A stretch of 63,955 nt of DNA, filler included, from Stramenopiles sp. TOSAG23-6 (Eukaryota), in the NCBI GenBank assembly GCA_900128565.1. It is 7 parts of 7 records of this genome, joined end to end, with 100 filler letters (N's around TTAATTAATTAA, not from the genome) between each part and the next. Parts side by side here need not be neighbours in the genome. Positions count along the whole stretch, not along the records: positions 1 to 10,349 come from LT636317.1; positions 10,450 to 20,795 come from LT636318.1; positions 20,896 to 31,222 come from LT636319.1; positions 31,323 to 41,646 come from LT636320.1; positions 41,747 to 52,065 come from LT636321.1; positions 52,166 to 62,483 come from LT636322.1; positions 62,584 to 63,955 come from LT639153.1. One strand, given 5' to 3'. The notes beneath the pieces were generated by a model that had not been told where the DNA came from, did no database searches, and saw nothing but the letters and a program-made list of their open reading frames with translations. The translations under genes were made by a program, and so were the position numbers. Shown here one piece after another: positions 1-63,955 of the stretch. Numbering within the stretch: position 1 is the first letter of the stretch; each line of letters starts with the position of its first letter.

Positions 1-63
1 TTAGGTACAAAATTTCGTACGAAAAATAAATTCGATTTTTTTGTAAAAAAAAAAATAAAACAT

Positions 64-1128
64 ACGTTGAATCGGCTTTATTAGCTAATTCAATAGCTTT
101 CTCTTGTAAAAAGTGTAAAAAATCCTGCACGAAGTTTAGTTGTGTTGGATAGTTAGGTTTATTCACACAAGGGAAAGACACACAAAACTGTCTTCCAAGA
201 TGACCGCGGGCAGATATTGATCCAGCACGATGCATGTATTTTGTAAAAATATTTCAAAAAAAATCTAAAAAATTTTGTTAGGTACAAAATTTCGTACGAA
301 AAAAAAAAAAAAATTTGAAAAAAAATAAAACATACATTGCTTCTAATAAGTACGGTCGAAGTTTTCTTTTTTCATGATGTATAGTAGAGTCCTTTTTCTT
401 TTTTACATTTGCATCATATTGCTTTATAGTTTCAGGTTTTTCAGGTTTTTCAGGTTTTTCAGATTCTTTATGTTCATTAGGGTTAGGGTCTTTATGTTCA
501 TATCCATCCGATCCAAACATAATATCAAATGCAATCATAGTGAATTCACAACTGATGCTCTCTCGACTTTCAGCATTTGCTTTTTTTGTTGCATCATGAA
601 GTAAAGCAGCAGTTACACTATATACAAGTGTTTCAATTTTTTGCCACATCATCTTCCAAGGTTCGCCTGTATACTCCTCAACTGCTTCCTTGACAATTTT
701 TGGAAGTGAAAATGTTGAGTGCCTTCCACTTGTCTTAAAGACGTTCTTATCCAATTTTTTTGATACTTTATGTTTTTCTTTTGCAATCTTAACTTGAAAA
801 TAATCTTGATACAAATGCAACTTCAACTTTGGTGAAACAGATTCTATAACTGCATGAACACGGATTTCGAATTTTCTTTGCTGTATAAGTAAACAGTCAC
901 TTACATATCTTGATACAATAGAGTGACTTCTCATCATATTTTGAAGTGTCATTGAAGGTAGCATGTATTTTGGAAAAATATTTCAAAAAATTTCTAAAAA
1001 GTTTGTTAGGTACAAAATTTTTATAAAAAAAAAAATCGATTTTTTTGTTAAAAAAAAAATTAAAACATACAACCAATGAAATTCTTTTGTTCCAGCACTA
1101 TGTCCTGAAACACCAGTTCTATGTAACC

Positions 1129-1163
<35 letters not shown>

Positions 1164-2284
1164 GTAGTAGTAGTACTATTTGAAATACGAACAAATTCTT
1201 CCAACTCTGTAGAATTATTAATATCAAAACTTTGGGGTGTCCATTGAAGTGCTGAATCTCCATGTATTTTGTAAAAATATTTCAAAAAAAAAAACTTAAA
1301 AAAAAAATTTGTTAGGTACAAAATTTCGTACGAAAAAATAATTCGATTTTTTTGTGAAAAAAAAAAAATAAAACATCCATATTCTTTCAGAGCTCGATGT
1401 AACAGAACTTTATCATCAATATTTCTTCCCAACCAGTCGCAAGAACTTCCACCACTATCAAACCAAAGATATACAAATATCTCAAGAGCTCGTACTGGAT
1501 CTTTAGCATATTGGGTTTCTTTTTCGATATTCTTCAGTTCCTCATAGGCAGCCATATTTTCTTTAGATGATGAACCAGACATCATTTGAAACTTAATGCG
1601 ACCTAAGCGTAGAGTATGACGAGAGTACCATGGCTTACCTTTTTTTGGCTCTTGAGGTAACTGAACTGAAAATGAATTATCAATACCATCAATATCTGAT
1701 ATTGTTTCAAATATGTTTAAAACTGATGTTTTGTCTGTGAAATAATTTGGTCGACCTCGGAACAAAAGTGTTTCTAATAGTAAGCGAGGCATTGCAAGAG
1801 AGCTTTTGGGTAAATATTTTGAATCGTTCTTTGAACGTGGATCAAGTGATAAAGCAGTTTTTGTGATAGAAAGTGCTTCATCAGGTCGGCTTTGATCAAT
1901 TAAGTTAAAGCCTAGACGAACAGCTACAAATCGGGATACCTCATTCATTCGTTTATCTGCTATATTGCCTTTTCTAACCGTCTCAACTGTATCAAAAAGA
2001 GTTCTTAACTCGTTTTCTGAGTCTTGTAGCAAACCTAAATTTTTCAGTTTCTCTGCATTATCAAGGGAATTTTGTACATATTCTGTGTATGAACTAAAAC
2101 TAAAAGTACATTCTTGAGAGTTATTATTACAGAACTCTTCAATATACTTTTCAAAAGGCTTTGTTTTCGCTATACATTGGTCTGTACCTATATCACTAGA
2201 ACAAAACGTCTCAGAGTGAATACTCCGAACTAACGAAAAGTCATTAAGTATGATATAAAATAAGAAAATGAAAAAATATTTCAT
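64..2284 (-). CDS. Tubulin-tyrosine-ligase (ATP-grasp)-like protein with hydrophobic N-terminus and a TPR-like segment; multi-exon, 3' part runs off the window
   Basis: RKFEIRVHAVI, LHLYQD, FTMIAFDIMF and RPYLLE resemble TTL/TTLL motifs. Introns at ~963-1070, 1262-1378 and ~234-336. Confidence 0.55.
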
Positions 2285-3485
2285 GGATACTTTTTAGAGA
2301 ATTATTTATAGGTAACCTGCGTCCGAACAAGGTTTACCTTCTGGAACCAAGATGTCCGAATTCGAATTTGAATTCCGATCAAAAATTATTATTGGCCGAA
2401 GGAATGTTACCGGGTAACATATTCATTCAAGTCAGTGAACACGAGTCAAAAAGAGTAAAAAAACACGAGGTTTCTTTTTGTTCTTACTTTGCGCAGAGAG
2501 AAAAAGAAAGAGGTAATGAATTCCGGAGACACACTATAATCTATATACGCATATTATGTGTGTATATAGATTATAGCGTCTTTTACAAATACATTTTTGT
2601 TTTTACTATTCAACTTGTTTTACTTTCTACCCTTTACAACTTGCTTCGAAAATATTGCCAACTTTGAGCTTCACCTCGATGTTGGCTTGTCACGATAGCT
2701 AGAATAATTGTGGGTTATCGACCATATTGTCGCTGCTTTTCTGACTTATGGCTTTCGTTGGGCATTCCCCTTTCGGAAGTTACCGGTCTGTGAATATTTC
2801 ATATTGTAATCCTTTTAAAGGGACCTTTACAGGTTATGTTTTTCTGTATGTTTTTTCTCTATTTTTTTTGTGTTTTGTTGTAGCTTGCAATGAAGAACTT
2901 ATCTAGGTGGGAATCTCGATGTAGCGCGGTTTTTATGTATACGGTGGAGACATTGATATACAAAATTCCGTGCAATGAAAACAAACTAGACCCTGAGCTC
3001 TGCTACTTGTACCATTTTATATTTACTATATTTTTTATCTACCTTTTTTTATTTTCACTTTATACACACTCTCCTCTCCATCCCACAAGAATGCCCACCG
3101 AAGAACAATCGTGTGGTAGGTTCACTTTGAATATATGAAATATTTTGATATTGTTGGATCTTAATAAAGAACTATAACAATTATGGAATGTATTCAATAG
3201 AAAGTAATGTTTATTATATACGAAAGATTGGTTTTAATCAAACCATATTGATTTTTCAACGTGAATAAATCTATTATTGAAAAAATAAATAGAATGTATT
3301 GATAATTCTCTTATTTTGAACATTTGTTTCCAGATTTCGTGTAGTAGTACATGATCGATCATAAAAATTTAAATGTCAAAATGGTCTGCCGCTTGGCATT
3401 TTATTTTTTTACATTTCGACAAGGAATACCTTGTGATTTTCATTCCTTTTCGACTTTGGCTTTTATTATCGGTTATATAAAACTG

Positions 3486-6316
3486 ATGCATTCCAATGGA
3501 AACGATAACAGTAAACCAATTGCATCGTTGGAAATGGTAGATGCTGCAGGACTTGAAGTAGGGACGAGTAACGTGTCAGTAAAAACACAGGAGGCAGAAG
3601 GCAAGAGTAACATGACAGCCAAGGAAAAGACGACAACAAAAACCAAAGAAAAGAGCGATAAAAAATGGAATATGTGGAAAGTTATCCTTATGGTATTTTC
3701 GATATTAGCTGTTCTTGCATTTGTTGTATGTGCCATTCTTAGCTTTGCAGGTGTCTTTAATAAGAGTAAAGATGAGAGCGTCGAACATCTCGCCACCTAT
3801 ACCTTGACTGGCACAAATGTTCGTATCTCAATGACTGGAAGTGTTCTACGTATGGAGGTCCCACTGGAAGATTCAACAACGAATGATATTGTTGAGTATA
3901 TTGCAAGTCTAAACGAGGGAGATGTCTATGGATATCTCAAGACAAAAGATTTTGTTGCTTCTTGGTTGAAAGGAATTCAAGCTCATGGAATGCTCTTCAA
4001 TATTGATTCAATCGTTAATACACAAAGCAGTAAATTGGTCATGAAGAATGTCGTACCTGTAGGAAAGCTTGTCTACGAACCTGCTGACGATTCAAAGGTA
4101 ATATGTAACAAATTCAAACGTAAATGCAAAGCAATTCCTCTTCGAACAATTGACTTTGAATTAAACGGTTTAAAAACTGAAAAACTCATGAACAATGGTA
4201 TATCCCAAAATTTTCTTGTCCTCTCTGCTTATGTACCTACATTTCCAAAATATATTCTTTCTCGTGTATCTCATGGACATTTTACAGAGGCCATAAACAG
4301 TCACCATTCTCATTTTGTTAATCATCCAACTATCTCCAATGTCGATCAAGATACTAGTATATTTTCTACAAACCCTAACCCTATTGGACACACGGCAGTG
4401 ATTAAAGTTGGTCTCTTAGGTGTTCTAGTGGAAGCGATTGTTATAGGTGTAGAGTTCGCAAGTGAAGCCGGTGCTGAAGCCGGTGCTGCTGCTGCAGAGG
4501 TAGCTGTTTCAACAACGGAAGGAACGGCAGAAGTGAGTAGTGAATTACTTGCGCAAATTACTCAGGTAAGTGCTGATTCATCTGTTGATATGTATGTTTT
4601 ATTTTTTTTACACGAAATTTTGAAATTTTTTTCGTACGAAATTTTGTACCTAACAAAAAAAATTACAAAATTTTTTTTTTTTTTCACAATATAGGAGTGA
4701 ATTAATGAGTGAAGGATTTTCTGAAGCTGCTGAATCAGCATCTGAAGATCTTGGCGAAGCTGTCACAGAAGATGCAGATGAAACAGTCGATGCAGCAGCA
4801 GATGAATTAAAATCAGTTCCGCAAAATAGTGTCAATAAAATGCTACAAGTTTTGACAAAATCAAGATTTTTAAATAATCCATTTATGAGAAAACTATCCA
4901 CTAATTTACGAACGTTAATGAGAAAATGTTTTGTTAAAACAACTGCACAAACCGTAGCATCTGAGGTTGTCATTGGTGGTATTTTATCAGTCATAAAAAG
5001 TGCTTGTCCAGCTTGTCGTGGTAGTGATATTACATCTTTTATTGTCCAAGAGTTGAAATCAATTGCAAATGGCGTGACAAATGCTACACTAATGAAAAAT
5101 TTGGAAAATTGTGTGGCTCCTACCTCTGTAAAAACAGCAGCAAAAGCGCTTGGTGTTGTTGTTGGATTAGGTACAGCGATGTGCGATGATTTGGAGACTG
5201 TATCATGTTGTGGTGGTGGGGATTTAGATACAAGTAAATATTGTGGTCCATTGGCTGCAATGTTTGTTTTCATCATGAATTTATGAATTTATGAATTTAT
5301 TTTTTTTTTCATACGAAATTTTGTACCTAACAAAAAAAATATGAAATTTTTTTTTTTTTTTTTCAATTTTTTTTAACAATACAGTTTAGCCATACAAAGT
5401 CCTGATCCTGATGTACGTTTTCACAATTTCAAATTTAATTTTTTTTTATAGGAAATTTTGTACCTAACAATTTTTTTTATATTTTTTTCAAATATTTTTC
5501 CAAAATACAAAGTTCCTGGTGTTCATTATTTCCTCAATTTGGTAATAACAAATGGGTCGCTACTATTTATGATACTCCATCGGGATGTAGTGGTTATTCA
5601 TGTAGAAGTTATTTTGTTGGTAAACTTTCATCAGATGCATCTTGTAGTGGTGGTGTTGTGACATATCCTCAAGGTGAAACGTGTATTTTTTTTTTCAAAA
5701 TTTTTTTTTCAAATAATTTTTTTTCAAAATTTTTTTTTCAAAATTTTTTTTTCAAACATTTTTTTTTCAAATAATTTTTTTTTTCAAAATTTTTTTTTCA
5801 AACATTTTTTTTTCAAACTTTTTTTTTTCAATTTCAAATAGTATTATATTCAAATAGTAGTATATTCAAATATAGCATTGTTCATTTTGTTTTTTATGTT
5901 TGACTAATTTCAAAAAACTATATTTATCTCTTCACTTCACACAATATAGGGTCATTTAGTCAATTGTCAGATATGTCTGATATAATGAATGTTTTATTTT
6001 TTTTTTTTTTCCGGTAAAAAAAAATCGAATTTATTTTTTTTTTTTTGGTAAAAAAATTTTGTACCTAAAAAATTTTTTTAAATTTTTTTTGAAATATTTT
6101 TCCAAAANNNNNNNNNNNNNNNNNNNNNNNNNNNNNNNNNNNNNNNNNNNNNNNNNNNNNNNNNNNNNNNNNNNNNNNNNNNNNNNNNNNNNNNNNNNNN
6201 NNNNNNNNNNNNNNNNNNNNNNNNNNNNNNNNNNNNNNNNNNNNNNNNNNNNNNNNNNNNNNNNNNNNNNNNNNNNNNNNNNNNNNNNNNNNNNNNNNNN
6301 NNNNNNNTTTAAAAAA

Positions 6317-6351
<35 letters not shown>

Positions 6352-6548
6352 ATGAAAATTTGTACCTAACAAAAAAAAAAAAAAAAAAAATTTGAAATAT
6401 TTTTTTGAAAGTACATGGTGATAGAGGCTATTCCCCACAAGATTGTGAAAACTTTTGTAAAGATAGTGTCTTGGATCAAAATATGAATCAAAATCGATAC
6501 ACTGGAAGTTGTCCTACAAATTTTCCTCGTCCAAATCCTGGAAATTAA
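3486..6548 (+). CDS. Single-pass membrane protein with a Cys-rich C-terminal region, multi-exon, unknown function
   Basis: ORFs 3351-4694 and 4705-5286 join through intron 4592-4694 (GT..AG). Further small Cys-rich exons follow between family introns. N-terminal TM segment VILMVFSILAVLAFVVCAIL. Interrupted by an N gap. Confidence 0.5.
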
Positions 6549-6855
6549 TTTAATTTTTTTTTATAGTAAATTTTGTACGAAAAAAAAAAATTACTAAAAT
6601 ATATCCATGAAATTATAAAAAAAAAAAAAAACATTCAGACAATTTTTAATTGTACAAAGACAAATGTCAGATTTTCAATGAAACATAAATAAATTTGAAA
6701 TTCATAATGAAATGTTATTCTTATATTGGATAATATATGTATATTTCTATTTCTAGTGCTCACAAGATTTTTGAGAGGAATTAAAAATTTCATCATGAAT
6801 TTCAAATTTATTTTTTTTTATAGTAAATTTTGTACCTAACGATATTTTGTTTCGT

Positions 6856-7368
6856 TTACGCCTGAGCTTCACTTAGCTCTTTAACACTGACTTGTCCATC
6901 TTTATCCTTGTCAAGTTGCTCAATTGTAGCTTTTGCACAAGATTCATCAACATTAGCAGCCTTTTGAATTTCAGTAGCTGTTAATTGACCATCACCATCA
7001 GCATCCATTGTTGCCATTTGCACTTCTGGCTCTGTCATGCTTTCAATCTTGTCTTGAAGATTTTTGAACTCTTCCACATTCAAAAGTTGATCGTCATCTT
7101 TATCAGCTTTGACATTGTTTATAAGATTTTCAGCCTGTGAACCCTGTAAATTCAATAAGTCTGCTAATTCTTGTTTAGTCAGTTTCCCATCTTTATCTTT
7201 GTCACCTAGAAAAAGAGCCTGTGCTGCTTGAAAAGTTTCAAGTGTTATTTTCCCATCTTCAGTTTTTCCAGCAGCCTCCCACATTTCTTTGTTGAACTTC
7301 TCACCTACTATTTGTTTAATCTCATCTTCTGTAAATTCAGTTTGACCAAAGCTTCCTCCAGCACCCAT
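6856..7368 (-). CDS. EF-hand calcium-binding protein, probably N-myristoylated
   Basis: Several DxDxDG loops (DKDKDGKLT, DADGDGQLT, DKDKDGQVS) and an MGAGGS N-terminus. Confidence 0.85.
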   Translation of the reverse strand: MGAGGSFGQTEFTEDEIKQIVGEKFNKEMWEAAGKTEDGKITLETFQAAQALFLGDKDKDGKLTKQELADLLNLQGSQAENLINNVKADKDDDQLLNVEEFKNLQDKIESMTEPEVQMATMDADGDGQLTATEIQKAANVDESCAKATIEQLDKDKDGQVSVKELSEAQA

Positions 7369-7588
7369 TGTGTAAAAGAATTAGTTAAAATGAGGTAATG
7401 GTTTTCCTATATTGACAAACTAATTTCAGAAATTATTATTTGTTGAAATCCGAGACAGTACTTAGACGCGAGGAGAGCATCAAAACGAAAACGAAAACAT
7501 CAAATTTTTTGGGAGTTACATTTTTTCTTGACAAAAATTTTTTTTTTTTTCAATGAATTCAATTTATTTTATTGTAGAAAAAAAATTA

Positions 7589-8613
7589 TTATGATACAAA
7601 TGTTTTTGCTTTCCGGAAAGTATTTCCTACCACAACTTGCATATAATATTGTCCATTAAACATCGCAAGAAAAGCACAAAAACAACCTAATAAAGGATAT
7701 TGAGAGCAGCTTGTCGTACTTGGTCCATATCTTAGTTGTATTAATGTGATACACGCTACTGCCATAGAGTGCAAAAAAATATTTCAATTTTTTTTTTTTT
7801 TTTTTTGAGTACAAGATTTTTGTTAGGTACAAAATTTCGTACCAAAAAAAAAAAAATAAAAAATTAAATTGATAAATTGAGGTTAAAAAAAATGTACATG
7901 CAACCAGGGCTTCTTAGCCAAACATTAAGTCTTGCATTATGTCTTTTTTCAGTTAATTTGTCCATATATTGTAATTTTACCAAAGTTAGCCCATATTGTA
8001 AAAAAGATTTCAAAATGGTAGATTGGTTAGTTTGTTACAATATTTCGTATGAAAAAATAAATTTGAAATTCATGATGAAACCNTACATGAGATAGTCGAT
8101 TGCCCCTGGTAAACCGCATATAAAAAAGCTATATGTGTTTGATATTGGACCTGATTTACAAAAGAATCCTATACCACAGATAACGCCAACAAATAAAACA
8201 TGATGAAACCAATCAGCACTATCAGTGCTATATCGAATAAGGTGGTAAATATGTAACCCACTAATTATATAAAGCGGATGTTGAGAATATTCCCCTTGAC
8301 AGCTACTAATGGGATCAGAGAACGCTTTATAAACGTCAGGAAAAGAAAAGTACGTGACTGCAAAGTTTCCTGCTGAATGTAATGCAAACCAGCCAGCTCT
8401 TGAACCACGGAAAAATATAAAATCAAAAGCGGCCAATCCGATTAACCAAATCGACTGCCAATAGATATCATCAAAAAGTTCACGTTGAACATTTTCAGAA
8501 TCTCGAGGAATGATAATGTACCATACAATACAAACAATACAGAACGCTAGGAACACTTTCGGAGTACATGCTGGATGTGAACTATAAGACTGATATGCAG
8601 ATTTCGCTGGCAT
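7589..8613 (-). CDS. TLC (TRAM/LAG1/CLN8)-domain-like multi-pass membrane protein, 3 exons
   Basis: DWFHH motif; GLPGAIDYLM-LTLVK and WLRSPG restored by removing introns 7991-8086 (GT..GG) and ~7765-7897 (GT..AT). Confidence 0.65.
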
Positions 8614-8845
8614 TATGTGTACGTCTTGTCAATTTCAACTTGACACGGTAGCATATGGGCTATCAGTAATAAAAATAATAACCTTTTTTTTGATCTTCTT
8701 GAGGAGAGACACAGTTCATGGTTCATCCCAAAAAATCTTTTGAATGACACGTGTCATTTGAACCAAACTTGTGACATGTGCTGTTTTTGACTGAACTTTA
8801 GTTTTCGTCTTCTGTACGTAGCCTACGGCATAAAAACTGTACAAA

Positions 8846-9226
8846 ATGTTGTCATTATCAGTTCGTTTATGTTCTCAAAATATAGTCAACACAAGGTTGT
8901 GCACACCAAGCACAAAATTCCGCTTAGTATCGTGGTGTCAGCCCGCAGTAGAGTCTGTTGCTTCTAGGTTAGCTACACCAATAAAATATTTGACGCATGG
9001 CTTTCTCGCGGGTTCAGTTGGCGCAATAACTTATTCACAATTATCCACTTTTTTTGTAAATACTTTCCCTTTAGGTTCGATGATATGGGGGATTAAGCGA
9101 ACATATCAACCTAGTGTACTGCGAAGAAAGCGAAAACATGGTTTCTTGAAGCGTGCATCGACAGTAGCTGGACGAAGAGTTTTACAACGGCGGAGAATGA
9201 AAGGTCGTTCACGTGTCTCTGCATGA
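8846..9226 (+). CDS. MRPL34: Mitochondrial ribosomal protein bL34m with presequence
   Basis: C-terminal [38 protein letters not shown] is the L34 signature. Confidence 0.92.
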
Positions 9227-9623
9227 CGATGTATCAAAGTAGATGATTGAAAATATGTATAATGGTATATTATAAACACATTGGATTACAATGTTTATTT
9301 TGTAGTTTCAATTTTTCATTGTGAATATTTCAGTTTTTCAATCTAATAAAGTAAATTAAATTTAAAAGTCTTTGTCTATCGTTTTTTTAATGAATCCTTT
9401 TAAACCCTTATAGTAAGTTAGTAACAGGGAATAGTTAGGGTTAGTAGTAGTAGTACTTACTATGAGATCTTGTAGCATTATATAATCTTTTATCTCTGTT
9501 AATGAAGAGCCAACCACAAGTGTACTAGTAGAACATTGAACAATTCCAAAATACAATTGAATTGAAATAAAAAAATTTGGAGAAAAAAAATATATTGTTT
9601 TCATGTATTAGTAGGGTTAGGGT

Positions 9624-10296
9624 TCATTTATTCTTTTTTTCATCATTCTCAAACATTTCATCATCAACTTTTGTTAACCTCAATTTTTCAGTATGCATTG
9701 ATAAATATTCACTAGTTGCAATACGTACAAAATGATACGACATCCACTGAAATAGTTTAGTCTGTATTGAGCGATTCTCCCAATCTTCATATAGTATGAA
9801 AAAATATTTGAAAAAAAAATTTTGAAAAAAATTCGTTAGGTACAAAATTTCGTACGAAAAATTAACTAAATTTTTTTTAAAAAAAATAAAACATACATAC
9901 GTCATTTCTTTACAATCATTTAAATTTTGCATAAAAATATCTTCTAATGCACTTGCGACATCTCGATCAACAATAGCACATGTTAATTCTAGATTTCGTG
10001 TATGTGACCATCGGTCCCAATTATAACTGCCAACAATTGAAAATAATCCATCCACAGTAATCGTCTTGGCATGTATTGTGAAAAACAAAAAAAACAAAAA
10101 AAAATTCGTTAGGTACAAAAGTTCGTATGAAAAAAAATTTAAAAAAAATTTGAAAAAAAAAAATTGAAAAAAAAAAAAAACGTACATGCAATGGTTGAGT
10201 AGCTTCTAATTCGAAAATACGAACACCTTTTTTTAGCAATAAACCATAAATATGTGCTGATGCAGCAACCATAATAGGCCGAAACAATGGAGATAC
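9624..10296 (-). CDS. Phospholipase D superfamily / bacterial-type cardiolipin-synthase-like protein, C-terminal part (5' cut by contig end)
   Basis: After splicing: LLKKGVRIFE...LHAKTITVDGLFSIVGSYNWDRWS...NLE (HKD motif) and EMTYEDWENRS. Confidence 0.85.
10071..10185 (-). other. Non-canonical intron GT..AT splitting the PLD catalytic HxK motif
   Basis: CAT|gtacgtttt...cacaatacat|GCC AAG gives L-H-A-K-T-I-T-V-D. No GT-AG register is possible. Confidence 0.85.
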
Positions 10297-10349
10297 ATGT
10301 ATTTTGGAAAAATATTTCAAAAAAAATCTAAAAAAAATTGTTAGGTACA

Positions 10350-10449
10350 NNNNNNNNNNNNNNNNNNNNNNNNNNNNNNNNNNNNNNNNNNNNTTAATTA
10401 ATTAANNNNNNNNNNNNNNNNNNNNNNNNNNNNNNNNNNNNNNNNNNNN
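10350..10449. other. Artificial contig linker N-TTAATTAATTAA-N (also ~20840, 31267, 41691, 52110, 62528)
   Basis: Six-frame stop linker embedded in Ns, spaced ~10.42-10.45 kb with decreasing intervals, as expected for size-sorted contigs. Confidence 0.95.
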
Positions 10450-10522
10450 CTAGGTGTTCAGCACATTGCGCCAATAATCTTTGTTTTCCTTCAAGAACTA
10501 ATTGAGATTGAATCGCCGAAAT

Positions 10523-11802
10523 ATGTATGACAGTAATTTTTCAGGAGACCGTCTAATGTGGCCTCTATTTATTGTCCTAATTTTTACTTTAGGTGTAGTA
10601 TTCCTCACATTTGTTGCTACCTCGCGCACATGGATATCGCTGAGCTTAGTGGCTCTAACTATGACGATAACAATTTTCCACCATATTGTAAGCTGTGTAT
10701 CATGCAACACGCCTGGATTTCATTTCCAAAAAAGTATTGGAAATGTATTACATATGCAAGTTCAGAAAACAATGTGTGATACTTCCTCTTCGACGAATAG
10801 TGACGTATTCCTCTTCCTACATGGCCTGCTTGCATCCGGGCGATTCTGGAAAAACACAGTCAAACATCTCCTTAAAAAATGTGAATCTTCGTGTGTCTGT
10901 CTCACACCTGATCTTCTCGGTTTTGGCAAATCTCCTTATCCAAGTTCTAAAGCACGATATACTTGTGATGCCATGGTTCAAAGCGTGTTGGCTAGACTAC
11001 GCTTATATAACACTTCTAGTGGCAACAATAAAGGAAATGTCAGACGTCTACACATTGTTGGTCATAGCTTAGGTGCAGTCATTGCTACGGAAATTGCAGC
11101 ATCACTTTCTAAAAAAGAGCTTTGTGGCTTCAAGCTAGTCTCTCTTACTTGTATTAGTATGCCATTTTTTTCATCAGAAGCTGAAGCAAGGAAGGAGATA
11201 CGACGATGTACCCCGGTTCAAAATTACTTTCTAGAATGGCCAATTTCAACATATATTCTCTGTAGCATTTTTTGTCAACAGAGATGGCTATGGAGGTTAC
11301 CTCTACGAGCTATTGTCTTTTTAACTGGCTCATTTATTCCAGCACTGAGTCTATCATCCGAAATAGTAGACGACTTCTTTCTGCACTCATGTATGTTTTA
11401 TTTTTTTTCAAATTCGAATTGTTTTTTTCGTACGAAATTTTGTACCTAACGATTTTTTTTCAAATATTTTTCAAAAATACATACTATTCAGCACGATATT
11501 GTATGGAACAATGTGTAGTTGGTCACACTCTTCATTATGCAGCACAAAAGTTAAAAAAACATAAGCTCGCAGTCTCTGTACTACATGGATCTATTGATGG
11601 TAGTGTCAATGTCTCACATGGTCGAGAATTTGCAGAACTTGTTGGAGGTGCATTTATTGAAGTCGATGGTATCGGACATCTTTGTGGTTCGGATAAAGGT
11701 GCTGGGCTAGAAGAATTGTGTGAAGTATTATTACTGCAAATGAGTCGCGGACATTCAGTCTGTACTAAAGAAACGTACATAAGTTGTATAAATACAAAAT
11801 AA
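10523..11802 (+). CDS. Alpha/beta hydrolase with N-terminal TM segments, 2 exons
   Basis: LFLHGLL, PDLLGFGKS, GHSLG nucleophile elbow, HGSIDG and GIGH. Intron 11391-11482 (GT..AT). Confidence 0.85.
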
Positions 11803-11903
11803 AACATTTTTGTTTTTAAATTAAATTGTTCTCATTTATTTATGAAATGAATTCAGTTTTTTCTTGGCTAAAAGAGAAGTATTAGATGTAAAAGATACAA
11901 TCT

Positions 11904-12797
11904 CTAAAAAGAAGTATTAGATGTAAAAGATATAATCTCTCCTGTTCTAGGATGGATAAAACGTAATAGTTTCGAATGAAGACACATACGCTGTGATAAA
12001 AAACAACTTTTTCTTTCTAGCTCTCTCAGCTCTATTTCATCATGTTTGCCTTTGTACGAGAAGTTCGCTTCCCCACCAAAACCATATGCTGTATCGCCAC
12101 ATATAGGATGACCAAGAGCTGCCATATGGACTCGCAACTGATGTGTTCGACCCGTAACAGGAAAAAGATTAACTCTTGTAGTATTCTTACCATATTCTAT
12201 TACCTCCCAATGAGTGATAGCTTCTTTAGGTCCGATGAATTTTCTAGTTCTCCTTCTTTTCTTTTCATCAAACTGTTGCTGAGGTGGTGGTATATCTAGA
12301 ACATTATTTGCAATACACATAAAAGGTGGTGCAGTAATATCACGCTTAATTGGTAGTTTGACACTACCCCTACTACCAATATATTCTCCTAATTTCCCCC
12401 ATATCACCGATTCATATTGTTTCTCTACTTTTTTGTTCCTGAATTGAGCATGCAAGTGGCGCATTGACCTTACATTCCTCGCAAATACAACAATACCACT
12501 CGTATCGGCATCAAGACGATGGATGACCATTTGACTTGCAGACAAAATTTCTTCGCAACCAAACTTCTCAAATACTACTTGGCCAAGCGAATTCGGATTG
12601 TATCGACCAGGAACCGATAACACTCCAGGTGGCTTATTGACAACAAGGATATCTTGGTCTTTAAAAACTAAAAGCTTTTCTAAACAACTTGGGGATATAA
12701 ATTTACCAAAAACTGTGTTGGATTTTGATGCACTACGAACCATTAGAGATTGGGGTAGAATGCTTCGATTGCGGATGAAAACAAATGAGGCAAACAT
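11904..12797 (-). CDS. RluA-family pseudouridine synthase, likely organelle-targeted
   Basis: VVNKPPG, HRLDADTSG, TGRTHQLRVH, GHPICGD, LHS motifs. Confidence 0.93.
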   Translation of the reverse strand: MFASFVFIRNRSILPQSLMVRSASKSNTVFGKFISPSCLEKLLVFKDQDILVVNKPPGVLSVPGRYNPNSLGQVVFEKFGCEEILSASQMVIHRLDADTSGIVVFARNVRSMRHLHAQFRNKKVEKQYESVIWGKLGEYIGSRGSVKLPIKRDITAPPFMCIANNVLDIPPPQQQFDEKKRRRTRKFIGPKEAITHWEVIEYGKNTTRVNLFPVTGRTHQLRVHMAALGHPICGDTAYGFGGEANFSYKGKHDEIELRELERKSCFLSQRMCLHSKLLRFIHPRTGEIISFTSNTSF

Positions 12798-13117
12798 TGA
12801 TTTTTTATGAGGTGTTGTTGGCTAATGAAAGAATTGTGGGTGTTTTTTAGTCACGAGGATTTATGGCATTGTAAACTAAACTCTTCTCGTCGTGATTGTG
12901 ATCATCGAAAATTATCCAAATTCGAAAATAGTAAAAATAACTGACTCTCCCGACAGTTACATCCACTTGTACGATATAGTAGTAGTTAGTAGTTATATCT
13001 ACGTAGTAGCTACTACCTCGCAATAGTTTTATTCTATCAACTCTTACGCTAGATAAACATCGCATATTTTACTATGCGTTTAACTACTAGCTGTTAATAT
13101 ACTATCGTAAATAAGAT

Positions 13118-15964
13118 ATGAGGGCTGTGAGTGCAGCAAAATATGGCCGAGATTCTCCAATTACAGCTCCTGATTCTGAGCGAGACCATATACAAGTGTT
13201 TCTTCGTGTTCGACCTTTGACTACATCCGAACCACAGAAACCAGCTTTAGGTGTCATTGAATCAGCAAATTCAGTTAGAATAGAGTCACATTCAAAACGT
13301 GGTATATCACTTGATTTTGCGTATGATGGTGTTTTTTCCCCAAACTGCTCTCAAGCGCAGGTAAATAAACTTGTTGGTGTAAGCTGTGTCAAAAATCTTC
13401 TTCAGGGCTATAACGCAACAATATTTGCATATGGTCAAACTGGATCTGGTAAAACCTACACAATGTATGGATTAGATGAAGACGCGCGTCAATGGGGTAA
13501 AGCCATGAACAGCACTGTTGTTGGTAGTGGTAAGCTCAGGAAAACTGCAGGTCTTGTTCCTCGCATAACAGCAGCTCTATTTCAAGCGATTGAAGGTGAA
13601 ACAGTTGAAGATACAACTTCAACTAATAAGTTAGTGGAGAAGAGTTCAAACTATTTAATGGAAAATGCCGAGATTGTTATTAAGTGTACATTTCTTGAGA
13701 TTTATAATGAAAATGTTCGAGATCTTTTATATGTTGGTAGTGATTCTGCAAATCGAAAACTTCGTATACGAGAGACTAGTAGACAGGGTGTTTGGGTTGA
13801 AGGTGTCACAGAAGAGTTTGTTACATGTGAGCAAGATGTAGCCGACTTAGTCCGCATGGGATTTAGACTTCGTTCAGTGGGTACCACAAAACTAAATGAA
13901 CGATCATCTCGTTCTCATTGTGTCTTTACATTAGTTCTTCAGCAAACACTACCAAATGGTCAAGTGAAAAGCAGTCGATTAAACTTAGTAGATCTGGCTG
14001 GCTCAGAAAGAATTGGACGGTCTGGTGTTGAAGGTTTAGCTTTGCGTGAAGCCCAAAACATCAACACTTCCCTATCATCACTTGGAAATTGTATTAGTGC
14101 TCTTCTTGAAAAAGGTCAAGGTCGACGATCCCACATCCCATATAGAGACTCAAAACTCACTCATCTTCTAAAAGAATCATTGGGCGGAAATGCCCGTACA
14201 CATATTGTTCTTACTGTATCACCTGCCCGTCCGGATGTTGACGAAACTTTAGGAGTACTTCGTTTTGGTGCACGTGCAAGTTCTGTAACTACCCATGCAA
14301 TTGTCAATGTTCAGAAAAGTGTGGAAGAACTTACACTCGAATTGAAAACGCTCAAGGCACTTGTTGTAGTACTCGAAGCGGAAAACAATAAATTGAAGAA
14401 ATCAATCTCCCAAGGTAAAACTAAGAATAGTCGAATTGAGAATAAGGAAATTACAATAAAACCAATACAAACTATAGTAAAAGCTGTGAATGAAGTAAAT
14501 GAAGTGGAGTGTTGTATTAGTGAAGAAAGTGCAGCGACAAACATAAATATACAGAGTTTAAGCAAAGTTCAGCCTCCAGCGGCACCAATAGACGAATATC
14601 AGCGTGAATTATCTTCAACGCCGCCAGTCAGTCCACGACGAGAGATTTTTGTATTGGAACAAAAAGTGAAGGAGTTAAATAGTTACATTATTGAAATAGA
14701 AGAGGCTCGCCAAAGAGAAGCTAATGAAATTAGATCAAAGTTAATTACTGTCAAAGACGAACGTACATCACTCGAAGCAGAAGTTGAGCGTTTGAAAATG
14801 ACACTGAGGTTGAGCGAAGCAGTGGATGATTCTAGTGATGATATAGAGCAAGAAGTTAGTGTAACTGCGGGGAGTAATGAAGAACACGAATCAAGTTCTA
14901 AGGATGAAGCAACTCCAAATGTACGTCGTAAGTCCGTTACTTTGCAGCAGCGAAAACAGCGCAATGAAAGTCGAGCTGCGGCAATGCGGGAGTTGAGTGT
15001 AGCTTGGGCAGCAGTACATAAACAAAGAGAAGCTGTGCGTAAAGGGCGATCCGAATTGGAGCATGAACAATGCGCACTTGCTCAGACGTTGTCCTTAAGG
15101 CTTGCAGAAGAGCGAGCGCTACGTCGAAGGCAAGAACAGACGGAACGTGTAGAAGCAAATGTCAAAGCTGCACTATTAGAAAAACAAAAAATGTTAGATA
15201 AGCGAGAAAAGGAGCTTGATGAACGGGAGCGTCGCGTAGCAGAAGGTTTGGACAATGCCGAGCAAACATTACTTGATTTCGCAGAACAAAAGACTCACCA
15301 TGAAAAAGAGAGACTTAAATGGAAGGCAACTCTAGCTCAAAAAGATGCAGCGCATGCCGAAACGGTTATCAAAGCGGTTGCTGCTGCGGCAGCGGAATTA
15401 GAACAACACCAAAAGATTTCGAGTCAACAAGAATTACAGCATCAACGCGAAAAGCTTCTTGTAAGACAACAAAAACAAGAAGCTAGCGTGGTTTCTAAAG
15501 CTGAAAAGCAAATACGTTTAATTGGTCATAGTGATTTATCTGACAATTTTTCACGCCTCTGGGAAGAAGCTGCAGCAAAAGTTGCATCGCAAACAGTTAC
15601 TCGTAACCGTGTCTTAAAGCTAACGGGTAGTGGAATGAACAAAGATAATACGACTGCCAAAGGTGGGGCTGTTGTTCATGAAACAAAACTTCTATCTGCA
15701 GCACTTCGGTTGAGGCGTGAACAGCTTATAAAGAACATGAACAGCCCAATACGTGTTACTCGAAGACACGTATCTAATATTGGCGAAGGTGATAACTCAG
15801 CACCTCGGCCGATATCTGCTGGATCTGGTGCAAATGCTGCATTGAGTATCAATAATGGAGATTATGACTTAAAGTTAGATGATACCCAGGTAAAAGCCAA
15901 GCCGGTGGGACGAAATAGAATTGTTAAACCAATTAAGCGACAGATGAAATTTAGAAAAATTTAG
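13118..15964 (+). CDS. Kinesin (N-terminal motor plus coiled coil), intronless
   Basis: VFLRVRP, AYGQTGSGKT, NERSSRSH, LVDLAGSE, HIPYRDSKLT. Confidence 0.96.
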   Translation: MRAVSAAKYGRDSPITAPDSERDHIQVFLRVRPLTTSEPQKPALGVIESANSVRIESHSKRGISLDFAYDGVFSPNCSQAQVNKLVGVSCVKNLLQGYNATIFAYGQTGSGKTYTMYGLDEDARQWGKAMNSTVVGSGKLRKTAGLVPRITAALFQAIEGETVEDTTSTNKLVEKSSNYLMENAEIVIKCTFLEIYNENVRDLLYVGSDSANRKLRIRETSRQGVWVEGVTEEFVTCEQDVADLVRMGFRLRSVGTTKLNERSSRSHCVFTLVLQQTLPNGQVKSSRLNLVDLAGSERIGRSGVEGLALREAQNINTSLSSLGNCISALLEKGQGRRSHIPYRDSKLTHLLKESLGGNARTHIVLTVSPARPDVDETLGVLRFGARASSVTTHAIVNVQKSVEELTLELKTLKALVVVLEAENNKLKKSISQGKTKNSRIENKEITIKPIQTIVKAVNEVNEVECCISEESAATNINIQSLSKVQPPAAPIDEYQRELSSTPPVSPRREIFVLEQKVKELNSYIIEIEEARQREANEIRSKLITVKDERTSLEAEVERLKMTLRLSEAVDDSSDDIEQEVSVTAGSNEEHESSSKDEATPNVRRKSVTLQQRKQRNESRAAAMRELSVAWAAVHKQREAVRKGRSELEHEQCALAQTLSLRLAEERALRRRQEQTERVEANVKAALLEKQKMLDKREKELDERERRVAEGLDNAEQTLLDFAEQKTHHEKERLKWKATLAQKDAAHAETVIKAVAAAAAELEQHQKISSQQELQHQREKLLVRQQKQEASVVSKAEKQIRLIGHSDLSDNFSRLWEEAAAKVASQTVTRNRVLKLTGSGMNKDNTTAKGGAVVHETKLLSAALRLRREQLIKNMNSPIRVTRRHVSNIGEGDNSAPRPISAGSGANAALSINNGDYDLKLDDTQVKAKPVGRNRIVKPIKRQMKFRKI

Positions 15965-16031
15965 ACTCCTTATAAATAGGGGGCAAATAATCAATAAATA
16001 TATGTTTTTATAGTATAAGTAAAGTAGAGTT

Positions 16032-19000
16032 TCATTTTCCATCTTCCCATTTACCTTCGTTCTCATTTCCGTCATATTGGGACATAGCTCCAGTAAAACC
16101 ATGATCGCCTTCGTCTTCATTTTCACGATATCTACGCCCTTCACTTCCCATTGACATCATCGATGATCCAGCTATTGATTCTTCTAGTTCCTCACTCATA
16201 CTTCCATCATCACTACTTCTATTTTCACCACGACCACTATTAGCTTTGGGGAAGTCCCTGTCGCAAGCACTAAAGATGTTGCGAAGAATCTCTTGATCAA
16301 AAAATGGGTTTGTTGCTAGAGTATGCCTTCTTCCACTTGATGTAGATTGATATCTGTCAATGAGCTCCATCGCGCGATCCATATTGCCCTCATCATGATT
16401 GCATTGTATGAGCAAGGCGTAGATATCGCCTGACTGTACGGCTTCATCAGTTCTAGAAGTGTCCAGTAACTCTTCGCATATACTAACCATTTGTGTTGGG
16501 TCAGACTTCACTAAACTACGAGCATGTATGAAGCGTTCGACAATAGAACAACGCCTTTGTATAGAAGCAACCTTATCTTCATTTGCAGCAGCTTGTTCCC
16601 TTGATTTCATCAATTTACCCAAATATTTTAAGGAAGATTTTAGTGCAGTTAGAGCCTTCTCATAATCCCGATATTCATCAACCTCAACTGCTGCACAACT
16701 TTCGTAAAAAGCAGCAAGTTGTGCAAAAGACCTGGCTTTTGTATAAAACTGGATAATTGCTTTCATTACAGCCTTCTCGTTTCGCCAGTCCAAATTTTGC
16801 AAATAATTTGCGACTAATACATAAACATCTCGACTACGCGAAACAGTCGCAAAAAAAATTATTTTATCCGTGTCCCCAGATTTGAGTAAGGCAGCCAGCG
16901 CTTTCATCTTGTCTCCGGCAAGAGTATATAGTTTACATGCAAGGTGGTATGAGCATTGCTTCTTGCAACAGCGAGCAATTGCGGTCAACAATTTTGATCG
17001 CTCAATATTAAATGCAGATGCACCTGGTTCATTACTGCTTTTTTTTGCTGGTGTCATACGCTCTGCCATTTCATCAGTAATTTTTATTCGATGTTCGACA
17101 CAAAGCTCAAGAGCAGTGTCTGGTTTTCCTGCTGTTATTGAGATATGAACGGCCTTTTCAAACTCTCCGTGATCCATGAAAAATTCCGCACACCTTGCAA
17201 GCATTTGAGGATCAGCTTTGGTATTTGGATCGCCATCGCCATCAGGATCATCAGAAGCAAGCTGCTCTGTTATTGAACGAAGTTGTTCAAACAATTTTTC
17301 CTTAAAACAAAGGCTTAGTGCTCGATCAAGATTATCGCTTTTTGAATATAAAAGTACTGCCTCCTCAAATCGCTTTTGTGATTCAAAATGCTTTGCTGCT
17401 TCGGTCATTGTGGACTTTGGCGACACTTTGGCTAGTGCAAGTAATTCTTCATTAAGATTGCCACGTTTAGCAATGCGAACAGCGTGATTATAGCGTCCTG
17501 CACGGACAAAAAAATTAATTGCTTCCTTGATATTGCCATGTCCTTCATGTTGTCTAGCCAAGTGGTATGCTGCAGCTTTCATTATCTTTTTAGGTGCATT
17601 GAATACGGTTTCAGCAGCTTCATCAAATTCTTGTCGAAAACAGTGAATGCGAACTTGAGATAGATGGTCTTCGGCTTTTATATAATAACGCATAGCGCCA
17701 TCTAAGTCAGCAACAGACTCACAGTACTGAGCCCACCAACGTAAAAGCTTTGGGTCACGGGAGCGTTTTATGTAACTTTGTAAGTCATCAAGGCGTTCTG
17801 CGTCAAACAACATACGGGGAACTTCATATCGATGGGAATTTGCAGCTTCGTAATGTTCCATTGCTCCAGTAGAATCTCCTATTTTTTCCAAGTGTTTAGC
17901 ATACATGTAATGAGTCGATTTCAAATGAATGCGGTCTTGCTTCTCTGAAATTGTTAGAGCTTCTTTCCATTGTCCTGATGCTTGGTACAATTCGTTGAGT
18001 AAGTCAAAACGCTTCCCCTCTGTATAAAGTCGTTCGGCATCTTCTAATAGTCCTAGTTGCACGGCAACCATTGCAACACGGGCTTCGTGTTCAGGTTCAT
18101 TTGCTTTCGCTTCTCTCACTGCCTTTGCACCCCGAGCATGACCCATATTCCCGAGACAAACTTCTGCAACATCTAAACGCTTCGTTTTCACACACATGTG
18201 TGCCATGTTTTCCCATACACTTGGAGACTGTATTAACTTTACACTGCGGTAAGCTGCATCCATGTTGCCAATTGTGAGATAATACGAAAATTCTAACAAT
18301 GCTTTCTTCGTCGTTTCATCTACACGATCTAGACCAACAAAATCTCTCATTAAACGTGACCGTAATCGTCTTTTCGTATTAGATGCTGTAGCTGTTGGTG
18401 ACGAGGGTGTGTGAGGTGATCGAATTGTATTATCACTCCCAACAATAAAGTATAAATAAGGTACATTGACACCCATAAGAGAAAGCTTTGCTCGATCAAC
18501 TGTAAAAAAATCTTGTTGTAAGATTCCATGTTCGGTAGTTGCAAATAGAGTAGATATTATTGATTGGTCAATGCCAATACCTGAAGCTTTGTTTATCATA
18601 ATCTGTAACTTTGCCGCTTTCTTCATTTTCTGCAAAAGTCCCTTCTTATTCCCTATTTTCCCCAGTAATCCCTTTTTGTTACCTTTTGCGGTTTCGCCAT
18701 CGTTATTCCTATCTTCTTTGGTATCTTCTTGAGCTTCTGGGACTGTAACTGAAGCATATGACGTATCAGATTTAACAGTAGAGCCTGGTTTAGATAGACA
18801 TGCTTCTGTTACCAGTAATCGTCCTTCGTCAGTATCCCATAAATGTGAGGTTGGATAACGCTCTGGCCCAAAGTCATAGGTATTTATTGAACTAAGTTCA
18901 GTATTGAATACATATATTCTCGAGTCGCCTTCGGTATGAAACGAATTTAATTTTCGGTCTATTAAGATAGAAACAAGTGTTCCATCGGCATTGCATCGTA

Positions 19001-20795
19001 TCGATCGTAATTTCGGTGTTCCATGGGGTGCTTTGTTGCGACCTCCTTCATTAGCTTTACATGTTTTCTTTCCCACCATATCTATGTAATTTAGCAATTG
19101 TGCCCCAGTTCCAATTTGCTTGACCTCTCTTCTAGATACACTGAAAATCTTTAGTAAACCCTTATTTGTCGCAACTGCCATGTGTGTGCCCCTGACATTG
19201 ACATCTAACATCACAGGGTCGCCTTCTACATCTGTAAATGAGAGTGTTTGTTTTACAACACCACTACTATTTGTTACGTCAAGTCGTGACCCTATAGCCA
19301 TAAAGATATGATCTCTTGACATACCGACTTTACATGCGCGCGAATCAAATGAATTTAGAAATACAATTTGAGGCATAGACCCAACACCAGATTGTGATAC
19401 TCCAGCCTTTTTAGAACTGCTATGTCCTTGAAGTTCGTACACTTCCACCTGTGATCCATTCCAAACTGCTAGTCGCGGACCAGATTGTGTTAGACCTCGA
19501 ATACGAACACCACAACGCAATGGCAATAATATAGTTCGTTTATCTCGTTCTCGCCGAGACATATTTGGCGGTAAGCTACCAGGCGCAACCTCTATTATAA
19601 GTTCATCGGGACTCTGTTGAACACACGCTAGCTGAGAATTCATGCTCGCCTGTAGTGCTGTTTCATTCAAAATACAAACTTGGTTACCGTCAACTAAAGA
19701 GGAATCAATACCATGATCTTTCTCCTCTTTCCCTTCATTACTTTCTTTGTCCTCCTTACACCCTCCTTCATTAACTGAAGATAATGCCATACTTGCTGCC
19801 TTAGACTCAATTTGTACAGACAATAAATGTGCTTGAAATCCCCATTTCATATCCATAATTCTACCAAGCATCTTTTTTTGAAATACCAACTGCCAATTAT
19901 TTGCAGATGTTTGTTTTACCGAGCTTTCATTTTGTAAATATTTAGACTTATTCTTTATGTTATTACCACGCCCACAGAAGTTCCACATTAAGAGACATCC
20001 AGATGTCGTGCCGACGACAAGGGATCCACGATTACGACAAAAAGCCATAGCAGAGACTTCGTCTAATCTGGGAATTGAAAATTTTCCTTCAATATCAGTA
20101 ATATTTATAATATAGTTGTTTTCATTGCCAAGATCCCAGAAACGTAATAATTGTTCGCCTGATGATGTTAATAGGAGACCAGGACCTACCCAGAATGCTC
20201 GGAAAAAGTTGGTGCTCCCGACTGATGCAGATAACTTAACTTTGATTGGACTGACTTTACCACTTGGTGAAATCTCTAGTTGTAAGAGTAGCATTGATTC
20301 TGTAATTATTACAACGCGATCCTTCCCTTTATAGTACAACATCGAAAACACAGGCGAACGAAGCGATTGTACATCCATACAATGTCCAATGTCATCCGCG
20401 TATGATACCACGCCTTGGTCGCCACCAAAGAAAAATGATGTGCAACGAGAATGATCTTTTGCTCCATGGAATGCCGCGAACACACAGTGAGTGATTGCAC
20501 CATTTTTCCGATAGTGGCATATAGGCATAAGTCTTCCACGAATATCTGTTTGCCAAACACCTATTGCACCTCGGCGATCACCTGTAACTAATCTTGTACC
20601 GTCATCCTTCCACTTGAGCAATGTAATTGGGGATTTATGTACAGCGTCGTCTTCACGTTGCAGTCGATCTCTAAGGTTCCACAAGGAAATTACACCATCT
20701 GCCCAGCCTATTGCAAGAATAAAGCTCTCAGGCTGCCACTCCATTTTTGTTACATTACTTGATCGTTCGACAAAATTATTGATTAATTGTTTTTG
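16032..20795 (-). CDS. IFT140: Intraflagellar transport protein 140 (IFT-A), 5' truncated at gap
   Basis: WD40 N-terminus, then FSYYLTIGNMDAAYRSVKLIQSPSVWENMAHMCVKTKRLDVAEVCLGNMGHARGA and a TPR region typical of IFT140. Confidence 0.95.
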   Translation of the reverse strand, partial: QKQLINNFVERSSNVTKMEWQPESFILAIGWADGVISLWNLRDRLQREDDAVHKSPITLLKWKDDGTRLVTGDRRGAIGVWQTDIRGRLMPICHYRKNGAITHCVFAAFHGAKDHSRCTSFFFGGDQGVVSYADDIGHCMDVQSLRSPVFSMLYYKGKDRVVIITESMLLLQLEISPSGKVSPIKVKLSASVGSTNFFRAFWVGPGLLLTSSGEQLLRFWDLGNENNYIINITDIEGKFSIPRLDEVSAMAFCRNRGSLVVGTTSGCLLMWNFCGRGNNIKNKSKYLQNESSVKQTSANNWQLVFQKKMLGRIMDMKWGFQAHLLSVQIESKAASMALSSVNEGGCKEDKESNEGKEEKDHGIDSSLVDGNQVCILNETALQASMNSQLACVQQSPDELIIEVAPGSLPPNMSRRERDKRTILLPLRCGVRIRGLTQSGPRLAVWNGSQVEVYELQGHSSSKKAGVSQSGVGSMPQIVFLNSFDSRACKVGMSRDHIFMAIGSRLDVTNSSGVVKQTLSFTDVEGDPVMLDVNVRGTHMAVATNKGLLKIFSVSRREVKQIGTGAQLLNYIDMVGKKTCKANEGGRNKAPHGTPKLRSIRCNADGTLVSILIDRKLNSFHTEGDSRIYVFNTELSSINTYDFGPERYPTSHLWDTDEGRLLVTEACLSKPGSTVKSDTSYASVTVPEAQEDTKEDRNNDGETAKGNKKGLLGKIGNKKGLLQKMKKAAKLQIMINKASGIGIDQSIISTLFATTEHGILQQDFFTVDRAKLSLMGVNVPYLYFIVGSDNTIRSPHTPSSPTATASNTKRRLRSRLMRDFVGLDRVDETTKKALLEFSYYLTIGNMDAAYRSVKLIQSPSVWENMAHMCVKTKRLDVAEVCLGNMGHARGAKAVREAKANEPEHEARVAMVAVQLGLLEDAERLYTEGKRFDLLNELYQASGQWKEALTISEKQDRIHLKSTHYMYAKHLEKIGDSTGAMEHYEAANSHRYEVPRMLFDAERLDDLQSYIKRSRDPKLLRWWAQYCESVADLDGAMRYYIKAEDHLSQVRIHCFRQEFDEAAETVFNAPKKIMKAAAYHLARQHEGHGNIKEAINFFVRAGRYNHAVRIAKRGNLNEELLALAKVSPKSTMTEAAKHFESQKRFEEAVLLYSKSDNLDRALSLCFKEKLFEQLRSITEQLASDDPDGDGDPNTKADPQMLARCAEFFMDHGEFEKAVHISITAGKPDTALELCVEHRIKITDEMAERMTPAKKSSNEPGASAFNIERSKLLTAIARCCKKQCSYHLACKLYTLAGDKMKALAALLKSGDTDKIIFFATVSRSRDVYVLVANYLQNLDWRNEKAVMKAIIQFYTKARSFAQLAAFYESCAAVEVDEYRDYEKALTALKSSLKYLGKLMKSREQAAANEDKVASIQRRCSIVERFIHARSLVKSDPTQMVSICEELLDTSRTDEAVQSGDIYALLIQCNHDEGNMDRAMELIDRYQSTSSGRRHTLATNPFFDQEILRNIFSACDRDFPKANSGRGENRSSDDGSMSEELEESIAGSSMMSMGSEGRRYRENEDEGDHGFTGAMSQYDGNENEGKWEDGK

Positions 20796-20895
20796 NNNNN
20801 NNNNNNNNNNNNNNNNNNNNNNNNNNNNNNNNNNNNNNNTTAATTAATTAANNNNNNNNNNNNNNNNNNNNNNNNNNNNNNNNNNNNNNNNNNNN

Positions 20896-22445
20896 TGAAA
20901 AAAAAAATAAAAAATACATATGTGCATCCGCATTTAAGGATATTAAATTTTGAACATTATTTGATGCTATAGTGTTGGCAATTACTTCTTGCTCTTGTGC
21001 ATGACGAAATATTGTGAAAAAATAGTTCAAACATTATTTTTTTTTGTTTGTTTAGGTACAAAATTTTCTATTAAAAAAAAATATAAATTTAAAATTTAAA
21101 ATTCAAAATGAAAATATACATTATTTTTGCTGACTTTTCAGCCTCTGCAACGGTTCCTCCAATAGGCATTTTAAAATATTTTTCATCATTTTTATCATCA
21201 TTTTCCTCATTAATGTATTTTGGAAAAATATTTCAAAAAAAAATCATAAAAATTTGTTAGGTACAAAATTTCGTACGAAAAAATAAATTCGATTTTTTTG
21301 TAAAAAAAAAAAATAAAACATACATTCTTTTGGTAGCGGCATTTCCTTGCCCTTCATTAAACGATACATAATGTGATTTACACGCTCCTGAAGGTATGGT
21401 GCAATTACAGCTACCTTATTACAATGTGACATTAAATACGGCCAGATATCCGAACTACAAGGGAAAACCCCAGCACAAACATCAAACAGTTGCATACCTC
21501 TCGCCAATGACGTTGGATTTGGATTACGAGTGGTTTGCTTTACAATTAAAGTGTATATTTCATCCCATAAAACAGGAACACTTGCCCCTTTAATAATTTC
21601 ATCATCACCTTCAACGCAAGCCATGGCATTACGTAGCATTTTTTGTACGTGAGGAAGAGGACCTTTAGAACTCGGACGATCGCCCATGAAACCGGAAATG
21701 TATTTTGGGAAAATATTCTTTTAGTAAATATTTGTTAGGTACAAAATTTCCTATGAAAAAAAAATCGAAATTCAATTTTAAAAACGTACATATTACGCAT
21801 CATTTGCATCGCTTCATTTTTACACTTACTCTCATTCGTTCGTATCAGAAGAGGATGTCGCAAATCTCCTTTATCACTCCAAATAACTAGGTCTTCTATG
21901 TTTTCTTTCTTACTGAAGAGACCTCCCTTAGAAACAACAAAATTGTCTTGAGCAAAGTCAATAAATGACAAATCATAACCCTCTGCTTTCTTAATTTTCT
22001 GTAGAGGATTATACATACTCCGAAACTGATCCACATTAGAAGTAATTTTACTGCCATCACGTGCTTTCTTTAACAATTTACTCACCTGCTTAGCATCAGG
22101 AGCCACCATGTTCTTTTTCATGACATATTGACCAAGGCCAGCGATGGCCGCAGCATTTGGACCAGCATCTGAAGCTTTATTCGGTGATGTCGATTTTCTA
22201 CTTTCCGATACCTTTAATCCATTACTTCTTCCTGTTGATTCGCGATCTACAGTGCTAGTACGGCTACTACTACTCGTCCTGGTGCTATTTTCTCTACCTG
22301 TAGTGCCATCTTTTGCTGGCTTTGGGATCTCATCAGGCCAAGACCACTGTGTCTTTTTAGTTGAACGATTATAGTAATATGGTCGACCATCTTTAGCCTG
22401 GATATATTGATACCAATTACCTCCCAATGCCTTCTTTCCCGACAT
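20896..22445 (-). CDS. WW + MyTH4-domain protein (ARHGAP39-like architecture); 3' exons uncertain
   Basis: WW: WYQYIQAKDGRPYYYNRSTKKTQWSWP. MyTH4: NISGFMGDR restored across a GT..AT intron (~21698-21789), then LWDEIYTLIVKQTTRNP. Confidence 0.75.
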
Positions 22446-22977
22446 TATCAACGAAACCTATATTATGATAGGGATGATTTAAGGTAAGTTGTTGTCGCGC
22501 GCAAAGAAAGGTGTCGCCCGAGATTTGCTACCCATTTGATTTTTTGATGATAGCATTTTTGGAAACAGCTGACCGCGCTGACATGGATTTCACTAGCTAG
22601 GGTTAGGGTTCATGAATATGTTGTGAATAAATTGTAATGGTTTCTGGTTTCTCTCGAGTCAAGCATTCAAGAGGTGTACAATAATTCTGTCTTGTGCCAC
22701 ATAAACACACTTACTGTTCAAGAATTACTTTAGAGAAAAACTATCAATACGATTCTCAAGCGACTCATGGACCATGGTGCACATAATACGAATTGTTGTT
22801 TACATCAAATATAAAATATAAAAAAAGAAGCGATTAGATATAAATATTGAAAGGTTTTAATGCCTTTTACAATACAATTAAAGTCTGACTTCTACAAAAT
22901 CTGTATGATGTGTTGCAACATCTCTTTCTTTCACGAATCGAAGCAATAATATATATATCATGTCAACGAGAATATAT

Positions 22978-23553
22978 TCAAGCTAACTTTCCAAGCTTTC
23001 CTGTGGGTTGGTTCTTCCAACCATTTGCACGATGATGGGCAGCGATTACCATAGGCAAACATATTGCAAACCCTAAGAAAGCAGCATAGGATCTCATATG
23101 CACATTCTTGTAAACCCCCTTAGTAACGTTTGTAAAAAAAGAATAAAATTGGAATAGTTGCACCAATACTAGGATCACTCTTGCTGGTATTGGTGGCCCG
23201 TGAACGCCTGGAAGTCCCATAGGTGATCTGCCAAAAATCACCATATAGAATAATTGTGCCATGATTCCGGTGCTTCCAGCAAAAATGGCGAGAGCGGGAG
23301 GATAATCCAAATAAAGTCCTAGGGATACAATACCAAATCCAAATGAGACCATTCCAACGACAAAGCAAACGTGAGAAACGAGAGCGCCCCACATGGTAAA
23401 GCAATCAGATGGTGTTTTCTGTACAATGCCTGTCCAAGGATTCGATAGACAAATATTGTGCCACATGACACGGCACTTTACCATAAACATGAAACCAACA
23501 AATGTCAGGACTCCAGCACTAGCTAGTGCATAGCTTTCTAATTCATTTGACAT
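22978..23553 (-). CDS. Multi-pass membrane protein, unknown function
   Basis: Intact ORF with about five hydrophobic segments. Confidence 0.6.
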   Translation of the reverse strand: MSNELESYALASAGVLTFVGFMFMVKCRVMWHNICLSNPWTGIVQKTPSDCFTMWGALVSHVCFVVGMVSFGFGIVSLGLYLDYPPALAIFAGSTGIMAQLFYMVIFGRSPMGLPGVHGPPIPARVILVLVQLFQFYSFFTNVTKGVYKNVHMRSYAAFLGFAICLPMVIAAHHRANGWKNQPTGKLGKLA

Positions 23554-23786
23554 ATTTTGCAACTTATTCTAATGTATCGGTAGTGATGTTGGAGGGAAGC
23601 TTGCTCAAAAGTGTCTCTCTTTTTCGAATCGCGACTAATGTCAGTCAGCTCAGCCGTCAGCTGTCATTTTTTGACTCGGAATTCTGTGATCCGTTTCGAT
23701 TTTGCCATAATTTAATTTGGAGTATGCTTTAGAACACAATTTCTCGGAATTCTTATTGCTGTATCGAAAGGAGTATTCTATTTATA

Positions 23787-24287
23787 ATGGTAATCACTAG
23801 CAATCGATGTCCACGCCTTCCTCGGATGTTCTGGGGCGAAGTCATTTACGCTACACCTGGTTCTGGTAAAACATTTGTTGCAAATAAATATCGAGACGTG
23901 GTCGATGCGGACGACTTAATGGTTGAGGCAATAGAGGAGTTGACTCCAAACTTTAACATTGAAAGTTATGATGATCCACGCCAAGTTATTTTTCGATATT
24001 TTGCATACATTAAATTCAAAAGATTTTGGATGAACAAATGTTATGCGATAGCAAAGAAGAAGATGAAGTATCATACTAATCAAAGAGATGTTGTTCTTTG
24101 CGGGAGCATGGACCTTATGTATTATGCTGACAGAATTTTCATTGAAAACGATACCGATATTGTACGAAGTGGATTCGAGAGTAAGCAAGATCGGGAACGT
24201 GAATATGCCGATGGAATTAATGTGCCAACTCATTTCATAGACGGTTACTTGGAACCAGCATTACATAAGCTTGCGAGAGGGCACTAA
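23787..24287 (+). CDS. Small P-loop NTPase/kinase-like protein
   Basis: VIYATPGSGKT Walker A followed by DVVDADD. Confidence 0.6.
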   Translation: MVITSNRCPRLPRMFWGEVIYATPGSGKTFVANKYRDVVDADDLMVEAIEELTPNFNIESYDDPRQVIFRYFAYIKFKRFWMNKCYAIAKKKMKYHTNQRDVVLCGSMDLMYYADRIFIENDTDIVRSGFESKQDREREYADGINVPTHFIDGYLEPALHKLARGH

Positions 24288-25063
24288 TAGGACTAGATGA
24301 AAATATTACCAACAAAATATTGAAAACAATACCAACAAAACGTTGAAAATGGTACTCAAGTCAAGCTTCGGCAACAAATTTATTGAACTAACCAATGTGA
24401 TAATGTATAATAATACCAGTAAGTAGAAGGCTTTGTATATTCTCGAATATATTATAACGAATATTTTGATCTACGAAAAAGTATATACTTTTTATATTTT
24501 TGTACTATTTGATTTATAAATTATAAACATAACAAAATTAATTGATCCATCATAAATATTCAAATACTGATCCAAAGCAATTAAAAAACGAAAAAAGGTG
24601 AATGTTTTTCATATTAGTATATAGTATATACAAAAAGATTTACTGGAATCGAACCAGACTCAAGAATTCAATAATATCTTACTATTATAAATAACTAAGA
24701 GAACCTATAAATCTGGGGAGGAGAAGGGTATAAAACAAACACATGAAAACAACAAAAACACAAAAAGAGAATATATAATAAATAAACAAAGGATGAAGAA
24801 TTCTGTTGATGGAAAAAGCCGCTAACCATCAACAAGCTCTTTTTTTTTAGAAGGGAGCCGCTGACCTTCTTTTCTTATCCGCACAAAGCTTTTTTTTTTT
24901 TCATTTTTTTTTTATTTGTTGCCGTGAGAGATTTAGAAAAGTCAAAACTGACAATTCACTTCCATAAGCATTTGCTGATATTAATTAGCTCAAGCTGATG
25001 TTAAAACATTTGGTGGTACCAAAAACATTAAATTGATGGTACTACTGAATTAATTATTGATAT

Positions 25064-26015
25064 TTAATGACCACCTCCAGATCTAAGACGTTTCTGTGCC
25101 AAAGCTTTGCGTGCGTGGCGAACTGTATTGTACGAATATAGGCAAATAAATTAAATTTGAGTATATGTGTAATGGAAAATATGTATAATTATATGAAATA
25201 GGGTCATAGTTCATAAAGAGCGAGGGTGACATTTTGCACATTTGAAATTGTTTCCGTACGAAATTTTCGTACCTAACGAATTTCGAATTTGCAAATGTCA
25301 ACACTCAGCTTCGTAAATGTTCAGACAAAAAAGTTTTTTTCGTCAAATATAGGAGATGAAGCCCTATCAGTCTTTGAAAAGAGTATTTTGTATCATCACA
25401 ACAAATCAATGAAGTAAACGAGTCATTGCACTTTCCTGGTGTTAAGAGAAAAGTAAAAAAATCGAATACATAAAATTAGGTAAAAATAGAAATGNAAAAG
25501 AGTTACTTACCAGTGCGTCCAGTTGGAGCAGCTTTTGGGACAGCTTTAGTCTTTTCTTCGACAATAACTTCGATATGAGCAGGTGATGCCATGTATGCAC
25601 CAATACGACCGTGAGCACGGTATGTGCGACGGCGCATCTTTGGTGCACGGTTAACCTGTACATGGGTAAGGTAAAGACTGTCAACTTCAAGTCCTTTGGT
25701 TTCTGCGTTTGCCTCAGCGTTGCGGAGAATATCAAGGAAATAAGCAGCAGCCTTTACTGGCCATCCAGCCTGACTACCAGGAGCGTTCATGTCTTTACCC
25801 TGAGCGTTGCGACCGCAACCACCGGTGTAGCGGCGGAATGCGATAGCGCGCTTGAATTCGCGGACATCCTCGAGGTACTTGATTGCCTTAAGGAGAGGGA
25901 GGCCCTTGATGCAAGCGCCAACCTCACGGCAGTTCTTGTAGTGAACACGAAGGTTAGAACCACGAGCTTTAGCGCTCTTAGCGGTGTTAGTAGGATCAGT
26001 AGAATAACGGACCAT
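25064..26015 (-). CDS. RPL17: 60S ribosomal protein L17 (uL22), 2 exons
   Basis: MVRYS...[13 protein letters not shown]...[10 protein letters not shown]. Intron 25123-25510 (gtaagt..caatacag). Last exon [19 protein letters not shown]. Confidence 0.96.
25303..25400 (-). ncRNA. Probable intronic C/D-box snoRNA
   Basis: Inside the RPL17 intron: C box GTGATGA, guide ACTCTTTTCAAAG-A directly before a CTGA (D'), terminal CTGA. The guide is complementary to the conserved LSU rRNA sequence CUUUGAAAAGAG, recalled from memory. Confidence 0.65.
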
Positions 26016-26204
26016 TGTTTTAGAGTATTCTTCTCTTGGCATACAACGCAAAAACCCACCCACACGAGACAGGAAAGGGAAAGAAAAAAGGAGAAACAAA
26101 AGAGCTGAACTCTTTTTCGGACAAACCTGTCTAGTCAAAAAGTAACTGATTTTTTTGACTAATAGATTTGACTTGCCTTCACACTGGATATTTTTGCTTG
26201 AAAA

Positions 26205-26738
26205 ATGGAGGCAAGCTTTGATCAACAGAAATGGGATGATTTAGTCGCATTTAAGTTAGAAAAAATAAAAGAACAAAACGAAATAGTTGCAGCTTATAAG
26301 AGCGCCCTCAATGATCATGATGGACTCGTAGAAAATTCTAGACTAGTCATGAAAAATCTTCATGCTGCCATCGCAACTGCAAAACAGCCTGGTTATTTTA
26401 AGTATCATGAATCCTCAGATAGAGTGAAGAAAATAGAGGACCGTGGCGAAATAAAGAGTTTCAATCAACGCATAAATCAAATTCAGAAAGAAATTGACCA
26501 TGCTGCAAGTGAAATGGCCGAAATGGACCGCAGGCGACGACAAAGACTTGAAAACGGAAATCTTCCAGCTGTGGGTTCCCTAGCTCAGTGGTTTGTACAA
26601 TATGGAGGGAAACCACGACAAATACCCGCTGGTGGCGTGACAGAGTTTATACCATCATCAAAAATATATGGAGGTACGAAGCATCATCCTGCCTTTAAAA
26701 GCTTAAGCAGTGGAATGCGACGTGGAACACACACGTAA
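26205..26738 (+). CDS. Coiled-coil protein, unknown function, divergent from RPL17
   Basis: Intact 177-aa ORF with heptad-like charged segments. Confidence 0.55.
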
Positions 26739-26914
26739 AACCGAGTAGCTGCTCAAAAAAAACAATTAAAAAACCAATTGTTTGGAACAAAATTCTTTAC
26801 GGAAAAAAATCTTTTGAGTGTATAATTTGAAATGTAGTATAGAAAAATAGTTATAAGAAATGTAAAGTAAGAAACAAATCGAGCGCTAATTCTATATTTT
26901 ACTTAAAAATAAAC

Positions 26915-29128
26915 TTATTGTATCGTACATTTATATTTTCTTCGAAATTTTTGTAATTTCGAAGGTTTCTTTTTTTTTTTTTCAAAATTTCTTTTTCCGA
27001 GTCGTTTAGCTTCGATTGCATCAATTTCACGTTGTTGTGCTTCTTTATCAAAAGGAATACCTCTCTGTTCTGCAATGAAATACCCAACTCCCCCAGTATC
27101 TTCATATAATTGCCATTCTCCTTCGTACCCTTTTCTAATTAAATTATGATGTATTGTGAAAAAAATCAAAAAATTAATTCGTTAGGTACAAAATGTGGTA
27201 CGAAAAAAAAATCAAAATTCATGATTAAAACGTATACCTTTGAGTCTCTTTGATTCAGCCCACATTCGCATTTGTTGAGTGTTGTATGGATCATTTTGAA
27301 GACAATACACACCGTAATCTATATAATACCAACGAGTCTCTTTATCTTTTACATCAAATGGGGCATGACCTAAACTTTCCCTTTCAACCCAGATGGATGA
27401 TGAAAAAATATTTCTGAAAAAAAATCGTTAGGTACAAAATTGAGTACGAAAACAAAACAATAATAATTTCACAATGAAAATGTACTCACCACGTCGGCCT
27501 TTACGAATTAGACATTTTTTATTTAATACCCGATTCTGTCGGAGCATTTCAATATCAAATGTCTTTAAAGGTCCTTTCACTAGTTCACGATTTTTTTGAT
27601 CAAGTAGAAACCAAACAGTATAAGCTACTTTCCGCCCTTCTAATTGATCAAAATCTATTTCTGATTTTTTTGTAAGATCTGGATTCGAAGGCCAAATCCA
27701 AACTTCGTTAAAGCCTTCCTTTGATAACGGTGCAACGCCAGAAGTTATCATGCATCGATCTTCATGGGAAAGTCGGACAAGGAGGACCCCTCCTGGACAC
27801 CCAACATCATATATATGAAGAAGTTCTTTACTAATGCGTGCCCAAATTTTAACCTTTCCATCTTGACCTGCACTTACAATACTTTCATCATTCCGAGGAA
27901 TGGTTACATCATAAATTATACCATCATGTGCCTTTTCCCAGATATGTTTTGCTTCAAGTGTTGATTTAATACCAGACATTAATTTTCGTTTCATTTCTTT
28001 ATAATTTGTATCCCAAAGGATCAACTTGGAATCGGCTCCTCCAGTAGCAATGACATTCATATCCCAGCTCATGCAGACCCCATGAACACCACCAGAATGT
28101 TTTTTGAATGTGTGTAGCATATCATAAGAAACAGTCCATTCTTCTTCATTTTCTGGTTCATCTTGATCTTTCCGAACTTCAAAATCCCACATTTTTAATG
28201 TGTTGTCATAAGATCCTGTGAGGAGTTTTGTATTATCGGGAGTCCATGCCATTCTCATGACGCCACTATTATGAGCACGCTTAATATCATGCACTAACTC
28301 TTTTTCCAAAACACTCCAAATTCGAATGGACCAATCTGTTGCTCCACTGACAAGGTGTCGATGATCTGGTGTAAAAGTTAGACAACTAATTTTGTTACTA
28401 TGACCTTTGAGAGTTCCATGGAGCTCTAGTTTTGATATGTTCCAAATTTTAATTTCCGATCCTCCCGACGAAGCAGCATAAGAATTATTTCGGCTAAACG
28501 CAACAGCTCCTATAGGTTCTTTATGGCCACCTTTGATTCTATCAAAACCAATTACATAGGAAGCTTCAAACTTTTGAGTGTAAGAGTCATATTGAAAGCT
28601 ATAAATTTGAACACTTTTATCCTCAGAACCAGTTACAATTTGTGTACTATCGGAATTTATATCTAGCGTTACCACAGGCTTATTATTATTTGCAATGTGA
28701 CTATGCTTTTCAGTATAATCATGAGGACAAGAGTGACATCCTTCATGATTCCAGTGCTTTACTTTTCCATTATAATACACTGGCTTTGCTGCTTTTCTAG
28801 TGGCAGCAGACAAAGGAGATAGATTTTCCTCTGGAATTACTTTTGTTTCTTTAAAAAATTTATCGTGAATTCTTTCATTGATTTTCTCCGATATGTTTTG
28901 AACCATTAATTGGATAGTACCACCAGCTAGATCTTCCTCGGTCATTTTTCGTGCTTTTCCAGCCATAGCAATCTCATTTTGCATCCAGTCTGGCTGCTGA
29001 TGTTTACTCTGTTCAATACGAGAGCCGAATTTTTCTCCAGTCTTATTTTTTTTTCTTTGTATTTCTCGAGCTTTGATTCTTTGAGCATGTGTCAATATAC
29101 GCCCGCCACGCCTTACCTCGCGAGGCAT
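26915..29128 (-). CDS. WD40-repeat protein with two C-terminal GYF-like repeats, 3 exons
   Basis: Multiple GH...WD repeats. Two aligned 25-aa units (P...LIRKG..G[DE]W) restored by removing introns ~27395-27485 and 27149-27235. Confidence 0.8.
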
Positions 29129-29333
29129 CTTTTTATTACTGAAATTTCTGACTCATAATACTGTTTTTGAGAATCATTCTTTGAAAGTGAAAAAGCTTTT
29201 TCGTTTTTTTGTGTAACTGCCAAAAAATGACCGATGAAAATATATCAATTCAATATATCAATAAAGATCGTCATTTATCTCATAGCTAAATCGATCCATT
29301 GATATATGCAAAGAAAATTTTATAGTCTTTACT

Positions 29334-31132
29334 ATGTCAGGAGTTACAACAGTACCTTCAATGCAAACCTTGAAAAATCGTGCAGCACTGCTAAAGAAGT
29401 CGCGCCTTAAGAGTCGGAATAATTCACAGTCAACCCTGATTCACGATAGAAAGTGTAAAGATAACGAGAGTATTATTGATAAGACACTGGATGAACTTCA
29501 CTTGCCAAGCTTACCTCGACTAAGCTCATCCGACCTAGATAGTAGAGCGAATGTGGGTGTTACTACAAGAAAACATGTCAGTGAGAGTATTCAAGATGTT
29601 CAGCGACGAAAAATAAAAGAGGAGAGTAAAAGAAAAAAAGATTCTTTGAAACATGAAATAGCAAAAAACCAGGAGAAAATCAAAAATCTTCGTTCCGAGT
29701 TAGCTGCTGGCCATCAAAAATTAAACACTTTGAAAGACGCATGTAACAAGCGCAGTTCATATGTGAATAGTATACGCATGCATTCTAATATGGTGATGGG
29801 AGAGTTTGCTGATATGAGTGTCCACCGCAGAACTAAAAAAGCTGAATTAGAAAAAATTAATAAAATGAGACGTATTTCTGAAAAAAAATTAGAGAGACTT
29901 TTAGTGTATCGCAACACTTTAAATACTATGGAACTGCGATTAATTGGAAAATCTACAAGTGATGAACACTCTCATCACAAAAAGAAAGATAAACCAGAAA
30001 GAAAAAGAACAAAATCATCGAAATCAAACTCTGTTACTGCTACTGTTGACATCAACAATAATACTCCTCTTATCGAAAGTGGAAAATCAACGTGGTTAAA
30101 TTCCGTTAAACTATATGAAGAAATTTTAGCACGATATAAGGAACAACTTCAAACAATAGCGAGTAGATGGAATACTGTTAATTTAGCTCGAAAGTCAGAA
30201 GAATCAAGTCTATTGTTAATCCGTAAAAAGATTAAGACTGCAGAGTTACTGTACCATTCTGAAATTTACGAGAAAAAGAGGCAAATAGCACAAGCAGCCA
30301 AGTTAAAATCCTGGATGTCTCAGCGTGAAGAGGAACAAAAGAAAAATAATGCGTTGCATCGAACAAATGAAACAGCGAGCAAAGTAATTGAAACTCTAAT
30401 GGAAAGGAAAGACATGAGAAAACAAATAAATCTATCAACTGCATTAAGTAGCCTAATAGATGCGTTTCAGAGATTAGAAACAGTCACTGGGAAGTCTATC
30501 AACACAATTGAGGACGCATCAAACATTGGAGATTTGTATCACAAAAGTCAAGCAAAATATTCAGAAAGTATCCCATCTGAAATAAAAGAGCTTCAAAAAG
30601 AACTAGCTCGTTGTAAAGATAGCCATGCTTCTATGAGCCAGCAACTACACATTGCTAGTTTATCGGGGATAGGTGGAAGTTTTGAAGTAGATAATAGTAG
30701 CAGTAAAAAAGAAGATGATCATCAAAAGAAGCAGTCAAACAATATGATTATAGACTCGATGCATCAACAAATAGGCTATGCTCAAGTCGATCTTCAAAAT
30801 GCTGCTTCAGAGCTTTTACACATGCAACAGTTACATTCTTCGTTGGTTGATACGGTTAATGCAATGTTGAATAGAATGTGTAAAACAGAAAATACGAAAA
30901 AATCTTTACGTAACTCAAATGTTTCGTCATCAATAGAAAATAAAAGAAAATCGCTTCGTCGAAATTCCAACGTTTCGACACCAGTAGAAAATCATCATAC
31001 TCTTTCTCACACTGAGCTTGATTCAAATAGTATAAAATCTGTAAAAGAAAACCTCGAATTAATAACAAAGAATGCGAAATATATAGTGTACCAAGTTGAC
31101 AAAAGTTTTGTGACTTCTAAAGTTGAAACACA
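29334..31132 (+). CDS. Long coiled-coil protein, possibly ciliary; 3' truncated in an intron at the contig end
   Basis: ~600-aa ORF rich in heptads, ending at a family intron 5' end. Confidence 0.55.
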
Positions 31133-31322
31133 TGTATGTTTTATTTTTTTTCAAATTGGAATTTTGTTTCGTACGAAATTTTGTACCTAACAAATTTAAG
31201 TTTTTTTTTTTGAAATATTTTTNNNNNNNNNNNNNNNNNNNNNNNNNNNNNNNNNNNNNNNNNNNNTTAATTAATTAANNNNNNNNNNNNNNNNNNNNNN
31301 NNNNNNNNNNNNNNNNNNNNNN

Positions 31323-32704
31323 TTGACCTTTCTGAGCTCTATCATGACCAATAAATGAAACATTTGCAGTAGTTGATTTTTCACTTGGTAAACCTAAATA
31401 AGCAGCAATGGCTTGCTTTGAAATATCTTTTCTTTGAGCACATCCTCCAAAACCTCCTTCTATTGGTACAAAACTATTTGAATGTTTTGATGACGTCATA
31501 GAAAAGGAAGAATATTGACCAGAACTTGATTGAACAGCTTTTTTTGGTAGTGAAGCTCCTAATGAATTAATCTGTTTTAAAATTGAATCTCTACGACTTG
31601 TACTAAATGTATACGACGGTGCTTTTTTTATTCTTGAATTATATTGAGAATTCAGTATTTTATTATGATCTACAGAATTATTTGTAAAACGAACAACCGA
31701 TTTTTGTTCTTTCATTGGACAAAACTGCTTTTGTATAGCATCTCTTTTCTCTTTTCCAAATGTTACACTAGAAATATTTCGTATTTTTGAATTATGTTTT
31801 GTATAAAATGTTTTATTGTAATCTATATTTATTGGATCATCACTCAAATCACGTGGTAAACATTTATTGTGAAGAATATTTCTTTTTTTGTTTTGTTTTT
31901 TTAATTACCATAAAAAAAAGTGACCGAAAAACAAAAAATGTAACTATAAAAAAACAAAAAATAATTTTGAAATGAAAATGTACATGCACCCAATTCATTA
32001 TACCGTTTAAGTATAGAGTCTCTATTTGTCGTATTAAATACTGTATTTGGTATATTTCGATATTTAGAATTGTGTTTGGTACGAAACACTTTTTGATAAT
32101 TTATTGAATCATNGACAAGAATATTTTTTGGTGTTTGTTTCAGCCCCGTTGCAACTTTTTTCCACATTTCTCGACTTGAAGATCCAAAATCAAAACTAGG
32201 AGGTCGACTACATTTAGAATTTGCATTGAATCCGGGTCTAGCAGCAGATGTATTTGTACTATACATACTATAATCACGTGGTAAGTATGCGTTAAGAGGA
32301 TTACTCAACTTGAGATTTTGATCTCTTGTAGAATGACCAAAATGTACTGATGGAGGCTTAGTAAAACGAGAATCAACATCTAATGATGGTGCAGATGAAG
32401 AACTATCTACATATTGACTACAGTCACGTGGTAAAGACGCATTTAATTCATTTGATTGTAAGTAAATGTCATCTCTTTTTGCTTTTCCAAATGTTACCGA
32501 TGGAATTCCACAATATTTTGAATCTGCATCTAAACTTGGTCTTGGTGCAGCTGTTACTGGACGAGACGAATGATCTTGAGATAGCTGAAGACCTGTGAAA
32601 CCTGTTGCTAACTTTTGGCACGTTTCACGACTCGCACATCCAAATTTCATTCTACTAATGTTTGATAAGGCACTTGAGTGACTAAAAGATTTTTGACACC
32701 ACAC
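31323..32704 (-). CDS. Repeat protein with PS(x)FG(x)3RD units, resembling SHIPPO/ODF3-type axonemal proteins
   Basis: Repeated PSVTFGKAKRD / PSVHFGHSTRD / PSFDFGSSSRE ... N(A/E)L(N/G)AxLPRD. Intron 31862-31983 (GT..AT) restores ACLPRD. Confidence 0.55.
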
Positions 32705-32918
32705 AAGTGAAAGGCAGTTTCATTTGTACCAGGGTACCCGGGACACGCAATTTTGTCAGCCTAAACCTAACAGGTCTGTCTGTCAATTATATATATTTAT
32801 CTCTGTCTGCCTTCATAAAATCAAAAACAACGAGAATTAGTAAAATTCTATACTTGACATAAAATAATTGAGCATCACGATTCAATAAAATTAAAGAGTC
32901 ATTTATTACTTTTACAAT

Positions 32919-33959
32919 TTATGGTTCTGTAGCACCTGCATCAATAAGTGCTTGCACAGTAACTGTATGACCTCCCTCTACAGCCCACATCAATGCAGTC
33001 TTTCCAGCATTATCTTCAATATCAAGAATAGCACCTGCAGCAATAAGTGCTTGTAAAATATCTGTACGACCCCAATATGCAGCCTGCATCAATGCAGTCC
33101 GTCCATCATTATCTTGAATATTAAGATTAGCACCTGCATCAATAAGTGCTTCTGCAATATCTGTACGACCATTATATGCAACCCATATCAATGCAGTCCA
33201 TCCATTATTTTGAGTATTAAGATCAGCATGTGCAGCAATAAGTGTTTGTACAATATCTGTATGACCATCAAATGCAGCCCATATCAATGCAGTATATCCA
33301 TTAATATCCTTAATATCAGCATCAACACCTATTGCTAGATATGTTTTCAATATACGTGCATTTTCATAGCGTACAATATTATTTCTCTCAGCGTCAAAGT
33401 GTGGTATTGCATCCTTATTAATACCATTATTGTCGCAATATTCATCCAAACGTTCGTTTTTCTGCTCAATCGATAATTTACGAAACGCCGCACTTTTAAC
33501 TTTGTGTTGGTATCTATTGATATCATAATCACTAGCACCTATAGCTTTCATTGTATCAATAACAAAAGGCACGTAAGCGTTGTTCAGCCAGGCTGGGTTG
33601 AAATAGTTCCTCTCCGTGTATAAGTGTGGTGGTTCTTTCAATCCTGCAAACTGAAATATATGCGTCATAGCGGCAGGCGCAGAATTTCCCCTGAGTCCAT
33701 GTTGTATACTTAGTAGAGCAGCATGTTGTTGTGATGACAAATATTGATTAAATACATTGTTTTGCTTATCCCACAAAGAGTTGCGCCACGCAGCTTGTTT
33801 AGGTACAATGTTTCGTTGTTCGTGTGCCGTTGGACTCTCTGCTACGGGCGGTTGACCTGTGCGCATCGGCGCAGTGTTCAATGGCGTCGAAGCGTGATTC
33901 ATATGCCATAGAACTGACAAAATACCAATAATGGCCAGTACAAAGAACTTATATAACAT
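32919..33959 (-). CDS. Ankyrin-repeat protein with signal peptide/anchor, intronless
   Basis: Four regular repeats G.TALIWAA..G.TDIV..LI.AGA.LN. Confidence 0.9.
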   Translation of the reverse strand: MLYKFFVLAIIGILSVLWHMNHASTPLNTAPMRTGQPPVAESPTAHEQRNIVPKQAAWRNSLWDKQNNVFNQYLSSQQHAALLSIQHGLRGNSAPAAMTHIFQFAGLKEPPHLYTERNYFNPAWLNNAYVPFVIDTMKAIGASDYDINRYQHKVKSAAFRKLSIEQKNERLDEYCDNNGINKDAIPHFDAERNNIVRYENARILKTYLAIGVDADIKDINGYTALIWAAFDGHTDIVQTLIAAHADLNTQNNGWTALIWVAYNGRTDIAEALIDAGANLNIQDNDGRTALMQAAYWGRTDILQALIAAGAILDIEDNAGKTALMWAVEGGHTVTVQALIDAGATEP

Positions 33960-34231
33960 GATGATGATGGATGCAACTCTTGAAGTGATAAATTGAAAGT
34001 GAAATATTCCAGAGGGTATCGCGGAATTTCGAGATTTTGCGAATTCTTTGACTGACTCTTTTTTATTGAATCAGATTTTCCAAATTTTTTTGTACTAGCA
34101 TTTTTGTAATATGTCACAGAGACAGTCACTTCGTCGAACAACCAATAAAATAAACAAGAGGTGCTGTTGTTTTGATTTAAGAAACAAGTTTCAGGATTTG
34201 ATTATATTGTAACTATTGCAATTACCCAACG

Positions 34232-36602
34232 ATGGAAGAATCTACGTTGAATAGTAAAGGTGAAGAGGAAGAAGTTGTATCCCCAAAAACTTTGAACACA
34301 CCACAGTTGATTACAACCCAAGAGAAAGCTATTGAAGAAAAAGCGGTGTCGAATATTGATGTATCAAGATCGTCTTCTACGAAGGAATCAGCCGCTGAAG
34401 CTAATATACATCCTCCTGTACCCCCACCAAGAAAAGTCGAGTCTTTGTGTGTTGAAGAGAAAAGTCAACAAGAGGATCAACCAGAGCAAAAGAAACATGA
34501 TCAACCAGAGCAAAAGAAACATGATCAACCAGAGAAAAGTCAACAAGAGGATCAACCAGAGAAAAGTCAACAAGAGGATCAACCAGATAAAAGTCAACAA
34601 GAGGATCAACCAGATAAAAGTCAACAAGAGGATCAACCAGAGCAAAGTCAACAAGAGGATCAACCAGAGCAACAGCAAGATGAACAACCAAAGCAACAGC
34701 AACATGATCAACCAGAACAGCAACAGTATTATCATCCAGAGCAAAAACAACCAAGCGCCCCCCCTCGCAATGAATCTTTACGTGCATCTGGTGATTTTAC
34801 TCACAAATATCAAAAATATTACGACATATTGGACCGGGCACGTTCAGGAAATATTGAGTTAGAAGATATTTCTTCCCATCGTGTTTTGTATAGAAATGGT
34901 ACAACTTTACAAGGATTACCCATTATTGTATTTTGTCCTTCGATACTTCCAGAACATTTTTTTGAGAAAAGTGTTCAAGGTCGAGCTCATCGACGTCGAT
35001 TACTTGCTTATTTTGTTGGTTGTCTGTATGTTTTATTTTTTTTCAAATTTCAATTTTATTTTTTTTGAAAAATTTGTACCTAACAATTTTTTTTTGAAAT
35101 ATTTTCCAAAATACCTAGATCAGTTGGTATCAAATAATTATGTCGTTATTTATTTACATACACATATGAAATGGTTTAATAATAATATGTTTGGATGGTT
35201 AAAACAAGCATATACAATATTTCCACGAACCTACAAGAAGAATTTAAAAGCTTTGTGTGTAGTCCATCCTACACGAATTCTTAAACTTTTTTTTACATTT
35301 TGTCGTCCTTTCATTTCATCTAAATTTTGGAAAAAATTATATTATTTTGATAAAATTCAAGATTTACAATGGATGATGAAACCTGTTCAAGTGATATTAC
35401 CTGATTTTGTACATAATTATGATAGAGAACTTGCATTTAAAAGAACAAAACAAAATTGGAAATCAAAAAGTGGCGCCGCAATGAAGGGATTATTTACAAA
35501 ATTTTCACCGTCAAAAAACACGAAAAATACGAAAAATCATCGAAATGTAAATAATATTGTACATGGCACAAATCACAAAAACAATAATTTGTCAAGAAGA
35601 AACGCAAACTCGAATCAAAGTTTTGAACCACCTCATCCAAAGACTCAAATTTTTGGTGTATCTTTGGATTCTTTGGCCAGACGTATTCAAGAAAAACACG
35701 AAATACAAGAAAATCACGAAATACATTTTTCATCATGTTCGAATTCAAAAACAAAGAATTCTATACCACTTGTTATTAAAGCATTTATTAATTTCCTTCG
35801 AGAGAATGCACATGTAGAACATATATTTCGTGTTCCTGCAAATTCACGATTATTAATATCAACAACAAACATGATTAATATTGGTCAAAAACCTGATTTT
35901 TTAAAACCATTTTATCAAAGTATTAAAGATCATCATTTAAATAAAAGATATTTAAATGGAGATTTAAATGGAGATTTAAATGGAGATCTAAATGAGAAAA
36001 GTAAAATGGAAAATAGTGAAAGTATTAGCAGTAATGTCAGTCTTGTGGCTTCCTTATTTAAACAATTTATACGCTTATTACCCAAACCAATTATAACGTA
36101 TTCTGTATACAAAACTTTGCTTGATGAATTTGAAAAAAATGAAAAAAATCCAGATGAAAAAAATTCATTTGAAAAAAAAAATATTGAATACTTAACAAAT
36201 TTATGTACACATAATAATCCATCAATGCACTACACACACAGACAATTTTTATTTGTACTTATTTCTTTACTTAAAGATATTTCAACCTTGGAAGAATTTA
36301 ATCATATGGGGGTAAAAAATCTATCAATAGTGTTTGCACCAACATTATTTCCTACAACTCTTGGATCTGATAACAATGAAGTGTTATTAGCTACAAGAAT
36401 GGGCGTTTCTATTACAACAATATTAATTACACATTTTGATGACATTTTCCAAAATTTTGAAAATGACGATTTTGAAAATGAGTTTGATGAATTTGTTAGT
36501 GAAATTACTACTACTTCAAAAGAACATAATCCAAGACATAGTGGAGAATTTTATGATGATGATGTTGAAGATACTGATGAAAGTGAAGAAGTTGCATTAT
36601 AA
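34232..36602 (+). CDS. BCH/CRAL-TRIO + RhoGAP protein (ARHGAP1/p50RhoGAP-like), 2 exons
   Basis: YVVIYLH...YKKNLKALCVVHP (BCH); IFGVSL, HIFRVPA, VASLFKQFIRLLPKPI, NHMGVKNLSIVFAPTL (RhoGAP). Intron 35026-35116 (GT..CT). Confidence 0.9.
34455..34745 (+). repeat. Coding tandem repeat (21-27-nt units; KSQQEDQPE / QKKHDQPE)
   Basis: Direct repeats aaagtcaacaagaggatcaaccaga are visible. Confidence 0.9.
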
Positions 36603-36794
36603 ATAATTTAATTATTTAAAAAAAAATACAAAAGATGAAATAAGATGAAATAAATACAAAATTTGCAAATAGTGTATAATTTATTCTTCAACATGTATAT
36701 AAAATTTTTGTGTTTGAAAATTGCTACACAAAAACGTACAAACAAAATAAATCAGTTACAATACTAAGGAAGAGATAAGTTGTTCTTGACACAC

Positions 36795-37830
36795 TCAACA
36801 TGGACAACTATTATCATTTGTTTGTTGCACGTTAACCATATCAACAGTACTAGGAATGTAAATTTCATCTTGGGACTCTCTGTGTATGTGAAATATATGT
36901 AAAATAAATAATAATCAATAAGGGTTTCTTTTGTATTGAATGAATAGGAACAAATTTCTTTTTGGTTTTTTTTCAGAAAATATTTTTTCAAATAATTTAT
37001 AAAAGTACTACTTACTGTCTATTCTGTGAAAAGTATTCAAATGTTGTAGAGGGTGAGTAACAATTTTGCAAAAAAAAATAAAAAACAACATGTATAATTT
37101 GGATGAAAAACAAAATCAACAAAAACAAATTACTTTAAAGCAAGATGAGCAATACGCTGAAAAGCTTGTTCCACGTTATGATTCATTTTCGCAGATGTTT
37201 CGAAATGATCGAGAGGTTTTGGTTTCTCCCGACACCAGCTAAGTGCTTTACGCTTTTGAACACGTCGTTCAGCTTCAGGCTTGTCCACTTTGTTTCCCAA
37301 GACAATAAAAGGAAAATTATCAGGATCAGGTGGCATAGCTTGAATAAGAAATTCCTCACGCCAGCTGTCAAGTTGCTCAAATGATTTCGAATCAGTAACG
37401 TCATATGCTAAGACACATGCATCTGCACCACGATAAAATGCAACACCAAGACTTTGGAAGCGTTCCTGACCGGCAGTATCCCAAATTTGCATTGTGACAA
37501 GTTTCTCTTCAAGCATCACTTCCTTGGTCAGAAAGTCTGCACCAATGGTTGCCTTGTACTGGTTCGTAAATTTACGGTTAACATACTGGTTCATAAGAGA
37601 TGTCTTACCGACAATGGTTTATAGGAAATATATAAATAAAAAATGATTAGTTTGAGTATTAGTAAACTAGAAATAGATACTTGATACAAGATGTGTGGAA
37701 AGGTTTTTTGTTTAAAGGCAAACAAAGTTTCAAATAGAAAATATTGCCATATAAAATTTCGACATATTGTAACATACCCACTATCACCTAGAATGATGAC
37801 CTTAAGGAGAACCTTTTTTCTATGAGACAT
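36795..37830 (-). CDS. RAB7: Rab7 GTPase; 4 exons, including a 3-nt micro-exon
   Basis: [26 protein letters not shown]...[21 protein letters not shown]...ETSAK...ALKQE...SCPC*. Introns 37614-37777 (GT..AT), 37019-37133 and 36880-37015. Confidence 0.96.
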
Positions 37831-38144
37831 TGTGGGGGAAATTTCTAAATCTCAGTAGTAGATGAGAGAGGAGGAAACACAGACAGACTCTTCTTCTTTT
37901 TTGTTGTTCTCGTTTGTGTGTGGTCGTGGTCGGCAATTTTTCTTGNGTCATCCTNAAAAAAAGAACAAACCTGCTTTTGTATACTAAGCGGAGAGGAGGA
38001 GCGCAAGAAAAAAAATACTACAGAGGACATTGTAGTGCCATTGTGTAGTGTACTATTTATTATTGTGTGATGTTTTTGTTTCCTTTCTCTCAAAAAAAAC
38101 AGCTTTCACACTGATTCACAAGGTCTATAGATTGACCGAGTACA

Positions 38145-40273
38145 ATGACTTTTGCACATTATAAGATTATTTTATTGATACTATTTATTTTGTACCCGGT
38201 TGTATCGCAACAGCGTAATCGTTCAAAAATAAATCAAATAAATCTTGCAAAGTCTTCGCTTCAAATACAACAAGTTGAGTTTATACATTGGAACAACATC
38301 AAAGCTTTGCAAAATAACACAAATCATTCAAACGTACACAATTCTTCAACTAAAACCACTTACACCGCAGCACGATTTTGTGTATCCTTTACAAAAGATT
38401 TGTATGTGCGATATGGTGATCAATACACTCAAACAACAAAACAAAATATGAAAAATAATACTTTTAGAAAAAAGCATTTTCAAAGACCTATACCTTTTTC
38501 TACAGTTTTGCAAGCAAATGCAGATTTCTTTAATGACACAAAGCTTGCACTTGGATTAGTTTGCCCTCAATATCACGAAAAACGTCATGTACCCGAAATA
38601 TTTCAATTTCAAACAGATATCCAAACGTTTGGTACAAAAATACTAACAAAAACAAAACCTAATACGGAAAATATTCCATATCACTTGGTACTTGAGGATA
38701 ATTTTTCAAATAATCCAACAACATCTCTATTTAACTCTTTACCTAGTTGTACATTCTCAAATAATCGACGAAGATTCTCTCTTTTACTCATTTTATCTTG
38801 GGAATATGAAAAAATATTTTTGAGTAATCAAAATGTCAAATCAAAACAACAGAAGAAACAAAAGAAAATGAATCTCAGACAAAGTCTATTACACAATTGT
38901 GTAATGAAATTCAATTCAAATATCTCAGGAGAAAATCAAAATCCAACAAATAGAAATGTTTTATTTGTTGATAAATTTGGAAAACTTTTACCTAAAAGTG
39001 AAATTGTTTTTGATAACAAAATGTTTCATGATTTAGTTTTGCGAAATACTACCACAATAACAACATTGCAATCAATACCATCAATAAATATGCATTTAAA
39101 TCGCACTAGAATTAGCTCAAGTAATTATACTACTGTTAATGAAAATAATGAAAATAATAGTACAATAACAAAATAAACAATAAATAATACAACTNNNNNN
39201 CAAAAACAACAACTAATAATACAACAAAATATTTACTAAGTGAAATATTTCCACATACCTCAACAATTATTTATCAGGATCCATTATTAATTGATAGATA
39301 TATGCCTACAGTATCACAATGTAATGAATTTGGTATTTCATTAAAACACCAAACAGATATAAAGAATAATAAAAATAAAATTGGAAAACTTGAAAAAGAT
39401 GATTTAAATATGATTGAGCTAAATAACTTTGCAACAGAATATGGTTTTATGCAGGTTTCAAATCTTGTCAGTACTGGAAATGTACTTTTTTTTTCAAAAA
39501 TTAATTTTTCTACCTACATTTTTTGTTTTTTTTTGTAGTATATTTTATACCTAACAAATTCCAAATGATTGAAATATTACACAAAAATACATGTCATATT
39601 TAATCTTTTATTTGGTCCAGTGGTCGGTGACGTCATGGAAGCAGTAATCAATACACTTGTTGATCAATTAAGTGGTGCTGTTATGCCCGATGCAGAAATT
39701 ACTGGTGTAAAAGGAGAAATTATGTCTGTTTCATTATCAACAATTCTAGCGGATCGACTCACTGCAAATCTAACATCAATACTTCCTGATGCAATAGCCT
39801 ATCGAGTGAGTCATACTCTAACAAAAAGTCTTGCAAATGATGTTGGATCACATTTAGAACAAACAATACCTAGACATTTGTTACCTAAACTTCAGAATAT
39901 ATTTACTGATTTATTAAGTGAAACTATACCAAACAAACTAAATAAAGTTTTGCCTGATTTGCTAAGTCGTTCTTTGATGTTATCATTGACACGTGGATTG
40001 ACAAATACATTAACACATTTCCTTGTACCCACATTAACATTTGGGCTTTCGAATGATTCTAAAAAACAAAAATATTTCTGTGATTTATGTCAAAATAATC
40101 AAAAATATTGTCGTTTTTGTCATTCGTCATCGACTAGTATATATTATAATAATTATTACTCCACGTATTACGCTGATTATTACTCAAATTATTATGGTGA
40201 ATATTACTCTGATGCAATTAAAAATGTAGATTATATTCAACATCCTAATGGTAATGTGTATGAAAAAAAATAG
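38145..40273 (+). CDS. Secreted protein of unknown function; model uncertain around an N gap
   Basis: Signal peptide; Leu-rich helical region, CxxC...CxxC and Tyr-rich tail. Family intron ~39482-39592. Confidence 0.45.
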
Positions 40274-40353
40274 AAAAATAAATGTAGAAAAGTTTGATTT
40301 CAAAACAAATTTCAATTTTATTTTTTTATCAAAAGTAGGCTGGTGTAGTAGAG

Positions 40354-41435
40354 CTAAGGTTCTGGATATTTCTGAGAATACACTTTGACTGGATTCCATC
40401 TATACCAAGGTGGAATAAAACAAAATTCAACAAAACCATCATGTATTGTTAATTTTTTTTTTACCAAAAGAAAAAAACGTTAGGTACAAAATTTCGTATG
40501 AAAAAAAATTATATATTCGAAATTCAATTTTGAAAATGTACATCTCCAAGAATATTCCAACAAGATAGTGACTTTTTCAAATTATATGTTGAGGAAAATA
40601 AATTATTACTAGAAATAAAACACGTAAAATAGCTTTGTAAACCAATTCGTGTAGTTGGGTTCATTTGTGAAACATCAAATTTTACAGATATTTCGTGTAC
40701 AGCGACTATATTTTTTTTTGTATTTTTTTTTGTATTTTTTTTTGGTACTTTTTCTGAAACAACAAAATTATACCCCTCCCAATCTTCTCCAATAATCTTT
40801 TTCATTTTCTGCAAAATAACATAAAGCTGTTGTTTTGTAGACTTGTCGTCACCTAATTGTGTTTGCCCATTTGGCTGAAATGGACCAAAAAGTTCTTTTT
40901 TTTTCTCATTTTTACGTTCTTGCTTAATTTTATCCAACTGAGCAGAGTAAGGACTTTCCATATATTGTATTGTTTTATTATTTAAATGTTCATGTTTTAA
41001 TTTCCTAACATCACCCGAAGGAAGGAAAGGCTTATATGTACCATTATTGATAGCTACTATTTTACTATGAGAATCTAATCTATCCTTAATAAGAGAGTCT
41101 CGTTCAGCACTATATTTCGTCGGAATGTATTCAAACTGTGTGAATAAATGGTTTTGTGTCATTCGTTTTGGTTGTGGAGCAAAATTTCTATTTTCCTGTA
41201 TTTTTTTTCTACGAGCAGCCAACACATTATGTGTATCCATTTGATTTGGAAGTGTTCGTAAACTTTGACTATTATTCGGATGAAAAGCATGATGGATTGT
41301 ATCTTGTTCTTCATTTACATAATAAGGTAATATTGACGTCGTATTTGGTAGTTGAAACCTAGAAATTGTTTTGGACTTATTTGAACTTTGTTTTTTAAAA
41401 TCAAACTCAGAGGCAGGACGAAAATGTTGACTCAT
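40354..41435 (-). CDS. Unknown protein, 2 exons
   Basis: 303-aa ORF continues across a GT..AT family intron into DGFVEFCFIPPW...*. Confidence 0.5.
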
Positions 41436-41746
41436 CTTCTATTGTATTTGTGATCATGCGATGATTGAATAGACAGTTTTTGAACAAGGATATTTCCTTA
41501 GTGTAAAGCGTTTTTTGACATTTATGTGAAACGGTCAATTTTGTTCTCAGCTGCGCGCGCCGGATTTCGTGCGATCGAGCAGCTCAAAATGTTCTTCTCT
41601 TTTCTTTTAGAACTCTCTTCGTTCTTTTAAAAAAATTTAAAAAAATNNNNNNNNNNNNNNNNNNNNNNNNNNNNNNNNNNNNNNNNNNNNTTAATTAATT
41701 AANNNNNNNNNNNNNNNNNNNNNNNNNNNNNNNNNNNNNNNNNNNN

Positions 41747-41777
<31 letters not shown>

Positions 41778-41844
41778 TTAGGTACAAAATTTACTATGAA
41801 ATTTTTTTTTTTTTTAAATTAAAAAAAGAAAAAAGTTAAATAGA

Positions 41845-43955
41845 TCAAAATACAATCAGTCTCTCCATAAAATCTTTTTGTTGTATTGTAAGATTGACTT
41901 GATTTCTATTTGCAAACTGCTGAATATGTTTGCTTGGTTGTAACACAGTTGTATAATTTTTATATATGGGAATTCGTAAACAAACTTCGCGACTTTCGGA
42001 GATTTTTTTTTTTTTGGTTTGACTTTCGGAGATATTTTTGTTTTTTTGGTTTTTGGTTTGATTTGAATTTGGGTTACTTATCTCAATACTCACTAGTATA
42101 CTACGTATTGACTCACTAGGGGTATTTTCCTTTGCTAATGCATTTTGTTCATTTTGTTCATTTTGTACATTTCGTGTTTTTTGTGTCTTTTGTGTTTTTT
42201 GTGTTTTTTGTGTAAAAATATTTTCATTTTCTATGTATTCAAATGTGGAATCTATAAAATTTGTAGCAAATTCTAAATTCGGGGAAACTAATCGACCATT
42301 TTTTGAGATGAATAATTGAGCTAAAACTAACAAAGTTTTTTCTTTACCATTTTGAAACGTGTCAATATCATCACTAGGGTTAGGGTTCACAAGAAATTGC
42401 ATGGGAATTGTAACTGTCGCAAGGGTGGTTACTGTACTAAAAATATATATATAAAATATGATTATTTTGTGAGCTACGAAATTGTACATTTTTTTGTATA
42501 TCAAAAAAAAAAAAAAAAAAAAAAAAAGTTGTTTAGGTACAAAATTTCGTATAAAAAAAAAATTGACACTGAAATGAATAATGAAAATCTACAAGAAGTG
42601 GATGAAGAAGAAGACACAGAATTCTTTTTGTTTCCATCATTATTTTCATCATTTTCATCATTTTCATCATTTTTTTCATTTTCATCATTATTTCCATCAT
42701 TTTCATCATTTTCATCATTTTTTTCATTTTCATCATTTTCATCATTTTTTTCATTTTCATCAATTTGAGCCCAAAACGAAACAGTTCCATCAATTGTTAC
42801 TAAAACACTACATTCCTTCCCACATCTTCTTTCTTTACCTGGTGAATGATTTATTACTTGGGGCCGATCACGAACGGATGGTACAATAAATTGTATGAAA
42901 TTTTTTCAAAAACAAAATTAATTTGTTAGGTACAAAATTTTGTATGAAAAAAAAANTNGAANTTNAAAAAAAAANTNATATTTGTTAGGTACAAAATTTC
43001 GTATGAAATATTTGTTTTTGATCTTTGATAAAAACATACATGACATTAATTTGAAGAAATTTTGTATAGTGTGTATCACTAGTGTAAACAACTTTCTTTG
43101 CAAATGTAGGAAAACCAAAGGGGAGCACATGTGTTGTGAAAAAATATTTCAAAAAAAAAATCGTTAGGTACAAAATTTCGTACGAAAAAAAAAACTCGAT
43201 TTTTTTGTAAAAAATAAAATAAAACATACACCATTTGTTATATCTGTTGTATGGATTGGGTGATGGCCGTATGGTGAATCATCTCTATCAGGTAATAAAA
43301 AATACACTGCAAAACCGTCAATAACCTTTTTTTGTTTTGTTTTTTTTTTGGTTTTCAATTCTTTATTTTTCGTATTGTCGTGAACCATCGGAAGATTAGG
43401 AAGTGTAATCATTTGTGCCATTGATGGACGTAATATACATTCATCTTTACTTAACTCGCCAGTATGTACGACTTCTCGCCCGAAACCACATTTGAACTTT
43501 GGGTGGAAAAATGTTCCAGGAAATCGTGCAGCAGAAATTGTTTCATTGATATTGCTTCGGTTGTCATCTACTGCAGTCAACACAAAAAATTGAGGTTGTT
43601 GATAAAAGTGTTCTTCATCAAACGTGGGAACCAATGACAATGCATGTTGTCTACATTCGAGCCAGTCAGATACAATAGTCCATGAAGTTATATATGCTTG
43701 ACTATCACGACGAAAGCAACCAACATAGGAGTCATTGAAGATTGATGCATCAATATTTCTTGTTCCACTCACTAAAGGCATAAATGATATCAATATTCCC
43801 ATTAATATTGAGGTGCACAGTCTGAGACGACGCAAATCATTTTTAATTTTGTAGTAGATGCATCTCATATTCAAAAAAAAATGCCTTTGATTGAATAAAG
43901 TTTTAAAGTTTGATCTTGATTCTTGATTCTTGAGATCAAGTTTTTTTTTTGACAC
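41845..43955 (-). CDS. Multi-exon protein with hydrophobic leader and an acidic E/N/D tandem tract; truncated, model uncertain
   Basis: Exons separated by family introns (~43129-43229, ~42890-43039, ~42440-42560). 9-nt repeats at 42630-42760. Confidence 0.4.
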
Positions 43956-44127
43956 GATTTATTCGCATTCAAAAATTGAAAAAGAAGAAAGCCCTAACCC
44001 TAGCTATAATACTACCCTTCTCCAGCAGCGCATGTCAATTGATGCATGATGGTATAATAATGCACAGCTAGTTGGCCTGAACCTACCTTACTACGGTTTT
44101 CATTCACACTATCATTATTATACTAGG

Positions 44128-46032
44128 ATGCAATCTACAAAACATCACATCATAGGTGTTGAACCCATGGATGAGAGTTTGCGTCATGATATGTATTCGA
44201 AAGTTGAAGAGAATAAATTACGAGAATCTCTTCTTGAACCTGTTTGCCTCGGATCTGGTCCTTTCTTATGTCGATGTAGTTCATGTTTTATTTTTGGCTT
44301 AGTAGTACCTATTTTAGTTTTTGTCTTCCTTTACTCCCGCCCAGATGAAGATTCTGAGACGGTACATGCCATTTCGCTATCCATTGTAATAGTTGGTTTA
44401 ATATTTGGTTTTGTTTTATTGTGTTCTGGAATTTTTCCAATTTTACTTAACTCTACACCTCCAAAACCTCCCCCACTTTATCCCTTATTGAGTCAACATC
44501 ATATTAGAAAACCTAAAAAGGTCTATGTTATAGTAAATCCAGCGGGTGGCAAGAAACAATCTCGAAAAATTTACAAAAGAAGTGTTGTACCAAAATTCTC
44601 TGAAGCAGGAATTGAACACAGCTTATTTGAAACTAAATATCCTGGCCATGCGAAGCAGTTATGTGCTACTTTACCTCTTTCTGGTTTTGATGCTATCATA
44701 ATCATTGGTGGTGATGGAACATTTCATGAATGTGTCAATGGCTTATTTTCGCGTAACGACGAAGAAACCCGGCCTGTCGGTTTGTTACCGGGAGGCTCTG
44801 GTAATTCCGTACTTACGGATTTTCATATACAAAATGATGTTAATGGAATTTTGGACAACATTATTTCCGGTCGCTTAGCAAATATTGATGCGATTAAAGT
44901 AACACATGGTACTTTACCACATCATACTAGATGGAGTATCAATGTTGTTGGTTATACTGCAGATCAGTGTATGTATGTTTTATTTTTTTTCAATTTTTTT
45001 GTCTAAAATTTTTTTTTTTGGTTTTCGTACGAAATTTTGTACCTAACAATTTTTTTTTTTTTTTTTTTGAAATATTTTTCCAAAATACATGTCTGGCGTA
45101 AATATTGATGTATGTTTTCACTTCACACAATCCATTGTTACCCCCTAACCCTAATAACCTTAATAACCTTAATAACCCTAATAACCCAAATAGTCTAGAT
45201 TGTACCATTTATTTTTTCCTACTAAATTTCATAAATAATATTTTTTTGACTAATTTTTTTTTCAAACCCTAACCCTAATCTTATTTTTTTACAATCTATG
45301 GATGGCGTTCACTACTTGGTACAGCTCGTTATGACGTTTGTGGTCTCTGGGGTTTACTTAAAGGACGTTCATCTGATGTTCAAGTTTGTTTTCATGATGA
45401 ATTTCATTTTTTTTTTTTTTTCATAGAATTTTTTTTTCATAGAAATTTTTTTTTTCATAGAAATTTTTTTTTTTCATAGAAATTTTTTTTTTCATAGAAA
45501 TTTTAATTTTTTTTTTTTTTTTCCACAGGTAGAAGTTGATGGTAAATTATATAAAAGAGGTGTTGGGGCAATTTTTATCAATGCAACTCAGCATTTTGGT
45601 AAAGAAATGTGGGCGTGTCCGAAAGCCTTGCTAGATGATGGAAAGATGAATATCGCTTGTATGTTGAAAAAAAAAAATTTTTTTTTCGATTTTTTTTTTT
45701 TTCGATTTTTTTTTTTTCGATTTTTTTTTTCCGAGATAATTTCATACCTAACCTAAAGAGTCAAATATTTTTGAAATATTTTTTATACTATATGTGTCAA
45801 TGGATCTCGTGCTGAAATTTTACGGATTTTTAATTTACTAAAATCTGGACGACATACCACATTAGTATCAAATGCTACAGCGTCTCATATTTTGTTGAAA
45901 CTTCCTGTTGAGACAGGTTTGTTCAATATAGATGGTGAGGTTGTCGTGTTCCACCAACACGAAATCTCACTAGAAATACATCCTGGTAAAATCGAGTTCT
46001 ATGTTCCTGATCGTAATCCTACAGCTTATTAG
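44128..46032 (+). CDS. Sphingosine-kinase / DAGK-catalytic-domain lipid kinase with two N-terminal TMs, 5 exons
   Basis: IVNPAGG, ETKYPGHA, IGGDGTFHECVNG, LPGGSGN, LGTARY, LDDGKM, FNIDGE. Includes a 19-nt exon at 45091-45109. Confidence 0.88.
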
Positions 46033-46673
46033 AAGTACACCATGAATGCTACAGCTTATTAGAAGTACACCATGAATGCTACTGTTGAGTTCCATGCTTC
46101 TGATTGGTATGTAAATCAAGTATAACTTATCAAGTCAATTGGCAGTCTAAATAACTAAATAAAAATAAATTACAAAATGAAACTTCGATTTTTGTATAAA
46201 AAAAAATGTACCGACCAACGATTTTTTTGAAGTAAAGATAATCCGAAAAATTACGAGCTACTAACAAACTAATATACTCAAAATTGTAAACCAACAACCC
46301 TAACAATTTATTAAAATTGTTTCAAATTTGTAGATACCCGGTAATCCTTTAAATTCCGCGTATCTTTTGCGGACTTTTCCCCGATCTTTGGCCACCACCA
46401 CGTAGGACTGAATACCTTCAACCAAGTCCAAAGAACGCGACTAGTCGATAAATATGTCACTATTGATCTGATAAATGAGGAGAAATATATCTTGACATAC
46501 GTCCGTGGGAGACATTGACAATAGAAAGGATTTTTTTAAGAGTTGTAGAGATACTGTTAGACAGAAAGGACAATAAGAGATTGAAAAAAAAATCATACAA
46601 AAGTTTTTTTAAAAATCTTCCATGAAAATGATTCTCTTACAAAGACTATTATAGCTCAACCACAGGTTAAATC

Positions 46674-47570
46674 ATGCATACAAGATTAACTTCACCCAAA
46701 TGGCATATAGAAAATATATTTCGTAGCACACATAGCGTAGGCGAAGAAGGTAGAGGGAAAGAAAAACCCACAGATAAAACCTTCCGTGATAAAATCTTTC
46801 ATGATAAAATCTTTCATGATAAAATCTTTCATGATAAAATCTTTCATGAAAAAGATTCTCTTCGAAACCCTTTGAAATCAATTGGCGTAGGAAATCAACA
46901 CACAGAAGTAATATATATACCCAATTCGTTACCAATCTGTGTAGACACTCCACATAATAGCTTTGACGAAGGAGCTAGGGTGAAAGAAAACAACACAGAT
47001 AAAATCTTTCATGATAAAATCTTTCATGAAAAAGTTTCTATTGTTGGAGATATAGTTAAGAATAACATTTATGAAAAGGAAATCGCGAGGTGGGATTGTT
47101 CTTCAGATAATTTTTCAAATAATTTATCAATTTTAAAGCTCACTAAAGAAGAGTTGGCAGATCTGAGCCGCACTGCCGGCGTAGATGCAAAACCGATGAC
47201 TGATGAGAATCTTACTCCTTGTACTCCTAGTGTTCCAAAAAATAATTTTGACACCCCAAAGAAATTAGCAATCGAGTATAATTGCATAATGACCACGGTA
47301 AAAGAAAACTGCCCAAGTGCTTTAAATAAAAAACGAAAATATAGAGGTAGATCGAAATGCCTTTGGTGTAAAAAAAAAGATTGCAACTGCTGCCAATGTG
47401 TCAACTGTAAATCGTGTGATCATTATCCTGAACCTTGTAAAAATTTAAGATATGGAAAGCGAAGGTTGTGTAATAAATGTAATCGGATTAAGTTTCATTC
47501 TGGGATGTGTAGAGCAAATATTCATACCCGACAAAAGAGTAGCATTGCAAAAAAAAAGAAGATACTTTGA
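46674..47570 (+). CDS. Hypothetical protein with DKIFH 15-nt repeats and a Cys-rich C-terminal putative Zn-binding region
   Basis: 298-aa ORF; CLWCKKKDCNCCQCVNCKSC...C...CNKC. Confidence 0.45.
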   Translation: MHTRLTSPKWHIENIFRSTHSVGEEGRGKEKPTDKTFRDKIFHDKIFHDKIFHDKIFHEKDSLRNPLKSIGVGNQHTEVIYIPNSLPICVDTPHNSFDEGARVKENNTDKIFHDKIFHEKVSIVGDIVKNNIYEKEIARWDCSSDNFSNNLSILKLTKEELADLSRTAGVDAKPMTDENLTPCTPSVPKNNFDTPKKLAIEYNCIMTTVKENCPSALNKKRKYRGRSKCLWCKKKDCNCCQCVNCKSCDHYPEPCKNLRYGKRRLCNKCNRIKFHSGMCRANIHTRQKSSIAKKKKIL

Positions 47571-48014
47571 AGACGTTTTGAAAATAAAGAATAAAAAATA
47601 AAGAATATTTGCTTTTTTTTTTGTACCAAGTTTTGTTTGTATATAAGCTGAATTGTGGAATTTTAAATATGGATATAGTCCTAGTATAGATACACTTTAA
47701 ATTAGTGTATATCAGCACATTTTCAAAAGTCATTTCTACTTTTTCAAATAAATGGCAAAATAAATGGATCATTTCGCATATACTTTTACTGTTCAATTTC
47801 TCTATATCAGGTTTTTAATTGTTGATTTTTATTTATGGCATGTCCTTCGGCGAATTTAGTGATACCCGGTAACAACAACAAGTGATTGAATGAGACATCA
47901 TCCGTCCCAAAAGAGACACTATTCACATCTTCAAAAGGTGATCTATACTCATACAATTTTTGTACACTTTGGCGCATTTAATTTACTAGATAACTTGTGC
48001 ATTACTTTACCATC

Positions 48015-48869
48015 ATGAACAAGTTACGAAAGAAAAACATTCTACAAGTATACTTTATTTGTATCATTTTCTATACGGGTCATCTATACACAGCGACATC
48101 CTCTTCTACATCAATCACAGTAAACGTCGCGAGCATTGCAAATTGTAAAGGTTCAAGAAACTGCCGAAGACCAAAACGATTTCGCGAAAACCCATCGGAA
48201 GCGCAACGTCCAAGCCCTAAAACATCTAAAACGTCTAAAAGACGTAAACGACATCTACCAAAGTCACAAATTGAAAAGGAAATAAACGGCGTAGTATCTC
48301 CTGCGTCACGTCTTGGTGAGTCTTTGTTACACATGATTGACAAAGGAAATTTTGAAGCTGCACGTGAACTGATCGAACAGGGAGCTAACGTAAATACTCG
48401 CACGGACCCTCGGAACCCAAGCGGGGAACAAAGTCCACTATTTTTATTTCTTCTTCGTACACAAAAAAACACAGATTACACTATTTTCAATCTTTTACTT
48501 CAAAAAGGTGCTTGTGTAAATTTTCAAAATCGATTTGGATATACACCTTTATTTGTGGCACTAAAACGATACAATGAAGTACCAAATGCAAAAAAGATGA
48601 TCTTTACAATGGTTGAAAGATACAGCGCAAATTTAGACGTTACCTGGATTGATGAAAGCGATAGAGAATACACAAGAGGTGGATATATTGGGTTTATGTG
48701 GAGTCCGCTTTATTTTGCTGTACACTATAATGATATTGAATTAGTAAAATTATTCATGGAATATCAGAATGATTTAAATTTTGCAACTGACGATGGAAGC
48801 ACACGTACTTTTATTATTATTCATTATATTGTCATTGATTTCATCACTTTTAAAAATTTTAAAAATTTT

Positions 48870-48902
<33 letters not shown>

Positions 48903-49636
48903 CATAGTAAATTTTGTACCTAATGATTATTTTTACTCCAAAACAATCAAAACAATATTTTTTTACAGTATATCCTTGCATAAAGCAATTCTAGAAGGTT
49001 TTTCTACAATAATTGCAGTATTGTTATCTAATGAATATGTCAAAGTAAATGTAACAATGATGGCTCCATTGAAAATGAAGCTTAACCCTAACCCTAACCC
49101 TAACCTTGATCCATATCAGGAAAGTAAAAGAATTCGTGTTTCTCCTTTATATATCGCAACATTTAACAATGATGTAGATACGGTCCGTAGACTACTTTTC
49201 AAGAATGCGAATGAAAATCTTGCCCATGAAGTATTTTCAATTTAAATATTTTTCATACGAAATTTTGTACCTAACAAAAAACTTTTTTTTTTTCAATTTT
49301 TTTCAATTTCAATTTTTTTCAATTTTTTTTTTTGTAGTACAATTTCATACCAAAGGCAAACAAAACAAACAAAATTTGAAATATTGTCCAACAACACATG
49401 GAACGATTCATTACACGCCACCTTGTCCTTTTGAACTAGCGACTAAAAAAAAATATACTGAAATTGTAAAACTTTTGGAAACAGTACCGGGTATCCGATA
49501 TGTACAAAAAAAAAAACTTGACCACAAAAATGACAATGACAAATTTGTTCCAACGACACATCCACTTGATAGCAGTTTTTCAACTGGTACTGCTGAGGCA
49601 TTGGATAGCATTTTTTTCGATGGTATAGATTGGTGA
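48015..49636 (+). CDS. Ankyrin-repeat protein, 3 exons
   Basis: GANVN, GYTPLF, SPLYFA. TPLHKA restored across intron 48805-48973 (GT..AT). Confidence 0.8.
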
Positions 49637-49987
49637 ACTAACTAGGGTTTTTCGGGATGTTTGGATTGTAGGGTTAGGGTTGTTGTTGTAAAAATTTTTA
49701 TTTTTTTATTTTTTTATTTTTTATACAATGTTTTTTTAAAATTGTTTTTTGTAGGCAAACATTTTTGTTTCGGTGCTTGTAAGATCATTCCTATATATAA
49801 AACTAAGCGTATTATATGTATCTATATACAAAAACAATAAAAATAATAAAAACAATAAAAACAATAAAAACAATAAAACAACCTTTTTGAATATTCACAC
49901 AAATTCGAAAACATTGAATAATAAAATATATCATTATTTTTTTTATAATTTTGACAGTGAAATTTAAAAAATTAGCTATGAAATTAT

Positions 49988-50422
49988 CTATGAAATTGTA
50001 CATGGAGAACACTTCTCTTGACGTGTTTTTTGCTGCTCTTCGAAAACACTCAAGGGGAGAAAAGAAACACAGATAGGAATGGCAACAACATTCTCATTCT
50101 TCTCCCCAGCGTTGTTTATGTCACTCATATACTTTATATTTTTAATTTTGTTTACAAGAGCTTTGTTATTTAGAAGAATTTTACCCATGCAAAGTAATCG
50201 TACCTGATCAACGACAGGTGGTGTTGGCTTCTCACTCATCTTTGGGTTATCTACATCGTTGTCCCAATGAAGACAAATTCGTTCTTTTAATTGACCAACA
50301 GTACAAGAATCTTTTAACTCCATGATCTCCCTACGATCATTTTCATATATAATGTTTACACTCAAAGGATTACTTTTGGACGTTTCTTGTGTTGTGCTTA
50401 CGTTCTTTAGTGGGTTTTCCAT
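49988..50422 (-). CDS. Membrane-anchored ubiquitin-fold (MUB/UBL3-like) protein
   Basis: TVGQLKERI..W, VRLLCMGKIL and a C-terminal CAAX (CSPCTIS). Confidence 0.7.
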   Translation of the reverse strand: MENPLKNVSTTQETSKSNPLSVNIIYENDRREIMELKDSCTVGQLKERICLHWDNDVDNPKMSEKPTPPVVDQVRLLCMGKILLNNKALVNKIKNIKYMSDINNAGEKNENVVAIPICVSFLPLSVFEEQQKTRQEKCSPCTIS

Positions 50423-50913
50423 GGATTTTTTGTACTCACAATGCAATTGTGTTTAGTAATCTCAAATCTACAATGAATTTTATGAGACTCTCATTTGCTT
50501 TCAAAATTCAATGTAGCGTAGACCATAGCCCAATAATTCTGTCAAATTTCTACTATTGTAATACTATGAGGTACGTCTATATCTACGTAGAGTACAAATG
50601 TCTACGCTCCCTCCACGTACACTTTTGAAAACTTTTGACAACTTTTGTTTTGTGTACCTTTTAGGTAAGTATGAGAGAAAAAGACGACGTAACGGATTTT
50701 TTGAGAAGCAGGTTTGTTTGCTCTACGATTTTTTTTTTTTTTGACACGTGGTGTCTGGTCAAATCGGAAAAATTGAATGGATTTTTTGTATTAGTCCAGT
50801 GGCTATAAAAAAGCTAAAAAAAGTATTACTTTTTACTTTGTCTTTTATTCCATTAAAGAAATTCACAATAACTTTGTTTATCGCGCTTTTACAGTGTTGC
50901 ATTAATGTAAATT

Positions 50914-51770
50914 ATGTCAGCTACTTCAGAGATCGTTCGAGGCATTCCTGTACACTTTCCCTTTCGCCCATATACCGTACAAAAGCTATACATGGAAAAA
51001 CTAATCGAAGCTCTTCAAACTGGCAAAAATGCTCTTCTAGAAAGTCCAACAGGTACCGGAAAGACTTTATCTTTACTATGTGCCTCGTTGGCATGGCGTC
51101 GTGCATACTTATCACTACATGAAGTATGTCGGCGTGAACGTAAATATCAATATATGCCTCGTAGTACAACTCAACTAAAGCCACACGTTCTTCGACAGAT
51201 GAGAAACGAATTATTGTCTCAGGTATTTGGTACACAATGGTATGATAATCCTAAAGTAATACAGCTATTATCTGATTTATATGGTCCAGAATGGACACCA
51301 AATAGAAACAAAGGTGGATTTGATATAAAGGGTAGTCATAAATCCATAAAAGGCATTGGAGTATATAAATATCTTTCGGACGACATTGATCGATCAGTGA
51401 GGAACCCTAACCCTAACCCTAACAATAGTAAAAGTCTTGGTGCAACTGGTCCAAATCCAGATTGGTTGCGAGGTTCTACAGGTTCAAACATGCATGAACG
51501 TACACGAAATCCACCCCAAATTATTTACGCATCTCGAGTATGTCTTTCCTTTAAAAAAAGATTGATTTCAAATTCAGTTCAAAAATTTTAAAAATTTTAA
51601 AAATTTGGATTTTTTTTCATAGTAAATTTTGTATCTAACAAAAATATAAATTTTTTTTTGAAATATTTTTCATACTAAGGACTCACAGTCAATTAACACA
51701 AGTTGTAAAGGAATTAAAAAATTCAAAATATAAACCTAGAATTGCTGTACTTGGATCACGACAACAATTA
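50914..51770 (+). CDS. XPD-family Fe-S DNA helicase (RTEL1/FANCJ-like), N-terminal part only
   Basis: [52 protein letters not shown]. Intron 51538-51680. Confidence 0.9.
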
Positions 51771-52164
51771 TGTCTGTTTTATTTATTTTTTTATTTTTTA
51801 CAAAATTTTATTTTTTTTTTTTCATACGAAATTTTGTACCTAACAATTTTTTTTTTTTTTTTTTTTCACATCAAATAATCGCCCACACATTAGATAAATT
51901 TATCATCACTTCCAAAACATTTGCTGGTTCGATTACGGATGAGCTTTGTTTTGGTATCGAAAATAAAGTCATTGGGAGTGATGGTAGAGAGCAAATAATC
52001 ACGGTTGAAATGGATGGTTTTATGTTCGTTTCATAATTAAGTTTTTTTTTTTTTTTTTTTTTTTTNNNNNNNNNNNNNNNNNNNNNNNNNNNNNNNNNNN
52101 NNNNNNNNNTTAATTAATTAANNNNNNNNNNNNNNNNNNNNNNNNNNNNNNNNNNNNNNNNNNN

Positions 52165-52764
52165 NCAAAGAAAGCTGCAAAAAACGCCGCGAATAAGGAA
52201 GCTGCTAAAGGGACAGGAAATGACCCAAAGAATGATTCAAAGAAAGCTGCAAAAAACGCCGCGAATAAGGAAACTGACAAAGGGACAGGAAACGACCCAA
52301 ATAATGATCCAAAGAAAGCTGCAAAAAACGCCGCGAATAAGGAAGCTGCTAAAGGGACAGGAAACGACCCAAAGAATGATTCAAAGAAAGCTGCAAAAAA
52401 CGATGCGGATAAGAAAGCTGCTAAAGGGACAGGAAATGGCCCAAAGAATGGAACAAAAGAAAATGGCGAAGGGGCAGGAAAAGTAGTGAAAGTTAAAGGA
52501 CCTACGGAGGCAGCAGCAAAAGTGACTGCCAAAAAGGTAGCTGAAAACAAAAAAAAAGAAGTTGTCACACACATAGCATCCGTGGGTAGTAGTAAGGCAC
52601 CAGCAGAAAAAAATGATATTTTTATCATAACTGGTGATAATGCTTCTACCAGGAGTAAACCCACCACATTGAACCCGAATAATGACACAATGTCATTGAA
52701 CCCAAATTATGCTACATCGCCACCACTTATTCATTTAGGTGTTCCTGGTACCGGTACACCCTAA
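52165..52764 (+). CDS. Fragment of a Lys/Ala/Asn-rich protein with ~60-nt tandem repeats
   Basis: Four to five units KKAAKNAANKEAAKGTGNDPKNDS; 5' end lies in the gap. Confidence 0.55.
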   Translation, partial: XKKAAKNAANKEAAKGTGNDPKNDSKKAAKNAANKETDKGTGNDPNNDPKKAAKNAANKEAAKGTGNDPKNDSKKAAKNDADKKAAKGTGNGPKNGTKENGEGAGKVVKVKGPTEAAAKVTAKKVAENKKKEVVTHIASVGSSKAPAEKNDIFIITGDNASTRSKPTTLNPNNDTMSLNPNYATSPPLIHLGVPGTGTP

Positions 52765-53075
52765 CCACCAAAACGATAATACTAGAAAAGTGATTATTGA
52801 TTGAAAACATTCAAGTTTTTACGAGATCCAACCACAAGAGGAAGAACGAGTACATTTCGCTACATATGCATCTATAAAATGTATTTTACTATTAAAATTA
52901 TCTCAACATGTTTTTTATTCCATTCCTTCAATTTTCTCAAATCAAAATAGAAATATTATTATTTTAACAGTTCATCTATGAAGTTAAAAAAACGTGTAAA
53001 ATTTGTTTTTGTTATTTTAATTTGAAAACAATGACAAGCACATTTGTTTTAAAGTTTTCCAAACAAATTCAAACT

Positions 53076-54691
53076 CTATCCATCATTTGAACTATACACT
53101 GGTTGTTTTGGTAATCTATAGTCTTCTCTCTTTATAGCACGATCAACATGAACAGTTTGTGAAAAAGGTTGGTAAGATACTTGAAAAGGTCGACCAAGGG
53201 AATCGGCGAAGCGTCTCATTTGTGTTTTAGCATCACTCAAAGTGTCTGCTACAAAATATGTTGGTTGGTATGTTGTAATAGGATATTCTTGCATTCCAGC
53301 AACATCTGGATCCCAAGGTAAATATGTAGGAAAGTTATCTTCACCTCCAGCTGGACGCAACGCCGAGCAGGCATATTCCAATTCACCAAATGAGGATAAT
53401 AAACCTGCTCCATACGCTTTCAATGCCCCATATATTGTGAAAAAATATTTTTTTTTTTTCGTAAAAAAACAGTTTGTCAGGTACAAAACTTGGTACAAAA
53501 CAAATAAATTCGATTTTTCAATTTTGAAAATGTACATCTTGACGACATAAACCAAATTCAACAGAAAACCAGTAGCACGTTGCTAAACGTTTAATATCAG
53601 CATCACTAGCTCCCAAAGATGCAAGTCCAATTTCATGAGAAAAATCAGCAAAATCAGGATCTGCAAACATTGGAGCATGCCCAAGTAACTCATGACAAAT
53701 ATCAGGCTCTGGCGTATATAAAGGAGTTGAATGGTGCCTAATATATTGGGTAGAGAAGAAAACACGAAATGCAAGACCATTGAGAAAGTCGCGTGCTGAT
53801 AGTAATCCACCAACGGGTCTCAATTGAAATCCTGTACAGTCACGTAGAAAATCACTGTTTTGTGAAAATTTAAAACAATATATATTTTTCCGTTAGGTAC
53901 AAAATTTCGTATGAAAAAAAATCGAAATACTTTTTGTTGATGAAAACGGACCTGATATCTTGTACTTGAGGAATGTTATCTGAAGCATATCCACAATTTT
54001 TTTCCATTAATGGAAGGATGTAGTTAAACTGTTTGCATGCATAATGAGGGAGAAGTTTTCCTAATCTATCATAAACAACACCCCATGTTGCAATTTCATC
54101 TTCATTATAATCTACATAAGGTATTCTACCACCTTCACGAAAACTAAAGCCAGTAGAGTAATTCACAATTTCTTTTCGACGTTGACGATATTTTTCATCT
54201 GTGAAACCAGGATGGTCTGCTTCAAGATCAACACCAGCATCAAGCGTTTCATTGGCAAATTGATCAAGATCTTCCAGTTTTCGTGGGAACCATGGTACAA
54301 GTTGAGGTTCTTCTTCTTCTATTTTGGGACAGACTCTTTTCAAGTCATTTAGCAACTGCTCTGCACGGGAAGGTTCCTGAACTCTAAAGTCTACGTGAAA
54401 GTTGTAAGATGCAGAGTTTGCGATCTTTGTAGGTCGCGACTCTATTCGAGTCATTGTGATTGAATTAGAACGAAAAATTTTTAATACCTCTTCCAATGCA
54501 CCAGGCTTGTTCGCAGAAGTTTGGAAAACAATACTTCTCTTTGAACTTTCGTTGGGTTTAGAGAATCTTTGTTGTGCTGAACTTCCTCCACGTGCAGAGC
54601 TGCCAGACTTTTTCGTATGGCCGCTACATAGGGAACGCGTAAAAGTATTGTACAATCGCATTGCACGGAATCGTTTAAAGATCATCGACAT
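53076..54691 (-). CDS. PAH: Phenylalanine 4-hydroxylase (ACT + biopterin-dependent aromatic amino-acid hydroxylase), 3 exons
   Basis: [65 protein letters not shown]. Introns 53855-53951 (GT..AG) and 53430-53535 (GT..AT). Confidence 0.95.
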
Positions 54692-55008
54692 TATGAGTAG
54701 TGTTTTTAAAGAAACCGGACCGGTCGTCGCACTCGGCACTCTCAGTTTAATACTGTCTCTCCAGGTAGCATACGCTGCAGTGCTGTCATATTTTAGCTAT
54801 ATTCCGCTTCTTGATTTGATTAGCCGATAGGTACGAAAATTCATAGCAAAAAATACAGAAAGATTTTTGAAAAATTCTTTGTACTACTGTCTCTCTACTA
54901 GCTACTAGGATCTCTTTCTATTTTTACAGACTTACTAGTTTTTATCTCAACTGAAAAAGTAAGTTACTTAATGGTATTCGTGTATTCTTTGTACGCCTGC
55001 ATATAATA

Positions 55009-57129
55009 ATGAGACTAAGTGGCTTACTTCAGCAACGCATTCCTAGAAAAACGTCCGGTAGAAAGTCTCCCGAATTTATCGAGGGACGCAAAACAGCTTT
55101 TAAAGATGTATTTGTAGGTTTTTTGGCAATCCTTTGCACTTGGTCAGCGGCTTCTTTGATTGCACTTGATTTTGCTACGCTTTTGCCTACCCAACTTTCT
55201 CCATTCTTACTTCTTGTGCAAGCGCCACTCGATGCTGCTTCATACTTATCACTGACTTGTGCCGCACCAGTTGCACACATATTAGGGGTACTACTCATAA
55301 AGGAGTACAAGTTTTATAATCCGCTCGGAGGCGGACAAACGTTTGTATACATGCAGGCTGCAGGTTGGAGTGCTTATGGAATTGGTTTATTTTTTGTAGG
55401 GGTTGATAGTATACGGCAGTTTTGTAAGTTTTCAAGTCTGTGTCAATCAGACTTGTGCATTACTTGTACCGTATATTCTATATTCTACATTCAATTGTTA
55501 CACTTCTGTATGACGTCGCTATGTATTTATTTCTTTTATAATTGAAACATTTACACATTATATCCAGGATTCATCATATTCCTTGCTCTCGTTTTAGCTA
55601 CTGGAAATACGCTAATCATTTGGAGTTTATATATGATTCAACCAATCACTTCTAATGAAGGACAAGTTCAAGAAAAAAAACAGCGGTCCCGGGAAAGGTT
55701 CCGTTCAAGGTCTCTTTCTCCACCGCCTCTTTCATTTTTACTGCGAGAAACTAAATCTAAACTAGAAATGAATGTCCCAAAAAAATATGAACATTTAAAA
55801 GTGGAGCAAAAACGAAAGGCTGCGGAGAGAAAATTGGTTTTTGATTGTACAATAATGTATGTTTTATTTTTTTCAATTTTGAGTTTTTTTTCATACTGAA
55901 TTTTGTACCTAATGTTTTTTTTTGAAATATTTTCCAAAATACAGGATATTTGGTATGTGCGGAATCGTTGGAGCTATTTTGAAATCCCATCCTCATATAG
56001 AGTTACGTAGTGAAAGGGATTATATATTCGGTGATGGTGATCAAATGGAACTTCCATTTTGTGAAAAACCTTATGCATGGAGTGGAACGATAGCACAGCT
56101 ACCATCTTTTGTATTACATTTACCATATGTACCAGTGATGATTCTATTATATAAATTATTTGCGTGGAACTTTTTGAACAAAAACAAAAAGGACTCCAAA
56201 AACACGAAACAAACGAAACATACCAAAAACCCTAACGCAAACATTGTTTCTTGTAATTATTTGATACCGTTTAATTTGAATGGAGACCAACTTGAGTTTG
56301 TATTTGGTTTGATATGCTTTCAGATATGGACCTCTATTGGTCACATTGTTGCCAATCCTAGATCACTTCATGCACGTTTTCATGATGAATTTTAGATTGT
56401 TTTTTTCGTACCCAATTTTGTATCTAACGAGTTTTTTTTACTAAAAACAAATATTTTTTCACAGTACATATACAAGAATCGTCAATATGTATCAGTTTGT
56501 TCATTCTTCGGGCTTTTATGAATTCGTTATCTTCATTACCTAGTGATAAAATAAGTAAGAAAATTATGGTGAAAATATTAGTATATATGTTAAGCAGCTA
56601 TAATTTATTTGGCCTTATGCCAACGATAATATTTCCAGGTATTGTACGTTTTCAACATTGAATTTGAATTTTTTTTTTCCTAGAGATTTTCGTACCTAAT
56701 GAATTCATTTCAAATTCGACATAAGTTTTCACAATACGTGTCATGGTATCTGCTCTATTTTTTATGGTTGGTTCCGATAATTGTAATAACTGTCGGACTG
56801 ATATCACAATGAAAAAAACGTATCAAGAAAATAATGATAGAAACAAAATGAAAAGTGGTACTATTATTACACCGAAATTCTTCCGCGTAGGTGCTTTGAT
56901 GCCTGAGCTAACTAATTTAGGAAAAGTCGCAATATTAGGGCTTCTTTCTTTTTCAATTGTAATATTAGTACTTGAAGTCGAATTGTGTGAGACTTTATTA
57001 GAAATAGCTCCAAATATATCTTGGCATGCACCTTTTGATTTTGTATTTTGGCAAATATTTTGGGTTCAAGTTTTAATTATTTGTTTGTCGAAACCAGGAA
57101 GTGTGTGGCGAAAAAAAATAAAAAGATAA
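55009..57129 (+). CDS. Multi-pass membrane protein, multi-exon; C-terminal half loosely ceramidase/CREST-like
   Basis: Many TM segments; FCE, S.IGH and WH motifs. Introns ending AG, AG, AT (GC start) and GT. Confidence 0.45.
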
Positions 57130-57372
57130 TAACAATAATGGTTTATAGTTTTTTACTAATAATTTCGGAAGTACTTTAGTAAATACCGATACCTGGTATA
57201 TACGAAAGTCTGTACCAAAATTTATTTCCTGTAGAGAAGAGAGCGAGAGAAGAGCGAGAGAGAAAATTTAAAAGGGAGAAAAGACTGAGTTCCTAAAAAT
57301 ATCTACATTGAAAGCTCTTAAGGTTGTTGAATAGTGCTACCCAGCTATTTTCTCCATTGTATATAATAGAAC

Positions 57373-58191
57373 ATGACATCGATTACTAGTGCAGCTGTTA
57401 CAGGTTCTCTTGCCGGTGCGTTTCATGCTTTAACGGGGATTGACCATGTAGCTGCTTTATTGCCAATGACAATAGGGAAATCGTGTCTACGAGCTGCTTT
57501 CATTGGTGCAAGATGGGCTTTAGGTCATGGTTTAGGTGTCGCTCTTTTCGGTTTCATTGCATTAGTCTTAAAAGCATTATTTCCTGCTAGTTTAGGTGGC
57601 GATTCTTCTTTTATTCAGTCCATATCAAAGTACATGGAAATCGTAGTTGGAGTTATGCTTATCTTTATTGGTTTTACGGGCTATCGAGAAAGTGTAGAAA
57701 TAATTCGTCAAATAAAGCAAAAAAGGAATGATATTGATGAAGATTCTACGTCGCTGCTAAGTGTTGGTGACAGTTATATTCATAATAAGCCTAGAAAATA
57801 TGATGAAAAAGATATAGAAATACAGAAACACTCTTCACTTTGTTTATGTTCTTTGAAGAAAGAAAAAAAGTCTCATGTTGTTGATTCCTCAGCAAATACT
57901 TTACTTACTACTGGAATAGTACATGGCTGTGCTGGGAGTGGTCACCTCTTAGGTGTTATCCCTGCATTGATGTTGCCTATAATGGGTTCTATTGTGTATT
58001 TGATATTTTTTTGCGTGTTTTGTTGCATAGCAATGTCTGTTTTTACTTCATTATTAGGTGAGTTGACAATATATATTGGAAAGTTTGACGACTCTTCGAT
58101 GTTATTGGGAACTCTCACAATGTATAGTTCAATTATAGCAATAATTATTGGAATGTCATGGGTTATTTATGGCATCAATCTTGTATTGTAG
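57373..58191 (+). CDS. Nickel/cobalt-transporter-like membrane protein (UreH/NiCoT-related)
   Basis: GAFHALTGIDHVAAL, GARWALGHG and GIVHGCAG motifs. Confidence 0.8.
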   Translation: MTSITSAAVTGSLAGAFHALTGIDHVAALLPMTIGKSCLRAAFIGARWALGHGLGVALFGFIALVLKALFPASLGGDSSFIQSISKYMEIVVGVMLIFIGFTGYRESVEIIRQIKQKRNDIDEDSTSLLSVGDSYIHNKPRKYDEKDIEIQKHSSLCLCSLKKEKKSHVVDSSANTLLTTGIVHGCAGSGHLLGVIPALMLPIMGSIVYLIFFCVFCCIAMSVFTSLLGELTIYIGKFDDSSMLLGTLTMYSSIIAIIIGMSWVIYGINLVL

Positions 58192-58225
58192 AAAAAAAAA
58201 AGTAAATAAAAAAGTTGATAAGAAT

Positions 58226-60439
58226 TTATTTGCCATTTGTCATTAGTAATAAGACAGCCCTAGTTCTATCGGGTATAGGTTTCCGTGCACAAACTATAAA
58301 AAATGCATTCGGTGGAAGTTTACTTTGAACAAGTCGAATTTTTGCGGCCAGACTTTTTGTTTTCTCATTATATTTAGAAGATTGACTACAAAAGTTACTT
58401 GAAGAGATACTACTACTTTCATGAGTAAAACTAGAATTATTAGACTGACCACCAGACAAGCAACATGATATGAACCGTGGGACAGCGACTGTACTTAAAT
58501 TATTTTGTTGTAACATTTTTAATGTATACTGAATTGTTGATTGGTCGTTAGTACATTCTTGAATTCTTGCTGGCGATTCTTTATGAATTTTTAGATCACA
58601 CTTATTACTTGATATAACTAAGCATTCAGAAGAACTACCAGAGGTAACATTGGAACTACTTATTACTTTTGGTTTAAATATCATTTCGCATAAGGACATT
58701 TTTGGCTTATTCGTTCCATTGGCAGAACCGAAAGAGGAACCATACTTCATTTTCTTCTTAACTAAGTCTAGAGCCGCTATTGCATCTTCTGAACTACAGT
58801 GTCCCAGAGAACCATGATTTTGTATTATTCGATCTAAATGCGTTTTACTTAGCCATAAAAAGTGAAGAAATATTTGAGTTTTTTTTTTTGTTAGGTATGA
58901 AATTTACTATAAAAAAAATTTGAAAAAATTTTGAAAAAAAAAATCAAACATACAACGGAGACTACTTTTGTATTGACCTAATCGAGCATGAGGATAAATG
59001 ATGGCAGTGTCAATCACTTTATTATGAACTAAATGTAAGGCTTTGAAGTCACATTCTAGAGAGTGGCCAATAATAATTGTACTTGCAGTTAGAATTGGTG
59101 ATTTTTCTGATTTTGTTGTAGTTAGAATTGGTGATTTTTCTGATTTTGTTGTAGCTGCTGCTATTGGTTTTTGTGATGTCTCTGCAATTTGTCCCGTCAG
59201 TTGAAATTGTACATCTTTCAAAGTTGTTGAAACACCACTCAGCATTTCTTTTGTAATTCCACTATATTGCGTCAAATAATCAGTTATGGTATGTTGTGGT
59301 AAAAAAAATTCCAAAGTGTAAAAAAATCGTTAGGTACAATATTTCGTACGAAAAAATAAAACAAAAAATGAAAATTAAAAAAGTACATGTTGTGGTATTA
59401 CATAAGTATCATATATAACATTTCCATACCAATCTACTACAGTAACACGAGCTAACTCATGGCCATGATCAGTCATAACCATCTCGCAATCTAATGCTAC
59501 TATTTTGTCAAAATTAAATGTATCATCCGAAAGATCTTTCTTAACTGTTGTTTTAGATAAATCATCAACTTCTTGAACTGTACTGACATAACCATGTGGA
59601 ATTTTAGGCACATTATTCTTAGTGTATTTAAAAGTAGGATATTCATTCTCTTTAAGTTGTTTATCCGTCATGAGAAAATTTGACGCCGGGAATGAATATT
59701 CAAGACTAACTTTCAACTTTGCTCTAAGTTTCTCTTTTTCACAAGTTTTCGCTTCACAAATAAGTTTTTGCATTACTTCTTTTTTCTTTTGTTTTTGTTC
59801 ACGTCGTAATAAAGCTGCTTTTGCCATTTCAGATTGATATAATTTCTCTATTGATTTCAATTTCTGTTTATCAATAACACACAGTATCGAAGAAGAGAGT
59901 CGTGGAATGTTCTTGTCACTAGTATTACGCCGCTTCAAACGAAGGTTCAGTGCAGAGCAAGTAGGTAAATTATGCAGTGCATAATCCCAATTTTTTCCAA
60001 TTGATGAAGCCCAACTGGATATCTCGTCTCCACCATCTTCAATTGTCATTACTACAATAGTGCTTAGTATAGGAATATTTTTCGCAATGATCCACTTTGG
60101 CATTTGACCAAGTGAGGCTGTGAGAAGCCACTTTAACAAGTTCTGTAGGTCATGCGTAGATATCGTCCACGGTTCTAAATGATTACCCTTTATAAGCATT
60201 TTCCGCTTTAATTCAAAATTAAATCCAATGAGTGGTGTGCCCGCAGGAGAGGTTGGAATACCGTTGGAACGGAAATAGTCAGTACTTTGTAATATAGCTA
60301 TGTCTTTTGTTTTCGTCGTTCCATCGCGAAATCTTTTGGCTGCACGCTTTGCTTTAGCTGATGGGTTCGGGGGCTCTTTACGCTTTAGCAAAACTGGCTC
60401 ATCACAGAATCGAACACCATCAGATGGTTTAGTGGTCAT
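58226..60439 (-). CDS. DEDDh RNA exonuclease (REXO1/Rex1-like), 3 exons
   Basis: ALDCEMV, ELARVTVVD, DYLTQYSGIT, IIGHSLECDF, VIDT, SLRWLS, GHCSSEDA. Introns 59291-59386 and ~58855-58953, both GT..AT. Confidence 0.92.
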
Positions 60440-60727
60440 TTCGCAATACTTGAGTTTATGAACCCTTGCTGTTAGCGTCAATTGGGCTAGATGGTAAGGT
60501 ACTGTCGTAGCCGTGGTAACTGGGTACTGTCAGTCGATTATTGCTGCTGACTAGACGGAATCGAAAAGTGCAAAAGCACGAAATCTTTTTTTTTCATTTT
60601 TTTCGAAATCGTGAAGATACGATTTAGATTTGATCTCAAGTTAGATTTCAAGATACGTTCGTTATTATCGTATCCAAAAATACCACAAGAGTGAGTGAGC
60701 GGAAAAATATTTTAAAACACGCTCATC

Positions 60728-61691
60728 ATGCTTTTAAAACTTATAACCGTTGCGACATTCGCTACATTATCATGTTATGCGTAAGTCATACACGTAAACA
60801 ATTTATCCTGATTTTTTATCCGTATTTGTGTTTCAGAATCCTTCAACTTAGTTAAATTATTTCTTCAATTCAAGTTTACACGACTATATCTCATAATTAT
60901 ATTTAAACTTATATTGCATTCAACATAGGGTCAATGAAAGTGATATGGTATATCGAACATTAAAACCTGGGGAAGAAAACGGTTCACTTGGTGCAACTCC
61001 ACATGCACCCAAAGCAGTAAAAACAAAAGTAAGTGCTAGTGATAATGCTAGTGCCACTTCTGGTGTTTCTGTTGCAAGTGGTGCAAGTGGTGCAAGTGGT
61101 GCAAGTGGTGCAAGTGGTGCAAGTGCCAAATCTGGTGGTTCTGATGCAAGTGGTGCAAGTGGTGCAAGTGGTGGTTCTGATGCTACGCTTTCAGACCGTA
61201 TTTTATCTGTCCTAAGAAACATTCTTCTTCGTAAATTCCTCATACATTAGACAAATTACTCACCTCATATATAGATATACATATCATACACGTACAGTTT
61301 ACAAAGAACAAGTCACGGAGGCTCGTATATTATCTTTCACGCATTTTATTTATCGTTTTCTACGGATATTTTTCGGTAAAACAATCAATACTCATATTTA
61401 TTTTATTTTCATATAAAAAACAACTTAGAAGAAAGCCTCAAAGCTTCACAGGAAATTTCGGCTTTAAGAGGTCAGCCTTCTGCTGCTGCTAGTGGTGGTT
61501 CTGGTTCTTCTGGTGAAGGCGCAAGTGGTTCTTCTGCTTCTGGTGGTTCTGGTTCTTCTGGTGAAGGCGCAAGTGGTCCTTCTGCTTCTGGTGGTTCTGG
61601 TTCTTCTGGTGAAGGCGGTGGTTCTGGTTCTTCTGGTGAAGGCGCAAGCGGTCCTTCTGCTTCTGGTGGTTCTGGTCCTGCTTCGAGTTGA
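60728..61691 (+). CDS. Secreted low-complexity Ser/Gly/Ala-rich protein, multi-exon
   Basis: Signal-peptide-like exon ending in gtaagt. ASG 9-nt repeats (61070-61170) and SGGSGSSGEGA repeats (61490-61680). Confidence 0.5.
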
Positions 61692-62583
61692 CCGTCTTGC
61701 TCTTGGACATACTGGTGGTGTTTTTGGTGCAATTGTAACTCTATTATCCAGAAATGTTATTCGGTGTCGTTTTATTCATTGGTTGTTTACGTAAAATTTG
61801 TAACTTTTTATGATAAAACAATCTGAAAAATATGAAATTTTCTTTTTTCTTAATCCTTTGTGGATGTGTTTCTTCTTTTCGTAGAAGTTTTTTCATACTT
61901 GCTCAACCTAATGATGCATGTTTGTCTATATTGAGTCCCCTCCTTTTGACAAAACTTGTTTTTGTCAAATCTTGCTGTACACTATGCCTGAAGATTTTAT
62001 GTAAAACTTCCTTTCATTTTTTGTGTGATTTCATTTAGTTATACTTATTTTCGTTTAAAGAAATAATACTTATTCAGGATTTTTCTTAATATAGATCTTT
62101 TACTTCACTGAACAAAAACTGTTAAATCAATAAAAGGAACCTACATCTCCCGGTACAATAAACTAAAAATATGTTTTAAGTTTTTTATCGTGTTTCTTCT
62201 GGAGCTCCACTATACCCATGCGTCAAACAAATCGACGTGACGTTTTCGTCGTTTTCGTGTTGTGCCACGCTTTTGACAGATTTTGATGAAATTTCATAGC
62301 AAATTTTGTATGTAATTTCATTTTTTGTTTTTTTTCATAAGAAAATTTGTAGGTAAAAATATTTCAAATTATTTTTGTCTTCAAATTAAATAAAAATGTT
62401 CCATTAGGGTTAATTTTAAGACAAAAATAATTTGAAATATTTTTACCTACAAATTTTCTTATGAAAAAAAAATAAAAAATGAANNNNNNNNNNNNNNNNN
62501 NNNNNNNNNNNNNNNNNNNNNNNNNNNTTAATTAATTAANNNNNNNNNNNNNNNNNNNNNNNNNNNNNNNNNNNNNNNNNNNN

Positions 62584-62773
62584 GAAGTTTTTCTAGTAAA
62601 TCAGAACCGATTGCATTGAACGCTGTATCCTGGTTACTCCCCGTAACTAAGGACGTAAAAGAATTGCTATTGTTTTTTACCCATTCTGGAATCTCATTGT
62701 TGAATGAACCGGGTCGAACACGTACGTAAACTGATACCATATTTGTCTTTTTGGTCTTTTTTGTCTTTTTCAT
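62584..62773 (-). CDS. N-terminal fragment of a kinesin motor domain
   Basis: VSVYVRVRP...SNQDTAFNAIGSDLL; cut by the contig end. Confidence 0.6.
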
Positions 62774-63170
62774 GATATGATGTACTAGTAGAGTTTTCTT
62801 TTTACATATCTACAACTGTGTGAAATGTCTTTCTGTGTTTTATATATATTGTATGGTACCTATAAGATACACGTACTCTGTTAAATGGTGGTTTGTATTT
62901 ATAAATTGTACTGTAAATACAAGGAGATAAAAATAAAATATATTCAATATTGTTGTGGGTATGTTAATAGGCTAGGCCTATGTCTCTCTCTATTCTCTCT
63001 CTTTTGCCATCACATCATCTTTCTTCTTTGACTTGTTGGACAGTTACTTTTTTAAGATACCCGGTTCCCTTGGTCTTTGAGTCACCAACGAAAAAAAAAA
63101 ATGCAAAAAGGAAAATTTTCAAAAATTTTCAAAAAATTAAACTTTTATACAAAAACTAAATCTTAATTTC

Positions 63171-63504
63171 TTAAATACGTTCAGAAAAATACACAACGAC
63201 AACAGTGATATCTTCAATATTATGCTTCCTTAATTTTGCATTTGCTTTTGCACCTTGTACTAAAGCAGTGACGGCATATTTTGTGAAAAAAAAAAACATT
63301 ACATTTTGTTAGGTACAAAATTTCGTACCAAAAAAAAATTAAAATTTTTACATTGAAATTCATGATAAAAATGTACATGCTCTGGTTTAATATAACTTCC
63401 AACTATATTGCAAACTGTTTCCATAGTCATATATTGTAAAAGAGCATGTTTTGTAAAGATATATACAAAAAAATACAATGTTTTTATTAGGTACGAAATT
63501 TTGT

Positions 63505-63551
<47 letters not shown>

Positions 63552-63770
63552 TGTGACTTGAACAATTTTCAATTTTCAATTTTCAATTAAAAAAAAAAAT
63601 TGAAATTTTTGGAAATTAAAATCTTTCAACAATACAATTATTGAAACTAAACAATGAAGTGTAAACAAAAAAAAATGAATTGTAAAAAACGAACATGCGT
63701 GCTACACACAAGAAATCGATCCTGGACCAAAAGTTTTCTCTTTACAACACAAGGGTCTGAAATAATACCT
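63171..63770 (-). CDS. C-terminal part of a PP2C(PPM)-like domain with degenerate metal-binding residues
   Basis: Spliced: IISDPCVV...DRFLVCSTH|ALLQYMTMETVCNIV...H|AVTALVQGA...EDITVVVVYF*. Introns 63446-63694 and 63276-63376 (GT..AT). Confidence 0.65.
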
Positions 63771-63889
63771 AGAATATAAATAATATTTTTTTTTTTTTTT
63801 TTTTTTTTTTTTGGTATGAAATTTCGTAAAAAAAAAAAAAAAAATTTTTTTTTTTTTTTTTTGTATGAAATTTTTTTTGAAAATTTTTT

Positions 63890-63921
<32 letters not shown>

Positions 63922-63955
63922 GTTAGGTATGAAATTTCGTATGAAAAAAAAAATT

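Follow-up and report, generated by a model that had tools for sequence, protein, structure and literature searches.

The window, a stretch of 63,955 nt from Stramenopiles sp. TOSAG23-6 built of parts of seven records joined end to end, contains a family of short repeats whose curated copies lie in ordinary genes, among them genes for phenylalanine hydroxylase (PAH) and a DEDD-type exonuclease (Table 1). The repeat family is real and far beyond chance. A literal 22-mer, which an earlier note on this DNA had assigned to over 40 copies, gave 28 matches in the window at three or fewer mismatches (nine exact, nine with one, five with two and five with three) as compared with none in 100 shuffles. 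The figure of over 40 thus fails for the 22-mer, but is reached by the 13-mer TTTTGTACCTAAC (40 matches in the window at no more than one mismatch) and by a whole-element profile, which returned 50 nhmmer hits at E < 0.001 that merged into about 47 places in 64 kb; the density is ~0.7 copies per kb.

Counts refer to a curated set of 36 copies of 88-169 nt, the bulk of the family being about 90-135 nt long; three copies (7993-8086, 38587-38665 and 45384-45528) were left out. At all 36, the flanking open frames are longer on the copy's own strand, i.e. the family is in sense orientation to its hosts. The self-complementary GTACGAAA/TTTTGTAC and the variable poly-T/poly-A spacers described earlier were recovered, the former in the consensus and the latter as T and A runs of varying make-up in the copies. 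Likewise, the CTAAC box, previously placed ~35-60 nt from the 3′ end, has a median distance of 41 nt and lies at 32-59 nt in 33 of 35 copies. Scanning the window for Rfam families and tRNAs gave no hits. The 22-mer was without match in metagenome contigs or genome contigs, and a 16-mer gave 28 single matches in viral contigs, every one in unrelated viral coding sequence.

Table 1. Members and relatives of the family in the window. Slashes mark intron boundaries, with exon bases in lower case.
Positions	Strand	Feature	Host gene	Remarks
234-335	-	family intron, at/GTATGT..ATACAT/g	TTL-family
963-1070	-	family intron, tt/GTATGT..ATACAT/g	TTL-family
1262-1378	-	family intron, at/GGATGT..ATACAT/g		GG at donor position; 117 nt, open in frame
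4592-4694	+	family intron, GT..AG
5262-5384	+	family intron, GT..AG		GTTTGT donor
5413-5510	+	family intron, GT..AA
6808-6850	+	truncated copy		core and part of left spacer, termini absent; outside ORF
7764-7897	-	family intron, GT..AT		strong fold, T run against A run
7993-8086	-	family copy		N in 5′ end; standard register breaks frame; outside counts
9789-9896	-	family intron, GT..AT	PLD-like
10071-10185	-	family intron, GT..AT	PLD-like
11391-11482	+	family intron, GT..AT	alpha/beta-hydrolase
21008-21119	-	family intron, GT..TT		3′ end least certain
21213-21323	-	family intron, GT..AT		96% identity to 1262-1378 over aligned columns
21698-21789	-	family intron, GT..AT	WW-domain
25215-25310	+	intergenic palindromic relative		perfect GTACGAAA/TTTCGTAC at centre, CCTAAC on right arm; nhmmer E 4.6e-6; DNA fold -24.5 kcal/mol, z -7.5
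27149-27237	-	family intron, ambiguous		frame fits only GT..AC (27151-27237) or AT..AT (27149-27235)
27393-27485	-	family intron, ga/GT..AT	WD40
31134-31222	+	family copy		interrupted by contig joint (N)
31862-31983	-	diverged member		family ends present, core box absent
35026-35116	+	family intron, ct/GT..CT	CRAL-TRIO/RhoGAP
38587-38665	-	short family-like copy		no clear ORF context; outside counts
39482-39592	+	family intron, GT..AT
40441-40541	-	family intron, GT..AT		precedes short last exon
42432-42592	-	family intron		by frame uses AG 30 nt past family's usual end
42886-43039	-	family intron, GT..AT		core box duplicated
43129-43229	-	family intron, gt/GT..AT
44973-45090	+	family intron, GT..AT		behind DAG-kinase domain
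45384-45528	+	family-like intron		left core arm tandemly amplified; ends unclear; outside counts
45659-45793	+	family intron, tt/GT..AT
48805-48973	+	family intron, ac/GT..AT	ankyrin	AG 5 nt inside end out of frame
49231-49399	+	family intron, aa/GT..AT
51538-51677	+	family intron, ga/GT..TA		AG 2 nt beyond end out of frame
51772-51890	+	family intron, at/GT..AT		3′ end set by frame
53430-53535	-	family intron, GT..AT	PAH	junction confirmed by homologues
53855-53951	-	family intron, GT..AG	PAH	junction confirmed by homologues
55857-55944	+	family intron, GT..AG		shortly before start codon
56372-56469	+	family intron, GC..AT		AG 5 nt inside end out of frame
56644-56739	+	family intron, GT..GT
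58855-58953	-	family intron, tt/GT..AT	DEDD-type exonuclease	junction confirmed by 13 homologues
59291-59386	-	family intron, GT..AT	DEDD-type exonuclease	junction confirmed by 13 homologues
62321-62478	.	foldback, possible relative		69-nt arms with core-like and 3′-block-like stretches
63276-63376	-	family intron, GT..AT

Relatedness of the copies

Sequence comparison supports a single homologous intron family in unrelated genes. Pairwise identity among copies has a median of 0.63 and a maximum of 0.91 (0.53 and 0.69 in shuffles), and the best intron pairs from different genes reach 96% identity over aligned columns. Non-low-complexity 9-mers of the left spacer are common to 54 of 595 intron pairs (15.6 in shuffles), those of the right spacer to 106 of 595 (8.1 in shuffles), and spacer motifs define subfamilies. 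Intron phases are close to even (14, 9 and 13). Core-bearing copies also lie outside introns, as truncated intergenic copies and one strong palindrome. As to the comparison of intron positions with orthologues proposed in the earlier note, PAH genes on five long metagenome contigs (53-62% identical) show no interruption at either intron position, these relatives being distant and perhaps intron-poor.

The copies might owe their resemblance to convergence, the shared blocks being the lineage's extended splicing signals in old introns, with no mobile element involved. Such signals would fit the observation that conservation along the element peaks at three or four blocks while the left arm of the core 'hairpin' decays freely across copies, and also the non-significant excess of direct repeats (see below). 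All introns recognized in the window share the same architecture, the one canonical candidate, behind RPL17, being more plausibly the stop of the ORF itself. As none outside the family could be established there, a lineage-wide grammar is not cleanly separable from the family. What convergence would account for poorly is the sequence outside the blocks, i.e. spacers shared far above shuffles, the subfamilies they set and the 96% identity between copies in different genes. The core-bearing copies outside introns, the even phases and the five relatives that lack introns at both PAH positions point the same way, and we regard purely convergent signals as improbable.

The RPL17 candidate, a canonical GTAAGT..CAG intron at 25436-25510 (minus strand), was rejected because the ORF is closed by a stop of its own and has a length that fits solved uL22 proteins.

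Intron ends and junctions

GT stands at the 5′ end of 34 of the 36 curated copies, with GTATGT, GTACAT or GTACGT as the donors of the family; the donor position reads GG in 1262-1378, GC in 56372-56469 and AT in one reading of 27149-27237. At the other end, 26 copies close with AT and five with AG, while AA, TT, CT, TA and GT occur once each. The exon flank before GT is AT in 23 of 36 copies, as compared with a background of 10.6%.

The case for splicing and for the exact register is built on reading frames and on colinearity with homologous proteins. When copies were cut before GT and 2 nt past the 3′ block, the downstream frame was longer than the other two in 29 of 39 copies (13 expected by chance). 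Ten of the 39 were off frame in this register at first pass; the reading frame served to re-set three of them, and three were dropped. An AG near the end was out of frame at three introns (48805-48973, 56372-56469 and 51538-51677). Where the flank repeats the intron end (20 of 36 copies), the GT..AT, TG..CA and AT..AC registers all yield the same mRNA.

Excision as GT..AT resulted in gap-free alignment with homologues at three of three junctions tested, and excision as GT..AG at the one tested. The two PAH junctions (one GT..AG, one GT..AT) were aligned with eight homologues. Neither junction shows a gap against the two closest of these (about 65% identity), and two more distant ones carry an insert of their own, 6-7 residues long, directly before the GT..AT junction. 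Both exonuclease junctions (GT..AT) are gap-free against 13 homologues, whereas in P0165, a public GT-AG model, 37 conserved residues are missing at one of them and one residue at the other. In 59291-59386, the upstream exon and the intron end share a 10-nt direct repeat. A homologue search for the ORF upstream in the TTL gene and PDB searches with two exons returned nothing, and Pfam gave only weak ankyrin matches for ten exons beside informative introns. Collectively, these data establish the family, its sense orientation, the register set by the reading frame and, at four introns, junctions exact to the residue. The non-AG acceptors of the earlier note are supported, most copies ending without AG and three such junctions being confirmed at residue level, and its view that the element bears its own donor and branch signal agrees with the GT donor and branch-like box of the copies.

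If the boundaries were shifted by two bases, most copies would become AT..AC introns (ATGTATG...AATAC), a known non-canonical pair, instead of GT..AT. For the 18 copies with both AT flank and AT end the mRNA is identical in the two registers; 1262-1378 (GG) and 56372-56469 (GC) keep AT..AC when shifted, and 27149-27237 is then in frame as GT..AC. However, the first two bases would be AT in just 23 of 36 copies (otherwise TT, AG, GA, CT, GT, AC or AA), as against GT in 34 of 36 in the standard register, and the five GT..AG members, one of them homologue-confirmed, fit the standard register only. U12-type introns are marked by an ATATCC or GTATCC donor and, 10-20 nt before the 3′ end, by a TCCTTAAC branch site. 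The family resembles U12-type AT-AC introns in that the 2-nt shift turns about half of its copies into AT..AC, but it differs from them in its donors (GTATGT, GTACAT or GTACGT, never ATATCC), in the position of its box (median 41 nt from the end) and in the 5′ dinucleotide, which is not conserved in the shifted register. We therefore consider the AT..AC register very unlikely and retain GT..AT.

Ciliate internal eliminated sequences are excised regardless of gene strand and have TA at both boundaries. Removal of this kind at the DNA level, instead of RNA splicing, would suit short, AT-rich, precisely delimited elements that interrupt coding sequence mostly without AG and have short inverted repeats at their termini as well as direct repeats of two bases, but is hardly credible in view of boundaries that read AT/GT..AT/ rather than TA, the sense orientation of 36 of 36 copies (which strand-blind excision would not need), the strong GT donor and branch-like box, five plain GT..AG copies, long ORFs that read with the standard code, and 16 of 36 copies that lack a 2-nt end repeat.

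Transposon-like features and proposed origin

The inverted-repeat termini reported in the earlier note are present but short: of the 36 curated copies, 16 have GTA..TAC and nine GTAT..ATAC, and the termini pair weakly (mean -2.5 against -1.5 kcal/mol). Self-complementarity of the whole element is positive in 30 of 36 copies and exceeds z 2 in seven (median z 0.89). As a sign of target-site duplication, the two exon bases before GT had been said often to equal the last two intron bases. This is so in 20 of 36 copies, including CT/CT (35026-35116) and AG/AG (53855-53951) as the only non-AT matches, but the number does not significantly exceed that for permuted flanks (mean 17.1, P = 0.07); the expectation is high because both positions are mostly AT (23 of 36 flanks, 26 of 36 ends). 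Sixteen copies have no 2-nt repeat at their ends. A non-AT flank is combined with an AT or AG end in eleven copies, nine of them with AT; these nine fit an intrinsic AT end as well as they fit a duplication.

A structured RNA hairpin at the core was not supported. Compensatory changes were not found (covariation score 0.058, 0.072 in shuffles), and pairing was no better than in controls, with 68.2% of cells paired versus 68.0% in shuffles and 72.7% on sliding by -2. Likewise, a whole-intron hairpin joining the ends was dismissed as a general feature: among the 20 of 36 curated copies that were folded, folds were weak (z +0.46 to -2.1), the only strong one being that of 7764-7897 (z -5.6). The earlier note had also suggested a search for an autonomous transposase with the same termini; no transposase domain was detected in 39 translated stretches of the window. 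The MITE-like origin put forward in the earlier note draws on the palindromic intergenic relative, the truncated copies and the weak palindromy of the elements, and lacks a significant duplication excess and, within the window, a transposase; on these sequence features it is plausible.

We hold it probable that the copies form an introner-like family that brings its own donor and branch box and ends, in fixed register, at a mostly non-AG 3′ end. In such a scenario, one short spliceosomal intron family would have colonized the genes of an uncultured marine flagellate with a compact, AT-rich genome, for which the source label of a near-identical public gene model suggests the MAST-3 group of stramenopiles. 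Each copy would supply a strong U2-type donor (GTATGT, GTACRT), U-rich tracts, a conserved 3′ block of the form (C)A(A/C)AATAC and, about 41 nt before the 3′ end, a 13-nt box that closes with a branch-point-like CTAAC, and the intron would end exactly 2 nt past this block, whichever bases stand there (AT in about 72%, AG in 14%). The family may descend from a small palindromic non-autonomous DNA element that inserted preferentially at AT, in the context (C)AT/G, in which case the last two intron bases would be the second target copy. Removal would be carried out by the major spliceosome via the element's donor and branch site, and the 3′ cut would be placed by where the 3′ block of the element lies rather than by AG. 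In a bolder and quite tentative form, which we rate as possible at best, the second cut would fall at a fixed position relative to the 3′ block or branch site with AG unneeded, and AGs 2-5 nt away would be ignored; an element with a 2-bp duplication would then make a perfect intron wherever it inserted and be the source of nearly all introns of the genome.

If RNA confirms the GT..AT junctions, a free-living protist would have an intron complement dominated by one transposon-like family, with a conventional donor and branch site and an acceptor that is not AG, and would offer a natural experiment on 3′ splice site choice and on intron gain without a pre-existing AG. Because the copies start with GT but mostly end in AT, standard gene finders mis-read the host genes: GT-AG-only models lose or displace conserved parts of the protein, which was seen in one gene, and the bias would follow in derived proteomes and in introner surveys that use annotated or canonical introns.

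Comparison with known systems

The literature searched contained no description of this family and no paper that mentions introners together with MAST-3, MAST-4, Nanomonadea or Incisomonas; the motif strings occurred there as chance primer text only. As described in 10.1101/2022.06.06.494994, introners are, like the window family, short non-coding repeats that create introns in unrelated genes, with the donor inside the element, mRNA length unchanged and last intron bases that resemble a second copy of the insertion site; a mechanism whereby the element carries the 5′ site and co-opts the 3′ site from the duplication was already described there for other introners. Unlike in those introners, the co-opted end is AT here in about 72% of copies, and the analysis yielded neither a significant duplication excess nor a transposase in the window. 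A later survey discarded families with mainly unfamiliar splice sites unless transcript-confirmed (PMC12130899).

The Amoebophrya introner elements, as portrayed in PMC7789003, likewise are repeated introns of a marine protist that have non-canonical splice sites and carry no transposase of their own; their terminal inverted repeats and the short direct repeats across their boundaries (3-5 nt in Amoebophrya) have probable counterparts in the window family. Their two ends vary with no clear dinucleotide signature, whereas the window family has GT in 34 of 36 copies; their inverted repeats span 8-20 nt and form hairpins, as against 3-8 nt with weak predicted pairing here, and it is the window family that keeps a yeast-like branch box. 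The same paper depicts the introners of Micromonas and Aureococcus as high-copy intron-generating DNA elements with terminal inverted and direct repeats (PMC7789003), a description that the present family would fit.

Escape of most introns of a genome from GT-AG has a parallel in the larvacean Fritillaria borealis, according to 10.1101/2025.08.15.670264; there, the 5′ end is also non-GT, unlike in the window family, and the lineage is animal. Its 3′ ends are given as A at -2 with a variable last base, including AU (10.1101/2025.08.15.670264), and the pattern is quoted as 'AG-A(N)' (PMC7789003); duplicated U2AF subunits and modification of snRNAs are linked to recognition in that animal (10.1101/2025.08.15.670264). 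Compared with known introners, the window family is unusual in that its co-opted 3′ end is not AG.

A dense family of introns

The earlier note had reported over 40 copies of an introner-like intron with its own donor and a self-complementary core beside a CTAAC box; the copies also have a conserved 3′ block, (C)A(A/C)AATAC. Its 22-mer gave 28 matches at ≤ 3 mismatches (nine exact; none in 100 shuffles), but the 13-mer TTTTGTACCTAAC matched the window 40 times at ≤ 1 mismatch, and a profile of 25 aligned copies gave 50 hits with E < 0.001, which merged into about 47 places; the count thus stands for the family, though not for the 22-mer itself. Density is approximately one copy per 1.4 kb, and alignment shows a single family with at least two subfamilies separable by their spacers. 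Boundaries were assigned by coordinates to 39 copies, three of which were left out of the counts: 7993-8086 (N in the 5′ end, broken frame), 38587-38665 (without ORF context) and 45384-45528 (unclear ends). Three 3′ ends (42432, 51677 and 51890) were re-set from the reading frame. The 36 curated copies are 88-169 nt long and start with GT, except for one GG and one GC. Their last dinucleotide is AT in 26, AG in five, and AA, TT, CT, TA or GT in one each, with A at position -2 in 32/36; the listed end of 27149-27237 is uncertain, because the frame is kept only as GT..AC or AT..AT. The copy at 1262-1378 (minus strand, 117 nt) is open in frame, has GG in place of the donor and, if unspliced, would lengthen the protein by 39 residues with no stop.

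The window itself (63,955 bases, 745 of them N; GC 28-40%) is eukaryotic and dense in genes, with a 1603-codon ORF for IFT140, a kinesin, and WD40, ankyrin, RhoGAP, DAG kinase, PLD-like, TTL, uL22 and phenylalanine hydroxylase domains. Stretches of it turn up in seawater metagenomes. The closest named relatives of its proteins are scattered over plants, oomycetes, diatoms and ciliates, and the top match is a EukProt protein (65-66% identity). Because the window consists of concatenated contigs, gene neighbourhood across the joints is meaningless.

Features located in the window
Feature	Position	Strand	Description
Contig joints	10350-10449, 20796-20895, 31223-31322, 41647-41746, 52066-52165, 62484-62583		44 N, 12-base all-frame stop linker, 44 N
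Region of public model P0165	58229-60439	-	99% identical over matched part
Intergenic 80-nt palindrome	25215-25310		Centre is a perfect core version; profile E 4.6e-6, fold z -7.5
Foldback	62321-62389 and 62410-62478		69-nt arms, 96% complementary; contig end
Family-like introns whose inner units are tandemly amplified	5671-5927, 45384-45528, 42886-43039	+, +, -	T-run and CAAA units, core left arm, or entire core box doubled
Telomere-like CCCTAA/TTAGGG and degenerate CCTAA(T)AA runs	45100-45300, near 9600, 42370-42390, 49672-49690		Contig-internal; one lies directly 3′ of intron 44973-45090 and a 19-nt exon-like piece

Reading frames, protein junctions and the 3′ end

Flanking open frames were longer on the copy's own strand than on the opposite strand in 36/36 curated copies. 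With cuts before GT and 2 nt past the 3′ block, the downstream frame was the longest of three in 29/39 copies (chance expectation 13), and in three others (21213, 40441 and 43129) it was open throughout a short next exon. Excision of 53855-53951 (GT..AG) and 53430-53535 (GT..AT) from the phenylalanine hydroxylase (PAH) gene resulted in a protein that aligns across both junctions with eight homologues; the two nearest (about 65% identity) show no gap at either, and two remoter ones carry their own 6-7-residue insert immediately before the GT..AT junction. Likewise, removal of 59291-59386 and 58855-58953 (both GT..AT) from a DEDD-type exonuclease gene regained the conserved motifs, gapless against 13 homologues. 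The overlapping public model P0165 picks GT-AG pairs, with 37 conserved residues missing at the first junction and one at the second, and proteomes from this assembly are probably affected by such GT-AG forcing at family sites. Since none of the AG-ending alternatives yields the conserved proteins, non-AG 3′ ends of family introns are well supported, though at the protein level only. A GTAAGT..CAG candidate for a canonical intron after the uL22 (RPL17) ORF (25436-25510, minus strand) was ruled out, as the ORF stops at its own TAA, at a length that agrees with solved uL22 proteins; no non-family intron was established anywhere within the window.

Measured from the intron end, the box's CTAAC is 32-59 nt away in 33/35 copies (median 41). 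AG is somewhat depleted in this interval (15 observed vs 28 expected by composition) and present in 12/35 copies. Three introns have an adjacent AG that is out of frame, 5 nt inside the end (48805-48973 and 56372-56469) or 2 nt past it (51538-51677), while the cut 2 nt past the block is in frame; judged from ORFs alone, this points to a 3′ end set by a positional rule. By frame, 42432-42592 apparently uses an AG 30 nt further on.

Where the two exon bases before GT (the flank) equal the last two intron bases, the GT..AT, TG..CA and AT..AC registers give identical mRNA. A register shifted by 2 nt, reading AT..AC, is favoured by the GG copy, the GC copy and 27149-27237, but its AT start is found in only 23/36 copies, as against GT in 34/36; moreover, the five GT..AG members are compatible with the GT register only, and the donor hexamers are classical U2-type. 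On these grounds the GT register seems preferable. The introner-like family is real and very dense, and its 3′ ends are mostly non-AG.

The core and the signs of mobility

The core had also been read as a hairpin beside a branch box. Its left arm varies (CGTACG, CATACG, CATAGG, TATAG and others), and the right arm and box are fixed. Of all cells for the six proposed pairs, 68.2% are paired across 35 copies vs 68.0% in shuffles, sliding the partner by -2 gave 72.7%, and the covariation score, which bears on compensatory changes, was below the shuffle mean. Whole-intron folds of 20/36 copies had z of +0.46 to -2.1, with a single exception (-5.6) in which a T run faces an A run; terminal duplexes were weak (mean -2.5 kcal/mol vs -1.5 for shuffled ends). 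These results do not support the hairpin reading. Given the invariant right arm and box, the shuffle-level pairing and the weak folds, it is the box that is constrained, plausibly as the branch site, rather than a hairpin.

Several observations favour a mobile element. Spacers are homologous between copies, truncated copies exist outside ORFs, as does the intergenic palindrome that matches the profile, and intron phases are near even (14, 9, 13). The flank is AT in 23/36 copies vs a 10.6% background, and the next exon starts with G in 19/36. Whole-copy self-complementarity is weak and consistent (z positive in 30/36). The arms of the contig-end foldback contain core-like and 3′-block-like stretches and match the profile weakly, and this element is a possible relative or parent of the family. 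PAH genes on five long metagenome contigs, 53-62% identical, are intronless at both positions, although these relatives are distant and may have few introns in general.

Against the proposed short target-site duplication, the flank/end repeat did not significantly exceed permutations (20 copies observed, 17.1 expected; P = 0.07). Nine copies end in AT despite a non-AT flank, and 59291-59386 (minus strand) has a 10-nt direct repeat, instead of the usual 2 nt, between upstream exon end and intron 3′ end, which a 2-bp duplication does not account for. The search for an autonomous transposase found no such domain in 39 translated stretches of the window, and no family copies were found in the three public collections scanned (metagenome, genome and viral contigs). 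A target-duplication origin of the 3′ end is plausible but unproven.

Comparison with known systems

No published description of the family was found in the literature covered; in a paper on MAST-lineage single-cell genomes, introns come up in the main text solely under methods. Large introner surveys left out families with unfamiliar splice sites where transcripts did not confirm them (PMC12130899), and they depend on annotated introns. Introners that bring their own donor, with the acceptor supplied by duplication, have already been described (10.1101/2022.06.06.494994), as have introner elements of Amoebophrya, which show non-canonical ends, hairpins at the ends and direct repeats of 3-5 nt (PMC7789003), and the mostly non-GT/AG introns of Fritillaria, processed with a diverged U2AF (10.1101/2025.08.15.670264). 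Unlike all of these, the present family combines a donor of conventional type and a branch box resembling that of yeast with an acceptor that, at a fixed register, is mostly AT.

Follow-up and report, generated by a model that had tools for sequence, protein, structure and literature searches.

The terminal AG of introns is among the most constant signals of eukaryotic genes and is checked by the spliceosome in the second catalytic step, in which pairing between the first and last intron bases serves as proofreading. The Rab7 gene studied here lies on the minus strand of an AT-rich stretch of DNA (63,955 nucleotides (nt) in full length, ~25–41% GC; hereafter referred to as the window), and its first intron begins with GT but ends with AT. 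This raises the questions of whether such an intron is really removed at a site without AG and, if so, what kind of intron it is and what it says about the splicing of its host. An earlier note, made from the sequence alone, had placed the intron in an apparently ancient position and concluded that loss of the AG requirement has reached old introns, so that the splicing machinery itself has changed. Here we report that, in polyadenylated RNA, the intron has been cut out precisely, with its 3′ border at ..CCAT|T. The observation is thereby confirmed and its interpretation is partly supported, a changed machinery being an inference.

The Rab7 gene (36795–37830, minus strand, as are all of its parts below) encodes a 206-residue product in a four-exon model. 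Exon 1 (37778–37830) runs from the start codon at 37830–37828 to GAT AGT GG, corresponding to coding nucleotides 1–53, as read from its translation and from an RNA contig of run X6 over 37778–37845. Exon 2 (37134–37613) opens with T GTC GGT AAG ACA at 37613, keeps its frame open for 160 residues and extends from V19 into the K180 codon, of which it holds the first two bases, with RNA contigs from runs X5, X6 and X13. The last coding exon (36795–36879) ends with ..DNSCPC and a stop codon, thus containing the C-terminal CXC prenylation motif, and is reached by X5 and X6 RNA contigs over 36803–36879. Solved Rab7 structures align with exon 2 from V19 or V21 onward with E values of 1.6e-71 to 9e-67, as compared with 2e-56 for Ypt7, 1e-46 for Rab9 and 1e-29 or weaker for other Rabs, and the exon matches the Pfam Ras family with an E value of 2e-47. 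Database matches carry Rab7 names. The nearest proteins are P0003 (95%) and P0004, followed by unnamed marine sequences, oomycetes and Bolidomonas. The model aligns without gaps to its relative P0003 (95% identical by database match), with 187 of 206 residues identical and the segment ALKQE included, whereas P0004 is a public model of the same gene, whose database name bears a MAST-3-type label. Judged by its sequence, the host organism is a stramenopile, and the public runs containing the stretch are all marine.

Intron 1 (37614–37777; 164 nt, GC 0.24) starts with GTATGTTA and ends with AAACCAT, the coordinates and sequence being exactly those of the earlier note. It is a phase 2 intron and splits the P-loop GDSGVGKT after coding nucleotide 53, inside the codon for G18. 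We aligned four public runs to positions 32114–37945, namely three polyA metatranscriptomes from three studies (X5, X6 and X13) and seawater DNA from a fourth study (X3), using assembled contigs rather than raw reads and a likeness cut-off of 92%, as against the 95% advised for metagenomes. Contigs of X6 and X13, from two studies, join 37613 directly to 37778 and skip exactly 164 nt. On its short side, the joint is anchored by 68 nt in the X6 contig (370 nt, one differing letter) and by 19 nt, where a minimum of 30 is advised, in the X13 contig (151 nt, no differing letter). The joint ends AT..AC on the plus strand, which is GT..AT on the coding strand, and it cannot slide ('both' = 0), so that the GT..AT register is indeed fixed, as had been proposed. 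A 528-nt contig of X5 terminates exactly at 37613. RNA joints within 32114–37945 are confined to Rab7, and no RNA contigs lie over the neighbouring genes, which is uninformative on their expression.

The 3′ end of intron 1 reads ..CCAT, with no terminal AG, in both the source record and an independent DNA contig. The latter, from X3, is 1,302 nt long and covers 37007–37945 (939 nt) with five differing bases and three indels relative to the record, and is identical to it throughout 37614–37777. Since the X3 contig reads the same AT, the AT of the source record is not an assembly error, and it occurs in an independent natural population. At 37614–37615, where an AG would have undone the proposal, the X3 DNA shows AT.

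The P-loop is intact solely through the 37778/37613 join. Sliding the junction by −2 yields GDSIVGKT, as the earlier note had stated, and sliding it by −1 yields GDSVVGKT. A slide of +1 (TA..TT), which the note had overlooked, also encodes GDSGVGKT, and this synonymous ambiguity is excluded because the RNA joint places the cut at 37613/37778. In a scripted trial of AG acceptors with the donor fixed at 37777, covering the only two AGs in the intron and the two early in exon 2, all four candidates were unusable: the in-frame AG ending at 37680 leads to a stop at residue 22, and those ending at 37667, 37604 and 37586 shift the frame. The AG at 37667 is the nearest one upstream of the intron end and had rightly been described as out of frame.

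Apart from its last base, intron 1 looks ordinary. Its donor, GTATGT at 37777–37772, is the consensus hexamer, and the intron also has a T-rich tract. Two putative branch sites read CTAAT, one at 37646–37650, whose branch A (37647) would lie 33 nt from the 3′ end, and the other within TTTACTAAT at 37658–37662, whose A (37659) would lie 45 nt from it. A U2-type intron would have such a motif 20–50 nt upstream of its 3′ end. The predicted fold has a minimum free energy of −24.2 kcal/mol, as compared with −22.2 ± 3.3 kcal/mol for shuffled sequences (z = −0.6). A structure-dependent intron of the euglenid type is unsupported, given this z value for end pairing and the canonical donor.

The remaining introns of the gene seem to use AG. 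In X5 and X6 RNA contigs, position 37134 is linked to 36879 by way of three additional letters (TGT on the plus strand, ACA on the coding strand), and the sequence AG|ACA|GTAAGT occurs in only one place between these two positions, around 37016–37018; by a rough estimate, the chance of that 7-mer occurring in 254 nt is ~1%. The best reading is two GT..AG introns flanking a 3-nt microexon: intron 2 (37019–37133; 115 nt, GTAATT..GAATAG), the predicted microexon ACA (37016–37018), which would complete the codon AA|A and supply the CA of CAA to give ..ALKQE.., and intron 3 (36880–37015; 136 nt, GTAAGT..ACACAG). We prefer the microexon to an indel because it accounts for the RNA without any departure from the record and because the AG|ACA|GTAAGT site is single; the X3 indel table has no indel near 36880. 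The other reading, a single intron ending in ..CACAT together with a 3-nt indel polymorphism in the sampled populations, is disfavoured and holds only a small share of our confidence. If it were true, Rab7 would have two GT..AT introns.

We scanned metagenome contigs with a Rab7 alignment, which yielded 80 loci, and searched by tblastn for breaks at residue 18/19. Five loci with both borders (L066, L070, L071, L074 and L076) have a GT..AG intron of 142–363 nt at the same phase 2 site after nucleotide 53, following the GG of codon 18 and preceding C/T GTC GGN AAG. A further locus, L068, in which the match begins with residue 19 at the contig start, has the 3′ half of such an intron only. The proteins of L071 and L068 are 100% identical to Rab7 of Micromonas pusilla CCMP1545 and those of L066, L070 and L074 are nearest to green-lineage proteins, whereas L076 is from a GC-rich eukaryote distinct from the green-lineage loci. 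In addition, five protein models (P0193, P0220, P0192, P0233 and P0006) break exactly before VGKT. They are over-long or isoform models from the land plants Urochloa, Syzygium, Lathyrus and Brassica and from one sturgeon, a fish, and the residue before VGKT in them is R or S (AGN codons), as would be expected if ..AG and the first exon base were read through. The earlier note had given this site as common to animals and plants; it is shared with green algae and one other eukaryote at the DNA level, and the breaks in protein models point indirectly to land plants and a fish as well. Neither of the two outcomes that the note had named as refuting it, an AG at 37614–37615 or orthologues lacking an intron here, was thus borne out.

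The intron is by no means present in all orthologues. The 83%-identical relative L001 has none at this site and a GT..AG intron near the C terminus, L026 has an intron three codons upstream, and among the 25 contigs of at least 3 kb, six have an intron at the site, one has an intron nearby and 18 have none at the site. This patchy distribution makes ancestry likely but not proven for this lineage, and a shared ancestral position with frequent loss is the simplest reading. The orthologous introns end in ..CAG|C or ..CAG|T and Rab7 intron 1 ends in ..CAT|T, which suggests a change from AG to AT. We consider it probable, with good confidence, that Rab7 intron 1 occupies an ancestral position and belongs to the ordinary spliceosomal introns of the U2 type, with T for G as its last base.

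The window is crowded with one short intron-like element (introner), which reads GTATGTTTTA ... CGTACGAAATTTTGTACCTAAC ... TTTTTTCACAATACAT in the sense direction. A profile of 21 full copies gave 48 matches with E < 1e-3 in the 63,955 nt (the 21 training copies included), or ~1 per 1.3 kb. Among the 21 aligned copies, the last base is T in 17, G in 4 and A or C in none, the base at −2 is A in 19, and the terminal pairs are AT (15), AG (4), CT (1) and GT (1). With cuts at the aligned ends, 18 of the 21 copies are flanked on either side by at least 30 open codons, as compared with 9.9 expected from neighbouring cuts (simulated P ~3e-5); the three copies that fail lie at 44973, where the downstream exon is too short to assess, 40541 and 27237. 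A CTAAC-type motif is located 32–59 nt from the 3′ end, and the branch box reads TACCTAAC. In 14 copies, the last two exon bases equal the last two intron bases (12 AT/AT, one CT/CT and one AG/AG), which looks like a 2-nt target duplication that would supply the 3′ end.

That the repeat introns end in AT, as the earlier note had it, holds for the final T of 17 copies but is ambiguous as regards the acceptor. In the 12 AT/AT copies, the exon end equals the intron end, so that removal as GT..AT or as AT..AC would yield the same mRNA and the two are indistinguishable; AT as the common introner acceptor is unproven for these copies. We favour GT..AT because the conserved hexamer GTATGT/GTACGT is a textbook donor, which would lie idle under AT..AC, and because the Rab7 case is unambiguous. 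The AT..AC reading is also less likely in that it would force GA, TT or AG onto the 5′ ends of copies whose exons end differently. Alignments to Protein Data Bank (PDB) structures locate two introners in a phenylalanine-hydroxylase (PAH) gene on the minus strand. One (53430–53535, GTACAT..ATATAT) follows an exon that also ends in AT, so that its cut slides by 2, and, as pinned by homology, AG is available in no register. The other (53855–53951, GTCCGT..AAACAG) is a GT..AG intron within ..VQDIS|DFLRD... For an introner in a WD40 gene (27485), homology did not separate GT..AT from AT..AC, the PDB matches listed being generic WD40 repeats over query residues 176–345, far from the C-terminal junction. 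A DNA joint from 35051 to 36967 (side 24) was set aside, as it falls in the introner repeat, and (CCCTAA)3 runs at 49086 and 51405, embedded in unique sequence and far from the joins, were not taken as telomeres. Searches of the window for RNA genes gave no Rfam match at the gathering threshold, no small nuclear RNA and nothing in tRNA scans.

With introners so dense in the window (48 matches, ~1 per 1.3 kb), Rab7 intron 1 could itself be a decayed copy, or an old intron that took its 3′ part from an introner, in which case the insertion would be recent, the site shared by chance and AT simply the usual introner end. The intron shares the GTATGTT start, its 3′ end TTTCCTATAAACCAT is loosely similar to the introner consensus TTTTTTCACAATACAT, its CTAAT distance of 33 nt falls inside the introner range of 32–59 nt, and CGAAATTTT, a 9-mer of the introner core, lies near its 5′ end; moreover, core-like stretches of Rab7 introns 2 and 3 were aligned to the introner core by MAFFT, and the intron is missing in the 83%-identical L001. 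In each of the three Rab7 introns, the 3′ end bears a loose likeness to the introner motif at that end, TTTYCA.A.A.A[GT], which could mean that these introns are old decayed introners rather than old introns, although features shared with introners may instead be the general splicing signals of the host. However, the introner profile (nhmmer --max, E ≤ 10) found no match in 37614–37777 on the coding strand, in agreement with the earlier description of an intron lacking the repeat core, and both the palindromic core and TACCTAAC are absent. Nor does the intron have a 2-nt direct repeat, as the exon ends in GG and the intron in AT, and at 164 nt it exceeds those 19 of the 21 aligned copies that run from 87 to 142 nt. 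Its exact match in site and phase with green algae, another eukaryote and the boundaries of plant and fish models would be unlikely by chance for a recent insertion. An introner origin of this intron is therefore unlikely. An artefact is far less probable still. As the window is draft sequence, interrupted by many Ns and joined by artificial linkers, and the RNA comes from mixed seawater communities, one might suspect that the acceptor was wrongly sequenced or assembled, or that the RNA contigs belong to another organism or an intronless allele. Against this, two DNA sources read AT, the five differing letters of the X3 contig over 939 nt all lying outside the intron, the RNA contigs match the exons with zero or one differing letter, and the joined, intronless form is absent among the X3 DNA contigs; we give the artefact almost no weight.

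GT-AT is also a known rare terminal pair of U12-type introns, which are removed by the minor spliceosome. The U12 donor consensus is RTATCCTT, and the U12 branch box, TCCTTAAC, lies ~10–20 nt from the 3′ end. The minor-spliceosome reading fails because the donor is mismatched: GTATGTTA has GT instead of CC at +5 and +6. A TTCCT.TAAAC stretch does lie close to the 3′ end, but it would set the branch A merely ~4–7 nt from that end, and the only U12-like branch box in the intron is the imperfect TTCCTATAAAC, ending 3 nt from the 3′ end, whereas good U2-type CTAAT motifs are present at 33 and 45 nt, as in introners. Furthermore, the A-T end recurs in a large introner family with the TACCTAAC branch box. 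Although U12-type GT-AT introns exist, making up 7 of 66 non-canonical U12 introns in the set described, and splice productively (PMC1557818), a U12-type origin is very improbable here. Somewhat easier to entertain, and yet quite improbable, is a lone tolerated mutation, in which an ordinary spliceosome would use ..CAT| inefficiently with no AG competing nearby, in an otherwise unremarkable genome. This reading has a rare mammalian parallel in the conserved human and mouse U2-type GT-AT intron of DGCR2 (PMC1557818), AG is used elsewhere in the Rab7 gene, and Rab7 intron 1 alone has been demonstrated as an AT-ending intron that is not an introner. It is opposed by the 17 of 21 introner copies in the same 64 kb that end in T, after A or (in two copies) another base, with frames that support these ends, and by the AT-ending PAH introner, whose position homology fixes and for which no register offers an AG. 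In addition, Rab7 is an essential housekeeping gene, and its spliced form is what the three RNA runs assembled, the X5 contig stopping at 37613.

The simplest mechanism behind the preferred reading, an ordinary U2-type intron with an altered last base, would be a host spliceosome for which the base following the final A of an intron can be G or U alike. Mutation of G to T in an ancient acceptor CAG would then be tolerated or neutral, and one such change would suffice. Repeated acceptance of U at this position would imply relaxed recognition, which may come from U2AF-type factors, as in Fritillaria (PMC13326754), or from core components. Since AG is used by Rab7 introns 2 and 3 (in the best reading) and by one PAH introner, the AG requirement is relaxed rather than lost, and the earlier interpretation holds for the most part, with this correction and with the change in the machinery taken as presumed. 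A broader proposal, which we hold to be evenly balanced between right and wrong, is that in the host, an uncultured marine stramenopile lineage, the 3′ splice-site rule of the major spliceosome has been rewritten to A plus G or U, with A-U as the majority acceptor genome-wide, that this rule spread through the introner and that ancestral introns drifted to CAT. In this route, an introner would draw on a target duplication of two bases, AT, for its 3′ end, through which the A-U rule would spread, and once A-U was tolerated, ancestral introns, such as the Rab7 intron dating from the last common ancestor of eukaryotes (LECA), would drift from CAG to CAT.

Related systems have been described in part. 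In the tunicate Fritillaria borealis, non-AG 3′ ends occur genome-wide with the major spliceosome and are tied to duplicated, divergent U2AF1 and U2AF2 (PMC13326754). The window resembles this case, as far as that account goes, in its non-AG 3′ ends, but its donor is the textbook GTATGT, only the last base varies (G or T), and the host is a stramenopile protist. Amoebophrya has invasive repeated introns with short direct repeats overlapping the boundaries, more than 60% of its introns are non-GT-AG, and gene predictors fail on it (PMC7789003). The two are alike in being marine protists with invasive repeated introns and short direct repeats at the boundaries. In the sections of that paper dealing with these introns, however, Amoebophrya has no clear dinucleotide signature, and inverted repeats of 8–20 nt pair the intron ends, whereas the window has one dominant pair, GT..AT, with a canonical donor and a branch box, and the Rab7 intron fold has a z value of −0.6. 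Duplication-derived introner 3′ sites are known, in the literature available to us, to be supplied with a canonical AG, whereas the introners of the window mostly end in AT, with the repeat in 14 of 21 copies, and carry GTATGT. Rab7 intron 1 is unlike duplication-derived introners, as it has no end repeat and no introner profile match. The mammalian GT-AT introns, comprising U2-type DGCR2 and U12-type cases, have the same terminal dinucleotides, and DGCR2 combines an optimal donor with a pyrimidine tract; they are only a few in hundreds of thousands of introns, whereas here the same end recurs many times in 64 kb (PMC1557818).

Our literature search found no report of A-T acceptors or introners in MAST stramenopiles, although supplements could contain splice-site tables. 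In the accessible text of the MAST-3 genome papers PMC5778133 and PMC12614181, the word 'splice' appears in neither and 'intron' only in method sentences of PMC5778133, and a paper on Rab intron positions (PMC3504004) does not cover Rab7 in its accessible part. What seems new is the combination: the donor is canonical, the last base is either G or T, the host is a stramenopile, and RNA backs the extension to a probably ancestral intron. An essential, highly conserved gene with a probably ancestral intron cleanly removed at A-T, together with recurrent A-T ends in invasive introns, points to a natural system in which recognition of the last base is relaxed and the donor is canonical. Two questions can thereby be put to the test: what factor determines the rule for the last base, and whether intron gain driven by transposons is able to recast the splicing code of old introns. 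If the rewritten rule is true, the host would parallel the Fritillaria case independently, as a protist whose donor rule is intact, and current gene catalogues and gene-loss claims for such genomes would be systematically distorted.

The public model P0004 illustrates how such distortion may arise. By forcing GT..AG, it reads GDSGY|TSLMN across the P-loop, so that the catalytic VGK is missing, and it also drops 11 switch II residues as well as the microexon and its Q. If P0004 is typical, gene counts, completeness scores and pseudogene reports of such single-cell genomes would need re-examination with splice-aware methods that permit A-T acceptors.

The Rab7 gene of the window (36795-37830, minus strand) contains a probable 3-nt microexon, ACA (37016-37018, minus strand), which is preceded by GAATAG and followed by GTAAGT, and which accounts for the three extra letters in the contigs from two polyA seawater RNA runs (X5 and X6). 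The public protein model of this gene, P0004, is wrong at three places. At the P-loop it reads GDSGY/TSLMN, a forced GT..AG intron having deleted VGK; elsewhere, 11 residues are taken out as a 33-nt pseudo-intron, and the Q of the microexon is absent. At a metagenome locus from a GC-rich eukaryote (L076:1333-2212), Rab7 carries the same phase-2 P-loop intron as the gene in the window but with GT..AG ends, along with an apparent second intron between LDS and WRDEF.

In the minimum-energy fold of Rab7 positions 37604-37787 (minus strand), which span intron 1, the final nucleotides of exon 1, GAUAGUGG, are base-paired with CCAUUGUC across the 3′ junction, placing both exon ends side by side. The fold as a whole was not better than those of shuffled sequences (z −0.6), and we therefore gave the exon-end pairing no weight.

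One introner family accounts for 48 profile matches at E<1e-3 in the 64-kb window, including copies on the minus strand (335-235, 21323-21214 and 43229-43130) and on the plus strand (11391-11481 and 44973-45089). Nearly all of the full-length copies examined lie within open reading frames, in the sense orientation, and because the element has one stop-free frame, ORF finders translate straight across the introners.

The minus-strand introner in an exonuclease-like gene (about 59300-59400) has an AG end in no register, and a 10-nt direct repeat, ACCACAACAT, is shared by the ends of the exon and of the intron, far exceeding the usual 2-3 nt at introner ends. Since ACCACAACAT resembles the 3′ end of the element itself, the sequence hints either at a preference of the introner for target sites similar to its own end or at a shift of the boundary. 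Another minus-strand copy (27237-27150) has ATACGT rather than GTACGT at its aligned 5′ end; its frame is kept only by AT..AT, or by GT..AC after a 2-nt shift, making a further non-canonical terminal pair possible.

In a contig from a seawater DNA run (X3), position 32757 is joined to 34013, with 1,255 nt skipped and 11 other letters in between, which drops most of an ankyrin-repeat ORF (32922-34070). Either the join is a natural structural variant, or one of the assemblies was put together wrongly here.

Six identical artificial joins (10350-10449, 20796-20895, 31223-31322, 41647-41746, 52066-52165 and 62484-62583) each consist of the six-frame stop spacer TTAATTAATTAA between two runs of 44 N. 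Their spacing of ~10.4 kb indicates that the window is a chain of ~10.3-kb pieces, so that pieces on either side of a join are not established as neighbours. The window also has (CCCTAA)3 runs at two internal sites (49086-49103 and 51405-51422); these are unlikely to be chromosome ends because both are placed within unique sequence, distant from the joins. In some pieces, an introner is cut by the piece start or end (for example, at 10349 and 31222).

Follow-up and report, generated by a model that had tools for sequence, protein, structure and literature searches.

A stereotyped intron family in a probable stramenopile-type marine protist, with 3′ ends apparently marked by a conserved box, usually ending in AT, rather than by nearby AGs

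The window, by which we mean the whole 63,955-nucleotide stretch of DNA analysed here, joins seven parts of the assembly GCA_900128565.1 (Stramenopiles sp. TOSAG23-6) with filler between them. The part from LT636321.1 carries an ankyrin-repeat gene whose coding sequence is interrupted by a 169-nt intron, which is the focal intron of this study. The gene and the intron show the following features.

48204-48804, plus strand: upstream exon of the ankyrin-repeat gene, extending at least this far, within an open frame at 47994-48923 and with the internal repeats YTPLFVA and WSPLYFA
48805-48973, plus strand: focal intron, 169 nt, GT..AT, with the sole end giving GSTPLHKA without a stop
48805-48815, plus strand: 5′ splice motif of the focal intron, GTACTTTTATT, a variant form of the GTAYRTTTT family motif
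48900-48924, plus strand: central box of the focal intron, TTTCATAGTAAATTTTGTACCTAAT, a putative branch-site region
48953-48973, plus strand: 3′ box of the focal intron, CAATATTTTTTTACAGTATAT, aligned without gaps to the family 3′ consensus, its last base being the intron end
48967-48968, plus strand: bypassed AG, 5 nt before the intron end at 3′ box position -6/-5
48974-49230, plus strand: downstream exon of the ankyrin-repeat gene, first bases CC TTG CAT AAA GCA
49231-49342, plus strand: next intron of the same gene, GT..AA, with a bypassed AG at 49336-49337

Since the upstream exon ends in ...GGA AGC ACA C, the focal intron lies in phase 1. We read the intron as GT...ACAGTATAT|CC, its 3′ end being ...TTTACAGTATAT followed by the exon CCTTGCAT. 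With the GT donor held, translation across the AT end gives ...DDGSTPLHKAILEG... free of stops, and the GSTPLHKA recovered in this way has counterparts in three repeats of this protein that no intron interrupts, YTPLFVA, WSPLYFA and VSPLYIA. According to the family alignment, the bypassed AG amounts to an A-to-G change at position -6 of the family 3′ motif. Its use, again with the GT donor held, leads to a stop at the ninth codon. A preliminary description of this DNA had stated that the AG gives a stop within nine codons while the AT end yields ankyrin TPLHKA, and our translations agree on both points; the coordinates and bases that it gave for this and three further sites were likewise all correct. 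A further in-frame AG lies 12 nt downstream, at 48984-48985, and would permit a GT..AG intron in which LHKA is lost. This acceptor is disfavoured by the three sister repeats, which stand in uninterrupted exons of the same gene. A search with the ankyrin exon for a transcript-derived protein spanning the focal junction returned no match at near lengths.

Several other introns in the window could be resolved, with a variety of terminal dinucleotides.

51538-51680, plus strand: intron of an RTEL1-like helicase gene, GT..GG, junction ASR/THSQ, with an AG at 51678-51679 one base before the end
35026-35116, plus strand: intron of a CRAL-TRIO/RhoGAP gene, GT..CT, with an AG at 35117-35118 directly after the end; the final CT equals the last two exon bases
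5413-5510, plus strand: intron, GT..AA, with an AG at 5511-5512 directly after the end
56372-56469, plus strand: intron, GC..AT, with a bypassed AG at 56463-56464
53430-53535, minus strand: intron 2 of the phenylalanine hydroxylase (PAH) gene, GT..AT, ending in CACAATATAT, its junction set by close homologues
53855-53951, minus strand: PAH intron 1, GT..AG, of the same family and used as an internal control
37614-37777, minus strand: intron of a Rab7 gene, without a central box, GT..AT, ending in AAACCAT, its junction inside GDSG/VGKT

An AG lies 5 nt before the end in three introns, where its use leads to early stops. The AGs at 51678-51679, 35117-35118 and 5511-5512 had also been described as breaking the frame. 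This holds as long as the GT donor is kept, a stop then falling 7 to 18 codons past the junction, but not if the donor moves by 1 or 2 bases as well: such a shift combined with the AG keeps the frame in the introns at 51538-51680, 35026-35116 and 5413-5510, and in the first of these moving both sites by -1 (51537/51679) gives an identical protein. In the exonuclease gene with an intron at 59386, the two exons match different chains among solved structures.

Judged from their sequences, most introns in this stretch belong to one stereotyped family. We identified at least 34 introns of this kind, in which a 5′ motif (A-T|)GTAYRTTTT is followed by a central box ending in TTTTGTACCTAAC, a T run and the 3′ box CAMAATACAT|. 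Alignment of the family yields three conserved blocks separated by variable spacers. At up to 3 mismatches the window contains 86 copies of a 15-mer of the central box, 28 of them exact, where 10.9 are expected; none of 100 shuffles reached this count. A 12-mer of the box has 44 matches over both strands. The central box is present in 32 of the 34 curated introns and is branch-like by its sequence only; one antisense partial copy lies inside a ribosomal-protein intron. At the donor, the base counts are G1 30/31, T2 29/31, A3 29/31 and T6 31/31, with GT in 29 of 31 introns; position 5 is G in 21, A in 6 and T in 4. The 3′ motif consists of the T run and then C-10 A-9 M-8 A-7 A-6 T-5 A-4 C-3 A-2 K-1. 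Genes hosting copies of the family include TTLL-like, PAH, RTEL1-like, RhoGAP, DAG-kinase-like and WD40 genes. Intron ends were placed from the motif alone, leaving reading frames unused, and were then scored by the longest downstream frame. The motif-placed ends gave the longest downstream frame in 29 of the 34 curated introns, and 2 were ambiguous. Three introns (21323, 21119 and 51772) are out of frame at the motif ends and fit with a donor at +5 and the same 3′ end; with its +5 donor, 51772 retains a Cys that each of the 25 listed homologue matches also has. The family, its motifs and the preservation of frame at motif-placed ends are direct observations, as are the non-AG ends in conserved proteins, the varying spacing from box to end and the 2-nt repeat treated below.

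The 3′ terminal dinucleotides of 31 introns are AT in 22, AG in 4, AA in 2 and CT, GG and GT in one each. A is found at -2 in 28 of them, CAT or TAT forms the final triplet in 21, and the preceding exon ends in Y-A-Y in 14. For two of the non-AG ends the position is fixed by homology, by close homologues in the PAH gene and by a conserved motif in the Rab7 gene. The assembled PAH protein (470 aa) is 75% identical to relative P0008 over 456 alignment columns. At the junction of the non-AG intron it aligns with CRQDGGMKAYGAG and CKQDGAMKAYGAG, and relatives P0008 and P0009 match this junction with no indel. The Rab7 junction falls within GDSGVGKT, which we take to be the conserved P-loop. No AG able to yield the conserved junction exists in PAH intron 2 or the Rab7 intron, and by hand translation the next AG of Rab7 leads to a stop.

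The preliminary description had proposed that the 3′ end is found by a ruler or by recognition of a box rather than by scanning to the first AG. Its rejection of first-AG scanning is borne out, as the first AG past the branch-like box coincides with the intron end in only 4 of the 32 box-bearing introns, and the PAH and Rab7 ends are fixed without one. The ruler fares differently. Between CTAA and the 3′ end lie 32 to 68 nt (median 40.5) in the box-bearing introns, a spread that speaks against a ruler set at the central TTTTCA/CTAAC box. Box recognition survives in another form, the end lying inside a conserved 3′ motif of its own. Taking reading frames and protein homology together, we conclude that a conserved ten-base box, usually ending in AT, probably marks the 3′ end and that nearby AGs are passed over. 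An earlier AG is passed over in 10 of the 32 box-bearing introns. AG between box and end is nonetheless about two-fold rarer than expected (11 observed, 21.8 expected), which indicates that it may be not wholly neutral.

Canonical 3′ splicing would account for these data if the true acceptors were nearby AGs paired with shifted, non-GT donors, or in-frame AGs a few codons downstream, the motif ends then being an artefact of reasoning from reading frames. Such pairs can indeed be drawn as AG..AG (51537/51679), as TG..AG or AT..AG for the intron at 35026 and as TG..AG or AC..AG for that at 5413, and the focal intron permits GT..AG to 48985. In addition, about 9 of 32 introns, 7 of them with non-AG ends, have an in-frame AG within 40 nt downstream, an approximate count based on a hand-set offset. 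We nevertheless regard canonical splicing as improbable. Shifted donors would forfeit a donor motif that is nearly invariant at G1 and T2, the 48985 acceptor drops the LHKA that the sister ankyrin repeats keep, and PAH intron 2 and the Rab7 intron offer no suitable AG at all. Furthermore, 28 of the 32 box-bearing introns end in something other than AG and in 18 of them the stretch from box to end is free of AG.

Non-conventional introns of Euglena have no GT donor and rely on pairing of the intron ends. If the window introns were of this kind, or of the kind found in Amoebophrya, a helix between ATGTAT and ATACAT would define the cuts and the terminal dinucleotides would be irrelevant. The consensus ends are in fact complementary over about 6 positions, forming a terminal inverted repeat (ATGTAT / ATACAT) beyond which no longer one was seen, and exon -2 to intron +3 pair with intron -1 to -5 in 21 to 28 of 31 introns per position. 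This helix closes the minimum-energy structure in 5 of 8 folded introns, while a sixth is closed by a different terminal helix. Short direct repeats over both boundaries also recall the introners of Amoebophrya, as these are presented in part of PMC7789003. However, the pairing shows no covariation and equals the shuffle expectation at every position, and the fold z-scores are weak (-2.55, -2.16, -1.36, -1.00, -0.31, -0.29, -0.25 and +1.13). Two of the 8 folds, those of the PAH intron and the 56372 intron, have no end helix, yet both introns end at the box, and an ordinary GT opens 29 of 31 introns. A helix-defined cut seems improbable to us. The likeness to Euglena lies in introns without GT-AG borders on a genomic scale, as described in portions of PMC12501133 and PMC11170887, whereas the window introns keep GT and their end pairing is supported neither by covariation nor by the folds. 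Amoebophrya is, like the presumed host here, a marine protist, and the sections of PMC7789003 on its introns describe repeated intron families, a majority of non-GT-AG introns, inverted repeats at intron ends and few-base direct repeats over the exon/intron borders. The same sections report no dominant terminal dinucleotide, cuts that vary relative to a hairpin of 8-20 nt and coding sequence of 54-58% GC, in contrast to the GT donor, the mostly AT end, the short end helix and the about 33% GC found here.

Minor, U12-type introns have the donor consensus RTATCCTT and a branch motif about 10-26 nt from the 3′ end; both motifs are extended and highly conserved, and non-AG 3′ ends are tolerated. 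A transformed minor spliceosome, tolerant of varied 3′ terminal bases, might thus produce ends like those in the window. The GTAYRTTTT donor and the ACCTAAC box look loosely similar to the donor and branch motifs of U12-type introns, and the copies all resemble one another strongly, a trait of minor introns too. Physarum is reported to have a large and transformed system of minor introns. The donor core argues against such processing, positions 5-6 being R-T and not C-C, as does the central box, which lies 32-68 nt from the 3′ end, well outside the U12 branch-site range. These introns are also the majority class in the window, and an Rfam search of the window gave 0 matches, hence no snRNA genes. 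We accordingly hold processing by a minor spliceosome to be unlikely. Of the U2-type features, the window introns show the GT donor consensus and a CTAAC-like branch consensus and depart from the type at the 3′ AG. That the segments are never removed from RNA, through DNA-level excision, dead genes or an assembly artefact, would suit the direct repeats at both boundaries and a window stitched from scaffolds with N linkers, but is very improbable given that more than 30 genes (IFT140, Rab7, PAH, a kinesin-like ORF and others) hold long open frames across the segments, that GTAYGT and CTAAC are classical spliceosomal signals and that all 32 box-bearing copies resolved as introns share the orientation of the open frames that flank them.

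Many near-identical copies occur across unrelated genes, as evidenced by the 28 exact 15-mers and the family alignment, and further features recall introners, that is, transposon-like introns. In 19 of 31 introns the closing dinucleotide repeats the final two bases of the preceding exon (p about 0.006, tested post hoc on 31 introns). Three of the matches are not AT but CT, AA and AG (p=0.002, likewise post hoc). Controls for the repeat were not significant and it does not reach 3 nt. A 2-nt repeat of this kind is what would be expected of a target-site duplication. Among related PAH loci, many of which may be transcripts, a single uninterrupted match spans junction 1 in 78 of 80, and junction 2 is spanned without interruption in 77 of the 78 loci covering both sides, which may likewise include many transcripts. 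None of the 80 related PAH loci contains the central box. The comparison with relatives thus points to recent gain of the two PAH introns, and only of these.

In the PAH tree, the window protein falls in a clade with oomycetes and Cafeteria (support 100/99). A tunicate origin, which we considered given the literature on Fritillaria, is rejected on the same tree. Together with the best named matches of one further gene, this single gene tree suggests that the host is a stramenopile-like marine protist. Searching metagenomes with a PAH exon recovered relatives at most 91% identical, none of the same species and none with the box, and an RTEL1-like exon searched against longer proteins found no close relative (best bit score 85). 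A search for sequencing runs listed only three, all seawater metatranscriptomes, in which 6-9% of the words sampled from 43000-52060 are present, too few to name a habitat or to show expression.

A parallel for the AT ends comes from larvacean tunicates. According to sections 21 and 26 of PMC13326754, 3′ AT is the commonest intron end in Fritillaria borealis and F. pellucida, with 44% and 34% of introns, the non-canonical introns of this genus being credited there to Henriet et al. 2019. The same text describes Y-A-Y as the last three intron bases and often before the donor too, much as in the window (21 and 14 of 31), a retained U-rich tract and a proposed origin from introner transposons. 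The systems differ in that the host is a tunicate there and, by the PAH tree, not here. They also differ in the donor, mostly AG in F. borealis and GT in 29 of 31 introns here, and in the conserved 10-base 3′ box and 25-base central box of the window, neither of which is described in those sections. Introners of Micromonas, Aureococcus and other aquatic eukaryotes, as treated in portions of PMC11282704 and PMC12130899, resemble the window family in being short and non-autonomous, in bringing their own splice signals, in forming many near-identical copies in unrelated genes and perhaps in target-site duplications through which excision restores the frame, but they are canonical GT-AG. Going by the same portions, introner surveys expect AG or AC and drop families with unfamiliar splice sites unless these are supported by RNA, and a GT-AT family would therefore probably have been missed. 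Our literature search turned up no account of a GT-AT intron system in stramenopiles or any other protist group.

We propose that the window holds spliceosomal introns from a single lineage-specific family, transposon-like in character ('introners'), in a marine protist of stramenopile type, their 3′ site being defined by a box and their last dinucleotide being relaxed. We assign this reading a probability of roughly 60%. Each copy brings the donor motif GTAYRTTTT at its 5′ terminus, mostly after exon A-T. The central box, ending in TTTTGTACCTAAC, is the likely branch site, and a T run is followed by the 3′ box CAMAATAC and two more bases, after which the cut would fall. Recognition of the 3′ box would set the position of this cut, with neither a scan to the first AG nor the distance from the branch box deciding it, and an AG arising in or beside the box would consequently be ignored. 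The A at -2 is nearly fixed and the last base relaxed, being T, then G, then A in order of frequency. Excision of the element with one copy of the 2-bp target-site duplication would give back the original reading frame. We infer removal at the RNA level by the spliceosome, the branch site, a reader of the 3′ box and the transposon origin.

More tentatively, the spliceosome might cut a fixed two bases past CAMAATAC whatever those bases are, so that the element leaves with exactly one copy of the 2-bp duplication, insertions into genes are silent and GT-AT (GT-AN) becomes the majority type. We lean against this stricter version, but if it is true, transposon and spliceosome would have co-evolved into a system whose second step is addressed by sequence and does not depend on AG, and this outside animals and separately from the Fritillaria case.

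Few signals of eukaryotic gene expression are as conserved as the terminal AG, which spliceosome structures account for through contacts between the last two intron bases and both the first intron base and the branch adenosine. To our knowledge, large-scale escape from the AG rule occurs in few genomes, namely in Fritillaria, in euglenids and diplonemids and in Amoebophrya. A protist with AT at the end of about 7 in 10 introns, yet with the GT donor and the branch box retained, would be a clean natural experiment on the choice of the second-step site. Standard gene finders, as well as introner surveys, in so far as they expect AG or AC, would mis-annotate most genes of such a genome. The family would also be relevant to the question of how transposon families give rise to introns while leaving genes unharmed.

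A 169-nt segment at 48805-48973 breaks the reading frame of an ankyrin-repeat gene. It starts with GTACTTTTATT, contains the string TTTCATAGTAAATTTTGTACCTAAT as well as a long T run, and finishes with ...CAATATTTTTTTACAGTATAT, after which the next bases are CCTTGCATAAAGCA. We tried three acceptors with the donor fixed at GT. The AT end at 48973 yields the stop-free reading ...DDGSTPLHKAILEGFSTIIAVLL...; the AG at 48967-48968 makes the ninth codon past the junction a stop, and the AG at 48984-48985 likewise keeps the frame, though LHKA would then be lost. Because the uninterrupted exons encode the sister repeats YTPLFVA, WSPLYFA and VSPLYIA, the AT end is the reading that fits the ankyrin protein. 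The intron aligns without gaps to the 3' block of a family of stereotyped introns, the bypassed AG being an A-to-G change at position -6. The preliminary description had reported this skipped AG, its early stop and the ankyrin-compatible AT end, all of which we confirm; the three other AGs it named lie where it placed them, and each breaks the frame with the GT donor held. The observation proved far wider in scope than was seen there.

The central box of the family, as a 15-mer with up to three mismatches, occurs 86 times (28 of them exact) against 10.9 expected, a number reached in none of 100 shuffles. A 12-mer with at most one mismatch gave 44 matches on both strands, 11 of which were left out: five truncated at an N run or at the edge of the window, four without a recognisable same-strand intron and two whose ends are not settled (boxes at 42544 and 63498). 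Those kept define 32 introns, two matches sharing one intron, and two box-less introns in the same style complete a curated set of 34. Alignment of 16 members reveals three conserved blocks with variable spacers. In the logos of 31 introns the upstream exon has A at -2 (23/31) and T at -1 (25/31), and the intron opens with G1 (30), T2 (29) and A3 (29), then Y4, R5 and T6-T9. The central block has the consensus TTTTTCGTACGAAATTTTGTACCTAAC. After the T run follow C-10 (21), A-9 (28), M-8, A-7 (30), A-6 (24), T-5 (26), A-4 (27), C-3 (22), A-2 (28) and T-1 (24, with G in 5 and A in 2), and the first base past the cut is G in 16 of 31.

Introns with individual features (named in the text by their first base)
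37777..37614, box-less, same style, Rab7 gene
31983..31862, box-less, same style
21213-21323 (-), off-frame at its usual ends
21007-21119 (-), off-frame at its usual ends
51772-51876 (+), off-frame at its usual ends, RTEL1-like gene
1262-1378 (-), deviant donor
56372-56469 (+), deviant donor
5262-5384 (+), deviant donor
42886-43039 (-), central box doubled in tandem (42937 and 42996), motif-defined end TTAT in frame
42494-42592 (-), candidate intron with family donor GTAGATTTTCA and box, a long T stretch after them and, far off, a possible acceptor region …TATTTTTAG
25129-25507 (-), longer intron of a ribosomal protein gene, GTAAGT start and CAATACAG end (read by eye), with an antisense partial central box at 25252-25276

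The deviant donors are non-GT at the motif-defined position (GG, GC) or GTTTG with T at +3, and the frame is still kept. For 42494-42592, hand translation with the donor held shows that the far-acceptor AG also leads to a stop. The gene around 25129-25507, which has GC-richer codons, looks to be one for an abundant ribosomal protein, which we take to be uL22/L17-like.

Intron ends were set from the motif match alone, and the longest downstream frame was then picked among the three registers. Register 0, the frame at the motif-defined ends, was best in 29 of the 34 curated introns. Two were ambiguous, namely 43229 (47 vs 50 codons) and 40541 (28 vs 36), whose 28-codon frame appears to terminate at the gene stop. 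Introns 21323, 21119 and 51772 clearly need another register; hand translation makes all three compatible with a donor displaced inward by four bases, to just before motif +5, and the usual 3' end. For 51772 the shifted donor retains a Cys (GSRQQLC) found in 25 of 25 homologue matches listed, and a cut at G1 loses it or meets a stop.

Since this test is blind to both ends sliding by the same k bases, conserved junctions were examined. At intron 2 of the phenylalanine hydroxylase (PAH) gene, the close relatives P0008 (97% identical, same exon) and P0009 (95%) read CRQDGGMKAYGAG and CKQDGAMKAYGAG. The junction of the window matches both without an indel; its mRNA results only from AT..AT, TG..TA, GT..AT or TA..TG, and AG or AC is absent nearby. 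Joining the three exons gives an open PAH of 470 aa, whose identity to P0008 is 75% across 456 alignment columns. Its intron 1, a family member with ordinary GT..AG (QDI-S-DFL), is an internal control. The Rab7 junction, between GDSG and VGKT, requires GT..AT or TA..TT, and that of the RTEL1-like gene, between ASR and THSQ, requires either GT..GG or, after a one-base slide of both sites, AG..AG.

Across the 31 frame-keeping introns the last dinucleotide is AT in 22, AG in 4, AA in 2, and CT, GG and GT in one each. Counting AGs at least 10 nt past CTAA in the 32 box-bearing introns, four stop at the first AG, ten skip an earlier one and 18 are AG-free there, which supports the earlier proposal that the end is not set by scanning to the first AG. 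An AG lies 5 nt short of the end in three introns (48967, 49336 and 56463), and use of each gives an early stop. The box-to-end tails hold 11 AGs against 21.8 expected from base composition; with AG somewhat depleted, its neutrality cannot be asserted. The earlier interpretation, a ruler or box recognition, was right in part. Measured from the end of CTAA, the distance to the 3' end spans 32-68 nt (median 40.5), a spread that excludes a ruler measuring from the branch-like box or its TTTTCA part. Box recognition is supported, as the 3' end is always the last base of the intron's own conserved 3' block. We infer from sequence that these introns would be removed at the RNA level, with a branch point and a reader of the 3' box.

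In the consensus the two ends complement each other (ATGTAT/ATACAT). This helix closes five of eight folds, whose z-scores are -2.55, -2.16, -1.36, -1.00, -0.31, -0.29, -0.25 and +1.13; intron 35026 is closed by a different terminal helix, and the folds of the PAH intron and of 56372 contain no end-to-end helix. Covariation of the end pairing was not detected, per-position pairing being at partner-shuffle level. We regard this complementarity as a short terminal inverted repeat rather than a proven requirement.

The host appears to be a stramenopile-type protist. Its PAH groups at 100/99 support with oomycetes and Cafeteria, the sole named members of its clade; Amoebozoa, opisthokonts and one red alga lie outside, and a tunicate host was rejected on this grouping. 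Diatoms are among the best named matches of the RTEL1-like exon. IFT140 matches four solved IFT140 chains, presumably human, Chlamydomonas and Tetrahymena proteins, about equally (830, 830, 781 and 718 bits). The IFT140 homologue (16035-20795, -) is a single 1587-codon open frame with zero introns and its neighbours carry several family introns; intron load is very uneven from gene to gene. At about 25-41% GC the window is rich in A and T; it is a scaffold stitched with N linkers, six joins consisting of 44 N, TTAATTAATTAA and 44 N, besides one plain 200-N run. Several joins sit within family introns, at long T/A runs, which suggests that the assembly breaks there. Telomere-like CCCTAA repeats of 2-3 units number 13 in the window at up to one mismatch (0.08 expected). 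Two lie in coding exons and read NPNPNPN, one each in the ankyrin and RTEL1-like genes; two exact copies, at 45143 and 45267, lie at most about 160 nt downstream of donor 45110, inside a putative intron.

Joins, N run and telomere-like repeats
6108-6307, 10350-10449, 20796-20895, 31223-31322, 41647-41746, 52066-52165, 62484-62583, joins and N run
49086-49103, 51405-51422, 45143-45154, 45267-45278, 477-488 and six more, telomere-like repeats

In Fritillaria, AT is the commonest 3' intron end (44% in F. pellucida, 34% in F. borealis), introns end in a Y-A-Y triplet that often also stands just before the donor, and divergent U2AF paralogues are proposed as readers (PMC13326754). The present family differs in its GT donor (AG in Fritillaria), its unrelated host and its long conserved boxes. 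The introners of Amoebophrya are non-canonical too; they carry both inverted and direct repeats and show no dominant dinucleotide (PMC7789003). Classical introners are GT-AG, and surveys drop families with unfamiliar ends that lack RNA support (PMC12130899). A GT-AT intron family in a stramenopile was not found in the literature covered, which includes few subscription journals.

PAH junction 1 is spanned uninterrupted by one match in 78 of 80 related loci, and junction 2 in 77 of 78, the loci that cover both of its sides; next to junction 2, one locus (L009) contains a GT..AG intron unrelated to the family, and the central box occurs in none of the 80. Since many of the 80 could be transcripts, the comparison gives a weak hint of recent gain of the two PAH introns. 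In 19 of 31 introns the closing two bases repeat the two at the end of the upstream exon (p=0.006 by shuffling). Among these are three non-AT matches, CT/CT at 35026, AA/AA at 49231 and AG/AG at 53951 (p=0.002). The test covered few introns and was made post hoc, once the pattern had been noticed. Three control comparisons and a 3-nt extension of the repeat were not significant. The repeat is suggestive of a target-site duplication: if a mobile element and one copy of a 2-bp duplication were spliced out together, a 2-nt repeat would be expected, and the last dinucleotide would therefore vary while its position stayed constant.
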